Assembly (NCBI RefSeq): GCF_028368995.1 | Contig: NZ_JAQNDL010000001.1 | Location: 2,560,001-2,624,000 of the forward strand | Reading direction: 5' to 3' | DNA: 64,000 bases | Source of the DNA: Nannocystis bainbridge | GTDB taxonomy: Bacteria > Myxococcota_A > Polyangia > Nannocystales > Nannocystaceae | Shown: one piece after another, positions 1 through 64,000 of the stretch | Position numbering within the stretch: the stretch's first letter is position 1 | Layout: each line of letters begins with the position of its first letter | Position numbers and translations under genes: made by a program | The notes under the pieces: generated by a model | Database searches by the model: none | Told to the model about the DNA's origin: nothing | What the model saw: the letters and a program-made list of their open reading frames with translations, nothing else

Positions 1-1537
<1,537 letters not shown>

Positions 1538-1646
1538 GGCGACCCGATCCGTACTCCAGATGGGCCCGCAGGGTCAAACGGCGGCCCGCGGCGGCATTGT
1601 GGCGGGAAATTTGCCCCGCCCGCGCGGGCCGTGTTTCCCTCGCCCC

Positions 1647-2273
1647 GTGAGCCCCGGATCTCCGCGCTGGACCGCCGTTCGGGCCTTCCTCGGTCGGCAC
1701 GCCTACGTCGCCCTGGCGGCCGGCGCGCTGCTCGTGCTCACCCGCACCGTCGACTTCGCCCCGCCGCCGCTCGTCCGCCCCGACCCGTCCGCGCACGGTG
1801 GCGCCGGCGGGCCGGTCGAGGTCCAGGAGTTCTCGCCCGAGCTGCGCAACCCCCGGGTCATGCAGCTGCGCCTGGTCCTGCGCCGCTACGACGACCCCAA
1901 GCTGCCGGTCAAGGCCGACGACCACGCCCTCGACGACCGCGGCGACGTGCTGTCCTCGCCGCTCGTCACCGCCGTGGTCGGCACCGAGGCCGCTGTCGAC
2001 CAGAAGGTCGGCCTCGAGGGCGGCGACCTGCAGGTCCGCCTCGGCCTGCGCGCGACCCCGCGGCTGGGCCCCGGCGGCGCGACCACGCTCGAGCACACGC
2101 TCGAGGTCCACAGCGAGCGCGCCGGCTGGCGCGGCCACCCCGAGCGCCCGGTGTTCGTCGCCGGCGGCGTGGCCTCCGAGCTCGAGAACCGCAGCCAGCG
2201 CTGGGTGTTCGCCGTCGACGACCACCTGTTCAGCCTCGACCTCGAAGCCGTGCGCCCCGGCGGCCCGGTCTGA
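1647..2273 (+). CDS. Hypothetical protein with N-terminal membrane anchor
   Basis: 3' part of ORF 1410..2273 with typical GC3-rich codons and the hydrophobic stretch AYVALAAGALLVL. The GTG 1647 start is uncertain. Confidence 0.65.
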   Translation: MSPGSPRWTAVRAFLGRHAYVALAAGALLVLTRTVDFAPPPLVRPDPSAHGGAGGPVEVQEFSPELRNPRVMQLRLVLRRYDDPKLPVKADDHALDDRGDVLSSPLVTAVVGTEAAVDQKVGLEGGDLQVRLGLRATPRLGPGGATTLEHTLEVHSERAGWRGHPERPVFVAGGVASELENRSQRWVFAVDDHLFSLDLEAVRPGGPV

Positions 2274-2360
2274 GCGCGGGGCCGACGCACGGCGCCGGGG
2301 CGTAAGAGCCCCCCTGGACTCGCCGTCCGCGGCTCACGAGCGCCGCACGCGGCCGTTCTC

Positions 2361-2454
2361 TTGCATGGTCGAAGCGACATGCGCTTTCCAACATGCCCTC
2401 GGAGACATGCCCTCTCGGACATGCTCTTCGGGACATTCCCGCGAGGACATGTCC
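2361..2454. repeat. 14-bp-period CATG-core array, 7 units
   Basis: Cores at 2364, 2378, 2392, 2406, 2420, 2434 (CATT) and 2448, between convergent genes. Confidence 0.9.
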
Positions 2455-2455
2455 G

Positions 2456-3028
2456 TCAGCGCCGGTACGGGTCGGCGACGCGGGCCAGCAGGGTCGCCTC
2501 GAAGGTGCGCAGCGCGAGCATCGTCCGCCGCAGCTCGGCGAACACGTGCGCCAGGTCGGGGCCGTCCGGGTACAGCACCTCTTCCCACAGGTCGTCGCTG
2601 CGGTCGAACACCCCGCGGCGGAACAGCGCCGCGTAGAAGGGGGCCGGCCCGAGCCCGAGCCCGAGCAGGACCAGGCGATCGCGCTCGTCGAGCCGGCGGA
2701 ACAGCAGCAGCCACTCCCACAGCGCGCGCCGGGCCTCGCCGATCGCGCGGTCGTAGGCGTCGCAGCGGGCCCGCCGACCCCACGGCGTCTCCGGGGCCAG
2801 CGGGTTGTCCCAGTCGGCCAGCGGGGTCGCCAGCGCGTGCCGCACGACGCGCGCCTGGCGGGCCAGCTCGCCGAGCCCGCGGCTCAGGTGGGCCGTGCTC
2901 GGATCGTCGTCGCCGTCGCTGAGGGCCAGCAGCTCGCGCAGCCGGGCGTCCCGCTCGCGCTCCCGCGACCACCAGCGCGCCGCTGCCGCGGCCGTGACCC
3001 CTGCGCCGACGGTGATCGCCCAGCTCAT
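2456..3028 (-). CDS. Hypothetical protein with N-terminal membrane segment
   Basis: MSWAITVGAGVTAAAAARWW..., the ordered C-terminal 190 aa of ORF 2456..3277. Confidence 0.7.
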   Translation of the reverse strand: MSWAITVGAGVTAAAAARWWSRERERDARLRELLALSDGDDDPSTAHLSRGLGELARQARVVRHALATPLADWDNPLAPETPWGRRARCDAYDRAIGEARRALWEWLLLFRRLDERDRLVLLGLGLGPAPFYAALFRRGVFDRSDDLWEEVLYPDGPDLAHVFAELRRTMLALRTFEATLLARVADPYRR

Positions 3029-3239
3029 GCCTTTTAAAAGATGATCGACGCCGGGCGCGAACTCAAGGGCGCCGGGGGGCGCACATTCGCCCGCGACATG
3101 TTCTTTAGGACATGTACGAACATTGCCCGCCCGCCGCGCGACGCCGACGCGGTCGCGCCCTCGCGGCGCTCGCCCGCGCTGCAGCGCAGAGCTCGCCCCG
3201 GCGGCCGCGCGTCCGGCCGGTTCGGTCCCGATCGATCCC

Positions 3240-3920
3240 GCTGCGCGACTCCCGTCTCGCTGGCTCACCCGCATCACCTCCGCCTCGCCTCGTCTCGCGC
3301 CGGTTGCTCGGTCGCCTGGTCTCCTCGTTCTCCGTCGTGTCCGTCTCGCGTCGGTTGACCCGTCGCTCGTCGCCTCCTCGCTCCTCGCATCCGCCTCGCG
3401 TAGACGCTCCGTCGTCGCGCCTCCTCGCCCTTCGTCGCGTCCGTTTCACGTCGTTGCCCCGTCGCCTCGTCTCTCCTTCGTCGCCCCGTCCTTCCGTCGC
3501 GTCCGTTTCGCGTCCTTGCCCCTTCGTCTCGCCCCGTCCGTCCGTCGCGTCCGTTTCACGTGGGTCGCTCTGTCGCCACGCCTCGTCGCCTCGTCGCCTC
3601 GTTCGTCGCCCCGTCCTTCCGTCGCGTCCGTTCACGTGGGTCGCTCTGTCGCCGCGCCTCACCGCCCCGTCTTTCCTTCGCCTCGTCTCGCTCGGCAGCG
3701 TCACCTCGTTCGCGTCCTTCGGCTCCGACACTTCCGCTTCGCCCCGTCGCATCGCTCTCTGCTTCGACGCGACCGTTGCCTCTCTTCCCGCCGCATCTCG
3801 TTCTGCTCCGTCGCTCCGCGTCACTTCCCCCTGCTCTGCCGTCGCCTTCGCTCGTCGCTCGTCCCTTCGCTCCCCTCCACCGCGGCCCGCCTGGCCGCTT
3901 CACGCCTGTTCCGTCTCACC
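3240..3920. repeat. A-depleted low-complexity tract with imperfect repeats
   Basis: The + strand is built almost entirely of CGTC/CTC/CCG words. CGTCGCGTCCGTT(T)C(A/G)CGT recurs at about 3433, 3495, 3543 and 3620. Confidence 0.75.
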
Positions 3921-4294
3921 GTGAGGCTGCACAGGCGCGGGATCCGGGTGACCCGCGAGGCCCCAGGGCTCGGGGCCCGACCTCCCCGCCTTTCGCGTCA
4001 GCCTCCACGATCAGGCATATGCTGTTGCAACGACCTCGGTTCACGCAGCGGTCAAGCCCTCCCCGATCCGCTCTCGCCGACCTCGCAAGGCCCGCCGCCC
4101 TGCCTCCTGGCTGTTCTCGTGGCGCTCTCACGAGGGTTTTCACTGACGCGCGCCGACGCGGTCGAAACCATTGCGTCACGCGATCACGTGACCGGACGGT
4201 CGACCGGACAGCGAGGCCGAAAGACGTCTCGTGTTGGCTCCACCGTCATCGCAGGCGCAAAGCTCGCGACGCTGCTACCGTGGGCAATAGCTGG

Positions 4295-5506
4295 ATGACT
4301 GCGAGCCACGACGTCCGTCCCTTCCTCGACCTCCACGGAGCCGAATACTCGCGTGACCCGCACGGGGCGATCCGGGCCGCGCGCGAGCAGAGCTGGTGCG
4401 CGGACACGGTGATGGGTCCGGCGATCCTGCGCTACCGCGAGGTCCAGGCCGCGCTGGCCCAGCGCTCGCTGCGGACCCCCGGACCTGACTTTTTGGCCAT
4501 GCAGGGCATCCACGACGGCCCGCTGGTCGAGATCATGTCGGGCTTCTTGCTCAACACCGACGGCCCCGTGCACGATCGGCTGCGCCGGCTCATCAGTCGC
4601 TCGTTCACCGTGCGCCGGGTCGAGGCCGTGCGCCCGCAGATCGTCGCCATCGCCGGCGAGCTCGCCGACGCTCTGGTCGCCAAGGATCGCTGCGACCTCG
4701 TGGCCGAGTTCGCCGACCCGTTCGCGCGCCGCGTGCTGTGTGCGTTCGTCGGCATCCCCGCCGACGCCCAGGCCCGCGTGCGCCGCTGGACCGCCGACCT
4801 CGGGCTGATGTTCGGCCTCAGCGTCGCCAAGCACCGGGCCCAGATCGAGGCCTCGATGATCGAGCTGCGCGGGTTCATCGACGGGCTGATCGCGCTGCGC
4901 CGGCGCGACCCGGTCGACGACCTGCTCAGCGAACTGGTCGCGGCCGAGGCCAACGGCGACATGCTGACCGACACCGAGCTGCGGGCGATGATCGTCACCT
5001 TCATGTCGGCCGGCAGCGACACGGTGCTGAACCAGCTCGGCCACGCCTTCGCGGCCTTCGTCGAGCACCCGGACCAGTGGCGCCTGCTCGCCGCGGACCC
5101 GTCGCTGGCGGCCAACGCCGCCGAGGAGGTGGTCCGCTTCTCGCCGGCCGCGCTGCTCGGGGTGCCGCGCATCGCCACCGCCGACGTCGAGGTCGCCGGC
5201 CACGTGTTCCCGCGCGGCAGCTTCATCCTCCCGCTCACTGGCGCGGCCAACCGCGACCCGCGGGTCTTCACCGACCCCGACCGCTTCGACATCACCCGCC
5301 AGCGCGACGTCCACCTCACCTTCGGCGGCGGGATCCACTACTGCCTCGGCGCCGCGCTGGCCCGCACCCAATTGCAGGTCACCCTGCCGATGCTGGCCAC
5401 CCGCCTCGGCGAGCTCCACCCCGACGGCCCGATCCCCTGGCTGCCGCCCACCGAGGCCGTGTACGGCCCCCTGAGCGTGCCCGTGGCCTACCGCGCCCGC
5501 GGCTGA
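4295..5506 (+). CDS. Cytochrome P450
   Basis: I-helix AGSDT, ExxR (EEVVR), AANRDP and heme motif FGGGIHYCLG. ATG at 4295. Confidence 0.95.
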   Translation: MTASHDVRPFLDLHGAEYSRDPHGAIRAAREQSWCADTVMGPAILRYREVQAALAQRSLRTPGPDFLAMQGIHDGPLVEIMSGFLLNTDGPVHDRLRRLISRSFTVRRVEAVRPQIVAIAGELADALVAKDRCDLVAEFADPFARRVLCAFVGIPADAQARVRRWTADLGLMFGLSVAKHRAQIEASMIELRGFIDGLIALRRRDPVDDLLSELVAAEANGDMLTDTELRAMIVTFMSAGSDTVLNQLGHAFAAFVEHPDQWRLLAADPSLAANAAEEVVRFSPAALLGVPRIATADVEVAGHVFPRGSFILPLTGAANRDPRVFTDPDRFDITRQRDVHLTFGGGIHYCLGAALARTQLQVTLPMLATRLGELHPDGPIPWLPPTEAVYGPLSVPVAYRARG

Positions 5507-6087
5507 GGCCCGCGGCCGGACACGGCGCCGCCGGTGCGGAGGTTCGCCTCGGCGAGCGCCGCTCGTGCGATAAGAAAGGGCCGTTCGTGCTCGGCAACGA
5601 CGCCGCCGCTCATCCCCTCGAGCCCGAGCTCGACGTGTCCGGCGACCCGTTCGCGGCCAATCCATCGACCTGTCCCTTCAGACAGTTTATTATGCGCCCG
5701 GTCTCGCCGCCGCGGGTCCGCCCGACGCGCCGGGCTCGGCCTTTGTCCGCGCGCGATCGCCTGCTCGCCCCGCCATCCTCGCCGACGGCTCGCGCGCTCG
5801 CCGGGTCGCCCGATCTGGCGCTCCTGACGTATGTGCATAGCCGGCGGCTCGAGCCCGCCGGGTCGGCGCCACCGGCGGACTGCAGACAATCGCGGCCCGC
5901 GGCGCGGCGACCGGAGCGGGGCCGGTTTCGCCTGCGAAGGGCCGCCGGTGGGGAAATTCGGGCCGTCGGCGCCATCACGCTCGGGTCCGCTGCATTGGTG
6001 CCAGTCGTGGCTCCGGGCCATAAGCCCAGCGACCCCTCGGCGCGCCCCGGACCGGCCGGCGCGGCGCCAGGTTCAAGGAGATTCGCC

Positions 6088-6612
6088 ATGCTCGCACGTT
6101 CATGTCTGACCTTGCTGCTCTGCTGCACCTCGACCCTCGCGGCGGCGAAGGAGCCCGCGCAGGTCGCGGCCGCGCAGGGCCCTCTGCGCCCGTTGGCGGC
6201 GCGCAATGTGGAGCCCGCGAACCAGCCGGCGCCGCTGATCCCTCCTGGCCGCGAGCCCGACCTCGTCCCGCCCGACTACAAGCGCGACTGGCAGACCGAG
6301 CAGCGCTTCTTGCAGGCCGGCACGGGCGCCTCGTGGGCCCTCGCGGGCCTCGGCACGATCGGCCTGGCCGTCCCGCTGGGCATGCTCAATCGCTGCAACC
6401 AGGCCTCCGACGCCGGGGCCATGATCGACTGCAGCCAGCAGCGCCGCACCGCCGGCATCATGGCCCCGATCCTCGGCGTGCTCACCATCGCCGCGATCAT
6501 CCCCGCGGTGATGTTCACGCGCCGCCTCGTCAAGCACGACGACAAGAAGCCTGGCAAGCAGCGCCGCACCGCCTTCGGCGTCAACGCGGGCGGCCTCGCG
6601 CTGCAGTTCTGA
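6088..6612 (+). CDS. Hypothetical secreted/membrane protein
   Basis: GGAG RBS before ATG 6088, signal-like N-terminus, two hydrophobic segments and C-terminal GGLALQF. Confidence 0.75.
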   Translation: MLARSCLTLLLCCTSTLAAAKEPAQVAAAQGPLRPLAARNVEPANQPAPLIPPGREPDLVPPDYKRDWQTEQRFLQAGTGASWALAGLGTIGLAVPLGMLNRCNQASDAGAMIDCSQQRRTAGIMAPILGVLTIAAIIPAVMFTRRLVKHDDKKPGKQRRTAFGVNAGGLALQF

Positions 6613-6654
6613 GCGCGCTCGCTCGCCGGCCGGCCCCCGCGTATCCTCGCGGCC

Positions 6655-7140
6655 ATGCCCGCCCGCCTGCGCACCGCCGGTCCGTCCGACGCCGCCGACA
6701 TTCACCGCCTGATCGTCGACCTCGCCACCTACGAGCGCGAGCCGGACGCCGTGGTCGTCACCGTCGACGGGCTGCGGGACCAGCTCGCCGCCGAGCGTCC
6801 GCCCTTCGAGTGCATCCTCGCCGAGGACGACGACGAGGCGGTGGTCGGCTTCGCCCTGTTCTTCCACAACTACTCGACCTGGCGCGGCCGCCCCGGCCTC
6901 TACCTCGAGGACCTGTTCGTCGATCCCACGCGGCGCGGCCGCGGGATCGGCAAGCAGCTGCTCGTGCGCCTGGCCCAGCTCGCCGTCGAGCGCGGCTGCG
7001 CCCGCATGGACTGGGCCGTGCTCGACTGGAACGCCCCGGCGATCGCGTTCTACGAGGCGCTCGGCGCCCGCGCGGTGGCCGACTGGACCATCTTCCGCCT
7101 CACCGGACCTGCGCTCTCGGACCTGGCCCGGACGACATGA
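6655..7140 (+). CDS. GNAT N-acetyltransferase (spermidine/spermine acetyltransferase-like)
   Basis: YSTWRGRPGLYLEDLFV, acetyl-CoA motif RGRGIG and VLDWNAPAIAFY. Confidence 0.93.
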   Translation: MPARLRTAGPSDAADIHRLIVDLATYEREPDAVVVTVDGLRDQLAAERPPFECILAEDDDEAVVGFALFFHNYSTWRGRPGLYLEDLFVDPTRRGRGIGKQLLVRLAQLAVERGCARMDWAVLDWNAPAIAFYEALGARAVADWTIFRLTGPALSDLARTT

Positions 7141-7239
7141 CCTTTCGGTCATTGTGATGACCACCGCTCCGCGCGGACGAATCACCGCACGCCGGATTCA
7201 TGCCCCGTCGCTACCGGCCGGCGCCGGATCAGCGCGCGG

Positions 7240-7569
7240 TCACAGGCGCGACAGCTGATTGACGCGAGCCACCAGCGACGAGCTGCCCATCACCACCAGG
7301 CGGCCCGCGGAGGCCAGCGCCTCGGCGCTGCTCGGATCGCCGGTGACGAGGCTCTTGAAGTCGGCGCTGTCGATCGCCAGCTCGCACTGGGCGCCCGGCC
7401 AATAGCCGGCCCACACGCCCGTCTTGGCCCGGGTGACCTCGACCCACCATTCGCCCCCGCCGGGTCCGGAGATGCGGAATTGATAGGTCCCGCCGATCTC
7501 GGCCGCGCCCGCCGGATTACGGCGGAGGGCCGCCGGCAGGTCCTCGTTGAAAAAGCGCTGGACGTTCAT
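7240..7569 (-). CDS. SCP2 sterol/lipid-binding domain protein
   Basis: About 109 aa with the SCP2-like pattern TYQFRISGPGGGEWWV...DFKSLVTG...AGRLVVMG. Confidence 0.7.
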   Translation of the reverse strand: MNVQRFFNEDLPAALRRNPAGAAEIGGTYQFRISGPGGGEWWVEVTRAKTGVWAGYWPGAQCELAIDSADFKSLVTGDPSSAEALASAGRLVVMGSSSLVARVNQLSRL

Positions 7570-7845
7570 CCGCGGGTGCCCGAGGCCACGCTGCCACGCT
7601 GTTCTGCTGGAGTCAACGCTCGCGCACCGCCGCAAGAATCGCAGGAGTTCCCCTCGTGACGCGCCTTATTTGGCCATCTCAGTGAGTCCGCGCTCGGCCG
7701 GCGCACCAATGGTGGGATCCATGCCCACTGCGACATAACACGCGGTCGTGCGCGTGCTGCGATTCACGGCTTCGCTGCGCGCTGCGAGGCCCGCGCTCAC
7801 GCGAATGGTCGTTCGCGTCGGCGCGGGCCGCGACCTGCCGGTCCG

Positions 7846-10185
7846 TCAGTAGCGCGCCTTGGACAGCTGCACGAGCGTCTCGCGCAGCGTCTCGCGGGTG
7901 TGGCGTTCGCGCCTGAACCCGCCGTCGTGGCTGCCGAGCAAGATCTCGAGCGCCCGGCGGGCGACCTGCTCTTCTTGCGGGACGAGCGGGTTGTCGGCGC
8001 GGCGGTCGTCGGCGAGGAGCTCGAGCATGCGCTGGATCCCGCGGGCCACCACGCCCTTTTGCTGGCGGTAGTAGTCGTCGCGCAGGCGGTAGAAGTAGTC
8101 GGCGAAGATCTCGGCGTAGGCCGGCTCCTCGTCGGGGTGGCTGAGCGCCCAGGCGCCGATCCGCGACAGCAGGTCGGTGCGGAAGTGCGGGCCCGCCTTG
8201 GGGTCCATCGTCTTCTCGAGGCCCTGCATGAACTTCTCGTCGGGGTCGCGCAGGTTGCCGGTGACGGGGTCGAACATCTTCTCGCGCTTGACCGCGTGCT
8301 TGACGTGGACCACGTATTTCTTGAACACCTCGAGGTAGCGGGCCTCGTCGACCAGGCCCATCGCCTCGCGGACCTCCCAGTCGGACGCGCTGAGCCAGTA
8401 GTTCCAGGCCGCCGCGGTGATGCTGCCCTCGCCGTCGAGCAGGTGGAACCCGCTCGCCGCCTTGGGCAGCAGCATCCAGCGGTGGTTGAGCGCGTCGGCC
8501 ATGAACTTGCGCAGCTCCTTGAACAGCCGCGGCACGGTCACGCAGGTGGTGCCCGGCTCGCTGGCGGCCGCCAGCAGCACGCGCTTGAGGTCGCGGACCG
8601 AGGCGCCGAAGCTGCCCTCGTAATCGCCGAGCAGGTGCTCGGCCCCCTCGGCGCGCACGACCGCCTGGGGGAACCGCTCGAGGTGCATCTGCGGGACCGC
8701 CAGCAGCAGCTCGCGGGCCTCGTCGCTGGTCAGGCCGGCGGGCACGCGGCCGTAGGCGTAGAGGTCGGCCTTGTCGAGCGGTCCGAGGCGCGACAGCACC
8801 GCCTGCAGCTTGGGCGAGTAGTCGGCCGGGTTGGGCGGGCGCAGCCGCGTCATCACGCCCCACAGCGCGAGGATCCGCGGCACGTGCGGGGCGATGTGGA
8901 TGCCCCGCAGCACGTCGCCGACCTGCTCCTGGTAGACCTTGCGCTCGACCCGGTAGTCGAGCAGGTACGGCACCGGGATCAGCTCGAGGCGCCCGCGCAG
9001 GCTCTGGTACTCGCCCGATCGCAGGGCGCGGAACTCGAGCAGGTTGAGGTCGTTGGCCGAGCCGGCGAACACCACGTCGAGCGCCAGCACCACGTGCTCG
9101 AGCGCGACCTGGCCCGACTCGGTGGCCGTCAGCAGGTACTTGTAATGCTCGTACGGCCGCTTCAGCAGGTCGCTGAAGTTGATGAGCCCGCGGTTGGCGT
9201 CGACCAGGTCGCCCTGGCAGGCGAACAGCACCTGGCCGCCGATGGCCGGCGGCAAGCTGGCGTAGGCGCGGTCGCCGGTGACGGGGAAGCTGCGCGCGTC
9301 GGCGGTCTGCTTGGGCTCGACGGTGACGAGCCCGCTGCGGTACTGCCGGCTGAGGAACAGCCGCTCGACCTGCACGTGCTGGTACACCTTGCGCAGGTCG
9401 CCCTGGTAGATGTTGAGCAGGGCGTCGAAGATCCGGCGGTTGCGCTGCGACAGGTCGCCGCGCAGCGCCGCCTCGCTGATGACGAAGTGCTCGAGCCCGC
9501 TGTTCTTCGGGTCACGGGCCTGCGCCCCCCGCAGCTGCGACTGCAGCAGCGCCGCCCGCTCGGGCACCGGGATCAGGTAGAGCGGCGGGTCCTTGTTCTC
9601 GTCGCTCAGCTTGGCGTCGATCGCCTCGGCCCCGAGCTTGGCGAACGTCGCCTCGCCGATCGAATCGCTCCACGACCCGCTGCCGAAGCCGATGCCGCCG
9701 CTCTTCGAGCTCTTGCTCGGGAACACCCACGAGAAGCGATAGAGCGCCCCGCCGTCGGTCTCGGAGTAGGCCTCGAGCCCGCGCATCGCCGCGTCGAGGA
9801 AGGTCGTCTTGGCCGAGCCGTTGGGCCCGTGCAGCAGCAACAGCTTGTTGACGCGGCCGATCCGGACGAAGCCGTCGAGGGCCTCGTAAAAGGCGTTCTG
9901 GGCCGGCTCCTGGCCGACCAGGCGGCCGGTGCCGCCGTCGAACTCGCAGTCGAACAGCTTGAACCGCGCGACCTTGCCGCTGGGGATCCGGACATCGCGG
10001 CGGCCGTAGAACTCGAAGCAGTCGCGCAGGTACTGCGCGGCGTTGCGGGCGTGGACGTGCGGCTGATCGCACAGCAGCTCGAACCACTCCTCGAAGCTGA
10101 GCACCCGACGGGTGCTCTCGAACTCCTGGGCGACCGCGGCCGCCAGCGCCTCGATCCTCGTCTTGGCGCTCACTGGCTCGTCCAT
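7846..10185 (-). CDS. prkA: PrkA/YeaG-family AAA ATPase / serine kinase
   Basis: Walker A LLLHGPNGSAKT, GDLVDANRGLINFSDLLKRP and PYLLDY motifs. Start at MDEPVS (GGAGG RBS upstream). Confidence 0.85.
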   Translation of the reverse strand: MDEPVSAKTRIEALAAAVAQEFESTRRVLSFEEWFELLCDQPHVHARNAAQYLRDCFEFYGRRDVRIPSGKVARFKLFDCEFDGGTGRLVGQEPAQNAFYEALDGFVRIGRVNKLLLLHGPNGSAKTTFLDAAMRGLEAYSETDGGALYRFSWVFPSKSSKSGGIGFGSGSWSDSIGEATFAKLGAEAIDAKLSDENKDPPLYLIPVPERAALLQSQLRGAQARDPKNSGLEHFVISEAALRGDLSQRNRRIFDALLNIYQGDLRKVYQHVQVERLFLSRQYRSGLVTVEPKQTADARSFPVTGDRAYASLPPAIGGQVLFACQGDLVDANRGLINFSDLLKRPYEHYKYLLTATESGQVALEHVVLALDVVFAGSANDLNLLEFRALRSGEYQSLRGRLELIPVPYLLDYRVERKVYQEQVGDVLRGIHIAPHVPRILALWGVMTRLRPPNPADYSPKLQAVLSRLGPLDKADLYAYGRVPAGLTSDEARELLLAVPQMHLERFPQAVVRAEGAEHLLGDYEGSFGASVRDLKRVLLAAASEPGTTCVTVPRLFKELRKFMADALNHRWMLLPKAASGFHLLDGEGSITAAAWNYWLSASDWEVREAMGLVDEARYLEVFKKYVVHVKHAVKREKMFDPVTGNLRDPDEKFMQGLEKTMDPKAGPHFRTDLLSRIGAWALSHPDEEPAYAEIFADYFYRLRDDYYRQQKGVVARGIQRMLELLADDRRADNPLVPQEEQVARRALEILLGSHDGGFRRERHTRETLRETLVQLSKARY

Positions 10186-10315
10186 CGCTGCCTCCGTTCG
10201 CGTCACTTCGCGGTGACGAGAAGCTCCATGGTAATCGAGCTCGCCGCGCTCGGCAAAAAGCCAGGCGGCCCGGGGCGCGAGGCCGACCTCGCGAACGTTG
10301 TTCGCGAGGCCCGCG

Positions 10316-10855
10316 CTACTTCACGGCGACCTTGAAGTCGACCTTCTGCGTGACCGGCGAGCAGGCCTCGTCCTGGCACACGGCGAACTTGAACTCGCCC
10401 GTGAACGCCTTGTCCCCGGCGGAAGTCGGGGTGAACTTCACGGCGAATTCCGCGCTCTTCTCGTCGAGCTTGGCGGCGTCGGCCTTGGCCAGCTCGGGCT
10501 TGGGCAGCGTGACGCCGTCGGGCGCCGACAGCGCGAGCTTGGTCGGGAAGTCGAGGTTGATGTGCCAGGGGCCCTGCGGCACGGCCGCGACGGTGATCAC
10601 GCCCTCGCGGCCGACGGCGGCGTCGGCCGGCGGGGTGATGCGGAGGGCGAAGCGGTCGTCGCCGGGACCGTCGACGAGCTTGACCTTGTCGCCAGGCGGG
10701 GTGGCATCGGCGGTGTCGGCCGGCTTCGGGGCCTCGGCGACCGGCTTGGTCTCCGGGCTCTTGGCTTCAGGGGTCGCCGGCTTCTTCTGGTCGCCTCCGC
10801 AGGCGGCAGCGAGACCGAGCACCAGCAGCGCGTAACGCGGCGAACGAATGGTCAT
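10316..10855 (-). CDS. Lipoprotein with beta-sandwich domain
   Basis: Lipobox LAAAC, Pro/Ala/Lys linker, and WHINLDFP...FAVCQDEAC resembling DsbD-N-like folds. Confidence 0.75.
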   Translation of the reverse strand: MTIRSPRYALLVLGLAAACGGDQKKPATPEAKSPETKPVAEAPKPADTADATPPGDKVKLVDGPGDDRFALRITPPADAAVGREGVITVAAVPQGPWHINLDFPTKLALSAPDGVTLPKPELAKADAAKLDEKSAEFAVKFTPTSAGDKAFTGEFKFAVCQDEACSPVTQKVDFKVAVK

Positions 10856-10865
10856 GGCGCGCGAA

Positions 10866-13586
10866 TCATAGCCGATCGAAGCGCAGGTCAACCTCGCGGG
10901 TCACGTGGCCGCGGCGGACGTCGGTCTGTAAAGTCACGGGTGCGAGCAGCTCCGCGAGCCCCGGCGGTGGGATCGCCTCGACCGTGACGTCGCCCTCCGG
11001 CAAGCCCTCCACCGACCAGCGCCCTTCGGTGTCGCTGGTGGTCTCGGCCAGCACGGTGTTGCCGTCGCGCGTGCGCACCGAGAGGCGCGCGCCGGCGACC
11101 GGCTCGCCGCGCTCGTCGGTGACCTCGCCGTCGAGGCCCGCAGCCTCGTCGAGGTCGACCACCAGCGTGGCCGGGGCGCCGCCCGCAGGCCGCGCGACCG
11201 AGTTGCCCACGCCGACCCAGCCGGGCGCCTCGACGCGCACGCGCACCCGCTCGCGCGCCAGCCGGGCGGCCCGCACCTCGCCGGCCTCGTCGGCGGCCCA
11301 CACCTGGCCGTCGACCTCGACGCGCGCGCCGGCGATCGGGTCGCCGCTGCCGGCGGCGCGCACGACGACCTCGAGCGACCAGCCGCGCGCGAGCGTGAGC
11401 TCGACCGGCGCGTCGCCGCGGCTGGCCTTGGCGATCTTCAGGCGCTTGCTGGCGGGCGCGTATTCGGGGTGGTCGAGCTCGAGCGTGGCTGTCCCCGGGA
11501 CCAGGTGCGCCAGCTCGAACAGCCCGCGCGCGTCGGTCCACGTCACCTCGGTCGGGGCCAGCTCGCCCGCGGGCAGCAGCGTCACCCGCACGCCGGCGAT
11601 CGGCTGGTCGTTGCCATCGCGAACCCGGCCCTCGAGCCCGCCCTCGGCCGGTTGCAGGACCTGCTCGATCGCCGTCGCTCGCCCCTCGAGATCGACCTCG
11701 AGCACCGCCGGCACCATGCCCGCCGCGCGGATGATGATCCGCTGCTTGCCGCGGCGATGGCCCGCGCTCCACACGCCGAAGCCGTCGCTCGTCACCACCG
11801 AGCCGTCGGCCAGCTCGATGCGCGCGCCGGCGATCGGCTGGCGGTTGCCGTCGAGCACGCGCCCGCCGAGCGGCACGCCCTGGCCCAGCGTCAGCACCAC
11901 CCCGTCCTCGCGCTCGCCCGGCGTGAGGTCGACGACCACCGTCGCCGAGCCCGCGTGGTCGCCATGGACCGCGCGCAGGCGGTAGCGCCCGGGCATCAAC
12001 GTCTCGAGCGAGAAGTCGCCGCGCTCGTCGGTCTCGGCCCAGGTGCCGACCGTCTCGTCGTCGCCGACCAGCGGGATCGGGGGCACCGCCCCGCGCGTGA
12101 CCCCGAGGCTGCCGCCCCGCTGCAGCGCGGTGAACGTGCGCGCGCGGATCATCGCCTCGCCGGGGCTGTAGAGCGTGTCGGCGTCGACGAAGATCCTGGC
12201 CTCGGGGACAGGTCGCCCGTCGTCGTCGATCACCGTGCCGGCGATCCGGCCCGGGCGCACCAGCGTCAACGTCTGCCGCGCCGGCGCCTCCTTGCCGACG
12301 TCGACGGACAGTGACTCCGAGGGCAAGTAACCGTCGGCGTCGGCGCGCACCACGTAGGGGCCGGGCACCACCGGACCGAGGTCGGCCTGCCCGCGGTCGT
12401 CGGCCTCGGCGATCTGCTGCAACAGACCGACGCTGGCGTAGCCGAGGGTCACGCGGGCGCGCGGCACCGGCGAGCCGTCGGGGCTGACGACCTCCACCGG
12501 CACGCGCTGGGCGGCGATCAGCGCCAGGCTGACGTGCGCGCCGGGGCTCAGGTTCTCGAGCGGGATCGAGGCGTACTCCTGCTCGCCGGGCCGCTCGGCC
12601 CGCACCTGCGCGACCAGCCCGTAGACCCCGTCGACCAGGTCGCCGAACAAAAACTCGCCGCCCGCGCCGGCCGGCTGCACGAGCGGCGGCCACAGCGACG
12701 AGCCCTCGAGCCGCACCTGCGCGCGGCTCACCAGCGCCGGGTCGCCGACCACCGCCCCGCCGAGGTCCTGCAGCGAGTCGACCACGATCACCACCCCGGC
12801 CTCGGGCGCGAACGCCTCGATCACCGACAGCGCGAACCCTTGCCCGGTCGCGCGCAGGCGCAGCGGCCCGGCCGGCACCGTGTCGAGCACGAACGCCCCG
12901 GCCGCGTCGCTGTCGATCCGCCACGGCTCCGGCTCGCCGAGGCCCGGCAGCGGCGTCGCCTCGATGCGCACCCCGACCACCGGCTCGCCGCGCCGATCGA
13001 TCACCTGTCCCTTGAGCCAGGAAGCCGGCCCGAGCGCCAGCGTCGGCAGCACCGCCTCCGTGCCCGCCTGCGCCGGCGCCGTCAGCACCCCGCGCAGGTG
13101 GCCTGGCACCAGCACCTCGATCGTCACCGCCGCCGCCGGTCCGGCCGGCAGCGCCAGGTCGAGCGCGAACTGGCCCTCGGCGTCGCAGCGCGCCTCGGCC
13201 AGCAGGAACCCGCCGCGCCACGCCCGCGCCTTGCACTCGCGCGGCGGCGCCAGCGGCACCGGCGGCCCCTCGGCGCCTGGCTCTTTGTCCAGGGCGCTTG
13301 GGTCATAGCCTTCAGGACCGGTCTCATCGGACATGTCCTTCGCGCCAGGAGCTTCGACCGGCGCCGGCGAGGCCACCCCGACCTCGACCATCACCTTGCC
13401 GCGCACGCGCGCCGGCGGGGCGGTCTCGTCCGGCGCCGCGGTCGCCTCGGCGGGCGGCTCGCCCGTCCCGCCCGCGACCTCGCCGACCTGCCCCGCCTCG
13501 CGCCCGCAGCCGCGCAGGAGCAGCCCGCCGGTGGCCGCGAGGGCGACGACCAGGCCGACGAGCAGCGCCTGGGTTCGTCGCTGCAT
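10866..13586 (-). CDS. Large protein with repeated carboxypeptidase-regulatory-like domains
   Basis: N-terminal membrane anchor and repeated GxVxDxxGxPVxGAxV / TDxxGxF motifs. Confidence 0.85.
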   Translation of the reverse strand: MQRRTQALLVGLVVALAATGGLLLRGCGREAGQVGEVAGGTGEPPAEATAAPDETAPPARVRGKVMVEVGVASPAPVEAPGAKDMSDETGPEGYDPSALDKEPGAEGPPVPLAPPRECKARAWRGGFLLAEARCDAEGQFALDLALPAGPAAAVTIEVLVPGHLRGVLTAPAQAGTEAVLPTLALGPASWLKGQVIDRRGEPVVGVRIEATPLPGLGEPEPWRIDSDAAGAFVLDTVPAGPLRLRATGQGFALSVIEAFAPEAGVVIVVDSLQDLGGAVVGDPALVSRAQVRLEGSSLWPPLVQPAGAGGEFLFGDLVDGVYGLVAQVRAERPGEQEYASIPLENLSPGAHVSLALIAAQRVPVEVVSPDGSPVPRARVTLGYASVGLLQQIAEADDRGQADLGPVVPGPYVVRADADGYLPSESLSVDVGKEAPARQTLTLVRPGRIAGTVIDDDGRPVPEARIFVDADTLYSPGEAMIRARTFTALQRGGSLGVTRGAVPPIPLVGDDETVGTWAETDERGDFSLETLMPGRYRLRAVHGDHAGSATVVVDLTPGEREDGVVLTLGQGVPLGGRVLDGNRQPIAGARIELADGSVVTSDGFGVWSAGHRRGKQRIIIRAAGMVPAVLEVDLEGRATAIEQVLQPAEGGLEGRVRDGNDQPIAGVRVTLLPAGELAPTEVTWTDARGLFELAHLVPGTATLELDHPEYAPASKRLKIAKASRGDAPVELTLARGWSLEVVVRAAGSGDPIAGARVEVDGQVWAADEAGEVRAARLARERVRVRVEAPGWVGVGNSVARPAGGAPATLVVDLDEAAGLDGEVTDERGEPVAGARLSVRTRDGNTVLAETTSDTEGRWSVEGLPEGDVTVEAIPPPGLAELLAPVTLQTDVRRGHVTREVDLRFDRL

Positions 13587-13981
13587 CAGCCGACGGCGAT
13601 CGCGTCGATCTCGACCAGCACGTCCTTCGGCAGCGTCGCCACCGCCACGGTCGAGCGGGCCGGGCGGTGGTCGCCGAAGTGGCGCCCGTAGATCTCGTTG
13701 ACCGCCGCGAAGTCCTTCATGTCCTTGAGGAAGATCCCGCAGCGCACGACGCTGGCGAAGTCCATGCCCGCGGCGCGGAGGATCGCGGCGAGGTTCAGCA
13801 TCACCCGCTCGGTCTGCGCCTTGATGTCGCCGTCGACGATCTGCATCGTCTGCGGGTCGAGCGGGATCTGGCCGGCGGTGTAGAGCGTGCGACCGCCGCT
13901 GACGACGATCCCCTGGCTGTACGGGCCGATCGCGGCCGGTGCGTCGGGGGTGGAGATGACCGTGCGGACGACGTCAGACAT
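13586..13981 (-). CDS. ridA: RidA/YjgF-family enamine/imine deaminase
   Basis: APAAIGPYSQG, AGQIPLDP and PARSTVAVATLPKDVLVEID. Confidence 0.95.
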   Translation of the reverse strand: MSDVVRTVISTPDAPAAIGPYSQGIVVSGGRTLYTAGQIPLDPQTMQIVDGDIKAQTERVMLNLAAILRAAGMDFASVVRCGIFLKDMKDFAAVNEIYGRHFGDHRPARSTVAVATLPKDVLVEIDAIAVG

Positions 13982-14114
13982 GGCGGTTAGGGTCGCCGAT
14001 GCCCGGGGCTGGGGCAAGGGCGTTGCGAGCCGCGGCGCCGACCCAATACGAGGAGCGCGCCGGACCGAAGTCTGGCGCGCTCGACTCACGCTTGCTGCTG
14101 GGGCAGCCGGAGGC

Positions 14115-14390
14115 TCAGGCCGCCGGAGCGTTCTTCTTGTTGAACGCGAGACGCACGCGCGACGCGTAGCGCGACGCGGTGTTGCGGTGGATCACGCCCT
14201 TGCTGGCGGCCTTGCCGATCGCCTGCAGCGCGAGCGGCAGGTTCTCCTGGGCGCCTTCGAGGTCACCACCCTCGAGGGCCTTGCGCAGCCGCTTCATGTA
14301 CGTCCGCATGGTGGACAGGTGAAATACATTACGCTCGCGCCGCTTGAGACGTTGACGGTTGCGCTTCTCTGCCGACTTGTGATTCGCCAC
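14115..14390 (-). CDS. rpsT: 30S ribosomal protein S20
   Basis: MANHKSAEKRNRQ...KGVIHRNTASR, with an AGGAAG RBS upstream. Confidence 0.97.
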   Translation of the reverse strand: MANHKSAEKRNRQRLKRRERNVFHLSTMRTYMKRLRKALEGGDLEGAQENLPLALQAIGKAASKGVIHRNTASRYASRVRLAFNKKNAPAA

Positions 14391-14416
14391 GGCTCTGGTC
14401 TTCCTGGAGGGGAGGG

Positions 14417-14448
14417 AGCTTATGGACCGGGGGCGCGGCCCTTGTCAA
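14417..14448 (-). promoter_or_regulatory. Possible sigma70-type promoter of rpsT
   Basis: Perfect TTGACA on the minus strand (14448-14443). The -10 candidates CATAAG/TAAGCT lie 18-20 nt away, so spacing is not ideal. Confidence 0.4.
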
Positions 14449-14565
14449 GGCGACGACCGGCTGCCACTGTAGGCCGCACGCGCCGCGGTGTGCGGGTCCT
14501 CCGTGCCTTTGAGCCCGAGTTTTGCTCGTGCACGGGCGTCCCGACGCGTGTAGACCCTCACAGCC

Positions 14566-15420
14566 ATGCCGACCTGCCCTTCGCTGCGCCCGTGGAGCCT
14601 GCTCGCCGCCTTTTTGGTCGGCTGCGTGTTCGTCCCGCCCCCGCCGCTGCCGGAGGAGATCGCTGCGATGGAGGCCGCCAAGGCCGCCCGCAAGTCGGGC
14701 CGCCCGTCGGCGCCGGGGGAGACCGAGGGCGAAGGAGGCGGCGGCGCCGAGATCGCCTTCAAGAAGGGCGACCCGGCCCCCGAGGGCCTCTCGCCGGCGC
14801 AGCTGCGGGCCTACAACGTCGCCCAGGGCGACCCGGAATCCGGCGAGTTCACCCTCGAAGAGGCCCTCGCCGGCCTGCCCGGCCGCCCCGACGACGCGCT
14901 GTGGGCCCTCCTCAAGACCCCGCGCGGCGTCCTCGAGTGTGAGCTGCACGTCGAGACCACGCCGAAGACCATCGCCAACTTCGTCGGCCTCGCCCGCGGT
15001 CTGCGCCCCTGGTACGACAAGGCCTCGGACGCGTGGGTCAAGCGGCCCTACTACGACAACTCGACCTTCCACCGCGTGATCCCCGGCTTCATGGTCCAGG
15101 CCGGCGACCCGACCGGCACCGGCCTCGGCAACCCCGGCTACCTGATCGAGGACGAGATCGATCCGGAGCTGATCCACGACGCGCCCGGCGTGCTCAGCAT
15201 GGCCAACCGCGGCCCCAACACCGGCAGCGCCCAGTTCTTCATCACCCTCAACCCGACCCCGCACCTCGACGGCAAGCACACCGTGTTCGGCCACTGCAAC
15301 GACGCCGCCATGCGCCTGGCCGACGACATCGCCCTGGTCCCGCGCGACGCCAACGACAAGCCGCGCGACCCCGAGCTGCTGAACGCGATCGAGATCGTCC
15401 GCCGCCCGCGCGCCCGCTGA
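14566..15420 (+). CDS. Cyclophilin-type peptidyl-prolyl isomerase, lipoprotein
   Basis: [36 protein letters not shown] and [10 protein letters not shown], plus lipobox LVGC. Confidence 0.95.
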
Positions 15421-15444
15421 CGCGCGGCTGTCCGCAAAGACATC

Positions 15445-15512
15445 CGACATGTCCCCCCAGACATGTCGTGACTCGGTGCATCAGGCGGTGACATGCCCCT
15501 GAAGACATGTCT
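15445..15512. repeat. 14-bp-period CATG-core pairs
   Basis: Cores at 15448/15462 and 15492/15506. Confidence 0.75.
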
Positions 15513-15623
15513 CCGAAGCCAGGCGACCGCGCCGGCCGCCCGCCGCCCGGCTCTCGCGGACCGCCGCTGCGCCGTCCCCTGACCGGCGCCGCCGGCCCGC
15601 GACATCCTCTGCTATGGTGGGGC

Positions 15624-15929
15624 GTGCTCGTCGTCCATGTCCACGTCCACGTCGTGCCCGACCAGGTCGAGGCGTTCCGGGCCGCCACCGTCGCCAACGC
15701 GCGCGAGAGCGTGCGCGAGCCCGGCATCGCCCGCTTCGACGTCCTGCAGCAGGAGGGCGACGCGACCCGCTTCGTCCTCGTCGAGGTCTACCGCGACGAG
15801 GCCGCGCCCGCGCGCCACAAGGAGACCGCGCACTACCAGACCTGGCGCGACGCCGTCGCGCCGATGATGGCCAGCCCGCGCACCAGCGTCCGCTTCGCCA
15901 ACACCTTCCCGGCGGACGACGCGTGGTGA
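15624..15929 (+). CDS. Antibiotic-biosynthesis monooxygenase / LsrG-like protein
   Basis: [12 protein letters not shown]...FVLVEVY...[15 protein letters not shown] start at 15624. Confidence 0.88.
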
Positions 15930-17086
15930 TCCCGTTCGAGCTCGCGACCGCCGCGCGCATCGTGTTCGGCGTCGGCGTCGCCGCCCAGGTCGGCCCGATC
16001 GCCGCCGAGCACGGGCGCCGCGCCCTCGTCGTCACCGGCCGCGACCCGGCCCGCGCCGAACCTGTCCTCGAGGCCATGCACGCCGCCGGCCTCGAGCTGT
16101 CCGTGTTCACCGTCGCCGGCGAGCCGACGGTCGCCGACGCCGAGCGCGGGGTCGTCGCCGCCCGCGCCTGCGCCTGCGACGTGGTGGTGGCGATCGGCGG
16201 CGGCAGCCCGCTCGACGCCGGCAAGGCGATCGCCGCCCTCGTGCGCAACCCCGGCCCGCCGCTCGACTACCTCGAGGTCGTCGGCCGCGGCCGCCCGCTC
16301 GTCCACGACCCGGTGCCCTTCGTCGCCGTGCCGACCACCGCCGGCACCGGCTCCGAGGTCACGCGCAACGCCGTGCTCGCGGCCGAGGACCAGCGCGTCA
16401 AGGTCAGCCTGCGCAGCCCGAAGATGCTGCCGCGCGCCGCGATCGTCGACCCCGCGCTGACGCTGTCGCTGCCGCCGGCCGTGACCGCCGATTGCGGCCT
16501 CGACGCCCTCACCCAGTTGATCGAGCCGTTCTTGTCGCGCAGGGCCAACCCGATCACCGACGCCCTGTGCCGCGACGGCATCGCTCGGGCCGCCCGGGCC
16601 CTGCCGCGTGCGTTCGCCGACGGCAGCGACCTCGAAGCCCGCAGCGACATGGCCCTCGCCAGCCTGCTCGGCGGCCTCGCCCTCGCCAACGCCGGCCTCG
16701 GGGCCGTGCACGGCTTCGCCGGCCCGATCGGCGGCGCCTTCCCCGACGCCCCGCACGGGGCCGTGTGCGCCCGCCTGCTGCCCGAGGCGCTGCGGATCAA
16801 CGCCCGCGCCCTGCGAGCCCGCGAGCCCACGAGCCCGGCCCTGGCCCGCTTCGACGAGGTCGCCCGCCTCGTCACCGGCGACCCCGCCGCCACGCTCGAC
16901 CACGCGGTCGACCACCTGCGCGCCCTGGTCGCGTCGCTGCAGATCCGCCCGCTCGCCGCGTTCGGCCTGCGCGCCGCCGACCTGCCCGCGCTCGTCGAGC
17001 GCGCCCGCCAGGCCAGCAGCATGAAGGCCAACCCGCTCGACCTCACCGACACCGAGCTGCACGAGGCCCTGGCAGCCGCGCTTTAA
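15926..17086 (+). CDS. Iron-containing alcohol dehydrogenase
   Basis: [28 protein letters not shown] and PHG motifs. GTGA overlap with the upstream gene. Confidence 0.93.
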
Positions 17087-17165
17087 GACATGCCCCTAAC
17101 AGCATGCTCTTGAGGACATGCCCCATACGACATGCCCTTATCGACATGTCTTGACGAGCATGTTG
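17086..17165. repeat. 14-bp-period CATG-core array, 6 units
   Basis: CATG at 17089, 17103, 17117, 17131, 17145 and 17159, starting at the ADH stop codon in a convergent junction. Confidence 0.92.
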
Positions 17166-17236
17166 ATGATCTGACCGACGAGCCAGCGACGAGCGACTCC
17201 GTCCTGGTCTCACGGGCCTGTCGCCTTGCCGGGCGC

Positions 17237-18166
17237 TCACTCGCACGGGTCTTCTTCACCGGCCGGCCCGCGCGGCGCGTGCAGCATCGACGACGGGATC
17301 GGCTTCGGCGGATCGTCGGCGTCGAAGCTGGCCAGCACCTGGACATGGGCGTCGCCGGAGAACTCGCTGTAGTCGACGCGCACATGATGGACCCCGGCCG
17401 CGAGCTGGGCCTCGCCGCCGCGCGACTGCGTCTTGCCGCGGGTGCGGTTGAGCACGATCAGGTCGCCGTCGACGTAGACCCGCGAGCCGTCGTCGGAGAT
17501 CGACTGGAAGATCGCCTTCGTCGGCGCGTCGAGGTGCAGGCAGCTGTCCCAGCGGACCGAGAACTGATCGGCCGGCACCTCGGCCATCGGCGCGTCGCGG
17601 CCCCAGTCGAAATCGACCGCGCGGTCGTAGCGGATCTGCCACTTCCCGCTGTGGTCGGCGCGGGCGTAGTAGGTCCCGCGCCACGGCTGCAGCGTCAGCG
17701 TCCACCACGGCCGCACCGCGATCAGCAGCACCACCGCCGCCGCCGCCGCGATCGCGGCCTTCCTGGTCCAGCCGGGCCGCCGCGCCCCCTCGCCGCGGGC
17801 CAGCGCGATCAGCCGCCCGAGCCGCCACGTGTGCGCCTCGACCTCCGCCCGCCCCAGCGGGAACTCGCGCGGCTCCCACGACGGCCGCGCCCGCTCGGCC
17901 TGCAGCGCCGGCAAAACCCGCCCCAGCTCCGTCACCGCTCGCGGACCGACGCCCGCCTGCAGCCGCGCCGGCAACCACCCGGGCAGATCGGCGATGTCCG
18001 CAGGAACATGTCCCTCGGGACAGACGCCGCGCGCCAGCGCCTCCCAGGCGCCGACGAGGTGGTGCGCCGCGCTGCGCGGCTCGCACGACGGGTCGACGGT
18101 CACCGCGCGCGCGGCCCGGTGGGCCGCCTCTGCCACGGTCAGAGCACGCTCGGTCTCGTTCATCAT
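17237..18166 (-). CDS. Membrane-anchored PA14 domain protein
   Basis: Transmembrane helix followed by VDFDWG...DQFSVRW...SDDGSRVYVDG (PA14 signature). Confidence 0.88.
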   Translation of the reverse strand: MMNETERALTVAEAAHRAARAVTVDPSCEPRSAAHHLVGAWEALARGVCPEGHVPADIADLPGWLPARLQAGVGPRAVTELGRVLPALQAERARPSWEPREFPLGRAEVEAHTWRLGRLIALARGEGARRPGWTRKAAIAAAAAVVLLIAVRPWWTLTLQPWRGTYYARADHSGKWQIRYDRAVDFDWGRDAPMAEVPADQFSVRWDSCLHLDAPTKAIFQSISDDGSRVYVDGDLIVLNRTRGKTQSRGGEAQLAAGVHHVRVDYSEFSGDAHVQVLASFDADDPPKPIPSSMLHAPRGPAGEEDPCE

Positions 18167-19911
18167 CCGCTCACCTCCTGATCCTTCTCGCTGGTCCTCG
18201 GCGCGGCCTGACGCGCGGGCAGTCGCCGGCGCGCCCCCTTCTCGGTGCGGTGCGAGATCGGCCGGTCGCGCAGGTCCTTCACCACATTGAGCGCCCCGCC
18301 CTCGCGCTCGACCGCGAACAGCTGCGGCGCGTCGGGGAAGCGCGTGTCACAGCGGTCGCGCAGGTAGCCGACGCTGAAGTCGGAGTACTCCCCGCCGGGC
18401 CGGGTCCTGAACGAGCGGAAGTTGGCCGGCACGTGCAGCCGCATCGCCTTGCCCGAGAGACAGCCCGTAAAGTAGTACACCGAGTCGAGGTACGTCGCGC
18501 GCTCGTGGTCCCACAGCCACCGCTGCAGCTTCACCATCGCCTCGGGGTTGGTGTTGCCGTAATAGTCGGTGTCGTAGTGACCGATCGCCCCGGCCACCCC
18601 GCCGATCAGGCGATTGAAGTAGACCACCTGATGCGGGTGCAGCCGGATCGACTGCGCCAGCAGATCGGCCAGCAGCGCGCCTGTCAGCGCCCACGCGACC
18701 GCCCGCGCCCAGGATCGACGCAGCTGCACGATCAGCGCCTCGGTCGTCACCGCCGCCAGCGCCACCATCGGCGGGACCACGAACAGGAAGTGGCGATAGC
18801 CGTCGTACAGCGGCGAGCCCTTGTACACCGCGTAGATCGGCGGCACGAAGATCGCCATCCCCACCACCAGCAGCGCCAGCGCCGGTCGCACGTGCTCGGG
18901 CCGTGCGCCGCGGCGCATCAGCGCCACCACACCCCACAGCGTACCGATCGCCAGCATCCCCAGCACCAGCTCCGGCGTCTGAAACCCGAAGTAATGCGGC
19001 AGGTACTCCCAGCCGATCTCGTAGTTCCACACGTAACCGTCGGCGAACGGCATCTTGCGCTGGTGCGCGTCGAAGCTGCTCATGCGCCGCAGCGCCACGA
19101 ACGGCCGCGTCAGCGGGTCCAGCTGCGCCCACGGCCAGCCGATCAGCATCACCGCCCACGCCCCCGCGGTCACGCCCACGCCGATCGCCGCGACGCGTCG
19201 CACGTGGGCCGCCAGCGCCGCCCAGCTGCGCCGCAGCCACGCCGTGTGCGCGGCGAACAGACCCAGCGCCAGCGCGAGGAAGCAGAACAGGATCAGCCCG
19301 GCGATCCGCACGCTGAGCGCCAGGCCGATCGCCACCGCCAGCTTGGCCAGCGTCGCCCGTGACGGCCGCGGCAGCTCGGCGATCGTCACCACCATATAAT
19401 AAAGGCTCCACGCGTAGGCGACCGCGAACGGGCTGTCCTTCGGGTTGTTGAACATGTGGCCCCACCACACCGGGTGGAGCGTCAACATCACCAGCGTCAG
19501 CAGGCCCACGCGCGGGCCCCCGAGCGCACGCCCGAGCTTCCACGCGCCCATCAGCCCGAGCACGCCGACGAGCCCGCCGAGCAGGTGGATCGCGGTGAAA
19601 CCCTCCATCGGCGCCGCGATCGCGCGGAACATCGCCCCCAGCAGGTCGTAGCCGCCGCCGTAGAGATAGTTGATGCGGTACGTCAGCGCGCCGGTGTCGT
19701 TGAAACCCGACGTGTACCACTGGGCGATCCGCGACCCGTACGCGAGGTGCCACGCCTCGTCCCACGTGACCCCGTACTGGCGGAACGTCGCCAGCACCGT
19801 GACCAGCGTGCCCGCGAGCCACACCCACGCGACGCGGTCGTACGCCCGCGCGGACGCGGCCGGGTTCGACGGTAACAGGCGCGACAGCAACGACGATGAT
19901 GCGTGGGACAA
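18163..19911 (-). CDS. GT-C/ArnT/PMT-like polytopic membrane glycosyltransferase
   Basis: YGVTWDE near the N-terminus, NNPKD, LYDGYRHFLF and many transmembrane helices. The start is uncertain: TTG 19911 chosen, but the ORF is open to 20088. Confidence 0.75.
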   Translation of the reverse strand: MSHASSSLLSRLLPSNPAASARAYDRVAWVWLAGTLVTVLATFRQYGVTWDEAWHLAYGSRIAQWYTSGFNDTGALTYRINYLYGGGYDLLGAMFRAIAAPMEGFTAIHLLGGLVGVLGLMGAWKLGRALGGPRVGLLTLVMLTLHPVWWGHMFNNPKDSPFAVAYAWSLYYMVVTIAELPRPSRATLAKLAVAIGLALSVRIAGLILFCFLALALGLFAAHTAWLRRSWAALAAHVRRVAAIGVGVTAGAWAVMLIGWPWAQLDPLTRPFVALRRMSSFDAHQRKMPFADGYVWNYEIGWEYLPHYFGFQTPELVLGMLAIGTLWGVVALMRRGARPEHVRPALALLVVGMAIFVPPIYAVYKGSPLYDGYRHFLFVVPPMVALAAVTTEALIVQLRRSWARAVAWALTGALLADLLAQSIRLHPHQVVYFNRLIGGVAGAIGHYDTDYYGNTNPEAMVKLQRWLWDHERATYLDSVYYFTGCLSGKAMRLHVPANFRSFRTRPGGEYSDFSVGYLRDRCDTRFPDAPQLFAVEREGGALNVVKDLRDRPISHRTEKGARRRLPARQAAPRTSEKDQEVSG

Positions 19912-20352
19912 GCGGCCCGACCTCGAAAGCGCCCCCAGTGTGGCGAGCGCCGCGGCCGGTTCAAGCGATCGAACAATTGTTCGCGAGCTCGCGACCTCCG
20001 GGTCACGCGCGAGGCCGTCGGTCGCGACGGCGACGCAGCGCTGTGACAGGTCCCGCGCGCCCAGTGCTCCCGCGATCTTCCATCCCACCCCTCCGGCGCT
20101 CCCCCGCCCCCACGCATCACTCGCGCCCCCGGCGCGCGGAAAGCTTCCGCATCACCCGATCCTCCGCGCCCACCACCACCTGTCTCAAGAGACATCCTCA
20201 TCCACATCTCCGCCCCCGAAGCCCCGCCGCCTCGCACTCCCTGTCCTTCAGGACATCTCGCTGACCTGCGAGTCCTCCCGGCCTCACCCTGCTCTCTGCC
20301 CGCAAACGCCCCCTCGGACCCTCGCGCCGCGCGTGTTAGGCTCGCCGCCGCC

Positions 20353-21222
20353 GTGACCGCCCCGACCGAAGCGCCGCCGGCCCTCGCCTCGACCGCCTGG
20401 CTCGCCCCCGGCCCGCTCCCGGCCCGCCGCGGCCTCGCCTTGCTCGCCTGGGGCCTCGCGCAGCCGCTGATCGGCCTGCGCGTCGTCGTGCGCGAGCCGG
20501 CCCTGCTGCGCGCCGCCGCCAGGCCCGTGCTGCTGTTCGCCGGCTTCTGCGTGCTCGTCGCCTTCATCGCCGAGGACGACGCCGCCGGACGGCTCGAGGT
20601 CTTCCTCACCACCCTCGTCACCCTCGCCCCGGCTCCGGTCATCCTGTTCGGCAAGACCTACCGCCGCCTCGCCGCCGCCGCCCGCGTCCCGCTCGGCCTG
20701 TCCCCTAGGACAGCCGAGATGCCACGGCTGTGGACCGCCATCGGCGACGCCGCCCGCCAGGCCGTCCTGCTCGCCATCGGCCTCGTCCCCGTCTGGCTCG
20801 CCTTCGAGCTCGTGCAGGCGTTCTGGCCCGACGCCGCGGACGGCTTCGTGTGGATCGCCTGGGCCGTCGGCGGCTTCTGGGCCCTGCACTGGATCGTCGT
20901 CGAGGCGCTCGACAACGGCCACACCGTCGACCCCGCCGCCGCCAAGGAGACGGCGCTGGTGCCCGTCGACCCGTGGTTCGTGCGCCTGTGGCAGTTCCCG
21001 CTGCTGCGCCGCTGCTCCGGCCTGCTGCGCCGGCTCAGTCGGCCCTGGCGGCGCGAGCTCGAGCTCGTCGCCCGCTACCCCGAGCTCGCGCTCGGCCTCG
21101 GCCTCGGCGTCGCCGCCATGATCGCCGTGCCGTTCGTCGCCCTGGTTTTCCGTCCGGCCGCGGTCGTCGCCGCGGTCCACGTGCTCGGCCGCGTCGAGCA
21201 GGCCGCCGCCCCGCCGCAGTGA
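20353..21222 (+). CDS. Polytopic membrane protein (EI24/CysZ-like)
   Basis: Several hydrophobic helices. The family call is tentative. Confidence 0.6.
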   Translation: MTAPTEAPPALASTAWLAPGPLPARRGLALLAWGLAQPLIGLRVVVREPALLRAAARPVLLFAGFCVLVAFIAEDDAAGRLEVFLTTLVTLAPAPVILFGKTYRRLAAAARVPLGLSPRTAEMPRLWTAIGDAARQAVLLAIGLVPVWLAFELVQAFWPDAADGFVWIAWAVGGFWALHWIVVEALDNGHTVDPAAAKETALVPVDPWFVRLWQFPLLRRCSGLLRRLSRPWRRELELVARYPELALGLGLGVAAMIAVPFVALVFRPAAVVAAVHVLGRVEQAAAPPQ

Positions 21223-21231
21223 GGCGCTTGC

Positions 21232-21283
21232 GAGCATGTCCCCGGGGGCATGTCCCCGAGAACATGCCCCGAAGGTCATGCGC
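21232..21283. repeat. 14-bp-period CATG-core array, 4 units
   Basis: CATG at 21235, 21249, 21263 and 21277 in a convergent junction. Confidence 0.9.
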
Positions 21284-21289
21284 GCCGCG

Positions 21290-21751
21290 TCAATCGGCGT
21301 GCTCGACCATGAACTCGAACGCCGCCGTGCACGGGAACTTCACCTTCGCCACGGCCGCCACCAGCGAGCACTGCGAGCCGTTGCAGACCACCCGCGCGTC
21401 GCGTCGCCCGCTGCCGACGGTCTCCGACGTGAAGCTGCCGACCTCGGTCGTCGTCACGTCGAGGGTCACGTCGGTCATGCTGATCTTCGCCCGCAGCAGG
21501 TGCTCCGGGCAGTCGAACTCCTTGCCCGACAGCTCGCACGCGAACACCCCCGTGGTGTTGTCCGCGAGGATGGTGAACGTGCCGCCGTTCTCGTTGGTGA
21601 GCACGAAGTCGCCGGACAGCATGTCGGTGATCGACCCGCAGCTCTCGTCGATCGTCTCGCCGGGGAGGAAGTTCCACCGCCCGTCGCGCGGCTCGAACTC
21701 GTTCCCGCAGCCGACCAGCAGCGACACCCCCAGAAACCACGCGCGCTTCAT
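21290..21751 (-). CDS. Hypothetical lipoprotein
   Basis: MKRAWFLGVSLLVGC lipobox followed by a Cys-containing beta-rich domain. Confidence 0.8.
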   Translation of the reverse strand: MKRAWFLGVSLLVGCGNEFEPRDGRWNFLPGETIDESCGSITDMLSGDFVLTNENGGTFTILADNTTGVFACELSGKEFDCPEHLLRAKISMTDVTLDVTTTEVGSFTSETVGSGRRDARVVCNGSQCSLVAAVAKVKFPCTAAFEFMVEHAD

Positions 21752-21771
21752 GCCGCGCAGCCTAGCAGGCC

Positions 21772-22572
21772 TCAGCCCGGCTTGCGCATGAACACCAGGT
21801 ATTGGTACGGCAAAAGCTCGCGGTCGGTCCGCTCGTGGGTGAGCCCGAGCTTGGTCAGGTGCGCCGCCACCAGAGTGTCGTCGACCCGCATCGCCGCCGG
21901 CGGCCCCGGGGCGTCATCCGGCGCGTCTTTCTTGAAATCGACGACCACCAACAGCCCGCCGGGCTTCAGCGCCTCGCGGACCTTGCCGAAGAAGCGCGTC
22001 GGCTCGTCGATGTGATGATAGGTGTCGACCATCAGCGCCACGTCGAGGCCGGCAGGCAGCTTCGGATCGGCCACGTCGCCCTGGGCCGTGGTCACGTTGG
22101 CGAGCCCCTCCTTGGCCGCGCGCTCGCCGATCCATCGCACCATGCCGGGCTCGAGGTCGTTGGCGATCACACGCCCCTGGGGCACCGCCGCGGCCAGCCG
22201 CACCGTGAAGTAACCGGTGCCCGCGCCGAGGTCGGCCACCGTCATCGCCGGCGTCAACTGCAGCGCCGCGACCACCTCGTCCGGCTTCTGCCAGGCCGCG
22301 CGCTCGGGGCTGTCGAACTGGGCCGTCCACTCGGCCGGATCGGTGAAGCGATGGCCCTTGTGGTGCCCGCGCCCGCGGTGGTCGGAGTAGGCCTGCGCCT
22401 CCTCCTCGTGCTCCTGGGCGTGGAAGGCCCGCTCCTTGCTGGCCTCGTGGTCATGTCCCTCAGGACCTGCCTTCTCGGACATGTTCTTCGGGTCCTGTCC
22501 CGGGGACCCGGCGGGCGGCTTCCCGCACCCGACCAGGGCCCCGGCGATCGCGGCGATCACGGCGGTTCGCAT
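21772..22572 (-). CDS. Class I SAM-dependent methyltransferase with lipoprotein signal
   Basis: RAAWQKP, VADLGAGTGYF, DTYHHI and LKPGG. The N-terminus is MRTAVIAAIAGALVGC. Confidence 0.9.
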   Translation of the reverse strand: MRTAVIAAIAGALVGCGKPPAGSPGQDPKNMSEKAGPEGHDHEASKERAFHAQEHEEEAQAYSDHRGRGHHKGHRFTDPAEWTAQFDSPERAAWQKPDEVVAALQLTPAMTVADLGAGTGYFTVRLAAAVPQGRVIANDLEPGMVRWIGERAAKEGLANVTTAQGDVADPKLPAGLDVALMVDTYHHIDEPTRFFGKVREALKPGGLLVVVDFKKDAPDDAPGPPAAMRVDDTLVAAHLTKLGLTHERTDRELLPYQYLVFMRKPG

Positions 22573-22586
22573 GCCCGACCATACCC

Positions 22587-23261
22587 TCAGCGCAGCAGCG
22601 CGGAAAGCCGGGCGCGCACCCCGGGCCACGGCGTCCACGCCGGGTCGGGCGGGTCGCCGCCGGCCAGGACGCCGAAGAAGCGCATGCCGCAGGTCTCGGC
22701 GAACTTCTGGTCGGCGAACGCCCGGTCGCCGACCATGACCATGCGCTCGCCCGCCAGCCCCATGCCCGCCAGGGTGCGCGCCGCCATCCGCGCCGCCGGC
22801 TTCATCGCCCCGTGCTCCTCGGTCACCAGCGAGAAGTGGAACAGCGACGGATCGATGCCGAGCGCGCGCAGACGGTCGTGAGCGCCGCGATAGTCGCTGA
22901 CGAGCCCGAGCCGCAGGCCGCCGGCGCGCAGCCGCAGCAGCAGCTCGGCCGCGCCGGGGTAGGCCCGCCCGGCCCGCTCGACGGCCCGCAGCACCTGCGG
23001 CTCGTAGCTGTCGGCGATCCACCGGCGCCAGACGTCCTGCTTGCCCGGGTCGCCCGCGAGCCGCTGCAACGTCTCGCGCGCCAGCGTCCCGGCGTCGTCG
23101 AAGTCGACCCCCGCGAGCCCTGTGCGCACCCGCGTGTACCGCCACAGCCGCGGCAGCGCCGGCAGCATGCGCGTCATCACGAACCGCTCGACCGGCCGCT
23201 TGTCGTAGAGCGTGCCGTCGAGGTCGAACACGACCCCGGCGATCGCACCGTCACTCGCCAT
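22587..23261 (-). CDS. HAD-family hydrolase
   Basis: FDLDGTL motif I, KP, and VGD...D motif IV. Confidence 0.9.
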   Translation of the reverse strand: MASDGAIAGVVFDLDGTLYDKRPVERFVMTRMLPALPRLWRYTRVRTGLAGVDFDDAGTLARETLQRLAGDPGKQDVWRRWIADSYEPQVLRAVERAGRAYPGAAELLLRLRAGGLRLGLVSDYRGAHDRLRALGIDPSLFHFSLVTEEHGAMKPAARMAARTLAGMGLAGERMVMVGDRAFADQKFAETCGMRFFGVLAGGDPPDPAWTPWPGVRARLSALLR

Positions 23262-23280
23262 GATGCCCCCTCGCCCGCCC

Positions 23281-23416
23281 GCTCATGCCCCCGAGGACCT
23301 GTCCTCCGGGACACCCTCTCGAGGAGACCGCGGCCGCTCGTCGTTCGCCGCAATCTGTCCCCGAGGACATGCTCTTACGCACCGGTCCTTTCGCGCAGGT
23401 CCCGAAGGACATGCCC
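23281..23416. repeat. Degenerate 14-bp-period array spanning about 10 periods
   Basis: CATG 23284, CCTG 23298, CATG 23368, CCGG 23382, CAGG 23396 and CATG 23410 all share one 14-bp register. Confidence 0.75.
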
Positions 23417-23438
23417 TCTCGACCAGCCGCGCCAGCCA

Positions 23439-24431
23439 TCAGAACACCTCGCGCACCAGCTGGAGCACGCGCCCGCCGCGGCTCGCGCGCGCCGGCGTGC
23501 GCGCGCCCGCGTCGGTGCCCGGCAGGTCGGCGATCAGGCGGTGCAGCCCCGGATCGTGGGCCTCGCCCTGCGGACGCAGCGCCCCGCGGACGAACGCCAG
23601 CAGCGCCGCGCCCGTCCACACGACCTTCTCGAGCGCCGGCACCACCGTGCGCCCGGCCAGCGCGTCGCCGCCGTGACGCCGCAGCCGCAGCCCGATCGCC
23701 CGGTACACCCGGCTGGCCACCACGATCGCCAGCCGCGTGCGCCACGGGATGAACCGCAGCCCCGCGTCGGCGCTGGCATAGTAGCGCTCGGCCAGCGCCA
23801 GCACGTCGAGCACCACCGAGGCCACCGCCTCGCGCCCGGCCGTCCCGTCCAGCAGCGCCGCCGGGCTGGTGCCGGCGAAATCGAGCCGCGTCTCCGGCAG
23901 GTACACCCGCCCGCGCCCGGCGTCCTCGGCGACGTCGCGGGCGATGTTGGTCAGCTGCATGGCGATCCCGAGGTCGAGCGCGAACGGCGTGGCCTGCGGA
24001 TCGCGGGCGCCGATCACCCCGCACATCATCAGCCCGACGGTCCCCGCGACCTGGTAGCAGTAGCGCAGCAGCGCCGCGTCGTCGGGCAGCGCCACCGGCC
24101 CGGCGTCGGCGCGCACGCCCGCGATCAGCTCGTGGGCCACGCGCAGCGGCACGCCCCAGCCGGCCAGCAGATCGCGGTAGCACGCGACGAGCGGCCGCGC
24201 CGGCGCGGCCCCCGAGAGCTCGGCCTCGATCGCCCCGACGTCCGCCAGCCCCTCGCCCGGCGCCTGCGCCTCGTCGACCACGTCGTCGACCAGCCGGCAG
24301 AACGCGTACACCACCGCCGCCTCGTCGAGCCGCTCCGCCGGCAGGAACCAGCCCGCCAGGTCGAACGTCCGCGCGTGCCGGGCCAGCGTCGCCCGGCTCT
24401 CGGCCACCACCCGCGCGCGGTCGTAGCTCAT
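23439..24431 (-). CDS. crtB: Phytoene synthase
   Basis: YAFCRLVDDVVDE, YCYQVAGTVG and LGIAMQLTNIARDVAED...RVYLP. ATGA overlap with crtI. Confidence 0.93.
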   Translation of the reverse strand: MSYDRARVVAESRATLARHARTFDLAGWFLPAERLDEAAVVYAFCRLVDDVVDEAQAPGEGLADVGAIEAELSGAAPARPLVACYRDLLAGWGVPLRVAHELIAGVRADAGPVALPDDAALLRYCYQVAGTVGLMMCGVIGARDPQATPFALDLGIAMQLTNIARDVAEDAGRGRVYLPETRLDFAGTSPAALLDGTAGREAVASVVLDVLALAERYYASADAGLRFIPWRTRLAIVVASRVYRAIGLRLRRHGGDALAGRTVVPALEKVVWTGAALLAFVRGALRPQGEAHDPGLHRLIADLPGTDAGARTPARASRGGRVLQLVREVF

Positions 24432-25954
24432 CGGCCCGCTCCTCGCATGTCTCTTGCGACATGTCCCTTGCGACCTGGCTCCGGCATCACCCGCTCGAGC
24501 ACCTTGGCCGAGCACAGCACCCCCGGCATGCCCGCCCCCGGGTGGGTCCCGGCGCCGACGAAATACAGCCCGCGCACGTCCTCGGAGGTGTTGTGATAGC
24601 GGAAGTAGGCCGACTGGGTCAGCCGCGGCTCAGGCCCGAACGCCGCCCCGCCGTACGACTGCAGCGTCGTCTCGAAGTAGCGCGGCGTCACGTGCTTGCG
24701 GGTGACGATGTGCTCGCGCAGGCCCGGCACGTGCTGCTCGGACAGGAAATCGACGATCTTGCCGAAGTAGTCCGCGCCGAGCCGGTCCCAGTCGAGCCCC
24801 TCGGCCTGGGTGTTCGGCACCGGCGAAAGCACGTAGAACGCCTCGCAGCCGGGCGGCGCGAGGTTGGGGTCGGTCCGCGTCGGCGCGTGCAGGTACAGCG
24901 AGAAGTCCTCGGCCAGGATCTTGCGCTCGAAGATGTCCTCGAGCAGCTCGCGGTAGCGCGGCCCGAGGATGATGGTGTGGTGCGCCAGCTCGGGCCAGGT
25001 GCGGTCGGTGCCGAAGTAGCCGACGAACAGCCCCATCGAAAGCTTCTTGCGCTTGACCAGGAAGTCGTTGTTCCACCGACGGTGCCGCGGGGCCACGAGC
25101 CGGGTGTAGACGGTCGCCGGGTCGGCGTTGCTGACGACCGCTCCGCAGGCGATCCGCTCGCCCGCCGCCGTGCGCACCGCCGTCGCCCGCCCGCCCTCGA
25201 CCTCGATCTCCGCCACCGACGCGCCGAGCCGCACCTCGACCCCGAGCTCGTCCAACAGGCGCACCATCGCCTTGACGATCGCCGTCGTCCCACCGAGCGC
25301 GAACTCGACGCCCCACTTGCGCTCGAGCCAGTGGATCAGCGCGTAGATCGCCGGCGCGCGGAACGGGTTGCCGCCGATCAGCAGCGGCTGGAACGTGAAC
25401 ACCTGCCGCAGCCGCTCGTCGGCGATCGACCGGCTGACCCACTCGTACATCGAGCGCCAGCAGCCGAGCCGGGCCAGGTCAGGCACGATCTTCAGCATGT
25501 CGCCGAAGCGATCGAAGGGCCGGTCGACCAGCTCGGTGTAGCCGATGTCGAAGATCTCGCGGGCCTGGGCGGCGAGCCGGCGATAGCCGTCGACGTCGCG
25601 CGGCGAGAATTGCTCGATCTGCGCCAGCAGCCGCGCCTCGTCGCCCACGTAGTCGAACGCCGAACCATCGGGGAACAGCACGCGATAGAACGGATCGACC
25701 GGGACGAATTGCACGTAGTCCCGCCGCTCGCGCCCGACCAGCGCGAACAGCTCGTCGAAGAGGTGACTCGCGGTGACCACCGTCGGCCCGGCGTCGAACG
25801 AGAACCCGTCCTGCTCGAACACCGCGGCGCGCCCGCCCGGCTGGTCCATCGCCTCGAGCACCAGGACCTCGTGGCCGCGGGCCCGCAGGCGGATCGCCGC
25901 CGCCAGCCCCCCGAGCCCCGAACCGATCACGATCACCCTGTCCTGCTCGCTCAT
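24428..25954 (-). CDS. crtI: Phytoene desaturase
   Basis: VIGSGLGGLAAA, FDAGPTV and LYFVGAGTHPGAGMPGVLCSA. Confidence 0.94.
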   Translation of the reverse strand: MSEQDRVIVIGSGLGGLAAAIRLRARGHEVLVLEAMDQPGGRAAVFEQDGFSFDAGPTVVTASHLFDELFALVGRERRDYVQFVPVDPFYRVLFPDGSAFDYVGDEARLLAQIEQFSPRDVDGYRRLAAQAREIFDIGYTELVDRPFDRFGDMLKIVPDLARLGCWRSMYEWVSRSIADERLRQVFTFQPLLIGGNPFRAPAIYALIHWLERKWGVEFALGGTTAIVKAMVRLLDELGVEVRLGASVAEIEVEGGRATAVRTAAGERIACGAVVSNADPATVYTRLVAPRHRRWNNDFLVKRKKLSMGLFVGYFGTDRTWPELAHHTIILGPRYRELLEDIFERKILAEDFSLYLHAPTRTDPNLAPPGCEAFYVLSPVPNTQAEGLDWDRLGADYFGKIVDFLSEQHVPGLREHIVTRKHVTPRYFETTLQSYGGAAFGPEPRLTQSAYFRYHNTSEDVRGLYFVGAGTHPGAGMPGVLCSAKVLERVMPEPGRKGHVARDMRGAGR

Positions 25955-26022
25955 GCCGCTGCGCGAGTGTATCGCCGCAGGCCGCCGGAACACGCCCGCG
26001 GCACCCGTGGTATCCTCACTTC

Positions 26023-26604
26023 GTGACCGCCGCCACCTATGCCGACCTCGTCGCCCACCCCGACGACGTCAAGTCAGAGGTCCTCGGTGGCGAGCTCGTG
26101 ACCCAGCCGAGCGCGACCTTTGGTCACTGTTACGTGCGGAGCGGGCTCGGTCGACTGCTCGGCGGACCTTTCGACTTCGACGACGACGGTCCGGGAGGCT
26201 GGTACATCGTCACCACCGACCTCGACGTCCGCTTCACGGACCACGACATCGTCCGGGCCGACGGCATCGGCTGGCTCCGCCCTCGCCTCGACGGTCGGTA
26301 CGATTCGCTCCCGATCGACGTGGTCCCCGACTGGATCTGCGAGGTCCTATCCCCCTCCTCGACCAAGCGCGACCGCCTGCACAAATTTCAGCTCTACGCC
26401 CGCCACGGCGTCCCTCACTACTGGCTCGTCGATCCCGAGGCGCGCCTGCTCGAAGCCTATGCGCTCGTCGGCGGCGGGTGGAAGAGCATCGGCGTTTACG
26501 ACGAGACCGCCCGCGTCCGCATCGCCCCGTTCGAGGCTATCGAGCTGCCGGTCGGTCACCTCTTCCTGCCCGAGCCGGAAAACCCGGCACCCGCGGCGAC
26601 CTGA
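26023..26604 (+). CDS. Uma2-family (PD-(D/E)xK) endonuclease
   Basis: EVLGGEL...PDWICEVLSPS...YARHGVPHYWLVDP. Confidence 0.9.
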   Translation: MTAATYADLVAHPDDVKSEVLGGELVTQPSATFGHCYVRSGLGRLLGGPFDFDDDGPGGWYIVTTDLDVRFTDHDIVRADGIGWLRPRLDGRYDSLPIDVVPDWICEVLSPSSTKRDRLHKFQLYARHGVPHYWLVDPEARLLEAYALVGGGWKSIGVYDETARVRIAPFEAIELPVGHLFLPEPENPAPAAT

Positions 26605-26755
26605 CCGCTCGCACACGCAAGCGCTGCGCGTGGCTCTCGACCTGTCCCCGAGGACATCCGGCGAGTCACTCTCCCCGCGCCGGAAGATTCGGCACTCGCC
26701 GCGACCCTTCGCAAGCTCCGCCCACGCGTGTCCGCGAGGACATTGGTCGCGTGAC

Positions 26756-31432
<4,677 letters not shown>

Positions 31433-31507
31433 GGGCCCGCGAGTGTACGCGCCCGCCCGCCGCCGCGCACGCTCACCGCGGACGGTCCAGCCCGGTAGCT
31501 GCGGCTC

Positions 31508-33247
31508 TCACGGCGTGAGCACCCCGGTCATCGCCCGCGAGCGCCAGATGTCATGCGAATCGGCGTGGGCCTCGCTGATGCCGCGGCCGCGCTCCGCGGT
31601 GACCTGCACATAATAATGCCCGCCCGGCTCGAGGAACCCGTCGGGGATCGTCACCTCGGTGAACTCGGTGCGGATGCTGCCGAGCGAGCGGCGCAGGATC
31701 GGCCCGTCGATCCCCTCGATGTCGTCGATCGTCCGAATCGTGATCGTGTAGACATCGGGCGCCCCGAATTTCGGCGGCTTGAAGCTGATCGTCGGATTGA
31801 CGCCGACCCCCGCCAGCGAAGCATCGGGCGCCACCGCCGTGCCGTTGACCGCGAGGTCGCGGACCAGCCCGAGCTTCGGCACGATCGGCGCCTGCGTCAA
31901 TTCGTCGAGTCGGCCCTGCACGCTCAGGTCGGCCGCCACGTAGTCGTAGACCCCGCCGCCGCCCGGGTCCTTGACGAACACGTAGCGCGTGCACTGCACC
32001 ACCAGCGTCGGCGTGCCGTCGATCTTTCGGTCGCCGAACTCGAGCTCGAGCACGCGGTCGCCCGGGGTGACGAACATCGTAGCGCAGTCCTCGCCCATGC
32101 ACGCCGGATCGGTCGGCGCGTCGAGCCCGTACACGTTGAAGCCGCCGAGGTTGGGCGTCATGCCGGTGATCGGGTGCTCCGTGCCCGGCTCGAGCACGGC
32201 CGCCACGGAGCAGCCGACCGACTTGAGGTCGGCGTCGTAGATCTGCAGCTCGGCCATGAACTCGCTGGCGCGAAAGTCGACGCTGACCACCTCGCTGGCG
32301 ACCGGCGCGAACGAGCCGGTCGCCGCCGTCGTCGCCCCCGGCAGCATCGCCGGCAACGACAGCTCGGCCGCCTCCGCCAGCACGTAGCGCTGGGCGAACG
32401 ACCACGGGTCCTGCAATTCGGCCCCGGTCGGCGCCGCCACCAGCGGCCCCGCGACCAGGTGACCGAGCCAAAGATCGTCGCCCTTGGTGGCATCGACCAG
32501 CGGCCAGCCGCCGCGGCCCGTGTCGGGCCGCCACGCGATCGTCCATGCATCGATCTCCGTCGCCCCCAATTGCGGCGAGCCCGACGTGTCCTCCGCATCG
32601 AGCACGGGGAACTGCAGCATCAGCGCGTCGGCGTCGTGCGAGTAGAGCTCGAACTGATCCTCCGGCCCGAGCGGCGCCAGATCGCCGACCGAAAGCGTCA
32701 GCCCCGTCGCCGCCTCCCCCGTCGCCGCGACGTCCGGCCGCCCGGCGAAGATCCCCGCGTAGTTGCCGAGCTTGCGCGCCTGCGCGACGAACACGAGCTG
32801 CTGCCCCGGCGCGTCCGGCAGCTCCGGCTCCGCCGGCCTGCGCGTGCGCAGCTGATACACCGCCTCCGGCACGCCCGCGAACTCGAGCCGCGCCTTCTCC
32901 TCGGAGAACAGCGCCGGATAGGTCTGCCCGACCGCGACGATCGCCATCGATGCGTGATCGAGCAGCGGATCGCGGGTCACCACGACCTCGGCCGCGTCAC
33001 GCGGCCGATACGTGCGCACCGCCGAGGCGATCACGCCGGCGAACACCTCCTCCGGCTCGCCGGTCGTCGGCTCCTCGCTCGGCCCCGTCGTCGGTGTCGC
33101 GTCGGTCGTCGGCCCCTCGCCGCCCTCGCTGGTGCTGCTGCTGCTGCCGTCGGTGGTCGTCGCCGGCGCCGCGACGATCGGCGTCGGACAGCCGGCGAGG
33201 GTCAGCAACAGGCCGCTCGCACCCGTCAAGCTCGAGGACAATCGCAT
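31508..33247 (-). CDS. Hypothetical lipoprotein with Thr/Ser-rich linker
   Basis: MRLSSSLTGASGLLLTLAGC lipobox with a GGAG RBS upstream, then a beta-rich body. Confidence 0.8.
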   Translation of the reverse strand: MRLSSSLTGASGLLLTLAGCPTPIVAAPATTTDGSSSSTSEGGEGPTTDATPTTGPSEEPTTGEPEEVFAGVIASAVRTYRPRDAAEVVVTRDPLLDHASMAIVAVGQTYPALFSEEKARLEFAGVPEAVYQLRTRRPAEPELPDAPGQQLVFVAQARKLGNYAGIFAGRPDVAATGEAATGLTLSVGDLAPLGPEDQFELYSHDADALMLQFPVLDAEDTSGSPQLGATEIDAWTIAWRPDTGRGGWPLVDATKGDDLWLGHLVAGPLVAAPTGAELQDPWSFAQRYVLAEAAELSLPAMLPGATTAATGSFAPVASEVVSVDFRASEFMAELQIYDADLKSVGCSVAAVLEPGTEHPITGMTPNLGGFNVYGLDAPTDPACMGEDCATMFVTPGDRVLELEFGDRKIDGTPTLVVQCTRYVFVKDPGGGGVYDYVAADLSVQGRLDELTQAPIVPKLGLVRDLAVNGTAVAPDASLAGVGVNPTISFKPPKFGAPDVYTITIRTIDDIEGIDGPILRRSLGSIRTEFTEVTIPDGFLEPGGHYYVQVTAERGRGISEAHADSHDIWRSRAMTGVLTP

Positions 33248-33420
33248 CGCTCCAATCTCCTGCAGATCGGCGCACGCATACAACCCCTCCGCGGCGCGGG
33301 CCCGCGGCCCCACTGCGAGTCGCCGCCCCATATGCGCCGCAGCGCGGCCGACGCTCGCGAGCGTTAGCGCGCGAGCGGCCAGCAGCCCGCACGCCCGCGC
33401 TTCGGGCATCATCGCCGCCC

Positions 33421-35007
33421 GTGTTCGCCCGCCGCGAAATCGGCACCGCCCTGGCGCTCGCCGGCATCGCCGGCCTGTCGTGCCTGGTCCGCCTGCCCGG
33501 CTTCCGCGAGGGCGGGTTCGCCTCCCACGACGTCGGCGGGATCCTCTACGAGGCAATGCTCCTGCGCGCCGGCGGCCTGCCCTACGTCGACGCGATCGAG
33601 CTCAAGGCCCCGGGCACCTTCTACCTCGCCACCGTGCTCGCCGGCCCCGACGGGCGTGACATCGCCGCCTTCCAGATCGCCGCCAACCTGGTCGCCCTCG
33701 CCTCCTTGTTGGTGCTCGCCGTGCTCGCCTGGCGGCTGTGGGGCGCCCGCGCGGCCGTCGTCGCCGCCGCGCTGTACGCCCTGCACGACGCCCACCTCGA
33801 CAGCATGGACGCCAACTACGTCACCTGGGCCCAGCTGCCGGCGATCGCCGCCGGGCTGTGCGCGGCGCGGGCGGCCGCCTGGCGCGAAGAACCTGTCTCT
33901 TCGCGCAGGTCCTTCGGGACATGGCTCCTGGGCGGGGTGATGTGCGGCCTGGCCGCGCTGTGCAAGCAGCCCTCCGGCGTCGTGCTCCTGCCGGTGTTGT
34001 TCTGGGCCGTGTGCCCGCCGGGGCGCCGCGACCTCCGGGCCGGTCTCGCCGTGCTCGCCGGCTTCCTGCTCGCGCACCTGCCGGTCGGCCTGCACTACCT
34101 CGCCCGCGGCCACCTCGGCGCGCTGCTCGGCGGCTACGTGTGGAACCCGTGGGGCTTCGAGTACATCGCCCGCAACACGGCCGCCACCGCGCCGGCGCGG
34201 GCCGCCTGGGAGCTGCTCGCGGCGGCGGTCCACTTCCTGGCCCTGCCGCTGGCGCTGGCGCTGTTGGCCCTGACCGCCCGTCCTCGAGGACATGCCGCGA
34301 AGGACATGTCCCAAGGTACTCCATCCCATGTCTCGAAGGACAGCCGCGAGGTCCCCGGCGCCACCCGCTTCCTGCTCGCCTGGACCGCCGCCGCCGTGGC
34401 CGCCGCCGCCACCGGCCTGCGCTTCTACAAGGGCTACTGGCTCGGCGTCCTGCCGCCGCTGTGCCTCCTCGCCGCCGCGCCGTGGGGCGTCTGCGCCGCT
34501 GCCCCGTGGCGACGCGGCTGGCCGCGCCTCGTGCTCGCCCCGCTGATCCTCGCCCTGACCGTGCGCGCCGCCTGGGCCGTGCGCCTGACGCGAGACGACC
34601 GCGCCCGCCCGCACGACGAGGGCGCCCGCGCGATCGGTCGCTGGCTCGGCGACCGCACCGGCCCGGACGACACCATCTGGGTGTGGGGCTGGCACCTGTG
34701 GGGCGTGCACGCCTACAGCGGCCGGCTGTCGGCCAGCCGCGTCTACAAGACCCTCGGCCTGCTGACCACCACGCCCGACGACACCTGGCGCACCCCCGCC
34801 GGCCCGCCGCAGATGCTGGCCGACGGCCCGTGGGCGCAGCAGCTCCTGCGCGACCTGGCCGCCGCTCCGCCGGCGTTCGTGGCGATCGGCGGCACGGCCC
34901 CGAAGCACGAATTCCCGGCCCTGCGCCGCTTCCTCGCCGCGCACTACGTCCGCGACTACGGCCTGCGCTTCGGCAAGGTGGAGATCTGGCGCCGCGCGGA
35001 CCGCTGA
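33421..35007 (+). CDS. GT-C/ArnT-like polytopic membrane glycosyltransferase
   Basis: GGLPYVDAIELKAPG, LCKQP and DTIWVWG with many transmembrane helices. GTG start is uncertain. Confidence 0.75.
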   Translation: MFARREIGTALALAGIAGLSCLVRLPGFREGGFASHDVGGILYEAMLLRAGGLPYVDAIELKAPGTFYLATVLAGPDGRDIAAFQIAANLVALASLLVLAVLAWRLWGARAAVVAAALYALHDAHLDSMDANYVTWAQLPAIAAGLCAARAAAWREEPVSSRRSFGTWLLGGVMCGLAALCKQPSGVVLLPVLFWAVCPPGRRDLRAGLAVLAGFLLAHLPVGLHYLARGHLGALLGGYVWNPWGFEYIARNTAATAPARAAWELLAAAVHFLALPLALALLALTARPRGHAAKDMSQGTPSHVSKDSREVPGATRFLLAWTAAAVAAAATGLRFYKGYWLGVLPPLCLLAAAPWGVCAAAPWRRGWPRLVLAPLILALTVRAAWAVRLTRDDRARPHDEGARAIGRWLGDRTGPDDTIWVWGWHLWGVHAYSGRLSASRVYKTLGLLTTTPDDTWRTPAGPPQMLADGPWAQQLLRDLAAAPPAFVAIGGTAPKHEFPALRRFLAAHYVRDYGLRFGKVEIWRRADR

Positions 35008-35074
35008 AATGACATGTCCATTGCGACATGTTCATGTCGCCATGTCATTCCCCCGCGGCCGACCGCGACGACCG

Positions 35075-35101
35075 GGCAAAGATCGACCGATCGCAGGCAA
35101 A
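35075..35101 (+). promoter_or_regulatory. Possible AraC-type operator
   Basis: GGCAAA at 35075 and 35096 (21-bp direct-repeat spacing typical of AraC sites) upstream of the oxidoreductase. An AraC gene lies adjacent. Confidence 0.35.
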
Positions 35102-35145
35102 CCCGCGCCCTGGCGCCGATGCGACGCCAGGCCGACATTGGCGGC

Positions 35146-36183
35146 ATGCGAACGCGACGGACTCGACGCGGAGGCCTCACGCGGCGGCGGTTGCTCGGAT
35201 GGGCCGGGCTGACCGGCCTGCTGGGGTGCTCGCGCCGCTCGCCCGTCGCGCCCCCGCAGGAGGGCTCGACCATGGATTTCGACATCGTCATCGTCGGCGG
35301 CGGACCGGCCGGCCTCAGCGCCGCCCTCGCGCTCGGGCGCGCCCGCAAGCGCGTGCTCGTGTGCGACGCCGGCGCGCCGCGCAACCTCGCCGCCGCCCAC
35401 ATCCAGGGCTTCGTCACCCGCGACGGCACGCCGCCCGCGGAGTTCCGCCGGATCGCCCGCGCCGAGCTGACCGCCTATCCGGGCGTCGTCGTGCGCGACA
35501 CCCGGGTGCTCGACATCGCCGCGCAGGCCCCCGACGCCTTCGCCGTCACCCTCGCCGGCGACGCCCGCGTGACCGCGCGCCGCGTGCTGCTGTGCACCGG
35601 CCTCGTCGACGAGCTGCCGCCGCTGCCCGGCATCGCCGAGTTCTGGGCCACCAGCGTGCATTTGTGCCCCTACTGCCACGGCTGGGAGCTGCGCGAGCGG
35701 CCGCTCGGCTACCTGTGCCCGGACCCGGCGATGCTCGAGTGGGCGCTGCTGCTGCGCGGCTGGTCGCCCACGGTCGTGGTGTTCACCGACGACGCCTTCG
35801 CCGTGCCCGCCGACACGCGCGCGCACCTGCAGCAGGCCGGCGTGGCGATCGAGCCGCGCAAGCTGAAGCGGCTGGTCGGCGCCGGCACGCTGACCGCGGC
35901 CGAGCTGACAGACGGCGACCGGATCGCCATCGAGGGCCTGTTCGTGCGGCCGAAGCAGCATCAGGTCCCGATCGTCGCCGGCCTCGGGCTCACGCTCGAC
36001 GAGCACGGCTTCGTCAAGGTCGACGATTTTAAGCAGACCTCGCGCCCGGGCATCTACGCCGCCGGCGACCTCACGACCGGCCTGCAGGGCGCCATCTTCT
36101 CCGCCGCCGCCGGCTACCTCGCCGGTGCCGCGATCAACCACGGCCTGACGACCGAGCTGGCGCTGCGCGGCGAGCTCGAGTGA
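35146..36183 (+). CDS. TrxB-like NAD(P)/FAD-dependent oxidoreductase (CPYC type)
   Basis: IVGGGPAGLSAA, CPYCHGWE and TSRPGIYAAGD. Alternative start ATG 35272 has a GGAGGG RBS. Confidence 0.9.
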   Translation: MRTRRTRRGGLTRRRLLGWAGLTGLLGCSRRSPVAPPQEGSTMDFDIVIVGGGPAGLSAALALGRARKRVLVCDAGAPRNLAAAHIQGFVTRDGTPPAEFRRIARAELTAYPGVVVRDTRVLDIAAQAPDAFAVTLAGDARVTARRVLLCTGLVDELPPLPGIAEFWATSVHLCPYCHGWELRERPLGYLCPDPAMLEWALLLRGWSPTVVVFTDDAFAVPADTRAHLQQAGVAIEPRKLKRLVGAGTLTAAELTDGDRIAIEGLFVRPKQHQVPIVAGLGLTLDEHGFVKVDDFKQTSRPGIYAAGDLTTGLQGAIFSAAAGYLAGAAINHGLTTELALRGELE

Positions 36184-36188
36184 CCGCG

Positions 36189-36254
36189 CCTCATGTCCTC
36201 GAGGACATGCTCTTGAGGCCATGTCCTCGAGCAAATGTCCTCAAGGACATCAAC
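36189..36254. repeat. 14-bp-period CATG-core array, 5 units
   Basis: Cores at 36192, 36206, 36220, 36234 (AATG) and 36248 (CATC). Contains the perfect palindrome CATGTCCTCGAGGACATG. Confidence 0.9.
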
Positions 36255-36261
36255 AAAAAAA

Positions 36262-37092
36262 TCACTCGGCCCGCGCGCGCCGCTGCTCCGCGCGCCAGGC
36301 CGCCGGCGTGCAGCCGTGCTCGCGGCGGAACAGACGGATGAAGTGCGTGGGGTCGAGGTCGCCGACCCGCCCTGCGATCGCCTCGACCGTCTCGTCGCTG
36401 GTGAGCAGGCGCCGGCGGGCCTCTGCCAGCCGCCCGGCGGCGATCCACTGGTGGGCAGTGCGGCCCGTGGCCCGCCGCAGCGCCGTCGTCACGTACGCCG
36501 GCGAGCGGCCCAGCGCCGCCGCGACGTCGCGCAGCGAGATCGGCGCGAGGCAGCGGCGCTCGATGAACCGCAGCGCCTGCGCCACCACCGGCGCCGCCGA
36601 CGACGGGTCCCCCGCCGGCGCCGCGCGCACGACCTCGGCCAGCACCAGCGTCAACAGGCTGCGCTGCACCTGCGCCTGCAGGGCCGTCGGCGCCTGCGAC
36701 GACTCCTCGCGCAGCTCGGCGATCACCCGCCGCAGGTGCTCCTGACGCGGGCCCGGGATCGGCAGCACCGCGGCCGCGCCGGCCCGCACGCGCTCGAACG
36801 GCTCGAGCAGCGCCGCGTGCTCGGAGGCCGCCAGGTAGACCGGGTCGAAGCCGACGCCCCACGCCTCGGCCCCGCCGCCGCAGATCGTCCGGTGCGCCTC
36901 GCCGGCCGGCACGAGCTGCACGTCCCCGGCCTCGACCCGCACGCGTCCGCGCTGCTCGACCTCGGCGCGGCCGTCGACGTAGAACACCACCGCCGCGAAG
37001 CCGTGCACCACCGGCCGCTGCGGGCCGACGCAGCGGCCCACCTGGTGGTGCCGGACGAACACGGGCCGGTCTTCGCTGCGATCGAGGCGCAT
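36262..37092 (-). CDS. AraC-family transcriptional regulator
   Basis: N-terminal cupin (H-GF...PAGEAH) and C-terminal SLRDVAAALGRS...HFIRLFRREHGCTP. Confidence 0.92.
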   Translation of the reverse strand: MRLDRSEDRPVFVRHHQVGRCVGPQRPVVHGFAAVVFYVDGRAEVEQRGRVRVEAGDVQLVPAGEAHRTICGGGAEAWGVGFDPVYLAASEHAALLEPFERVRAGAAAVLPIPGPRQEHLRRVIAELREESSQAPTALQAQVQRSLLTLVLAEVVRAAPAGDPSSAAPVVAQALRFIERRCLAPISLRDVAAALGRSPAYVTTALRRATGRTAHQWIAAGRLAEARRRLLTSDETVEAIAGRVGDLDPTHFIRLFRREHGCTPAAWRAEQRRARAE

Positions 37093-37104
37093 GCCTCAGG
37101 CGTA

Positions 37105-37138
37105 ATGCAATCCGAATCCACTTGCAACCCGATTGCAT
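37105..37138. promoter_or_regulatory. AT-rich repeat operator candidate upstream of the araC-like gene
   Basis: Inverted repeat ATGCAATC-N18-GATTGCAT, plus the direct repeat TGCAATCCGAAT/TGCAACCCGATT. Confidence 0.45.
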
Positions 37139-37456
37139 AAATACCGCCCACCTGCGACCCGAGCACGAGGATGGCGCCAGGCGGCCGACCCCGGCTCACT
37201 TCCGCGAGCGCGGAGCCGCCGCGAGCTGTCGCCGGCCGGGCGCATCACGGCTCGCAATCCACCGTGCGTCTCACGGTCGGCTTCGCCCTCGCCACGCGCC
37301 GCTCTCGATGACATGTGAGCCGCTGCACGACGCCAGCGCGCCTCGAGGTTCGCGTGCATCGACGGCCCCGCGTGTCCGCACGCCCGCGTGAGCCCGGCGA
37401 CGCGCCGACCCCTGGCGAGCGCCGGCGGGCTTCCGCTATGGTGACCGTCCACTCCC

Positions 37457-38986
37457 ATGTCGACCCGCTGTCTGCTGTTCGTCCCGCTCCTCCTCTCCCT
37501 CGCCTGCGGCGGCAGCGACCCGGGCGCCAGCACCGGCACCGACGATTCGACCTCGACCGGCCCCGGCAATTCGACCGGCACCACCGCCAACCCCGGCCCG
37601 ACCAGCACCAGCGTCGACCCGACCACCTCGAATTCGACGACCGGCAGCCCCACCGGCACCACCACCACCACCGGTGACGACACGACCACGACCTCGAGCC
37701 CCGTCACCTCGACGACGACGAGCACCACCGACGGGCCCGACACGACCACCACCACCGGCGATCCCGACACCACCACCGGCGGCGTGATCGACGGCTTCCT
37801 CATCGGCGTGCACACGGCCGACGTCTCGCCGACCGACGCGCACCTCAACAAGAACGTCTACATGGGCGCCTACGGGGCCCCGTTCACGCGCGGCCCGGCC
37901 CAGGGCGTGCACGACGCCATCTTCGCCCGCAGCTTCGCCATCGAGGGCGACGGCGGCGGCGTGATCATGTCGATCGTCGACCTGCCCGGCATGGGCAACC
38001 AGAACACCCGCGCCGTGCGCCAGAAGGTCGCCGAGCTCACCGGCCTCGACGAGGGCCAGATCCTCGTCGGCACCACCCACAGCCACTCCGCGCCCGACCT
38101 CATGGGCCTGTGGGGCGGCGTGCCCGGCGACTACCGCGACTACATCAACGACGAGATCGCCCACAGCATGGCCGCCGCGTGGGACGCCCGCGTCCCGGCC
38201 ACGCTGGCGGTCGCCACCGTCAAGGCGCCCAACAACAACCGCCGCGGCTGGGGCTTCACCGACGACGACATGACGATCCTCGACGCCAAGGACCTCGACG
38301 GCGAGCGCATCGGCACGCTCGTCAACTTCGCCGCCCACCCGGTGATCCTCGGCGAGGGCAACAAGGAGATCTCGTGCGACTACGTCGGCTACTCGGTCCA
38401 GAAGATCGAGGCGGCCCTCGGCGCGCCCGCCAGCCTGTTCAACGGCGCCCTCGGCGACGCCACGCCCAAGGTCCCCGCCGGCGAGTACCCCGACGATTTC
38501 GCCCGCGCCCAGGCCTACGGCGAGCTGCTCGCCGACCTCGCCATCGCCGCCGTCGAGACCGCCGAGCCGGTCGAGGGCTCGCTGGTGTGGTCGCACACCG
38601 AGTGGGAGCAGGGCGTCGACAACCTGCTGTTCCAGCTGGCCGCCGGGCTCGGGATCCTCCAGTTCGACTTCGAGTCGATGGGCCTGTCGCAGGTCGTCAC
38701 CACCCAGAGCACCTACTTCCGCCTCGGCACCCAGATCCAGGGCGTGGCCTTCCCCGGCGAGTCGCTGACCCGCAACGGCCTGGCGATCAAGGAGACCATG
38801 AAGGCCCCGCACAAGCTGATCCTCGGCAACACCGGCGACGCCCTCGGCTACTTCATCCCCAGCGACGAGTGGCAGACCGGCAAGAACGACAACTACGAGG
38901 AGACGGTGTCCCTCGGCAAGACCGCCGGCGACACCGCCCGCAACAAGATCAACGCCCTGGTCACCGCCGACAACGCCAACTTCTGA
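37457..38986 (+). CDS. Lipoprotein with Thr-rich linker and neutral/alkaline ceramidase-like domain
   Basis: Lipobox LSLAC, THSHSAP metal motif, NFAAHP and GYFIP...YEE. Confidence 0.8.
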   Translation: MSTRCLLFVPLLLSLACGGSDPGASTGTDDSTSTGPGNSTGTTANPGPTSTSVDPTTSNSTTGSPTGTTTTTGDDTTTTSSPVTSTTTSTTDGPDTTTTTGDPDTTTGGVIDGFLIGVHTADVSPTDAHLNKNVYMGAYGAPFTRGPAQGVHDAIFARSFAIEGDGGGVIMSIVDLPGMGNQNTRAVRQKVAELTGLDEGQILVGTTHSHSAPDLMGLWGGVPGDYRDYINDEIAHSMAAAWDARVPATLAVATVKAPNNNRRGWGFTDDDMTILDAKDLDGERIGTLVNFAAHPVILGEGNKEISCDYVGYSVQKIEAALGAPASLFNGALGDATPKVPAGEYPDDFARAQAYGELLADLAIAAVETAEPVEGSLVWSHTEWEQGVDNLLFQLAAGLGILQFDFESMGLSQVVTTQSTYFRLGTQIQGVAFPGESLTRNGLAIKETMKAPHKLILGNTGDALGYFIPSDEWQTGKNDNYEETVSLGKTAGDTARNKINALVTADNANF

Positions 38987-38994
38987 GCCCCGGC

Positions 38995-39060
38995 GCACCT
39001 GCACCTTTGGACATGCCCGATCGAGCCTGCCCGTTCGGACATGCTCGATCGGACATGACC
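38995..39060. repeat. 14-bp-period array, 5 units
   Basis: CCTG 38998, CATG 39012, CCTG 39026, CATG 39040 and CATG 39054 in a convergent junction. Confidence 0.85.
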
Positions 39061-39073
39061 CACCCTCGCCCGC

Positions 39074-39625
39074 CTAGCCCGGCACGCGCGCGGGCCGGCC
39101 GTCCGGGGGCGTCGGCGCGACCACGCGGAACGTGACGCGCACGCGGTCGATGTGGCCGTCGCCGTCGGCCACGGAGATCGGCAGGACCCAGTCGCCCGGC
39201 TCGGAGAGATCGAGCGCGAGGGTCCACTGCGTCCCCTCGGAGTTGGTCGGCCAGCCCTCGGGGAAGAACGCCGAGGCGGTCGCCCCGGTCGGCGGGTCGA
39301 CGGCCTCGAACGTCAGCATCAGCGGGTAGGTCGGCGTCTCCATCGTGGACTCGTCGTCGTCGTCCATGAAGTCCGGCCCCGTGCGCACGTCGAGGGCGAC
39401 CCGCGTCCGCCCCGGCACCGACGGCCAGGCGAAGTTGCTGTTGGGGAACGGCGAGAACTCGAGCACGTAGAGCCCCTCGTCGGTCTCGATCGGCCGCCCC
39501 GCGACCACGTACTGGACCGACATGTCCGGCTCGCCCCCCGGGGCCGGCTCCGTCGGCGGAGCGCACCCGCCCGTCATCAGCAGCCCCGCGATCGTGCAAC
39601 CCATCAGCCCGCCGAAGTTCGACAT
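39074..39625 (-). CDS. Hypothetical lipoprotein (Ig-like/YtkA-like C-terminus)
   Basis: AGGAGG RBS, MSNFGGLMGCTIAGLLMTGGC and the C-terminal LSEPGDWVL pattern. This is the real part of the 1143-aa ORF call. Confidence 0.75.
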   Translation of the reverse strand: MSNFGGLMGCTIAGLLMTGGCAPPTEPAPGGEPDMSVQYVVAGRPIETDEGLYVLEFSPFPNSNFAWPSVPGRTRVALDVRTGPDFMDDDDESTMETPTYPLMLTFEAVDPPTGATASAFFPEGWPTNSEGTQWTLALDLSEPGDWVLPISVADGDGHIDRVRVTFRVVAPTPPDGRPARVPG

Positions 39626-39855
39626 ACGACCTCCTGCCGCCAAGCGTAGCCCGCGAGCCGGCGACGACCACCCGCAGCGCTTGCGCGGGCCGGCCCCGCC
39701 GCCGGTAGGAATTGCTCGCAGCCGGCCAAGACGACCGGGCGAGCGACGATATGTCCCGAGAGACATATGACAGATTCCAGCGGGCCCGGCTCGTGACATG
39801 TCTCCATGGACATGTCCTTCGCGCCCTGTCCGCCTGCCCCTCGGGACAGGCGGGC

Positions 39856-41310
39856 TCAGGAGATGTCGTGCTTCTTCAGCAGCCGCTTGAGCTGGTCGCG
39901 GCTGCGCAGCCCGAGCTCGCGCCAGGCCCGGTCGCGCACCCCGCCGACGCGGGCCAGCGCGGCGACGATCTGCTCGCGCGACAGCTCGCGCGGGTCGGTC
40001 GAATCGGCGCTGGCGGCGGTCGGCGGCGGGGTAGCCGGGCGGACCACAAAATCGGCCGGCAGGTCGAGCAGCGAGCCCGAGCTGGTGGCGATCGCCCGCC
40101 ACAGCAGCTCGGTCAGCTCGCGGGTGTGGGCGCTGAAGCGATGGTGCGCCAGCGCCACCACCAGGCGGGCACCGAGCACCGGCTCGCCGCCGACGAAGAA
40201 GCGCTCGGCGATCGCCGGGTCGCGGGCCGCGAACCCGCGCAGCAGGTGCCGCGCCACCAGCACCACGTCCTCCGGTCGCTCGCCGAAGCCGGGCACGCCG
40301 ACGCGGTGGGCGAAGCGGGCCAGGAAGTCGTGCTTGAGCTCGCCGGGCTGGCGGTTGGTGGCCGCCAGCACGCGCACGTCGGCGGCGCGCATCGACGAGT
40401 CGCCGAGGCGCTGGTACTCGCCGCTGTCCATCACCCGCAGCAGGCTCGCCTGCAGCGTCTCCGACAGCTCGCCGATCTCGTCGAGGAACAGCGACGAGCG
40501 GTCGGCGTCGCCGAACAGCCCGCTGCGATCGGGCGTGCCCGGGCTCGGATAGTCCTTGAGGTTGCCGAACAGCTCGGGGTCGATCAGCCGCTCGGGGATC
40601 GTCGCCGCGTTGCGGGCGATCAGCGGCCGCGCGCCGCGGCTCGAGGCGGCGTGGATCGCCCGCACCACCAGCTCCTTGCCGGCCCCGCTCGGCCCCTCGA
40701 CCAGCACGTGCCCGTCGCGCTGGGCCAGGAACAGGATCTGCTGGCGCAGCAGCCACGCCGCCGGCGACTCGCCGACCAGCCCGAACCGGTCGACCGTGCC
40801 GAACGGGAACACGTCGGGCCAGCCGCCCGGCCGCGGCCAGTCGAGCGGCCGCCGCGTCACCAGCAGCACGAACCGACCGACCGCCTCGATCGTGTCGCCG
40901 GGCGCGACCGCGGCCTCGCGGGTCGGCTGGTCGTTGATCCGCAGCTCGCCCTTGCCGATGCCCTCGACCGCCAGCTCGTCGCCCTGCTCGAGCGTGATGC
41001 GGATCTGCCAGCGCGACACCCGGGCCGCCTGGAACGGCCCGCGCTCCTCGCTCGAGAACGGCCGCAGCCGCCGCAGCGTCAGCGGCAGCGAGCCGTCCTC
41101 GTAGCTCTCGATCGCCCGCCCGAGCGTGAAGCTCATGCCCCGCGCCGTCGGCGGCAGCACCACGACCTCGCCGACCCGCTCCGGCTCGTCGTGCGACCAC
41201 AACACCACCAGCGCCGGCGCGAACCGCTGCGGCGCCGTGAAGTCGCGGTCGTAGACGATCTCCGCCGTCTCCGACAGCGTCGACTCGTGCGGTTGTCGTC
41301 GACCCTGCAT
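39856..41310 (-). CDS. FHA-like + sigma54-type AAA+ + Fis-HTH regulator
   Basis: Walker A GPSGAGKE, Walker B LFLDEIGE, VRVLAATN and a C-terminal HTH. The GAFTGA loop is replaced by DYPSPGTP. Confidence 0.88.
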   Translation of the reverse strand: MQGRRQPHESTLSETAEIVYDRDFTAPQRFAPALVVLWSHDEPERVGEVVVLPPTARGMSFTLGRAIESYEDGSLPLTLRRLRPFSSEERGPFQAARVSRWQIRITLEQGDELAVEGIGKGELRINDQPTREAAVAPGDTIEAVGRFVLLVTRRPLDWPRPGGWPDVFPFGTVDRFGLVGESPAAWLLRQQILFLAQRDGHVLVEGPSGAGKELVVRAIHAASSRGARPLIARNAATIPERLIDPELFGNLKDYPSPGTPDRSGLFGDADRSSLFLDEIGELSETLQASLLRVMDSGEYQRLGDSSMRAADVRVLAATNRQPGELKHDFLARFAHRVGVPGFGERPEDVVLVARHLLRGFAARDPAIAERFFVGGEPVLGARLVVALAHHRFSAHTRELTELLWRAIATSSGSLLDLPADFVVRPATPPPTAASADSTDPRELSREQIVAALARVGGVRDRAWRELGLRSRDQLKRLLKKHDIS

Positions 41311-41910
41311 GCTCGTCGGCCGACGTTATGCAGTTCGCCCGCGCGATGCCAGCGGGAAGCGTCCTCCGCACAATGCGCGCTTTCGCCCGACGGGGCCCGC
41401 CGCCCCGCTCGCTGCAATTCCGAACCACAGCCCGGATTACCTCGCGGACACCTGCTCGCCGCACCATCGCCGCCCGTGAGCGATGCGCGCCTCGACCTCT
41501 CGCGCCGGTGCCCCGCCGCCGCCGCCGCTGCGCCGCGCGCCAGCCCTCGGCGCGCGCGGCTCGAGCCGCGGACCCGCGATCCCGCGGCGGCCCGCGGTCA
41601 CCATCGCCGGGGTCGTCACCGCCCGTCCGCTCGCCACCCGCCCGCCGTCGCCGCGCTGCCCGCCCGCGAGGGCGACGCACGGGACGAACGGCTTCCGCCC
41701 GCCGCCGGGCGTCCCGTGGTCGGGCTCGAAGTCGCAGCGCCTGGGCGCCGCCGCGGAGGCCGCGGATCCTCGACCTGGCCGAAAGAGCAGGCCGGCGCTC
41801 GCCGCGGACCCGCGCGCCGCCCCACCCTCGCCCGCCCGCCCGGCCAAGACCGCCGCTCTCCGCTGCGGCGGGACGCCGGCGCTCGCGGCGGTCGTCCGCG
41901 ACGGCCTCGC

Positions 41911-42092
41911 CGGCGTCCTCGGCCTCTATGTCCTTCGGGACAGACCAGCGGACCCGCGCCCCGACGCATCGCCGCCGCTGCTCGACGGCGTCCTCGGCCT
42001 CTATGTCCTTCGGGACAGACCAGCGGACCCGCGCCCCGACGCATCGCCGCCGCTGCTCGACGGCGTCCTCGGCCTCCATGTCCTTCGGGACA
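41911..42092. repeat. 75-bp tandem repeat, about 2.4 copies
   Basis: The unit beginning CGGCGTCCTCGGCCTCTATGTCCTTCGGGACAGACC starts at 41911, 41986 and 42061 (partial). Confidence 0.92.
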
Positions 42093-42428
42093 TCCCACGG
42101 GGTCCTGCCCCCGACGCCCCGACGTCGATCGAACATGGCCCCGGGGACATGTCGATGGCGCCGCCCCGGCGTCCGGCGCTCCGCCGTCACCGCCTCCGCC
42201 GGCCCTCCGCGCCGCTCCCACCGGGCCCGTCGCGGCCGCTCCCCCCGCTGCCGCAGCGTCGCCTGCCATTTTTTTAAGCATGTCTTCTTCGCCATCTCGG
42301 ATCTCCCTCTCGCGCGACGCGAACGACCCGGAGCGCCTGCGCGCCCCGGGCCCCTGGAAGACCGACCGACGGGCGCGCGGCTCGCTCCCTGGCGCGAGCG
42401 CGGCTGTGCGGGCGGTCGGCGGCGGCGG

Positions 42429-42914
42429 TCAGTCGTGCAGGCCGAGCCACATACACACTTCGATGTCGATGAAGATCGGCGTGCTGCCCTGACCGTCGTC
42501 GTCATCGTCGTGGTGGTCGTCCCAGCGCGCCCCCGCGGTGCAGAACGCCGCCCCGTCGCCTTCGCACTGGCTGCGGCAGGTCGCCGCCCGCTCGGCCTGA
42601 CAGGCCCCCAGCGCCGAGGCCGAGCGCGCGCGGTCGCCGAGCGCGTCGAGACACAGCGGCGTCATCGCCTCCGCCGTGCAGCTCGCCAGGCACTGCGGGC
42701 CCTGGTGGATCTCGCAATCATAGTCGCGGTCGACCGCCAGCTGGACCGCGACGCAGATCAGCAGCTCGAACGAATCGTCGTCGCAGCCGTCGCCCCAGCA
42801 GAACTCGGTCGCCGGCGCCGGCGTGGCCAGCGGGCGCGCCTCGCCCTCCGCGGAGATCGCGAACGGGAGGGCGAACGCGAGGAGCGGGGCGAGCATCATC
42901 ATCTTACGCATCAT
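42429..42914 (-). CDS. Secreted Cys-rich protein, paralog A
   Basis: AAAGGA RBS, signal peptide, 12 Cys and the motif CRSQCE..GAAFC. Confidence 0.82.
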   Translation of the reverse strand: MMRKMMMLAPLLAFALPFAISAEGEARPLATPAPATEFCWGDGCDDDSFELLICVAVQLAVDRDYDCEIHQGPQCLASCTAEAMTPLCLDALGDRARSASALGACQAERAATCRSQCEGDGAAFCTAGARWDDHHDDDDDGQGSTPIFIDIEVCMWLGLHD

Positions 42915-43327
42915 GGTGAGTCCTTTCGCAGCGGCGCCGGTGTGCATTCCGGAGCCGCCCCGAATCCTACGCCGACGACCTCGCCGCGCAACCGCGGCCT
43001 GTAGCGACCCGCACGAATGATCATAGTCGTCACACGACTTTCGACATTCAGCCAAAGTCCGCGAGCGCCGAAGACGGCGCCGCCGGGGGCGTCATTCCGA
43101 CGCCCCCGGCCGACTCCGTCCGCAGCGCCCTGCGGCCGCGATGATTCGCCTCGAAACGCGGGGGTGGGCCCCCGCTCCGCCGCGCGCCCGGGCGGACGCC
43201 GAGGCCCCCGACCTGTCCGCACTCCCCAGGACGTCAGGTCGCGCTGGCCCCGGAGCCGCCCGCGACGGGCCCGTCGTCCGCGTGCAGGACGCGGACCCGT
43301 CACGCGCGCGCGCCGGTCCCGGGGCGA

Positions 43328-43843
43328 TTAACCGGCCTCGATGCCGGGGCCGATGCACGCGAGTAGATCGACGAACACCGCCGAATCACCGCCGGCGTAC
43401 GAATCGACGCAGTCCTCGTCCCCCTCCTCGCAACCGGCGAATGCCTGGCTCGGTCGCTCGCGCTCGCAGAACGCGGCCCCGGCGACCTCGCACTGGCTGC
43501 GGCATACCGCCACGGTCTCGGTCTGACAGGCCGCGAGGTCGCGGGGCGTCGCCCGGTCGCCCACCTCGTTCAGGCACCCCTGGCCGACCGCGTCGAACGT
43601 GCAGGAGACCAGGCACGCCGGCCCCTTCCGCACCTCGCACGCGCGGGCCTCGAACCCGAACTGCAGCCCCGCGCACCGCGCGAGGTCGAGCCCGGGCGGC
43701 TCGTCGTCGCTGCAATCGTCGGCCCCGCAAAATTCGGCCTCCGGTAGCTCCGCCGTCGCCGGCCGCGCCGCGGTCACCTGGGACAGCACGAACGGCAATG
43801 CGAACCCAAAAGTAGTCGCTGACACCATGACAAATCGCAGCAT
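43328..43843 (-). CDS. Secreted Cys-rich protein, paralog B
   Basis: AAGGAG RBS, signal peptide and 14 Cys, aligning with paralog A. Confidence 0.82.
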   Translation of the reverse strand: MLRFVMVSATTFGFALPFVLSQVTAARPATAELPEAEFCGADDCSDDEPPGLDLARCAGLQFGFEARACEVRKGPACLVSCTFDAVGQGCLNEVGDRATPRDLAACQTETVAVCRSQCEVAGAAFCERERPSQAFAGCEEGDEDCVDSYAGGDSAVFVDLLACIGPGIEAG

Positions 43844-44258
43844 CTCGTCGCTCCTTCGGTCGCCGGCCATTCGCCGGGACGCATGGTCCGAATATTTCGC
43901 CCCTCGTCCGCGACTGCCACGAGACGGTGTGGAGATGCGCAACCCCGGGGCGACGCCCGCGCCCCCCAGAAGCCCGCGAAAGCCTGCCCATCGCCCGAGG
44001 AACACCGTTATCGCCGAGCGCGGCGCGCTCCGGACGGCGGCTGGGCCGCCCGTGCGGGTCTCCACAATCGCGACCCGAAGCGCACGCTGCCGCAATCGCC
44101 TACATCGGCGACGACCTCGGCGATCGGGCACCTCGCTTTACAAACGGCGATTCGTCGCTCGCGGCTAACCCCGCGGGATCGTTGCCGCGGCGCCGCGGGC
44201 GAGCTCGCCGCCGGAGCCGGCCGCGCACCGCCAACGGTCCTGTGGCGGCCCCTCGCTG

Positions 44259-45722
44259 CTATTTCTTGTCGAGCGACACGGAGCCGACATCGAACACTTC
44301 ACCGGGCTTCATCTCGACCCCCAGGTCCGAGCCCATCGTGATCCGCCACTTGCCCTCGGAGTTGATGGCGATCCCGTACGCGCCGAGCGGCACCTCCGCG
44401 AACGTCCACTCGCCGTTGCTGTCGGTCCTGCCGGCGAACTTGACCGAGCTGTCGGCGCACGGTGACTTGGTGAACATCATGCTCGGGCTCGGGCACAGCT
44501 CGACCTCGATCCCGACCACCGGCTGCCCGCCGCGCAGCAGCTTGCCCTTGAGCCCGCCCGTCTGGATCGGTCCGGCTGTCGGCAGCTCGGCCGGGCCCGC
44601 GCCGGCCACGGCCACGCCGACCACCTCGCCCGACAGCTCCGGCACCGCGCCTGACCGCCATTCGATCTTCGCGTCACCCGGCCCGAGGATCGTCACCCCG
44701 ATCTCGCTCCCGACCCACACCCGCCCCGCCGCGTCGACCGCCAGCGCTCGCACGCCCTCGGACATGTAGTCCTTCTTCCGCCACACCTTCGTGGTCGTCG
44801 GCGTCGAGATCACGAGGTCGAACAGGTTGCGCGCCGCGATCGTGCCATCTGTCCCGAGAGCCAGGTCGCTGTACGACGGGATGCTGCCGCCGCCGAGCTT
44901 GACCGCCACCGCGTCGGCCGGCCCCGGCCCCAGCTTGATCAGCGTCGCCGACGCCAGCGCATAGACCGTCCCGTCGGCCGCGCGCTCGATCCCCTCCATG
45001 AACAGCCGGTCCTTGATCTTCCCCAGGTCGAGCGTGCTCCACGTCCCCCTGTCCTTGACGTGGATCCCGTTCGACGAAGCGACCCACACCTTGCCCGCGC
45101 GGTCGACCGCGATCGCCTTGACCATGTCGTCGCCGGCCCCGATCGTCGCCTTCTCCTCGCGCGTCCACGCCTTGCCGTCCCAGTGCGACACCCCGCCGAA
45201 GCCCGCCACCCACAGGTCGTCGTCGGCGGTCACGAACAGCTCGTCGATCGTCCCGGTCTCCTTGAAGTCGCCGCGCGCGACCTCCTTGAACTCGTCGGCG
45301 GCGAGCGTCGGCAGCTTGTAGATCGTCTCGAACCCGACCACCCACAGCGCCCCGTCGTCGGCGACGTGGAGGTTCTTGATCAGCCTGTCCGGCCCGTTCG
45401 CCAGCGGCGTGAACTTGCCCTGATCGAGCCGCACGATCCCCTTCTTGTCGATGGCGAAGAACGCCGGCCCCGGCACCTGCGGCGCCGGCGGCGACGTCGG
45501 TGTCGGCGTCGCCGCCGGCTCGCCCGGCTCCGCCGGCGGCTCGGCCTTCGTCGCGTCCTTCGTCTCGTCCTTCGCCTCGAGCTTCGCCTCCGGCGCTGGC
45601 GGCGGCGTCGTCTTGCTCACCTGCAGCTCCGGCCTGGCGACGAGCGGCGGGCTCGTGGTCTCGCCGCAGGCCAGCGCGAACGACCCGAACAGCAGCGCGA
45701 GGGACCTGGGGGCTTGTTTCAT
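44259..45722 (-). CDS. Lipoprotein with beta-propeller repeats and a carboxypeptidase-regulatory-like C-domain
   Basis: Lipobox ALAC, repeated AVDxAGxVWV blades and C-terminal TDSNGEWTF...GAY. Confidence 0.82.
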   Translation of the reverse strand: MKQAPRSLALLFGSFALACGETTSPPLVARPELQVSKTTPPPAPEAKLEAKDETKDATKAEPPAEPGEPAATPTPTSPPAPQVPGPAFFAIDKKGIVRLDQGKFTPLANGPDRLIKNLHVADDGALWVVGFETIYKLPTLAADEFKEVARGDFKETGTIDELFVTADDDLWVAGFGGVSHWDGKAWTREEKATIGAGDDMVKAIAVDRAGKVWVASSNGIHVKDRGTWSTLDLGKIKDRLFMEGIERAADGTVYALASATLIKLGPGPADAVAVKLGGGSIPSYSDLALGTDGTIAARNLFDLVISTPTTTKVWRKKDYMSEGVRALAVDAAGRVWVGSEIGVTILGPGDAKIEWRSGAVPELSGEVVGVAVAGAGPAELPTAGPIQTGGLKGKLLRGGQPVVGIEVELCPSPSMMFTKSPCADSSVKFAGRTDSNGEWTFAEVPLGAYGIAINSEGKWRITMGSDLGVEMKPGEVFDVGSVSLDKK

Positions 45723-45923
45723 GGGCGCGCGAGGGTGCCACGACCGCGCCCGCCGCGAGAAGCCCCGAACGCCGCCTCGCAGCGGACGCGGCCGTCCCGT
45801 GTCTGCCTCGAAGGCTGGCGCCGATGTCGTGACGTCGGCGCCGCGTCCGGCGTTCGAGGGTCCGCGGGGGCGAGAAAACCCTGTACCCGCGCCGCGGTGC
45901 GATTGTTGCACCGCACGCCATCG

Positions 45924-46484
45924 ATGCCGCAGTTCAAGCTTCGATCCCGCCACCTGCTCGCCCTTTCCCTCGCCGCCCTCGCCCCTGCCTGCGACCCCGA
46001 GGAGGCCCTGGAGGAGATGGTGGTGTCCTCGGTGCGTCGCCCCTGTGTCGGCCTCGAGCCGATGCTCTGCCTCCGCTACGCCGAGGACGGCGGCGAGTTG
46101 AAGTCCCACTATTCCGGCATCCAGGACTTCACCCACCGCTGGGGCGTCGAGACGCGCCTGCGCTACCACGTCGAGGCCGTCGAAAAACCCGACGCCGACG
46201 CTCCGAGCGAGCACTGGATCGCCGACGAGATCGTCAGCGAAGCGCAGGACCCCGTCGGCACCCGGTACGACTTCAATTTCCATGAGAGCGCGCCGGACAG
46301 CGGCTGGTTCGTGGCCTCGGGCGAGCGGCTGCGCATGATCGACACCGAGGTCGACTGCGCCCCGGCGCTGTGCGCCGAGGTCCTGAGCCGGCTCGCCGCC
46401 AGCACCCCCTTCGCCGCCGGATTCGAGCTCACCGCCGACGAGGCCGTGCCGCTGCGCCTGGTCTCGCTGCAGGACATCCCCTAG
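45924..46484 (+). CDS. DUF4377-like lipoprotein
   Basis: Lipobox APAC and CVGLEPMLCL...YSGIQDFTHRWG...PDADAPS. Confidence 0.75.
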   Translation: MPQFKLRSRHLLALSLAALAPACDPEEALEEMVVSSVRRPCVGLEPMLCLRYAEDGGELKSHYSGIQDFTHRWGVETRLRYHVEAVEKPDADAPSEHWIADEIVSEAQDPVGTRYDFNFHESAPDSGWFVASGERLRMIDTEVDCAPALCAEVLSRLAASTPFAAGFELTADEAVPLRLVSLQDIP

Positions 46485-46490
46485 CCGTTC

Positions 46491-46528
46491 GGACATGCCC
46501 GACGGGACATGCCCCTTCGGGCATGTCC
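46491..46528. repeat. 14-bp-period CATG-core array, 3 units
   Basis: CATG at 46494, 46508 and 46522 in a convergent junction. Confidence 0.85.
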
Positions 46529-46535
46529 CGAATCA

Positions 46536-48377
46536 TCACACCCTGCGCGTCACCAGCGAGTCGTAGAGCGCCGGGGTGTCGGCTTGCAGGCCCTCGAACC
46601 ACTGGAAGAACTTCGGCAGCATCGCCTTTTGGTCTGGCGTCAGGTAGTCGAAGTTGGACCCGCGGTCGTTGACCTCCCAGAACTCGGGCGTATCGAGGTT
46701 GGCCAGCTCGATCCACATCGAGCGCAGGCGGCGGGGGTCTTCCAGGCGCATGTCTTCGGCGATCCGGCGCGCCAGCGACGACGCGCCGTAGACCAGGTAG
46801 TGCGTCGCCAGCTTGATCTGGGCCTTTCGCACCCCGCGCAGCGCCTTGGCCTTGTCGGACGACTCGGTCGCGTCGTCGACCGCGAGGAAGATCTTGAGCA
46901 GATCGTCGTGGCACTCGCTGCTGAGCTGGAACGCCCGCTGGCACATCGTGCCGATGTCGTGGGCGATCACCTCGGCCACGAACGCCATGTTGCGCTGGAA
47001 CGCCACCCCCGAGTAGTAGCGCATGCGGTGCGCGATCTCGATGGCGCGGTCGGCCAGCGTCTTGTCGCGGTCGATCACCGTCGGCTTCGACCGCTTGCCG
47101 ATCTCGAGCACCGTCTCGCCGAGCTGGCGGTACTGGTGGAGGATGTTGTACGCGGTGCGGATGTCCGACGCGTTGAGGGTCGCGCGCAGGTACGTGTTGA
47201 AGAACTTGATCGTCAGGTCGAGCGCGCGCAGGTCGCCGTAGACCGAGGCGGCCTCGCCGAGGCGGCGGGTGTTGATGGCGAGCAGGTAGCAGATGTCCTT
47301 GATCTGGCTCTGCCCCTCGGTGAACAGCATCTGGTACTGGCGCAGCACCTTCCACTCGAGCCAGGTCCGGCGGTGGCGGAGGTCGGTGATCGCCTCTGGC
47401 GACAGCGACACGAAGTCAGGGCTCTGGCGGTCGGGGATCTTGAACCACTCGAGCACCATGCCGTTCTTCATCTCGCCGTACTCGACGCAGAACTCGCGCA
47501 GCGCGTCGATCGTCGTCGAGACGATGTTCTTGTCCTTCTGCTGCAGCGCGTTGAGGCCGATGTTGGTCAGGTGCTCGACCGCCTCGACCGCGCTGCGCTG
47601 GCGCTGCTCGATGGTGATCGACTGACGGCCGAGCTTGGTGGTGCAGGCGTCGAGCCCGTTGGTCTTGATGCGGCCGATGATCTTGTTCGGGTCGAGGAAG
47701 TCGAACACGTACGCGAAGTACGGGAACAGCAGCAGCAGGCTGGCCGTCATCAGCACCATGGAGAACATCACGTCCCAGCGCGGGCCGGCGTAGTCGGCCC
47801 CGTCGAGCGAGAAGTTCACCCACACCACGAACAGCGTCGAGACGACGAAGAACCCGAGCACCAGCATGTTGGTGCGCGCGCGGAAGAACAGCACCGTGAT
47901 GTGCGGCGTGAACCGGGTCGCCGCCAGCTGGACGATGATGCTCGAGACGGTGAGCGCCAGCCCGAGGACCGCCGCCATCACCTCGCCGAGCCCGCCGACG
48001 GTGTTCTGCGCCTTCTCGAGGTCCTGGTGGATCAGCCGGTCGACCAGGCTCAGCTCGTCGGCGCCGGTGTACGACAGCACGTTGAGCCAGAACGACAGCA
48101 GGTAGAACACCACCACCACGGCGCCGATCATCACCAGCGGCACCGACCACGTCTTGAGGGCCAGGCGGTACTGCCCGCGGGCCTGCTGCCGGCGCCGGAT
48201 CTCCGCCTCGCGCGGCTGGCCGTCGACCGGCAGCCGGCGGAGGATCATCGACCGGCTGGCGTGGAGCGTGTCGTCGAGCTTCTCCTCGCGCGTGACCGCG
48301 GTCGGCGACACGCTCGGCTCCTGCGGTCGCTGCGGCGGCGGCTGCGGCCCCTGCGCTGCCTTCGGCTCGTCGTCCAC
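46536..48377 (-). CDS. DUF2254-like membrane protein with a helical cytoplasmic domain
   Basis: IIVQLAATRFTP motif and four transmembrane segments. Start uncertain (GTG 48377). Confidence 0.75.
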   Translation of the reverse strand: MDDEPKAAQGPQPPPQRPQEPSVSPTAVTREEKLDDTLHASRSMILRRLPVDGQPREAEIRRRQQARGQYRLALKTWSVPLVMIGAVVVVFYLLSFWLNVLSYTGADELSLVDRLIHQDLEKAQNTVGGLGEVMAAVLGLALTVSSIIVQLAATRFTPHITVLFFRARTNMLVLGFFVVSTLFVVWVNFSLDGADYAGPRWDVMFSMVLMTASLLLLFPYFAYVFDFLDPNKIIGRIKTNGLDACTTKLGRQSITIEQRQRSAVEAVEHLTNIGLNALQQKDKNIVSTTIDALREFCVEYGEMKNGMVLEWFKIPDRQSPDFVSLSPEAITDLRHRRTWLEWKVLRQYQMLFTEGQSQIKDICYLLAINTRRLGEAASVYGDLRALDLTIKFFNTYLRATLNASDIRTAYNILHQYRQLGETVLEIGKRSKPTVIDRDKTLADRAIEIAHRMRYYSGVAFQRNMAFVAEVIAHDIGTMCQRAFQLSSECHDDLLKIFLAVDDATESSDKAKALRGVRKAQIKLATHYLVYGASSLARRIAEDMRLEDPRRLRSMWIELANLDTPEFWEVNDRGSNFDYLTPDQKAMLPKFFQWFEGLQADTPALYDSLVTRRV

Positions 48378-48427
48378 GGGCGCCACGGTAGCAGAGGTCG
48401 AGCCGCTGGGGTTAGAGTGCCCCGGCC

Positions 48428-49237
48428 ATGCTGCTGGCCATCGACGTGGGCAATTCCAACACATCCATCGGGGTGTTCGCGGGGGCCGAGCTGCGATGCG
48501 AGCTGCGCCTCGCCACCCAGCGCAACTGGACCCGCGACGAGCTCGCGGTCGCCGTCGAGCGCGTGCTTGCGCTCGTCGGCATCCGCTTCGCCGACCTGCG
48601 CGACGCCGTGGTCGCCAGCGTGGTCCCGCCGGTGGTCGGCCCGCTCCTGCGGGCCCTGTCGCACTACGCGGGGCTCGAGGCCCTGGTCGTCGAGCCGGGC
48701 CTGCCGACCGGCATGCCGATCCTTTACGACCCGCCGCACGAGGTCGGCGCCGACCGGATCGTCGCGGCCGTGGCGGCCCACAGCCGCTACGGCGCGCGCG
48801 GCACGGCGGGCGCTTCCGAGCCGCCGTGCGGGGTCCTCGTCGTCGATTTCGGCACCGCCACGACCTTCGACGTCGTCACCCCCGCGCCCGAGTACCTCGG
48901 CGGCGTCATCGCCCCGGGGATCGGCATCAGCGCCGACGCCCTGTTCGCCCGCGCCGCCAAGCTCCCGCGCGTCGACATCACCCGCCCCGCCCGCGTCATC
49001 GGCACCAACACGATCATGGCCGTGCAGTCCGGACTCCTGTACGGCTACGTCGGCCTGGTCGAGGGCATGATCCGCCGGATCCGCGGCGAGCTCGATCACC
49101 CCGTCACCGTCGTCGCCACCGGCGGCTTCGCCCCCGACGTCGCCCGCGAGACCGACGTGATCGACGTCGTCGACGACGCCCTCGTGCTCGAGGGCCTGCG
49201 CATCGTCCACGGCCTCCATCGCCCGCCCGCCGCCTGA
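48428..49237 (+). CDS. coaX: Type III pantothenate kinase
   Basis: LLAIDVGNSN, GADR, VDFGTATTFD, YLGGVIAPG and ATGG. Confidence 0.95.
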   Translation: MLLAIDVGNSNTSIGVFAGAELRCELRLATQRNWTRDELAVAVERVLALVGIRFADLRDAVVASVVPPVVGPLLRALSHYAGLEALVVEPGLPTGMPILYDPPHEVGADRIVAAVAAHSRYGARGTAGASEPPCGVLVVDFGTATTFDVVTPAPEYLGGVIAPGIGISADALFARAAKLPRVDITRPARVIGTNTIMAVQSGLLYGYVGLVEGMIRRIRGELDHPVTVVATGGFAPDVARETDVIDVVDDALVLEGLRIVHGLHRPPAA

Positions 49238-49288
49238 CGGCGCCCCCGCCGCGGGCCCCTGCCACCCGCATGTGGTACGGTTCGAGCC

Positions 49289-49861
49289 GTGGAGGCCGCG
49301 CGCAAGCTCAAGACCTACGAGGATCTGCTGGCGATCCCCGAAGAGGTGCGCGCCGAGCTGCTCGCCGGCGAGATCATCGCCCAGCCCGGCGGCCTGTCCG
49401 ATCACAGCCGCGTGCAGCGCAGCATGAGCCGCTTCATCGGCGGCCCTTTCGACGACGACACCGACGGCCCGGACGGTTGGTGGATCTTCCTCGAGATGGA
49501 CGTCCGCTTCACGCGCCACGACGTCACCCGCCCGGACCTGGTCGGCTGGCGCCGCTCCCGGCTGCCCGCTCCCGCCGGCATGCGCCCGATCGACGTCGTC
49601 CCCGACTGGATCTGCGAGGTCCTCTCGCCCTCCAACGCCCGCCACGACCGCGTGTTCAAGGCCCGGCTGTACGCCGAGCACGGCGTCCCTTATTACTGGC
49701 TGATCGACCCGGCCGAGCGGACCCTCGAGGCTTATGTCCTTCGGGACAGCCAGTGGCTGCGCGCCGGCGCCTGGGACGACACCGAGGTCGCCCGCGTCCC
49801 GCCGTTCGAGGCCATCGAGCTGCCGGTCGGTCGGCTGTTCTTCCCGCGGCCGCCGACCTGA
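49289..49861 (+). CDS. Uma2-family endonuclease, paralog of 26023..26604
   Basis: RPDLVGW, PDWICEVLSPS and GVPYYWLIDP. Confidence 0.9.
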   Translation: MEAARKLKTYEDLLAIPEEVRAELLAGEIIAQPGGLSDHSRVQRSMSRFIGGPFDDDTDGPDGWWIFLEMDVRFTRHDVTRPDLVGWRRSRLPAPAGMRPIDVVPDWICEVLSPSNARHDRVFKARLYAEHGVPYYWLIDPAERTLEAYVLRDSQWLRAGAWDDTEVARVPPFEAIELPVGRLFFPRPPT

Positions 49862-49871
49862 CCCTTCGGCC

Positions 49872-50774
49872 ATGTTGCACCCGCCCCTCAGCGACGCCCG
49901 CCTCGGCGCCCGCGTGCACCGGCTGGTCGGCCCCGACGCCGGCCCCGCGCAGCGCGAGCTCGCCGCCCGCGCCCTCGTGCCTGCCTCCGGCAGCGACACC
50001 TGGCTCGCGCTCTATCACCTGTGGGCGCTCGGGCACGCGCCGCACGCCGACATCGCCGGTCGCACCGCCGTCGAGCTCCCGGGCCCTGCCATCTTCGCCG
50101 CCCTGGCCGACCCGCTGCTGCCCGCCCCCGCGCTCGACTTCATGGCCCGCCGCCGGCTCACCCACGCCGACGAGCTCGCCGTGCTCGTGCGCCACCCGCA
50201 GGTCGACGCCGACACCCTCGCGCTGGTCGCCCGCTGCGGCCCCCCGCGCGCCTGCGAGGCGATCGCCCTCGCGCACGCGCGCATGCTCGCCGCCCCCGCC
50301 ATCCTCGCCGCCCTCGCCCGCAACCCGCGCTGCCCGGGCGCCATCCTCCACGCGGCCGTCGAGCTCGGCGCCCGCGAGCGCGCCCCCGGCCTGCGCGGCC
50401 TGCTGCAAGCCTTGCTCTCGGGACATGTCCCTCACGACAGGTCCGACGATCACGCCGCGCGCCAGCTCGCCGCCCTCCGCTCGCGCGCCGGCGACGACCT
50501 CGACCCGGCCCCGCCGCTGCCGCCCGATCCGCCCGTCGACGACCTGCCGGTCCCGCTCGCGCCCGCGCTCGCCCCTCTGCCGCTTGCGCCCGCCAGATCG
50601 CTCCCACCGCCCGCCGCCGGCGTCGCCTGCGTCCTCGATCCCACGACCCCGCTGCCGCTGGCGATGAGCCTGCTGTGGCGCCTGCGTCGGCCCGACCTGC
50701 GCCGCGTCGCCGACGCCCGCCGCCTCCCCCGCCCGCTCGTCGCCGCCGCCCGCCGGAGGCTCGGCCCATCATGA
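49872..50774 (+). CDS. Hypothetical helical-repeat protein
   Basis: ATG 49872, Leu/Ala-rich with LVRHP and LARNPRCP motifs. Confidence 0.55.
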   Translation: MLHPPLSDARLGARVHRLVGPDAGPAQRELAARALVPASGSDTWLALYHLWALGHAPHADIAGRTAVELPGPAIFAALADPLLPAPALDFMARRRLTHADELAVLVRHPQVDADTLALVARCGPPRACEAIALAHARMLAAPAILAALARNPRCPGAILHAAVELGARERAPGLRGLLQALLSGHVPHDRSDDHAARQLAALRSRAGDDLDPAPPLPPDPPVDDLPVPLAPALAPLPLAPARSLPPPAAGVACVLDPTTPLPLAMSLLWRLRRPDLRRVADARRLPRPLVAAARRRLGPS

Positions 50775-50841
50775 CTCACCCGTCCCGCATGCTCCGCTCG
50801 TCGCTCTCCTCTCGCGCTGCCCGCCCCGGGAGGCCTTGCCC

Positions 50842-51861
50842 ATGAATCGCCTCCGCATCGCCCTCGCGCGCTGGGGCGGCATGTTGCTGCGTCCGCGGGC
50901 CACCGTCGCCGCCCTCTCGCCCGACGACGGCGCGCGGGACGGCCTCGTCTTCATCCTGCTCCTGGCCGTCGGCGCCCACCTCTTGCCGCTCGGCGACGCC
51001 GTGGCCGACTTCTCCGCCATGGCCAGCTTCGCCGCCCTCCCCGCCTTGCTGGCGGGCTTCACCGTCCTCATCCCCTGGCTCGTCACCACCCTCGCCGTCG
51101 AGGCCATCCTCGGCCCCCTGCGGTCCTTCCGGGCCGCCCTCTGCATGCTGCCGATGCTGCTCGCGGTCGTGTTCGCGCGCCTCGCCGCCGGCCTCGGCCA
51201 CCCGCTACCTGTCCCCAAGTACAGCCTCGAGATCGCCGGCGCCGTGCTGGCCGCCGGCCTCGCGCTGTGGGTCCGGCCCGCCGTGTGCCTGTCCCCGGAG
51301 ACAGCCGCCCCCGCGCCCCGCCGCCCTGCCTCCGCCCTCGTCGGCGCCCTCGTCCTGCTGCTGCCGCTCATCAGCGCCGGCCGCGACGCCGCCGACCTCG
51401 CCGCCCACTGGCAGACCCTCGCCCCCGTGGCCGTCGGCGAGGCCGTGCCCGATTTCCATGCCGAGGACCTCGAAGGCGCCGACTTCACCACCGCCGACCT
51501 GCGCGGCGGGGCGCGCCTGCTGGTCTTCTTCACCAGCTGGTGCGGCGTCTGCAACGACGAGATGAGCAAGTATGTCGCGCTTCATCAGGACCTCGCGAGC
51601 AGCGGCTTCGAGGTCGTCGGCGTCAACTGCGACCGCGAGGGCGACCAGCGGGCGATCGCCGCCCGTTACCGCGACGACAAGCAGTTGCCCTTCCGCATCG
51701 TGCTCGACCGCGGCGCGCTGGCCCGCGCCTTCCGCCTGTCCGTCTACCCCCACCTCGTGCTGGTCGACGCGCTCGGGCAGATCCGCTGGGTCCACCAGGG
51801 CCGGGCGATGGACAGCACCCTGCGCGACGCCATCGCCGCGGCCACCCGGCCAGACCCCTGA
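50842..51861 (+). CDS. Membrane protein with C-terminal TlpA/thioredoxin-like domain
   Basis: Several transmembrane helices, then VPDF...FFTSWCGVC...YPHLVLVD. Confidence 0.85.
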   Translation: MNRLRIALARWGGMLLRPRATVAALSPDDGARDGLVFILLLAVGAHLLPLGDAVADFSAMASFAALPALLAGFTVLIPWLVTTLAVEAILGPLRSFRAALCMLPMLLAVVFARLAAGLGHPLPVPKYSLEIAGAVLAAGLALWVRPAVCLSPETAAPAPRRPASALVGALVLLLPLISAGRDAADLAAHWQTLAPVAVGEAVPDFHAEDLEGADFTTADLRGGARLLVFFTSWCGVCNDEMSKYVALHQDLASSGFEVVGVNCDREGDQRAIAARYRDDKQLPFRIVLDRGALARAFRLSVYPHLVLVDALGQIRWVHQGRAMDSTLRDAIAAATRPDP

Positions 51862-52049
51862 GCCGCCGCGCGCCGCTGCTCGCCTGCGCCTCGCTGGCGA
51901 CGACGGCCTCGATCGCCACCCCGCGCTCGGCCTCGCGCTCGCCACGTCCGCCACATCGAAGTCGGCGACGTGTACGATCCAGCCGGCCAGTGATGCACCG
52001 GTCGCAGCGGCGGCTTCGACCTCGACGCGCTGGCCGCCGTGCACGCGCC

Positions 52050-52616
52050 ATGAGCTTCCACCTCTACAACCGACACGCCCAGGCCCACGTCGGCAAGCGC
52101 TTCCCCGGCGCCACCGTCCTCGACCTGACCTCGCGCGGACCTGACCCATGGGTCAGGTTCAGCCCCTTCTACCCGCACGGCGCCATCCCCTTGCCGTTCA
52201 CCCCTGGCCGCACCGCCGCCTCGGTCGAGGGCGTGTGGCAGGCGCTCAAGGTGTTCGCCACCGAGGACGTCGACCCGAGCAAGCTCGACGTCACCGCCAT
52301 GAAGGGCCTCAAGCGCACCGTGCGGCGCCTGGGCGCCTGCCTCGGCCACCGCGACGGCCTCGGCGGCGCGCGCCTGCTGGCGTACGGCGAGGCGCGCCGG
52401 CAGATCTACCTGCCCACCTACCGCTGGGTCCTGGACCATCACCTCGGCGCCGAGCTCGCCGAACTGCGCCGCCTCGGCGCCGAGGGCCCGGTCGTCCTGC
52501 TCGACTACGAGACCAACCCCGACCCCGACGACCTCAGCCGCCCGCTGTCCCACGTCGGCCTGGTCATCCACCTGCTCCAAGGGACATGGCCGCAAGAACC
52601 TGTCCCTTCCGCCTGA
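52050..52616 (+). CDS. DUF6939-like protein
   Basis: DLTSRGPDPWVRFSPFYPHG...SVEGVWQALKVF...ARRQIYLP...LLDY...PLSH. Family recalled from memory, not searched. Confidence 0.7.
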   Translation: MSFHLYNRHAQAHVGKRFPGATVLDLTSRGPDPWVRFSPFYPHGAIPLPFTPGRTAASVEGVWQALKVFATEDVDPSKLDVTAMKGLKRTVRRLGACLGHRDGLGGARLLAYGEARRQIYLPTYRWVLDHHLGAELAELRRLGAEGPVVLLDYETNPDPDDLSRPLSHVGLVIHLLQGTWPQEPVPSA

Positions 52617-52689
52617 ATTTTCGGATGGGCATGCCGCGTGAGAGCGCGGCGTCCTCGTCAGCTCCCTGGCCGATCGCGCAGCCCCTCCG

Positions 52690-52914
52690 CTAGCTGCGGC
52701 TGCGCAGGCGCTCGAGCGCCTGGACCAGCGACTCGAACGCCACCCGCTCGGCCTCCGTCCGCGACAGCTCGCCGTCGACCTCGCAGATGGCAGCGCGCTC
52801 GTCGAAGCGCAGCCGCAGGTCGTCGCGCGTCGCGTCGTCCCGCACCTGCGCCAGCAGCGTCGCCGCCTGCCGAGCCCACCGGCTCGGCCCCGTCCCCGCA
52901 CTCACGGCCTTCAC
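52690..52914 (-). CDS. Small hypothetical protein (FDERAAI...LSRTEAE motif)
   Basis: GTG 52914 after a GAGGGG RBS. About 74 aa, predicted helical. Confidence 0.55.
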   Translation of the reverse strand: MKAVSAGTGPSRWARQAATLLAQVRDDATRDDLRLRFDERAAICEVDGELSRTEAERVAFESLVQALERLRSRS

Positions 52915-53334
52915 GTCCCCTCTATGCCCCAGCCCTCGCCGGCCCGCCACGCGCCCTTCCGCGCGGCGCACATTCGCCCGGCGCGACCGTGCGCATCACA
53001 TGTCCTTCAAGACATGTTCATGGGCGATTGCGCCCCGCTCCGCCCGGTTCGGAGATCGACCTGGCGGAAAGGACAGCACCCGATCTTCACTACTTCACGA
53101 TTTAAACATGTCCTCAAAGACATGTAAACCGTCCAAGCGGCGGCATCTTCGTCAGCTCGAGCAGCATCGCGACAGCGACACCAGCCCTGCAGGCCGATCG
53201 TCACCCGCAGGCGGGTGAGCGGTCACGCTCTTGGCGCGTCGGAGATCATGTCCCTTGGGACATGCCGTCCCACCGCGCCCCGAATCCGCTGCGTCAACAT
53301 GCGAGCCAGCGGCAGCGTGCCACCGGCGCGAGCA

Positions 53335-54318
53335 TCACGGCAGCGGCCCCTCGCAGATGAACTTGAAGCTGTGGTCGCACATGTGATCGGCCCACTTGCC
53401 CTTCTCACCGGGGTAACCGAACACGCCGTCGCTGTCGAGCACCAGCATGCAGTCCGCGTTCTCCCACAGCAGCCACTCTTGATTGTTGGGCTCGTTGTTG
53501 CCCCACCCGTCGCCGGCCACGGCGGTGCCGTCGGACACCCACTTGAAGGTGCCCTCGGTCTCGCGATCGTTGCCGCCGAGCCACCACTGATTGGTGTTGC
53601 CCATCTCCTGCAGGAAGAAGTCGTGCTCGGCCCCGCCGTCGTCCTTGGCCAGGTGCAGCCCGTCCGCCACGCAGAACGCTTCGGCGTCCAGCCAATTTTT
53701 CCCCTCGGTGCAGAAGTAATAGAGCCGATCTTCACGCACGCGGAAGCGACACTTCTTGCACTCGTTGTTGTTGTGCTCGGGCTCGAACTCGTCGAACGAC
53801 CCGTCGCAATCGTTGTCGATCCCGTCGCACATCTCCTCGATCCCCGGATGCGCGTTGGCCGACATGTCATTGCAATCGGTGTTGTCCGGCACCCAGCCTT
53901 GCTCGCCCTCGCAGACCAGCATCGGCATGTTCGGGTCGCCGTAGTTGTCGTTGTCGAAGTCCTTGTAGGCCATCACCAGCGGGCAGCCGGTCGTGCCTGG
54001 CCCGGTCGTGCTGCTCACCGGCTCCGTCGTGGTGTCGGGCTCGGTCGTCGAGGTCGTCGCCGTCGTCGTCGTCGCCGGCATCGATGTCGGATCGCCGCTC
54101 GGATCGCCGGTGCCCTCGCTCATCGACTCCGAGCCCGACACGCCGAGCGTCGTCTCGCTCGTGTCCGTCGGCCCGTCCTCGCTCGTCGGCGCCGGCCCGG
54201 TCGTCGTCCCCGAGGAGGTCGGTCCGGCCCCGCCGCTCGTCTCCGGCGTCTCGCCCAGCCCCGAGGCATCGAACGTGCAGCCCGCGAGCGCGACCACCAG
54301 GACTCCGACCCTTCGCAT
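53335..54318 (-). CDS. Lipoprotein with Thr/Ser linker, putative metal-binding repeat and C-type lectin domain
   Basis: LAGC lipobox, DxDxDxYGD...DCND...HPG.EEMCDGIDNDCDG, and CTLD motifs WLGG...EGTFKW...W...EPNN...W.D..C...FICE. Confidence 0.9.
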   Translation of the reverse strand: MRRVGVLVVALAGCTFDASGLGETPETSGGAGPTSSGTTTGPAPTSEDGPTDTSETTLGVSGSESMSEGTGDPSGDPTSMPATTTTATTSTTEPDTTTEPVSSTTGPGTTGCPLVMAYKDFDNDNYGDPNMPMLVCEGEQGWVPDNTDCNDMSANAHPGIEEMCDGIDNDCDGSFDEFEPEHNNNECKKCRFRVREDRLYYFCTEGKNWLDAEAFCVADGLHLAKDDGGAEHDFFLQEMGNTNQWWLGGNDRETEGTFKWVSDGTAVAGDGWGNNEPNNQEWLLWENADCMLVLDSDGVFGYPGEKGKWADHMCDHSFKFICEGPLP

Positions 54319-54422
54319 CGCCGAGCACTCTAGCTGGAACCCCGACTTCGCGGGCCGCCTGCACCCGCCGAAGCCTCACGCGCGCGAGCGCGAGCGCGCG
54401 CCGGCTTTGATACACTCGCGAC

Positions 54423-55058
54423 ATGCGCACGCGCTTCGCCTCCATGCTCGCAGCCCTGCTCGCTTGCACGCCCGTAACGGCCGACGCGCCGCCCAGCCAA
54501 CCGCCCGCGCCGGGCTTGCCCGCGACCTCGGCCCCGCCTCCGACCACGCCGGCGCCGGCCCCACAGCCCGCGCCGGCTTCGCTCGAAGAGCGCAACGTCT
54601 CCACGTCGGCGGGCACGGCCGGCGGCGTGACCGTGCTGTGGCCGCGCATCATCCCGCGGGAGATCGTCGACGACAACCGCGGCCTCGCCTCGGCGCTGCA
54701 GCAGCAGATGCAGCGCATCGTCGAGAAGCACCTGCCGGGCCGCCCGATCGATTTCCGCCCCGAGCCCGAGCGCGTGTGCCCCAAGGATGGCTGCGCCGGC
54801 GTGTCGGTCGGTCTGCTGCTCTCGCGCCAGGGCCAGGGCTGCCTGGTCATCGCCCTGATCTCCCGCCCCGGTGTGTCGCCGACCAAGATCGTCCCCTGGG
54901 TCGGCAAGGTCCAGCTCCGCGCCGACACCGTCGGCTTCCGCGAGTGGCCCGAGTCGCAGATCACCGTCGACGACTACGTCCCCTGCAACTCGCTGCTCAC
55001 GACGATGGACGCGCAGGAGCCCGCGATCGCAGCGGCGCTGCAGGCCGCCGCGCAGTAA
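54423..55058 (+). CDS. Hypothetical lipoprotein
   Basis: LLAC lipobox, Pro-rich linker and VLWPRI...RPEPERVCP..GC. Confidence 0.8.
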   Translation: MRTRFASMLAALLACTPVTADAPPSQPPAPGLPATSAPPPTTPAPAPQPAPASLEERNVSTSAGTAGGVTVLWPRIIPREIVDDNRGLASALQQQMQRIVEKHLPGRPIDFRPEPERVCPKDGCAGVSVGLLLSRQGQGCLVIALISRPGVSPTKIVPWVGKVQLRADTVGFREWPESQITVDDYVPCNSLLTTMDAQEPAIAAALQAAAQ

Positions 55059-55322
55059 GCTCGGTCATCCAGGCCAATATATGTCCCGAGGGACAGGCGC
55101 CGCCGCGCGGGCGACCTGTCCTTCGAGACATCACCAGCCGCGCCATCCGCCGCATGTCCCTCGGGACACTTTTATTCGAGTCGCCGCGGCTCGCCCCCGA
55201 GAGCCCCGGCGTGCTCGGCAGGCCGCTGCGGCCCTGCGCTGGCCCCGGCGGCCCCGCGGACGGGGTTCGCCGGCCGCCCGCTGTAGCCGGCGCGACAACG
55301 TGCCACACTCGCCCGCGCCCGC

Positions 55323-57026
55323 ATGTCGCCCCTCGAGCCCAAGCGCCGCGCGCTCCTGCGCTGGACCGTCGGCTACACGCGCCCTGACTTCACCGCCGAC
55401 CTGCTGGCGGGCGCGACCACGGCGGTGCTGCTCGTGCCGCAGGCGATGGCTTACGCCATGCTCGCCGGCCTGCCGCCGATCGCTGGCCTCTACGCCGCCC
55501 TCGCCCCGCCGCTCGTCTACGCCGTGCTCGGCACCTCGCGGCGGCTCGCGGTCGGCCCCGTCGCGCTCGACTCGCTGCTCACCGCCGCCGCTCTTGCTCC
55601 GCTGGCTGGCGGCGACCTCGGCACCTACGTGGCCGCGGCCGCCGCCCTGGCGATCCTCGCTGGCAGCTTCCAGGCGCTGACCGGCGCCCTGCGCCTCGGC
55701 TTCGTCGTCAACTTCCTCTCGCTGCCGGTGCTGCGCGGCTTCACCTCGGCCGCCGCGATCCTCATCATCGCCAGCCAGCTCGGCTCGTTGCTCGGGCTGC
55801 GGCTGCCGAGCAGCGCCGCCATGTGGCCGCTGCTCGTCGCCCTCGCCGAGCAGTTGCGGGCCGTGCACCTGCCGACCGTCGCCCTCGGCCTCGGCGCCGT
55901 GCTCACCCTCGTCGCCCTCGGCAATTTCCGCGGCAAGGCCCTGCTCGTGGTCGTGCTCGCCACCGTCGCCGGGCACCTGTTTGCCCTCGACGACCGCGGC
56001 CTCGCCCTGCTCGGTCCGGTGCCCTCGGGCCTGCCCGTGCCGACGTGGCCCGCCGTCGACGGCGAGTTGCTGCTCGCCCTCGCCCCCGCGGCCGCGCTGA
56101 TCGCCCTCATCTCGTTCATGGAGGCGTTCTCGTCCGGTCTCGCCGTCGCGCGCCGCGGCGAGGTCGTCGAGCCCGACCAGGAGCTGCTCGCGCTCGGCTT
56201 CGCCAACATCGCCGCCGGCCTCGTGCGCGGCTACCCGATCGCCGGCGGCCTGTCGCGCACCGCCGTCAACGCCCAGGCCGGCGCTCGCAGCCCGCTCGCC
56301 GGCGTCGTCACGGCCGCGATCGTCGCCCTCACCCTCGCGCTGTTCGCCCCGCTGCTCGCCACGCTGCCGCGCGCCGTGCTGTCGGCGATCATCGTCGTCG
56401 CCGTCGCGCGCCTGGTCGACGTCGCGTTCGTCCGTCAGCTCCGGCGCACTCGCCCCCGCGAGCTCCTGCCGCTGGCGATCACCTTCGCCACCACCCTCGC
56501 GCTCGGCGTCGGCCTCGGCCTCGCGTTCGGCGTCGGCGCCTCGCTGCTGCTGTTCGTGCTCCGCACCACCCGCCCGCACACCGCCTTGCTCGGCCGCCTG
56601 CCGGGCACGCAGGTCTACCGCAACGTCCTCCGCTTCCCCGACGCCGAGACCGTGCGCGGGGTCGTGATCATCCGCCTCGACGCGCCGCTGTACTTCGCCA
56701 ACGCGACCTACCTGATCGACGAGATCCGGCGCCGGATCGCCGCCGAGCGCGCGCGCGCGGTGGTGATCGACGCCGGCGGCGTGCACGACATCGACGTCTC
56801 GGCGCTCGCCAACCTGCGCGAGTTCCTCGGCGAGCTGCGCCAGCACGGCATCGACCTGTACTTCGCCGACCTCAAGGGCCCCGTGCGCGACGTCCTGGCC
56901 CGCAGCGGCCTCACGGCGGAGCTCGGCCCCGACCGCTTCAGCTTCACCACCCACGAGGCGGTCCAGCGCGCCAGCGACGGCCTCGCCGCCTCGCCCGATC
57001 CAAGGGCGACGCAAGCCTGGCCGTGA
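55323..57026 (+). CDS. SulP-family anion transporter with STAS domain
   Basis: DLLAG...PQAMAYAMLAGLPP..GLY, SRTAVN and STAS motif LYFANA...ID.S. Confidence 0.94.
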   Translation: MSPLEPKRRALLRWTVGYTRPDFTADLLAGATTAVLLVPQAMAYAMLAGLPPIAGLYAALAPPLVYAVLGTSRRLAVGPVALDSLLTAAALAPLAGGDLGTYVAAAAALAILAGSFQALTGALRLGFVVNFLSLPVLRGFTSAAAILIIASQLGSLLGLRLPSSAAMWPLLVALAEQLRAVHLPTVALGLGAVLTLVALGNFRGKALLVVVLATVAGHLFALDDRGLALLGPVPSGLPVPTWPAVDGELLLALAPAAALIALISFMEAFSSGLAVARRGEVVEPDQELLALGFANIAAGLVRGYPIAGGLSRTAVNAQAGARSPLAGVVTAAIVALTLALFAPLLATLPRAVLSAIIVVAVARLVDVAFVRQLRRTRPRELLPLAITFATTLALGVGLGLAFGVGASLLLFVLRTTRPHTALLGRLPGTQVYRNVLRFPDAETVRGVVIIRLDAPLYFANATYLIDEIRRRIAAERARAVVIDAGGVHDIDVSALANLREFLGELRQHGIDLYFADLKGPVRDVLARSGLTAELGPDRFSFTTHEAVQRASDGLAASPDPRATQAWP

Positions 57027-57089
57027 CATGTCTACGAAGACATGCTCCTAAGAGCATATCCTCAAGAACATGTCCCTCGTGACATGTCT
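57024..57089. repeat. 14-bp-period CATG-core array, 5 units
   Basis: CATG 57027, CATG 57041, CATA 57055, CATG 57069 and CATG 57083, starting at the sulP stop codon. Confidence 0.92.
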
Positions 57090-57214
57090 CAAAGAATGAG
57101 ACCGTCTGCGTCCCCGAGCCGCGGACTCCTCGTCGCTCTCCGGAGTTGCAACGCGTCGTCCGCGTCGCGCACGAGCCGCCGCGCGAGGCCTCGCGCGACG
57201 GCCCGTCGCTCCTC

Positions 57215-58018
57215 TCAACCGCGACCGAGCGCGCGGCGGATCGCCGCCTCGACCGGCACGTAGTCGCCGTCCGCCCGCTCGAGCTGGAACGGCTCGCGCG
57301 GCAACAGGGGTGGCTGCGCGAGGAATCGCGGCCGCGCCCCGCGGTGAGGCTGCGCCGAGTGGACCAGGAACGGGTGGCACAGGTACACCGTCCCGGCAGC
57401 GCCGACCGCCAGCGCCTCGGGCAGATGCGCCGACCCGGCGAACCCGTCGGCCGCGAGCTCGCCCAGGCTCAGCCCCGCCTCGCCGGCCGGCGCCAGTTGC
57501 TGCGCGATCGCCAGGTGCGAGCCGACCCGGATCCGCGTCGGCGCGTCGTCCTCGCCGACGTCGGAGAACAGGAACAACATCAGCAGCGCGCGCCCCTTCG
57601 AGGCGATGTTGGTGCGCCAGGCCATGAAGTCCGGGTTCGCGAGGCCGAAGCTGGCGTCGACGTGCCAGCCCGCGTCGCCTGGATCGGTCGGCGACGGGAA
57701 GCGCACCGGGAACGTGCCGAGCATCCCGCAGGGCGACCAGCGACCGCGCCCGACCAGCCGGTCGAAGGCGTCGCGCAGCACCGCCGTGTTCGCGGCGGCG
57801 ACGAACGGCGGCTGACCGTACATGCCGAGCCGGATCACCGGCCGCGACCAGGTCGTGGGGTCGTCGGGGTCGCAGCCGGTGTCGCGCCAGAGGATCGCGC
57901 GGGCCTCGTCGGCGAGCTCGTGCGGGAAGGCGTGGTCGATGCGGACGAAGCCGTCGCTGATGAATTTCTCGATGTCCGCGTCGCCGAGCGCGCGGAAGGA
58001 ATTGTCGTGGGCAGTCAT
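57215..58018 (-). CDS. PhyH-like Fe(II)/2-oxoglutarate dioxygenase
   Basis: FISDGFVRI, WHVD, TRIRVGSH and GTVYLCHPFLVH...R (HxD...H triad). GGAGAG RBS. Confidence 0.85.
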   Translation of the reverse strand: MTAHDNSFRALGDADIEKFISDGFVRIDHAFPHELADEARAILWRDTGCDPDDPTTWSRPVIRLGMYGQPPFVAAANTAVLRDAFDRLVGRGRWSPCGMLGTFPVRFPSPTDPGDAGWHVDASFGLANPDFMAWRTNIASKGRALLMLFLFSDVGEDDAPTRIRVGSHLAIAQQLAPAGEAGLSLGELAADGFAGSAHLPEALAVGAAGTVYLCHPFLVHSAQPHRGARPRFLAQPPLLPREPFQLERADGDYVPVEAAIRRALGRG

Positions 58019-58118
58019 GTGAAGTCTCTCCGATCGCGCCGACCCGCCGCGCCGCGGGGCGCGTGAGGGCCGGCAGTTCAGCCGTGGGCGCCGGGCGCCC
58101 GGTTCGAAGCGAGGGGCT

Positions 58119-58163
58119 TCAAACGCCTTGGAAGAAGGCCGAAGCGATCGTGAACATCATCAT
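58119..58163 (-). CDS. Putative leader peptide MMMFTIASAFFQGV
   Basis: Reads ATG ATG ATG TTC ACG ATC GCT TCG GCC TTC TTC CAA GGC GTT TGA. TAGGGT lies 9 nt upstream and hairpins lie downstream. Confidence 0.5.
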   Translation of the reverse strand: MMMFTIASAFFQGV

Positions 58164-58564
58164 GTCGCGTCCACCCTAGCCGACCCGGGCCCGCGGTTCA
58201 AGCCGCCGCCGCGGTCGTCGAACTTCATGTCTCATGGGACATGTTTTAGTTCGGCACCTCTCCCGCGAGCAGGCGCGCACGGCGACGAGAATGTCGGATG
58301 GGACATGTCCCGTCGACCATCCCATGTTTCGGCGAACGGCACCGGCCCACCCCGCGAGGACCTGCCCACCGCCGCGTCCGCTCGCCGCCGACGGCATGAA
58401 AGCGAGCGCCTCGTCCCCGCCCAATCGCGCGCCAGCGCCCGCGGCGACGACCTCGCGCAAAACGCCCTCCAGCGGCCCCGGCGGGCGCCTCCCCGCCGGT
58501 TCGGATGGTCCGCTCCAGATAACGCAGCTCGCGTATACGAGCCCTGCAACCCCGGGCGAACACC

Positions 58565-58984
58565 ATGGCCTTCGACAGCGACACCCTCAACTCGATCTAC
58601 GCGTCCACTCAGGGCTTCTGTCATCGTTGCCGCCGCAAGCTCGCGTTCTCGCGGTTCGGTTGCGACGACGGTCGCGGCGCCTGGGACATCGACGCCGTCC
58701 GTCCGCACCCCAAGGTCACCGCCTTGCTGCCGGGCTGCCTGCGCTGCGTGCAGAAGCCGACCCCACGGCGCGTGCCGAGGCGAACCTCCGCACCGGCGCC
58801 CGCGGTCGTCGTCGACAAAAAGCCGGCCGCGAGCGAACCCCATGGCGAGCCGCCCGGGACCTCCGACGAGCCGCCGATCGGCGACACCGCCCTCGTCGGC
58901 GGCGCCGCCGGGGCCGTGCTCGGCGGCCTGTGGGGCGCCGTGCTCGGCGGCCTCATCGCCATCGGCCTCCAGCTGTGGGGCTGA
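58565..58984 (+). CDS. Degenerate HNH-like zinc-finger protein with glycine-zipper tail
   Basis: CHRC...GAWDIDA...LLPGCLRC, then GGAAGAVLGGLWGAVLGGLI. Confidence 0.7.
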   Translation: MAFDSDTLNSIYASTQGFCHRCRRKLAFSRFGCDDGRGAWDIDAVRPHPKVTALLPGCLRCVQKPTPRRVPRRTSAPAPAVVVDKKPAASEPHGEPPGTSDEPPIGDTALVGGAAGAVLGGLWGAVLGGLIAIGLQLWG

Positions 58985-59028
58985 TTTTTAAAGACATGGC
59001 TTGAAGGACATATCGCTTATCTGACCTG

Positions 59029-59063
59029 ACCCGTGCGAGCTCGGCACCCGAGCTCGCACGGGT
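59029..59063. terminator. Perfect 16-bp hairpin between convergent genes
   Basis: ACCCGTGCGAGCTCGG-CAC-CCGAGCTCGCACGGGT followed by TCCTT. Confidence 0.75.
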
Positions 59064-59091
59064 TCCTTGCGCTCGACCGACGAGCGGTCGC

Positions 59092-59457
59092 TCAGCCGGG
59101 CACGAACTCGAACGGGTAGCTCACCTGCACCCAGCCGTCGCTGGACGCCGGGAACTTCCACGTCTGCACGGCCGCCGCCACGCAGCTCTCGACCTTCGCG
59201 TCGGCGATCGTCGAGCCTTGCTGGATCTGGCTACTGCTGACCTCCCCGCTGGGGACGATCTCGAAGTCCACCGTCAGCTTGCCGGCCAGCGTCGGTTTGC
59301 GCGCCAGGCCCTCGTCATAACATTGGCGGACCTCCTGGAGGTGCGTTTGCACGACCTCGCGGATCTCCTCCTTGTCGAGCGGGACGCCGCCGGCCTGGGC
59401 CGGGCCCGTCGCCGTCACGATCGTGGTGATGAGCCCTGCTGAAAACAATCTGCGCAT
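59092..59457 (-). CDS. Secreted AgmX/PglI C-terminal (TonB_C-like) domain protein
   Basis: Signal peptide and IREVVQTHLQEVRQCY...LAGKLTVDFEI..SG...CV....WKFP...VSYPF. CAGGAG RBS. Confidence 0.9.
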   Translation of the reverse strand: MRRLFSAGLITTIVTATGPAQAGGVPLDKEEIREVVQTHLQEVRQCYDEGLARKPTLAGKLTVDFEIVPSGEVSSSQIQQGSTIADAKVESCVAAAVQTWKFPASSDGWVQVSYPFEFVPG

Positions 59458-59484
59458 GATGTCGTGTCTCCTGTTCGCTCCGTC

Positions 59485-59511
59485 TCACGAGCCCGCGAGC
59501 GCGGAGTTCCC
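59485..59511 (-). promoter_or_regulatory. Putative ECF promoter GGGAAC-N16-CGTGA for the AgmX/PglI gene
   Basis: Minus strand reads GGGAAC (59511-59506), 16 nt, CGTGA (59489-59485). Confidence 0.7.
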
Positions 59512-59680
59512 GGGCCTGTGATCTTGTCGCCTGCCTCGATCCGCCGACGCCCGCGACTTACGAGACCCGCGGGTCGACGCGCATCTCCGGAGATCGTCAG
59601 CGGCTCGGGGCCACGGGCGCACGCGCGCATGGCCCTGGAACCCCGCCAAACAGCCCTTCTCGTGCTTTTTTGCGCCGATC

Positions 59681-59707
59681 GGGAACCCGCGGCGGCCCCG
59701 CCCGTGA
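59681..59707 (+). promoter_or_regulatory. Putative autoregulatory ECF promoter GGGAAC-N16-CGTGA
   Basis: GGGAAC 59681-59686, 16 nt, CGTGA 59703-59707, ending 9 nt before the sigma GTG. Confidence 0.7.
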
Positions 59708-59716
59708 CACCCTCCC

Positions 59717-60328
59717 GTGACCGCCCTCGCCTCGCGGGACCCTGACGCCGTGCAGCCCCGACCACCGCCCGACGAGCTCGACGAACTCACCCTGGCCCGC
59801 GCGCAGCGGGGTGACGCGAGGGCGCGCAGGGACCTCGTGGTGCGCTACCAGCGGCCGGTGTTCGCCCTGCTGTCGCGCATGCTGCACGGGCGAGCCGCCG
59901 CGCCGCTGGTCGAGGACCTGGCCCAGGAGACCTTCTTGCGGGTGTTTCGCGCCCTCGAGGGCTTCGATCGCCGCGGCCCGGCGCGGCTCTCGACCTGGAT
60001 CTTGACGATCGCCAGCCGGCTGGCGATCGACGAATTGCGGCGGCGCCGGCCCGAGGTCGCCCCGATCGATCCGTCCGCCGAGCCTGCGGGCCACGCCGCC
60101 GCCGACGCCGACGCCGAGCGCGTGCGTCTGGCCGCTGCCCTGCAGCACGCGATCGACGATCTGTCCCCCGAGTTCCGCGCCGCCTTTATGCTGCGCGAGT
60201 ACCACGAGCTCGAATACTCCGAGATCGCCGACAACCTGCAGGTCGATCTCGGCACCGTGAAGTCTCGACTGTCTCGCGCTCGCGCCGCCCTGCGCCGCGC
60301 CCTGGAGGAGGTGTACCGTGCACGATGA
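59717..60328 (+). CDS. ECF RNA polymerase sigma factor
   Basis: Region 2 EDLAQETFLRVF...LSTWILTIA and region 4 LEYSEIA...GTVKSRLSRAR. Confidence 0.94.
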   Translation: MTALASRDPDAVQPRPPPDELDELTLARAQRGDARARRDLVVRYQRPVFALLSRMLHGRAAAPLVEDLAQETFLRVFRALEGFDRRGPARLSTWILTIASRLAIDELRRRRPEVAPIDPSAEPAGHAAADADAERVRLAAALQHAIDDLSPEFRAAFMLREYHELEYSEIADNLQVDLGTVKSRLSRARAALRRALEEVYRAR

Positions 60329-62021
60329 ACCCCGCACCGACGCCGAGCGCCGCGCCCTCGCGGCGTTCACCGCTGCCGAGCCGCCGCCCGACTTCGCCGA
60401 CCGCGTGCTCGCGGCCGTCGCCGCCGAGGGCCAGCGCGAGCCCGGACATGTCCCGCTCGGCCGCCTGTTCGGCCTCGGCTGGCCCCGCCTCGCCGGCGTC
60501 GCCGCGGCCGGGGTCGTCGCCGTCGCCGTCGCTGCGGTCGCCGCCGCGTCCGCCGGCTGGATGCCCGCATGGACAGGTCTCTCGCGACATGTCCCCGAGG
60601 TCATGCCCGCCGAGCCCGCGCGCGACGACGCCCCGGTGACCGCGGCTCTGCCCCCGGGCCCGCCGACGCCAGCGCTGGCGCTGCCGGCCGACCTCGCGGA
60701 CCGCGTCGACGCCTACGTCGGCGCGTTCGGCCGCAACTACGGCGACGCCTTCAAGTTCCACGGCGTGGTCGGCGTGGTCAAGGACGGCGAGCTGGTGCTG
60801 ACCCGCGGCTACGGCCGGGCCGACATCGAGCGCGACAGCCCGATCGACGCCGACACGAAGTTCAAGATCGGCTCGCTGACCCAGACCTTCACCGCAGTGG
60901 CGGTGCTGCAGCTGCGCGACCGCGGCCTCGTCGACCTCGACGCACCTGTCCGCAAGTACATCCCCGACTATCCGGCGCTCGGCAACCGGATCACCGTGCG
61001 CCACCTGCTCACCCACACCTCGGGGATCCCCAGCTACACCGACGCGGCCGTGTTCGCGGTCGGGCACACGCGCGCCGTCGCGGCCGCCGACGTGCGGGCG
61101 ATCTTCCAGGACATCGAGCTGGAGTTCGCGCCGGGCACCGACTTCGACCTCAGCAACTCGGGTTATTTCATGCTCGGGCTGTTGGTCGAGCAGGTCGCGC
61201 GCCAGCCGTTCGCCGACTACCTGCGGGAGAACGTGCTCGCGCCCGCGGGTATGAAGAACAGCGGGGTCGGCCTCGCCGCGACCGCGCTCGGCCACGAGTT
61301 CGACGAGAACGAGGTGCTCGTGCCCGCGGCGCAGCGCCATCCTTCGGCCTACGGCGCGGCCGCCGGCATGGTCTCGACCGCCGCCGACCTGGCCCGCTGG
61401 GACCGCGCCCTGCGCACCCCGGGCCTCGTGCTGGCGCAGAAGAGCCTCGACGAGATGACGACCGTCGTGCGCGACGAGTACGGCATGGGCTGGTTCGTGC
61501 GCACCGACGCCACCGGACCTATCGCCTGGCACCCCGGCGGCGTCGAGGGTTACAACGCCACGATCGCCCGCTTCCTCGGCGACGGCGTGACCGTGTTCGT
61601 GCTGGCCAACACCGAGGCCGTCGACACCCGCGCGATCGCCTACGACGTGGCGCAGATCGCCCACGGCGGCGACGTCGCGCCGCCGCGCGAGTACGACGAG
61701 ATCCGGCTTTCGAGCGCGCAGCTCGGTCGCTACGTCGGCACCTTCGCGTTGACCGAGACGTCGCACAAGCAGCTGAAGGGCTTGGTCGAGGACGGCGAGC
61801 TCCTGGCGATCGAGCAGGTCCGCGTGTTCCGCACCGGCGACCGCCTGTGGATGAACGTGCCGGAGCACGGCGACAAATGGATGCACTTCATGGGCGACGA
61901 CCGGTTCTTCTTCAAAGATCCGTCGGCCACGATCGCCGAGTTCGGGCCTCCGGGCGCCCCCGTCGCTCATCTCACGCTGCAGTCCGGGGAACTGCGTTTC
62001 ATCCTCAAGAAGAAGGAGTGA
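60318..62021 (+). CDS. Putative anti-sigma factor fused to a beta-lactamase/serine-hydrolase-family domain
   Basis: Overlaps the sigma stop. N-terminal PPPDFADRVL plus a transmembrane helix, then F.IGSLTQ, LLTHTSG, F.PG..FDLSNSGY and WHPGG. Confidence 0.85.
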   Translation: MHDEPRTDAERRALAAFTAAEPPPDFADRVLAAVAAEGQREPGHVPLGRLFGLGWPRLAGVAAAGVVAVAVAAVAAASAGWMPAWTGLSRHVPEVMPAEPARDDAPVTAALPPGPPTPALALPADLADRVDAYVGAFGRNYGDAFKFHGVVGVVKDGELVLTRGYGRADIERDSPIDADTKFKIGSLTQTFTAVAVLQLRDRGLVDLDAPVRKYIPDYPALGNRITVRHLLTHTSGIPSYTDAAVFAVGHTRAVAAADVRAIFQDIELEFAPGTDFDLSNSGYFMLGLLVEQVARQPFADYLRENVLAPAGMKNSGVGLAATALGHEFDENEVLVPAAQRHPSAYGAAAGMVSTAADLARWDRALRTPGLVLAQKSLDEMTTVVRDEYGMGWFVRTDATGPIAWHPGGVEGYNATIARFLGDGVTVFVLANTEAVDTRAIAYDVAQIAHGGDVAPPREYDEIRLSSAQLGRYVGTFALTETSHKQLKGLVEDGELLAIEQVRVFRTGDRLWMNVPEHGDKWMHFMGDDRFFFKDPSATIAEFGPPGAPVAHLTLQSGELRFILKKKE

Positions 62022-62073
62022 TCCGCAGTAATCCGCAGCGAGCCGGCGAGCCGCAGCGGGCGCCGAGCGATAT

Positions 62074-62103
62074 TTGACAACGCCGCGCCGGCGCTCGTAT
62101 CGT
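62074..62103 (+). promoter_or_regulatory. sigma70-type promoter
   Basis: TTGACA (62074-62079), 18 nt, TATCGT (62098-62103). Confidence 0.6.
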
Positions 62104-62124
62104 GCCGGCTGGGGGATCTGCTCA

Positions 62125-62862
62125 ATGTCCAAACGTTCTGTACTCTCGGGCCATGTCGTGACGCGCAGCTTGATGTTCGCCCTGCCGTGGGCGCTCCTGG
62201 CCGCGCCCGCTTGCGACGGCGGCGAGCGCAAGTCGATCGCCGACCAGATCGGTCCGCCGACCAAGAAGCTGTCGGAGCTCAAGCAGGACAGCGGCGTGTC
62301 GGATGAGGAGCTGGCGCGCCGCCGCAAGGAGGCCGGCTTCAAGACCAAGTCCGAGGTCGACGCCGAGCTGGCGGCCGAGAACGCCAAGGAGATGGAGAAG
62401 TCCGAGCGCGAGTGGATCAAGACGCGCATCAAGGAGTACAAGCAGCTCGACGTCGACACCCGCAAGTTCATCGACGACGTCGAGAAAGAGGCCGGCAAGT
62501 GGGCCGCCGCCAAGGACCCGCAGAAGGCCGCCGACAAGGGCGTCAAGCCGCTGCAGGACCGCTTCAAGGCGCTGATCAAGCAGATCGACAAGCTGTCCGA
62601 GCGCAGCACCAAGGGCGGCAACACCCAGGCCAGCTACAACAAGCTGTTCCGCCCGCTCGAGGAGGTCGCGAACAACCTCGGGCCGGCGATCGCCAGCGAG
62701 GCCGGGTTCACCGAGGCCCTCAAGAACGCGCGCACCGAGCTCGATGGGCTCGACAAGGCGCTCGAGGAGATCGAGAAGGACGAGACCCTCACGGTCAACA
62801 AGTTCAAAGACGGCGAGGGTGAGGGCGACGCCGAGGCCAAGGACGCGAAGAAGAAGAAGTAA
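62125..62862 (+). CDS. Lys/Glu-rich coiled-coil lipoprotein
   Basis: LLAAPAC lipobox-like signal, charged helical body and strongly biased codons. Confidence 0.8.
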   Translation: MSKRSVLSGHVVTRSLMFALPWALLAAPACDGGERKSIADQIGPPTKKLSELKQDSGVSDEELARRRKEAGFKTKSEVDAELAAENAKEMEKSEREWIKTRIKEYKQLDVDTRKFIDDVEKEAGKWAAAKDPQKAADKGVKPLQDRFKALIKQIDKLSERSTKGGNTQASYNKLFRPLEEVANNLGPAIASEAGFTEALKNARTELDGLDKALEEIEKDETLTVNKFKDGEGEGDAEAKDAKKKK

Positions 62863-63000
62863 GGGCGAGCGCCGCCGCGCGCGCCCTGGCGCGATTTCTC
62901 CAGGGCGGCCTCCATCCCTCTCCGTCACGCCCCTCCCGTCCGCGCGCAGGCGTTTGCGGGCGGCGGACAGCGGTTCGGTCGCGTATCCTCCCGGCCACCG

Positions 63001-64000
63001 ATGTCCGCCGTCACCATCGCGCTGTTCGTCCTCGGCCTCGTCCTCCTCGTCGTCGGCGCCGAGCTGCTGGTCGGGGGCGCCGCGCGCCTGGCCGCGCGCC
63101 TCGGCATCTCGCCGCTGGTCATCGGCCTGACGGTGGTCGCCTTCGGCACCTCGGCGCCGGAGCTGGCCGTCTCGGTCAGCGCCGCGATGTCGGCCGACGG
63201 CGCCGACGTGGCGCTCGGCAACGTCGTCGGCAGCAATATCTTCAACGTCCTGTTCATCCTCGGCGTCTCGGCCCTGATCGCGCCGCTGCTGGTCCAGCGC
63301 CAGCTGGTCCGCTTCGACGTGCCGCTGATGATCGTCGCCAGCGGCGCGTGCTGGCTGATGGCGCTCGACGGCAACATCGGCCGCGTCGACGGCATCCTCC
63401 TGTTCGCCGCCCTGCTGGTCTACACCTTCATGCTGCTGCGGATCGCCCGCCGCGCCGGCGACAGCAGCGAGGAGGAGGTGCCGCTCGCCAAGCCCGGCAG
63501 CGCGACGGCGAAGGTGCCTGTCCAATTGGCCATGTTGGTGGCGGGCCTGGCGATGCTGGTGCTCGGCTCGGGCTGGCTGGTCGACGGCGCGGTCGCGTTC
63601 GCCCGCCTGTTCGGGGTCAGCGAGCTGGTCATCGGCCTGACGATCGTCGCCGCCGGGACCTCGCTGCCCGAGGTCGCGACGTCGGTGCTGGCGGCGATCC
63701 GCGGCCAGCGCGACATCGCCGTCGGCAACGTCGTCGGCAGCTGCATCTTCAACATCTTCTGCGTCCTCGGCATCAGCGCCGCGGTCGCCCCAGGCGGCGT
63801 CACCGTGGCCCCGGCCGCGCTGGCCTTCGACATCCCGGTGATGACCGCGGTCGCCATCTCCTGCTTGCCGCTGTTCCTCACCGGCGGCGGCCTGGCCCGC
63901 TGGGAGGGCGCGCTGTTCCTGTTCTACTACGTCGCCTACACGGCCTACTTGATCCTCGCGTCGCAGCAGCACGAGGCGCTGGCGACCTACGGCATGGCGA
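63001..64000 (+). CDS. Calcium/sodium (CaCA, YrbG-like) antiporter, runs off the window
   Basis: Two alpha repeats, GTSAPE...GNVVGSNIFN and GTSLPE...GNVVGSCIFN. Not in the ORF track because there is no stop codon. Confidence 0.93.
   Translation, partial: MSAVTIALFVLGLVLLVVGAELLVGGAARLAARLGISPLVIGLTVVAFGTSAPELAVSVSAAMSADGADVALGNVVGSNIFNVLFILGVSALIAPLLVQRQLVRFDVPLMIVASGACWLMALDGNIGRVDGILLFAALLVYTFMLLRIARRAGDSSEEEVPLAKPGSATAKVPVQLAMLVAGLAMLVLGSGWLVDGAVAFARLFGVSELVIGLTIVAAGTSLPEVATSVLAAIRGQRDIAVGNVVGSCIFNIFCVLGISAAVAPGGVTVAPAALAFDIPVMTAVAISCLPLFLTGGGLARWEGALFLFYYVAYTAYLILASQQHEALATYGMA

Follow-up and report, generated by a model that had tools for sequence, protein, structure and literature searches.

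REP/BIME elements of enterobacteria and pseudomonads are hyper-abundant, clustered and hairpin-forming palindromes that lie mostly outside genes, at their 3' ends. Their function is debated (termination, mRNA stability, chromosome organisation). These elements are among the subjects of a 2026 bioRxiv preprint (10.64898/2026.03.23.713779). The repeats that we describe here from Nannocystis, in a window of 64 kb (the whole stretch of DNA analysed), resemble them in being abundant, clustered, mostly intergenic, located at gene 3' ends and potentially hairpin-forming. However, the Nannocystis unit is 14 bp long whereas REP measures about 20-40 nt, its units abut on a strict lattice, and 13 of the 46 arrays lie inside genes. 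Moreover, the arrays have no GTAG or CGTC head, neither of these REP tags being enriched at array ends, and no RAYT gene is present in the window.

Other systems share single traits with these arrays. In the tandem abutting palindromic operators to which small dimeric repressors bind cooperatively, and in plasmid partition arrays, each unit binds one dimer and neighbours touch. These too are short or palindromic units placed head to tail in fixed phase, but they are confined to a few promoters, or to a single centromere in each replicon. Rickettsia palindromic elements are single insertions of about 100-150 bp that lie in frame within genes and add translated loops to the proteins; Nannocystis palindromes are also found in frame and translated, although the Rickettsia elements are not lattices of 14-bp units. 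The hyper-abundant short palindromes and short tandemly repeated repetitive sequences of cyanobacteria are lineage-specific, as are the short motifs that serve as uptake sequences in Neisseria and Pasteurellaceae. Like the Nannocystis units, they occur about once per kb, in genic and intergenic DNA, sometimes paired as terminator hairpins, but we know of none described as a strict 14-bp palindrome lattice. Finally, ATGT-N8-ACAT is the canonical PadR-family operator (PMC4517056), and PadR proteins are described as local regulators with one or few operators. The junction of two Nannocystis units matches this operator exactly, with 20 exact sites in 64 kb (0-1 at other spacings), but the window contains no PadR gene.

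A lattice of 14-bp palindromes

The building block of the arrays is a 14-bp palindrome made of a GGACA|TGTCC core and 4 free bases, equally readable as the 5-4-5 inverted repeat TGTCC-N4-GGACA, and units follow one another directly, head to tail, with the 14-bp grid strictly kept. Measured on 26 unbiased "middle" units, information falls on the core positions (C-A-T-G, then GGA/YCC) and is zero or nearly so (0-0.3 bits) at the 4 bases of the spacer. The variable spacers noticed in an earlier, sequence-only reading are borne out by 45 different 4-mers among 77 spacers, with the reservation of a Y-Y-N-R lean. GTCC-N4-GGAC occurs 21 times, compared with 0-3 for other spacers across 0-15 bp, and 13 of the 21 are solitary inverted repeats outside arrays.

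The window holds 245 CATG sites, of which 37, 17 and 14 pairs are separated by 14, 28 and 42 bp, and none by 13 or 15 bp. Over 200 dinucleotide-preserving shuffles, pairs at these three distances averaged 0.46-0.50 with a maximum of 3, and moving the sites by +-60 bp in 1000 trials gave maxima of 8, 7 and 7. The observation made in the sequence-only reading is confirmed. An origin in chance, compositional bias or codon periodicity is already refuted by these counts. In addition, 14 is not divisible by 3, and 1.34 Mb of similarly GC-rich DNA from other lineages lacks the arrays (74 loci with 26 two-unit matches, or 0.19 per 10 kb, and never more than two units); we found no point in favour of such an artefact.

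Strict CATG chaining gives 26 arrays using 70 of the 245 CATG, a rule of at least 8 matches in 10 gives 30, and a weight-matrix scan gives 46 arrays with 124 units, at a false-positive level of 0.45 pairs per shuffled sequence. The chromosome here has an array about every 1.4 kb, in most cases at the end of a gene. Consecutive units stand 14 bp apart 39 times in the window and 21 times in L001 and L002, the syntenic loci from two other Nannocystis genomes; neither set has a spacing of 13 or 15 bp. All arrays of the sequence-only reading are present where it placed them, and its count of 9 x 14 bp for the span from 23284 to 23410 is correct, but some of the units it counted are near-units without an exact CATG (the 2429 unit reads CATT and the 36229 unit AATG; CATA stands at 59009 and in the 57050 unit, CCTG at 38998 and 39026). 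The arrays are given below with strand "." for every feature.

2359..2456 (.) 7-unit array, convergent gap; directly adjoins the stop of gene 2456-3028 (minus strand)
3021..3048 (.) 2-unit array, divergent gap
3092..3119 (.) 2-unit array, divergent gap
5664..5691 (.) 2-unit array, tandem gap 3' of the P450 gene
6082..6109 (.) 2-unit array directly upstream of the start at 6112
7117..7158 (.) 3-unit array, convergent gap; overlaps the GNAT stop
13299..13340 (.) translated 3-unit array within the CarboxypepD_reg gene, close to the 5' end
15443..15470 (.) 2-unit array, 23 nt past the PPIase stop
15487..15514 (.) 2-unit array in the gap of the 15443 array, 44 bp from it (2 bp off register)
16056..16083 (.) weak 2-unit match within the Fe-ADH gene (8.4 + 5.4 bits); may be chance
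17084..17167 (.) 6-unit array, convergent gap; begins at the Fe-ADH stop codon
17988..18015 (.) 2-unit array within the PA14 gene, in all three species
20174..20201 (.) 2-unit array, divergent gap
20235..20262 (.) 2-unit array, divergent gap
21230..21285 (.) 4-unit array filling a 67-nt convergent gap; cores kept and spacers changed in the L001 orthologue
22447..22502 (.) 4-unit array where the methyltransferase gene starts, 3' of the HAD gene stop
23279..23306 (.) 2-unit array between crtB and the HAD gene
23363..23418 (.) array past the crtB stop, in register with 23279 (84 bp = 6 x 14)
24441..24482 (.) 2-3-unit array in the final crtI codons; kept in three species, spacer scrambled
26640..26745 (.) decayed remnants at 26644 and 26730 (both GTCC-N4-GGAC), Uma2/Lhr convergent gap
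27411..27438 (.) 2-unit array within Lhr, translated, in all three species
28155..28196 (.) 3-unit array within Lhr, in all three species
30502..30599 (.) 7-slot array that gives, on translation, a 14-aa repeat in the linker of Lhr
33887..33928 (.) 3-unit array within the PMT_2 gene
34286..34313 (.) 2-unit array within the PMT_2 gene; L002 has an expansion here as 42-bp repeats
35008..35049 (.) 3-unit array beginning 1 nt past the PMT_2 stop
36187..36256 (.) 5-unit array filling a 78-nt convergent gap; absent from the orthologous gaps of L001 and L002
39007..39062 (.) 4-unit array, 87-nt convergent gap
39745..39772 (.) 2-unit array 3' of the sigma-54 activator gene stop
39792..39819 (.) 2-unit array in the gap of the 39745 array, where L001 has 4 arrays and L002 has 4
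41930..42091 (.) three TGTCC-TTCG-GGACA units, each solitary in its own copy of a 75-bp tandem repeat
42129..42156 (.) 2-unit array in a stretch without coding signal
42274..42301 (.) 2-unit array
46489..46530 (.) 3-unit array filling a 51-nt gap; unit 2 is the near-exact reverse complement of unit 3
49852..49879 (.) 2-unit array spanning from the Uma2 stop to the start of the next gene
50419..50446 (.) 2-unit array within a hypothetical gene
52580..52607 (.) 2-unit array, 9 nt ahead of the DUF6939 stop
52994..53021 (.) 2-unit array
53102..53129 (.) 2-unit array
53242..53269 (.) 2-unit array, 66 nt past the lectin gene stop
55110..55137 (.) 2-unit array, 52 nt past a stop; 55083 and 55156 each have a solitary unit
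57022..57091 (.) 5-unit array, convergent gap; overlaps the SulP stop
58221..58248 (.) 2-unit array, divergent gap
58285..58312 (.) 2-unit array, divergent gap
58990..59017 (.) 2-unit array, convergent gap, second core CATA; an ordinary GC-rich inverted repeat or hairpin, read by eye, adjoins it
60569..60610 (.) 3-unit array at the likely start of a beta-lactamase-family gene
60940..60967 (.) weak 2-unit match within a gene (5.3 + 8.7 bits); may be chance
63512..63539 (.) weak 2-unit match within a gene (6.3 + 9.5 bits); may be chance

Position relative to genes and conservation in Nannocystis

Arrays fill gaps at gene 3' ends, above all convergent ones. On our gene map, which combines our own codon-bias calling with Pfam and in which a few gap classes could be wrong, convergent gaps contain 37 units in 1,233 nt (30 per kb), compared with 5.6 per kb in tandem gaps, 2.6 per kb in divergent gaps and 0.83 per kb in coding DNA, a density 36-fold below that of convergent gaps. 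Arrays occupy nine of the 11 convergent gaps, with remnants in one more, against 10 of 25 tandem and 3 of 12 divergent gaps, and arrays start 0-23 nt from stop codons. Arrays are also tolerated in frame within protein linkers: some of the intragenic ones are in frame and translated, for example in the 4.7-kb Lhr gene, which has three internal arrays. Units contain 11 of the window's 48 CAT codons, CAT being a rare His codon (CAC = 309).

The window is from Nannocystis, a myxobacterium, and the Myxococcota guess of the sequence-only reading is correct. L001 and L002 carry 19 and 18 arrays, each in 24.6 kb, and their density of 7.3-7.7 arrays per 10 kb equals that of the window. The arrays are old and stand at positions common to three Nannocystis species. 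In orthologous units, the CATG centre is identical in 37-39 of 39 comparisons, while identity is 69% in spacers and 90% in coding flanks; cores and register are kept between species, and spacers are scrambled. Change in the arrays proceeds by whole units, and inside genes by 42 bp (3 units, 14 codons), the Lhr array of the window being 42 bp longer than in L001 and L002 and the PMT_2 array of L002 showing a 42-bp periodic expansion. His and Met codons are located in the core, and in the Lhr array CATG is lost in every third unit, where Cys would be encoded. Protein-level constraint could be part of the cause of core conservation within genes. We found no published description of a family of 14-bp palindrome arrays; a match to a described family is what the sequence-only reading had named as speaking against its proposal.

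Complementarity, binding and possible roles

Neighbouring units of an array are not near-identical, as expected from the earlier claim that recent slippage did not produce them. The claim holds only in part, since spacers of one array resemble each other more than those of different arrays do, both directly (mean 1.55 of 4 matches vs 1.12, p 0.004) and as reverse complements (1.63 of 4 vs 1.11, p 0.002). In adjacent intergenic units, mirrored positions are complementary 255 times vs 224 +-9 expected (p about 0.0007), and same-position identity shows no excess; these summed tests, those on spacers included, were run after several looks at the data and are the only significant ones, each per-position covariation test being non-significant. 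Because the neighbouring units and spacers of one array show this excess complementarity, hairpin biology or inverted duplication is indicated. Predicted RNA folds of six arrays on both strands were more stable than shuffles in 12 of 12 cases (z -3.5 to -6.4), and the minus-strand RNA of the 57022..57091 array folds as one long hairpin (z -6.4).

The binding arrays proposed by the sequence-only reading would, in their pure form, be duplex-DNA lattices on which cooperative assembly places a dimer of one protein every 14 bp, with four helical turns to three dimers, organising the chromosome or blocking polymerases at gene ends, with no hairpin role. Recognition of each unit fits the core information, the free spacer, the register with no 13- or 15-bp spacing, the orthologues, the solitary operator-like 5-4-5 units and the ATGT-N8-ACAT sites, and the concentration of units between convergent genes agrees with such a lattice as well. 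Pure duplex binding does not, however, predict the reverse-complement relatedness of neighbouring units and spacers. A strong transcription roadblock is moreover disfavoured because 13 arrays are intragenic, including the 7-slot array in Lhr, where it would be harmful, and the window ORFs offer no candidate protein; we consider the purely duplex lattice unlikely. If the arrays acted instead at the RNA level only, in the 3' ends of both facing genes and with no dedicated protein, their stable hairpins would be terminators without a T-tract, or exonuclease blocks. The folds, the 3'-end bias and the excess complementarity speak for this, as does the finding that T-tract terminator-like sites barely exceed shuffles at positions 1-60000 (10 vs 5.6, 6 vs 2.9, 14 vs 4.7). 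Yet a hairpin requires complementarity, not a single fixed sequence common to all loci and species, and its loop would tolerate +-1 nt, whereas the spacing is invariably 14. Solitary units have arms of 5 bp only, and arrays also stand in divergent gaps and inside genes, so that an RNA-only role appears quite improbable.

In other bacteria, sequence-biased drives have been proposed to explain uptake sequences and hyper-abundant short palindromes, and here a repair, methylation or DNA-uptake drive on a CATG-centred palindrome could have left the units as by-products, with slippage producing arrays. The CATG centre is the best-kept part, units lie both within and between genes, and the rare CAT codon is kept in arrays. 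However, a single-site drive leaves unexplained both the strict lattice and a density 36-fold higher in convergent gaps than in coding DNA, and CATG outside chains is not enriched (245 in total, 70 chained, about 177 expected from shuffles), which makes this origin very doubtful.

We tentatively favour the reading of the arrays as dispersed palindromic repeats of the Nannocystis lineage, REP/BIME-like in behaviour and outside that family. The REP-like element that the sequence-only reading gave as its alternative is the better fit to the distribution, with its occupied convergent gaps, but the defining REP features are lacking. Because core and register are conserved while spacers are free, each 14-bp unit would be the site of a sequence-specific, probably dimeric, putative protein, and such a protein on a fixed lattice fits the core information, the orthologue pattern, the strict 14 bp and the solitary 5-4-5 repeats. 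A PadR-like winged-helix protein is a lead, since unit junctions spell ATGT-N8-ACAT. As the sequence-only reading had remarked, no repeat-linked binding protein or transposase was found in the 64-kb window. Nor was a repeat-linked nuclease, and there was no Y1 transposase or PadR protein among the window ORFs examined (sets of 50 and 31).

Given the excess complementarity of neighbouring units and of spacers, the arrays may also work, or grow, as hairpins, growth proceeding by whole units. They probably act at gene 3' ends, and copies elsewhere would be tolerated passengers. Their likeliest role would be that of a 3'-end boundary element serving both facing genes, through transcript end formation, protection, or as a supercoil sink.

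Phased arrays and the anatomy of their unit

CATG occurs 245 times in the window, whose G+C content is 72.5%, and these sites lie 14 bp apart 37 times, 28 bp apart 17 times and 42 bp apart 14 times, with no pair at 13 or 15 bp. Dinucleotide-preserving shuffles (n = 200) gave a mean of 0.46-0.50 pairs at the three distances and never more than 3, so the autocorrelation peaks anticipated by the sequence-only reading are found in the window. A jitter control, in which each CATG was moved by at most 60 bp with local density kept, reached maxima of 8, 7 and 7 at 14, 28 and 42 bp. With a symmetrised weight matrix built from 62 phased units, we counted pairs of sites 14 bp apart that scored above 3 bits each and above 12 bits together: there are 77 such pair positions, against 0.45 in shuffles, which together form 46 arrays comprising 124 units. 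Weak two-unit intragenic matches at 16056, 60940 and 63512 are possibly due to chance. Chance or base composition as the cause of the arrays is ruled out by the shuffles, the jitter control and the comparison loci of other lineages. Re-checking the window confirmed the positions at which the sequence-only reading had placed arrays. The arrays are there, but some of the units it counted are near-units with CATT, CATA, AATG or CCTG rather than CATG.

The unit has a consensus of approximately R-GGACATGYCC-Y followed by two or three free bases. In 26 middle units, selected solely for having good units on both sides, the central C-A-T-G carries 1.15-1.53 bits, GGA and YCC carry 0.6-1.0, and the spacer carries none; the 77 spacers comprise 45 distinct 4-mers with a Y-Y-N-R tendency. 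Since the palindromic core recurs every 14 bp, a row of units is equally a series of adjoining 5-4-5 inverted repeats, TGTCC-N4-GGACA. This second reading has substance, because GTCC-N4-GGAC occurs 21 times in the window, against 0-3 for the other spacers in the range of 0-15 bp, and 13 of these sites are solitary units or remnants outside arrays. Of nine occurrences of the gapless GGAC-N2-GTCC, just one is outside arrays, and most large arrays have whole cores at both ends. The register is strict. In the window, 39 neighbouring units above 9 bits lie 14 bp apart, and distances of 12, 13, 15 and 16 bp do not occur; the syntenic loci of two other Nannocystis species add 21 such neighbours, again without any at 13 or 15 bp. 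A few arrays are 2 bp off phase with an adjacent array, at 30, 44 and 58 bp.

Fifteen of the 16 4-kb bins of the window have a negative GC skew (down to -0.157; C 25,355, G 21,026), irrespective of gene strand, which looks like a replication-strand effect. The units share this C-over-G asymmetry more strongly, with C at unit position 9 in 22 cases against G at position 4 in nine. Separately, a 75-bp tandem repeat at 41906-42092 (2.5 copies, 98% identity) carries one solitary TGTCC-TTCG-GGACA unit per copy and sits within a 1.1-kb stretch, 41311-42428, that has neither coding signal nor Pfam match.

Spread and turnover of the family

The gene content of the window is myxobacterial in look, and its source belongs to the Myxococcota, Polyangia, Nannocystales. 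Its Lhr helicase shares 90% identity with the Lhr proteins of Nannocystis sp. RBIL2 (locus L001) and Nannocystis exedens DSM 71 (locus L002), two loci that are syntenic with 17.2-40.3 kb of the window at a gene nucleotide identity of 85-90%. We compared array density in these loci, in loci from Nannocystis metagenome-assembled genomes (MAGs) and in 74 non-Nannocystis loci, a set that contains other Myxococcota and whose median G+C is 68%.

Table. Density of arrays in Nannocystis and comparison loci (locus; arrays; length; arrays per 10 kb).
Window; 46; 64 kb; 7.2
L001, Nannocystis sp. RBIL2; 19; 24.6 kb; 7.7
L002, N. exedens DSM 71; 18; 24.6 kb; 7.3
L005, Nannocystis MAG; 4; 5.0 kb; 8.1
L006, Nannocystis MAG; 2; 4.8 kb; 4.2
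L010, Nannocystis MAG; 6; 24.7 kb; 2.4
L004, Nannocystis MAG; 2, weak; 18.4 kb; 1.1
74 non-Nannocystis loci; 26 two-unit matches; 1.34 Mb; 0.19

Because the rate outside Nannocystis is low and none of the 74 loci has an array of more than two units, the repeat family looks confined to Nannocystis and close relatives, as judged on 80 loci. Rfam 15 gave no match in the window at gathering score. A blastn search of plasmid and phage collections with two arrays gave no match either, a weak test given that short repeats are difficult for BLAST. Searches of openly accessible main texts on Nannocystis, myxobacterial or Myxococcota repeats, REP elements or 14-bp palindromes at convergent genes gave no description of the family, and the matches listed for the core 10-mer in the open literature include no bacterial repeat, being mostly p53 sites. 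Two Acidobacteriota loci fetched for Lhr (L080, 14266-16406; L037, 15514-18607) contain unrelated heptamer and 14-bp tandem repeats, which by themselves give rise to autocorrelation at 7/14 bp.

Within the syntenic 23 kb, most array positions are common to the three species:

near 18014, 22500, 23400, 24480, 27440, 28200, 30590, 33930, 34300 and 39790 (window coordinates): arrays in all three species
20063-20299: gap with arrays in all three species
21285: array common to the window and RBIL2 only, with remnants in N. exedens
35008: array common to the window and N. exedens only
39007: array with a possible two-unit counterpart only in N. exedens, about 10 bp away (near 38996)
36187: array in the window alone
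near 27760: extra array in N. exedens

At the RBIL2 counterpart of the window array 36187-36256 (L001 4610-4860) there is a different repeat of about 45 bp, with no 14-bp units.

The remainder of each intergenic gap is not alignable, and turnover of the gaps between these species is complete. Pairwise comparison of six orthologous intragenic arrays that align without gaps shows that 37-39 of 39 sites are identical at each of the four central bases and 24-33 of 39 in the arms, while spacers are 69% and the flanking coding sequence (42+42 nt) 90% identical. In the sole ungapped intergenic pair, cores are 72%, spacers 25% and nominal flanks 27% identical. At the crtI end, the arrays of the species agree over about 60 bases and through a first core, differ in six scrambled bases and agree again in the next core. 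Cores and grid thus outlast neutral sequence.

The more distant MAG locus L010 has three intragenic Lhr arrays (10775-10838, 13892-14012) in which every unit carries the non-palindromic core GGACAGGTC on the same 14-bp grid, and an intergenic array at 16745 in which both core types are mixed. Possibly this CAGG-type core represents a variant of the family particular to that lineage. As for a separate CAGG/CCTG subfamily, which we rejected, the Lhr case in the window is explained by loss of CATG in a Thr-Cys frame; the CAGG in all units of the three L010 intragenic arrays falls outside that explanation.

Arrays between and inside genes

Intergenic DNA makes up 17% of the bases of the window and holds 80 of the 124 units. 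We assigned gaps to classes with our own gene map, based on codon bias and Pfam.

Table. Units by genomic class in the window (class; units; length; density; gaps occupied).
Convergent gaps; 37; 1,233 nt; 30 units per kb; 9 of 11
Tandem gaps; 32; 5,675 nt; 5.6 units per kb; 10 of 25
Divergent gaps; 11; 4,269 nt; 2.6 units per kb; 3 of 12
Coding DNA; 44; 52,821 nt; 0.83 units per kb; not applicable

A tenth convergent gap (26605-26755) contains two decayed remnants, and six of the eight arrays with at least four units lie in convergent gaps. Arrays often start at a stop codon or a few bases from it, and some fill a gap almost completely (70 of 78 nt at 36184-36261; 56 of 67 nt at 21223-21289). 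In the convergent gap of one two-unit array there is also, at 59028-59065, a GC-rich inverted repeat of the ordinary type, identified by eye, which indicates that conventional gene-end hairpins exist in this genome too. ATGs inside arrays open many long mechanical ORFs (at 3112, 6102, 17132, 21236, 24461, 35014, 46509, 58234 and others) whose coding signal begins further downstream, and such codons are traps for start-codon annotation. Upstream of a P450 gene, a 1.3-kb stretch without coding signal (3029-4294) contains tandem repeats rich in C that recur every 62 and 76 bp (3363-3671) and are unrelated to the 14-bp family.

By our gene calls, 13 of the 46 arrays are intragenic. The clearest, with seven slots at 30502-30599, lies in Lhr: a frame of 1,558 residues crosses it, Pfam helicase domains flank it on both sides, and it is translated as a 14-residue repeat, KGHAPKGMLKETAP / EGHVREGMSEETSP. 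In an alignment of the window protein with 13 other Lhr proteins, this stretch is a linker insertion present in the window, RBIL2, N. exedens and L006; L010 and L004 have a short or different version, and the seven non-Nannocystis sequences lack it. The Lhr array of the window is 42 bp (three units, 14 codons) longer than in RBIL2 and N. exedens, and in the latter species an array in the PMT_2 gene is expanded with a 42-bp period. In the window Lhr array, CATG is lost in every third unit, exactly the frame in which it would read Thr-Cys, which means that selection on the protein edits these copies. Histidine is encoded by CAC 309 times and by CAT 48 times in the window, and 11 of the 48 CAT codons lie inside array units. 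In-frame arrays illustrate a route for repeats of this kind to add 14-residue loops to proteins.

Hairpins, a candidate binder and comparison with known repeats

Both strands of six arrays were folded, and all 12 structures are far more stable than shuffles (z -3.5 to -6.4), the more stable strand usually being the G-rich minus strand, and at least two units are required for a stable hairpin. Covariation tested position by position in all arrays was individually non-significant throughout. We withdrew the view that units are independent draws without covariation after summed tests showed a modest excess. Over 56 adjacent unit pairs of intergenic arrays and ten mirrored position pairs, adjacent units show 255 mirrored complementarities against 224.3 ± 9.1 expected (p about 0.0007), with no comparable excess of same-position identity (238 against 231.7), mirrored identity below expectation (86 against 99.9) and no within-unit complementarity beyond the consensus (176 against 171.7). 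In ten intergenic arrays with at least three slots, spacers resemble those of the same array more than those of other arrays, both as reverse complement (mean 1.63 against 1.11 of 4; p 0.002) and directly (1.55 against 1.12; p 0.004). The complementarity and spacer effects are modest and come from tests made after several looks at the data; still, they show that the arrays bear traces of local duplication and a dyad symmetry that goes further than the consensus.

If the arrays were hairpins only, the stability of the folds would be accounted for. Against this reading stand the use of one fixed sequence everywhere, the absence of 13- or 15-bp spacing, the arms of just 5 bp in solitary units and the conservation of the core across species. 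Intrinsic terminators with a T-tract consist of a GC-rich stem-loop followed by a run of T. Over positions 1-60000 we found 30 terminator-like sites of this kind (10 + 6 + 14), totals barely above shuffles, and a few of them overlap arrays or solitary units (e.g., 15445-15468, 55155-55168, 58226-58243). Such terminators are near the shuffle background over this range, and the arrays do not fit the class. A CRISPR array combines repeats some 23-50 bp long with unique spacers of comparable size and with cas genes; it is ruled out here by the 10-bp core, the 4-nt spacer and the 46 loci, with no cas domain among the window ORFs searched.

Resemblance to REP/BIME elements is closer. In those elements an imperfect palindrome, about 20-40 nt long, folds into a stem-loop on its own, with a conserved GTAG or CGTC head beside it. 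Like them, the Nannocystis arrays lie mainly outside genes and after 3' ends, although 13 of 46 are intragenic. They differ in unit size (14 bp, as a gapless 10-bp palindrome or as 5-bp arms with a 4-nt gap) and in the head: the 12-nt flanks of the arrays (n = 92) contain GTAG 0 times (1.6 expected), CTAC once (1.2), CGTC six times (11.2) and GACG four times (6.6), so neither GTAG nor CGTC is enriched at array ends. By unit length and head the family does not qualify as REP. The shared traits are that the arrays are abundant, clustered, 3'-biased, hairpin-capable and old at their sites. Rickettsia palindromic elements likewise have in-frame, translated copies. Mechanistically, rows of abutting palindromes come closest to the tandem operators to which small dimeric repressors bind and to the partition sites of plasmids; these occupy a handful of loci, whereas Nannocystis arrays occur roughly every 1.4 kb.

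The sequence-only reading had proposed that the arrays are bound cooperatively by a dimeric protein, perhaps as a chromosome-organising or roadblock system. The binding part is partly supported by the fixed core, the strict 14-bp register and the conservation of the core across species; the roadblock role found no support. The unit looks like a site recognised by a sequence-specific dimeric protein. Its junctions read ATGT-N8-ACAT, with 20 exact sites in the window against 0-1 at other spacings (0-16), and this inverted repeat is the canonical PadR-family operator (PMC4517056). The junctions match that operator sequence, which makes a PadR-family regulator a lead for the binder. Neither the PadR domain (PF03551) nor a RAYT (Y1 transposase) was found among the 50 + 31 window ORFs searched, in agreement with the earlier statement that the window has neither a transposase nor a candidate binding protein. 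Two paralogous Uma2 genes (PF05685, nuclease-like) lie 23 kb apart at 26023-26604 and 49289-49861; the Uma2 copy of RBIL2 cross-matches the second of them (72% identity), which carries a solitary unit at 49736. As a cognate enzyme these paralogues have no support beyond their presence in the window.

The arrays are most likely a lineage-specific dispersed palindromic repeat, REP/BIME-like in behaviour; the Nannocystis family is of the dispersed-palindrome type and is set apart by its unusually strict lattice. Such arrays would grow and shrink by whole units and would persist where they are harmless or useful, at the ends of facing genes and in in-frame protein loops; their likeliest use would be as a two-way 3'-end boundary. 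A more far-reaching picture, which we consider improbable, is that a protein-DNA lattice marks gene ends genome-wide: a dedicated dimeric protein, perhaps a PadR-like winged-helix, would polymerise on rows of adjoining 14-bp operators, with four helical turns for every three dimers, and each filament would shield facing transcription units from one another, serving as a boundary in both directions or as a supercoil sink. If true, this would be a gene-end chromatin of a kind not described in bacteria.

We sampled 83 arrays in 113 kb from three genomes. If this density holds genome-wide, extrapolation to an 11.3-Mb Nannocystis contig gives roughly 8,000 arrays, which would make this a very abundant bacterial repeat family. 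Its clean anatomy, with one palindrome, one grid, free spacers and nearly all convergent gaps filled, makes testable an old question about REP-like repeats: do they represent junk, landing pads for proteins or signals at 3' ends? It also bears on how transcripts end in very GC-rich bacteria without T-tract terminators.

Follow-up and report, generated by a model that had tools for sequence, protein, structure and literature searches.

What does an anti-sigma factor gain from carrying an enzyme domain that has lost its catalytic residues? Anti-sigma factors are modular, but for most ECF systems the sensing domain has yet to be characterised. We addressed this question at a locus of a Nannocystis-type myxobacterium in which an ECF sigma factor gene adjoins a membrane anti-sigma factor gene, using a 64,000-nucleotide stretch of DNA (the window, throughout). 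On balance we favour the explanation that the product of the second gene, a protein of 567 aa, is an anti-sigma factor with a non-catalytic sensor derived from S12 peptidases.

Layout of the locus and its promoters

The ORFs and both active-site substitutions were confirmed as originally predicted, with the exception of the start coordinate. Position 59092 does not belong to the sigma gene; a separate gene on the minus strand ends there. The features of the locus are listed in Table 1.

Table 1. Coordinates of features in the window and the evidence for them.
Feature	Position	Strand	Details
Secreted AgmX/PglI C-terminal (TonB_C-like) protein	59092..59457	-	121 aa; NF033768 E 7.9e-32, PF03544
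Second GGGAAC-N16-CGTG, towards divergent gene	59486..59511	-	motif search, locus comparison
Putative ECF-type autoregulatory promoter GGGAAC-N16-CGTG	59681..59706	+	11 nt 5' of listed sigma start
ECF sigma factor	59717-60328	+	203 aa, GTG start
Putative anti-sigma factor fused to apparently dead PF00144/S12-type domain	60318-62021	+	567 aa, GTG start
Cytoplasmic N-terminal module, putative short anti-sigma domain	60318..60467	+	residues 1-50, conserved EPPxDFADRV
Single transmembrane segment, Ala/Val/Gly-rich	60489..60557	+	about residues 58-80; hydropathy scan
Periplasmic linker, Pro/Ala-rich, poorly conserved	60558..60686	+	about residues 81-123; alignment; pLDDT <50
Beta-lactamase/PBP-like domain	60762..61652	+	residues 149-445; PF00144 E 1.2e-62
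S186-L-T-Q189 where SxxK is expected	60873..60884	+	TCG CTG ACC CAG; PDB alignment
L278-S-N280 where YxN is expected	61149..61157	+	CTC AGC AAC; PDB alignment
H405-P-G407, retained third motif (HxG/KTG-type)	61530..61538	+	family counts
C-terminal beta-barrel	61695..62018	+	about residues 460-567; AF2 strands, Foldseek
Motif VPxHGxKWMHxxGxDRFFFKD	61857..61919	+	residues 514-534, clade-specific
Sigma-70-like promoter of the lipoprotein gene	TTGACA 62074-62079, TATCGT 62098-62103	+	conserved across loci
Lys/Glu-rich putative lipoprotein	62125..62862	+	lipobox LLAAPAC

The sigma factor has the size of an ECF (group IV) protein, about 200 aa, and contains sigma-2 and sigma-4 domains only (Pfam Sigma70_r2, E 7.6e-17; r4_2, E 2.9e-15). 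PF04542, PF08281 and PF07638 all matched, and TIGR02937, for which the cutoff is 42.9, scored 98 bits. An in-frame alternative GTG at 59750 would shorten the protein to 192 aa. Homologs in Nannocystis, Nannocystaceae and Myxococcota records are 61-96% identical to it.

The downstream gene overlaps the sigma stop, as predicted, by 11 nt. This order, with a cognate anti-sigma gene directly downstream as is typical of ECF factors, recurs at two further loci, L001 and L002. The expected adjacency to an ECF gene was thus found in 3/3 fused loci whose gene context was viewed directly, the window included. An indirect sign of adjacency came from 14 of 45 family rows (P0001-P0045), whose longest contig equals in size that of a sigma ortholog; seven of these 14 contigs are 16 kb or shorter. 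A scan of genome contigs with generic patterns returned 80 loci: two fused members, one unfused dead relative (L013) and 77 others, which are active homologs with no adjoining match to the window's sigma factor. The assignment of the ECF sigma factor and the 567-aa protein as a sigma/anti-sigma pair is supported, and the two genes would be co-transcribed.

The -35 and -10 blocks of the putative sigma promoter are conserved in L001 (4365-4388) and L002 (4368-4391), with diverged spacer and flanks. The second copy is kept in L001 (4157-4134), again with a different spacer. GGGAAC-N16-CGTG occurs twice in the window, both times between the divergent genes, against 0.65 expected, but two or more matches also arose in 13 of 100 shuffles, so the count alone is not significant; the relaxed form GGAAC-N15-17-CGT occurs 12 times. 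Free sigma factor would transcribe its own operon from this promoter and, in the window's species, probably also the divergent gene for the secreted TonB_C-like protein, a candidate regulon member. That gene is syntenic in L001 and absent next to the sigma gene in L002.

Family-wide loss of the catalytic residues

The full serine-hydrolase domain of the original prediction was borne out by the PF00144 match, which spans profile positions 16-325 of 329; the 567-aa protein contains no other Pfam domain, M56 protease included. PDB sequence matches had E values of 4e-30 to 5e-20, and Foldseek matches reached 2e-27, with 468-500 matched columns to 7spn, 2qmi, 1ei5 and 6ksu. Among the closest proteins of solved structure are Pab87, alkaline D-peptidase, a D-stereospecific hydrolase, DAP and R61 DD-peptidase. 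The protein resembles these S12/'CubicO' D-peptidases (Pab87 2qmi, 4y7p, DAP 1ei5, R61) in fold and domain order and in its Asn and HxG motif. Those enzymes, however, are soluble and active and have both SxxK and YxN, whereas the 567-aa protein has Gln and Leu in these motifs, a membrane anchor and an N-terminal module predicted to bind the sigma factor. Q189 aligns to the SxxK Lys of 2qmi, 4y7p and 9s7k (IGSITKSF, IGSVTKTF) and L278 to the YxN Tyr of the same structures (YLNTGY, YSNTGY), confirming S-L-T-Q at 60873 and L-S-N in place of the two motifs. Thus, the fold, the profile match and the third motif of S12 proteins are present, but the SxxK Lys and YxN Tyr are not.

These losses extend to the whole family. 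Lys and Tyr were both absent in 57/57 aligned homologs carrying the N-terminal EPPxDFADRV module (fused homologs), while 164/172 unfused full-length homologs kept both. The two counts were drawn from 236 aligned rows; 33 proteins longer than 700 aa lay outside this alignment and were checked separately, and none aligned to the N-terminus. Position 189 of the fused proteins holds Q (49), E (5), H, G or S (one each), and position 278 holds P (34), L (19), A (3) or F (1). The proposed K-to-Q and Y-to-L changes are therefore conserved as losses but not as exact residues (Q 49/57, L 19/57), and because both losses occur in all 57 proteins, the orthologs do not retain SxxK/YxN. The nucleophile itself was replaced in 12/57, with position 186 occupied by S (45), T (5), L (4), N, V or A (one each). 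N280, P406 and G407 were found in 57/57, P406 compared with 2% of active relatives, and position 405 was H (46), Y (7) or F (4).

A quick LG+G4 tree covered 71 rows, 33 of which lack Lys and Tyr (28 of the 57 fused proteins and five unfused ones); all of these lay to the same side of a single branch supported at SH-aLRT 100. Measured against L001 (NG86), dN/dS was 0.38 for the 567-aa gene, compared with 0.27 and 0.44 for the neighbouring CaCA and lipoprotein genes. Against L002 it was 0.82, with neighbours at 0.47-0.97. With GC3 at 94% dS is compressed, so these ratios are unreliable, and for the distant L002 pair uninformative.

The two substitutions might reflect strain-specific decay or a sequencing artefact, but beyond the substitutions themselves nothing speaks for this. 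The ORFs are intact, all 57 fused homologs, the most distant at about 35% identity, show equal losses, the dead clade is monophyletic and dN/dS lies within the range of neighbouring genes. We consider this reading practically out of the question, in agreement with the earlier argument against sequencing error, as the same losses recur in every fused homolog examined. Strain-specific decay was rejected on the family-wide loss and the single-branch tree. Sequence comparison supports the view of the periplasmic domain as a conserved pseudoenzyme that is catalytically dead. In database records, members of this family nevertheless appear as 'serine hydrolase' or 'beta-lactamase family protein' though the catalytic residues are missing, and these annotations should be read with caution.

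Part of the strongest clade-specific conservation is found away from the former catalytic pocket, in a C-terminal barrel resembling the lipocalin-type domain of Pab87, IS11, SurE and DAP. The motif at residues 514-534 was conserved in 86-100% of fused proteins and absent or gapped in active relatives. In DAP, a D-aminopeptidase, the C-terminal domain extends a loop to the active site. The protein could on this precedent still be an enzyme whose catalytic residues have moved, for example with Lys520, His517 or His523 reaching the pocket, and the Lys and His of the clade-specific motif are indeed conserved at 88-95%. We nevertheless regard relocated catalysis as very improbable: the 12 of 57 proteins with L, V, A, N or T in place of the nucleophile at 186 keep the C-terminal motif. 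The new invariant residues probably mark where the new function sits.

The N-terminal module and its predicted contact with the sigma factor

The short cytoplasmic N-terminus and single transmembrane helix of the original prediction were both recovered, from the conserved module and the hydropathy scan. The 19-residue Kyte-Doolittle mean reached 2.43 in the membrane segment and was 1.6 or less in every other stretch of the 567-aa protein. In the AF2 model, the module forms helices at residues 8-16 and 26-38. Class I anti-sigma domains (zf-HC2/RskA/RseA-type) are four-helix domains of at least 50 aa; the module shows two predicted helices only, and residues 1-70 gave no Pfam match at all at E<=10. 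For the N-terminus, Atlas pointed weakly to zf-HC2 clusters, with 87 shared features and a score of 0.88, a lead that is not usable. A search with residues 1-45 returned eight proteins, all of the same family, and hints that the module is family-specific, although the query was short and covered proteins of 311-993 aa only. The ASDI survey discarded anti-sigma domains of less than 50 aa (PMC7406223).

Modelling of the sigma/N-terminus complex supports the binding proposed originally. Three runs gave ipSAE values of 0.81, 0.80 and 0.81, while the best of three controls gave 0.00. The runs agreed in at least 89% of contacts, with partner pLDDT of at least 75. The ipSAE mark was reached by 116/157 solved complexes and 2/215 mismatched pairs, counts that hold roughly because the alignments were made for this analysis. 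Since sigma/anti-sigma complexes of other families have been solved, the pass may partly mirror similarity to them. In the model, residues 3-37 sit on sigma domains 2 and 4, the interface on the sigma side comprising residues 34-77, 135-143, 161-162 and 189-200.

Such an arrangement would resemble that of CnrY on CnrH, a class II pair of Cupriavidus metallidurans, in which a very short two-helix cytoplasmic N-terminus is likewise followed by one membrane helix. CnrY is a small protein whose periplasmic sensor, CnrX, is separate, whereas the 567-aa protein carries a fused sensor of 450 residues. The first helix of CnrY binds sigma-4 and the second sigma-2 (PMC7406223); the likeness of the modelled contact would be one of general arrangement. 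In the explanation we favour, the two-helix module (residues ~3-37) would clamp sigma-2 and sigma-4 in this class-II-type manner and keep the sigma factor at the membrane. The single-pass anti-sigma factors RsiV (on sigmaV) and RsiP (with PbpP, on sigmaP) of Bacillus offer a further parallel: they are released by regulated proteolysis upon recognition of an extracytoplasmic protein or ligand, a step only proposed here for the 567-aa protein.

What the outer domain may sense

The original prediction saw a pseudo-enzyme receptor that releases the sigma factor on binding muropeptide or beta-lactam-like ligands, as a one-protein analogue of BlaR1 or of SigP/RsiP/PbpP. Its core, a conserved pseudoenzyme paired with a sigma factor, was upheld, and a signal receptor is the most likely role of the outer domain; muropeptide is a possible ligand. 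The beta-lactam part and the two analogies found no support. BlaR1 has an acylated class D-type sensor, crosses the membrane with four helices and cleaves a repressor by means of a zinc-protease domain. The 567-aa protein is, like BlaR1/MecR1, a membrane sensor in one protein with a beta-lactamase-fold outer domain that controls transcription, but it would combine a dead class C/S12-type domain, a single membrane helix and an N-terminus that binds the sigma factor, and it has neither an M56 protease domain nor an acylatable class D-type sensor. PbpP, in turn, is a PBP-fold sensor described as separate and catalytically competent, with Ser301 required (PMC8092216). The PBP-like domain of the 567-aa protein is fused, lacks Lys and Tyr and retains the Ser in 45/57, so the defining part of SigP/RsiP/PbpP, a PBP on its own whose active-site Ser is functional, is missing.

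A BlaR1/MecR1- or PbpP-RsiP-like release of the sigma factor, by a beta-lactam occupying the old active site, is accordingly improbable. The fold is that of the penicillin-recognising family, the window's copy keeps Ser186, Asn280 and the HxG strand, and beta-lactam-responsive ECF systems exist (PMC8092216). The known sensors, however, require acylation of the Ser, and PbpP S301A no longer activates sigma-P (PMC8092216); replacement of this nucleophile in 12/57 fused proteins, besides the loss of Lys and Tyr in all, makes acylation of either style unlikely. The conserved neighbourhood contains no beta-lactamase or PBP gene, and none of the 32 other ORFs surveyed in the window encodes a PBP, a beta-lactamase, a site-2 protease or a peptidoglycan gene product.

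The domain might instead bind no small ligand and act as a protein-binding or protective cap, like RseB on RseA or inactive LytM factors. This is rather doubtful in our view, but more probable than a beta-lactam sensor. The C-terminal motif with the strongest clade-specific conservation is kept in members without Ser186 and in the unfused dead (lipoprotein) subgroup, the lipoprotein gene lies downstream of the fused gene in the window, L001 and L002, and inactive LytM domains that regulate autolysins provide a precedent (PMC10336132). Against a cap, N280, P406 and G407 of the old pocket are invariant in 57/57, suggesting that the pocket still matters; the lipoprotein gene has its own sigma-70-like promoter, and the partner is as yet hypothetical. 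An active hydrolase, the downstream lipoprotein or the cell wall could be that partner, with envelope damage or partner loss exposing the anti-sigma factor to proteases.

We return to the non-catalytic S12-derived sensor as the favoured explanation. The domain would descend from D-stereospecific S12 peptidases (PBP/beta-lactamase fold with C-terminal barrel). A single early loss of the catalytic Lys and Tyr, in a Nannocystaceae/Myxococcota lineage, would have been followed by its upkeep in non-catalytic form. Most of the pocket scaffold is retained, together with the Asn and the HxG strand, and the domain has gained the invariant P406 and the HGxKWMH...RFFFKD motif. Most likely it binds its ligand non-covalently; candidates are a D-amino-acid peptide (a peptidoglycan stem peptide or peptide antibiotic) or a protein partner. 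Binding may then expose the linker/membrane region to regulated proteolysis and so free the sigma factor. Architecture, family-wide loss of the catalytic residues, adjacency to the sigma gene and conservation of the promoter motif are direct results of this analysis, and the sigma/N-terminus contact is a result of modelling; we infer the ligand class, the proteolytic release and the regulon.

The nearest active relatives are D-stereospecific peptidases. Since some near relatives are esterases or cyclases (IS11, SurE, Ulm16; Foldseek), this ancestry can be read as pointing to a D-peptide ligand, but not solely so. A Nannocystaceae-specific pathway, in which the dead D-peptidase on the anti-sigma factor is a non-covalent receptor for D-amino-acid peptides with read-out through a new surface of the C-terminal barrel and proteolytic release, is put forward tentatively. 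If true, this pathway of predatory Nannocystaceae would provide the first case of a pseudo-PBP receptor coupled directly to a sigma factor.

Our literature searches found no description of a beta-lactamase-fused anti-sigma factor. The main text and part of the supplement of the ECF reclassification (PMC7826278) likewise contain none, and later ECF groups may be missing from it. The RsgI proteins of Clostridium thermocellum come close in that their surface sensors are modules of enzyme families (GH10, GH5) or modules for binding (PMC6852018), but differ in their sigma-I partner, N-terminal domain, polysaccharide sensing and Gram-positive hosts. At this locus, an enzyme fold was apparently turned into a receptor once and has since been kept in no fewer than 57 distinct sequences. 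The system, with one sigma factor, one promoter motif and one soluble domain, is directly testable and could reveal how myxobacteria perceive cell-wall-derived or D-peptide signals. Under the D-peptide reading, the ligand could be a stem peptide of prey or self peptidoglycan, or a competitor's peptide antibiotic.

Locus architecture and pairing with the sigma factor

The locus is best read as an ECF sigma/anti-sigma pair in which a dead S12-type domain serves as the periplasmic sensor. G+C content of the window is about 73%, and homology searches with the 567-aa protein and with the sigma factor both returned their best named relatives from Nannocystis. All full-length homologs of the 567-aa protein begin MHDEP, supporting its GTG start. 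The AF2 model of this protein (mean pLDDT 81.7) is confident at residues 120-567 and in Foldseek resembled, over 468-500 columns, the two-domain relatives IS11 esterase (7spn), Pab87 (2qmi), DAP (1ei5) and SurE (6ksu). The original prediction placed the system at 59092..62021; its genes are present, but the start of that span falls in a separate gene on the minus strand.

Features of the sigma/anti-sigma locus and of the surrounding window
Feature	Position	Strand	Remark
ECF sigma factor gene	59717-60328	+	Sigma70_r2, r4_2 and TIGR02937 matches
567-aa ORF, GTG start	60318-62021	+	overlaps the sigma stop by 11 nt
567-aa protein, N-terminus	50 residues		two predicted helices, 8-16 and 26-38 (AF2 model)
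567-aa protein, hydrophobic segment	residues ~58-80		sole stretch over the Kyte-Doolittle threshold
567-aa protein, linker	after hydrophobic segment		Pro/Ala-rich, poorly conserved
567-aa protein, PF00144 domain	residues 149-445		E 1.2e-62
567-aa protein, C-terminal part			beta-barrel
Putative sigma promoter, CGGGAAC-N16-CGTG	59681-59706		upstream of the sigma gene
Second strict copy, GGGAAC-N16-CGTG	59511-59486	-	the divergent TonB_C-like gene lies ~30 nt downstream
Gene for secreted 121-aa AgmX/PglI C-terminal, TonB_C-like protein	59092-59457	-
Sigma-70-like promoter of lipoprotein gene, TTGACA-N18-TATCGT	62074-62103		conserved in L001 and L002
Lys/Glu-rich lipoprotein gene	62125-62862		no Pfam family match
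139-aa ORF	58565-58984	+	first 72 residues 94% identical in L001; no Pfam or NCBIfam match
Uma2-family putative endonuclease gene	26023-26604	+
Uma2-family putative endonuclease gene	49289-49861	+
Adjoining phytoene/squalene synthase and amine-oxidase-type desaturase genes	23439-25993	-	probable carotenoid cluster
Gene for 1558-aa Lhr-type helicase	26756-31432

A sigma gene lies directly upstream of the fused gene in all three fused loci inspected, namely the window, L001 (Nannocystis sp. RBIL2; fused protein 85% identical to the 567-aa protein) and L002 (a Nannocystis MAG; 46% identical). For 14 of 45 family rows (P0001-P0045), the size of the longest contig equals that of a sigma ortholog among the 120 orthologs listed, and seven of these size-matched contigs are no longer than 16 kb. 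This suggests that the two lie on the same contig, which does not imply adjacency.

The first 70 residues of the 567-aa protein gave no Pfam match at E<=10, and the N-terminus gave a weak Atlas lead to zf-HC2 clusters (score 0.88). We modelled the complex by folding the sigma family alignment with residues 1-50 of the anti-sigma family alignment, alongside three controls. The complex scored 0.81, 0.80 and 0.81, while the best control scored 0.00; 116 of 157 solved complexes and 2 of 215 mismatched pairs attained such a mark, counts that apply only roughly here because the model was built from custom alignments. Runs shared at least 89% of contacts, with partner pLDDT of at least 75. The modelled interface involves partner residues 3-37 and, on the sigma side, residues 34-77 (sigma-2) plus 135-143, 161-162 and 189-200 (sigma-4), with the lowest-error pairs formed between sigma-2 and the PPxDFADRV helix (partner residues 20-33). 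The model supports binding of the N-terminus to the sigma factor, and its pass may partly reflect likeness, because sigma/anti-sigma complexes have already been solved.

Loss of the catalytic Lys and Tyr

S186-L-T-Q189 is encoded by TCG CTG ACC CAG from 60873 and L278-S-N280 by CTC AGC AAC from 61149. In HMMER alignments to solved enzymes, Q189 takes the place of the SxxK Lys and L278 that of the YxN Tyr, confirming that both motifs are altered as originally predicted; H405-P-G407 matches the HxG strand.

These losses were followed in an alignment of the 567-aa protein and 235 homologs of up to 700 aa (236 rows). Both residues were missing from all 57 rows with the N-terminal 'EPPxDFADRV' module (fused). 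By contrast, 164 of the 172 unfused full-length rows kept both, seven lacked both and one lacked Lys only; seven further rows were too partial for scoring. Of the seven unfused double losses, four were 'T-L/M-S-A' proteins, two were labelled partial at source and one had a degenerate N-terminus. Strain-specific decay, with orthologs retaining SxxK/YxN, had been raised as a reason to doubt the prediction, yet none of the fused homologs keeps Lys or Tyr and decay of the 567-aa gene is ruled out by this shared double loss. NG86 dN/dS against L001 was 0.38 for the 567-aa gene, 0.06 for sigma, 0.27 for the downstream CaCA exchanger gene and 0.44 for the lipoprotein gene, at a GC3 of 94% that compresses dS and thus makes comparison with the distant L002 uninformative.

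Residues at motif positions in the 57 fused rows
Position	Residues	Remark
186	S45, T5, L4, N1, V1, A1
189	Q49, E5, H1, G1, S1
278	P34, L19, A3, F1
280	N57
405	H46, Y7, F4
406	P57	2% in active relatives
407	G57

A quick, unrooted LG+G4 tree with a short search covered 71 rows, taken from the fused (28 of 57), unfused odd (6) and active (37 of 164) classes. A branch with SH-aLRT 100 had all 33 Lys/Tyr-less rows on the same side, with the unfused 'TLSA' group nested there at weaker support (84-85).

One unfused dead member, L013:3539-5005 (+) from a Nannocystaceae MAG, has the motifs T-M-S-A, P-S-N and W-P-G, and a lipoprotein-type signal peptide replaces the anti-sigma N-terminus. Divergently upstream is a 364-aa ORF (L013:2067-3161, -) with a sub-threshold match to sigma-70 region 4 (E 0.0035). 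This subgroup also includes P0145, P0165, P0176 and P0258.

The 33 proteins above 700 aa, mostly tandem-domain, were excluded from the alignment and checked separately by BLAST, in which the N-terminus of the 567-aa protein aligned to none. Four tandem two-domain PF00144 proteins of this size (P0128, P0139, P0166, P0178) have one or two domains without SxxK/YxN beside an intact one; dead copies of the fold thus arose more than once.

Proposed sensing by the dead domain

The original prediction proposed a sensor of muropeptide or beta-lactam-like ligands, analogous to BlaR1 or the SigP/RsiP/PbpP system. BlaR1- and PbpP-type sensing requires an acylated Ser, and the S301A variant of PbpP does not activate sigma-P (PMC8092216). 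The general-base residues are missing in all 57 fused rows, Ser itself is replaced in 12, and a Pfam search found no M56 domain in the 567-aa protein. Covalent beta-lactam sensing is therefore unlikely.

Asn280 is retained and P406 invariant, and these features, together with the HxG strand, argue for a pocket region that still matters. Since D-stereospecific peptidases are the nearest active relatives in sequence and Foldseek searches, the most economical guess at the ligand is a D-amino-acid peptide; the main rival is that the dead domain recognises a protein partner instead. A candidate new functional surface is marked by VPxHGxKWMHxxGxDRFFFKD (residues 514-534) in the C-terminal barrel, near-invariant in the fused clade beside Q189 and P406 and represented by gaps or other sequence in active relatives. 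Members lacking Ser186 and the unfused dead proteins also keep the motif, so it cannot act by rescuing Ser186-based catalysis. By analogy with other systems, sigma would be freed by regulated proteolysis of the anti-sigma factor, a route that the disordered linker and the Ala/Gly-rich membrane helix would allow but do not prove.

RsgI proteins are likewise anti-sigma factors with enzyme-family sensor modules, in their case GH10 and GH5 (PMC6852018), and PbpP already provides PBP-dependent ECF activation (PMC8092216). Both principles are thus known. The apparently new element is the fusion itself: neither full-text literature searches nor the ECF reclassification (PMC7826278; main text and part of its supplement) yielded any anti-sigma factor described as carrying a fused beta-lactamase-fold or pseudo-PBP domain.

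Putative promoters and neighbouring genes

Both blocks of the putative sigma promoter are kept in L001 and L002 in diverging surroundings, and L001 also retains the minus-strand copy, there with another spacer. The strict pattern matched twice in the window against 0.65 expected, and at least two matches arose in 13 of 100 shuffles. As this count alone is not significant, the case for the promoters comes from where they lie, how they are oriented and how well they are conserved. The putative -10 block (59703-59706) lies 11 nt ahead of the GTG listed as the sigma start. This leaves two options, an almost leaderless transcript or translation from the in-frame GTG at 59750; sigma homologs of 190-192 aa fit the latter.

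Downstream, the lipoprotein and CaCA exchanger genes are syntenic in the window, L001 and L002. The listed TTG start of the lipoprotein gene at 62074 (262-aa ORF) is the -35 box of its own promoter, so the ATG at 62125 is the more likely start.
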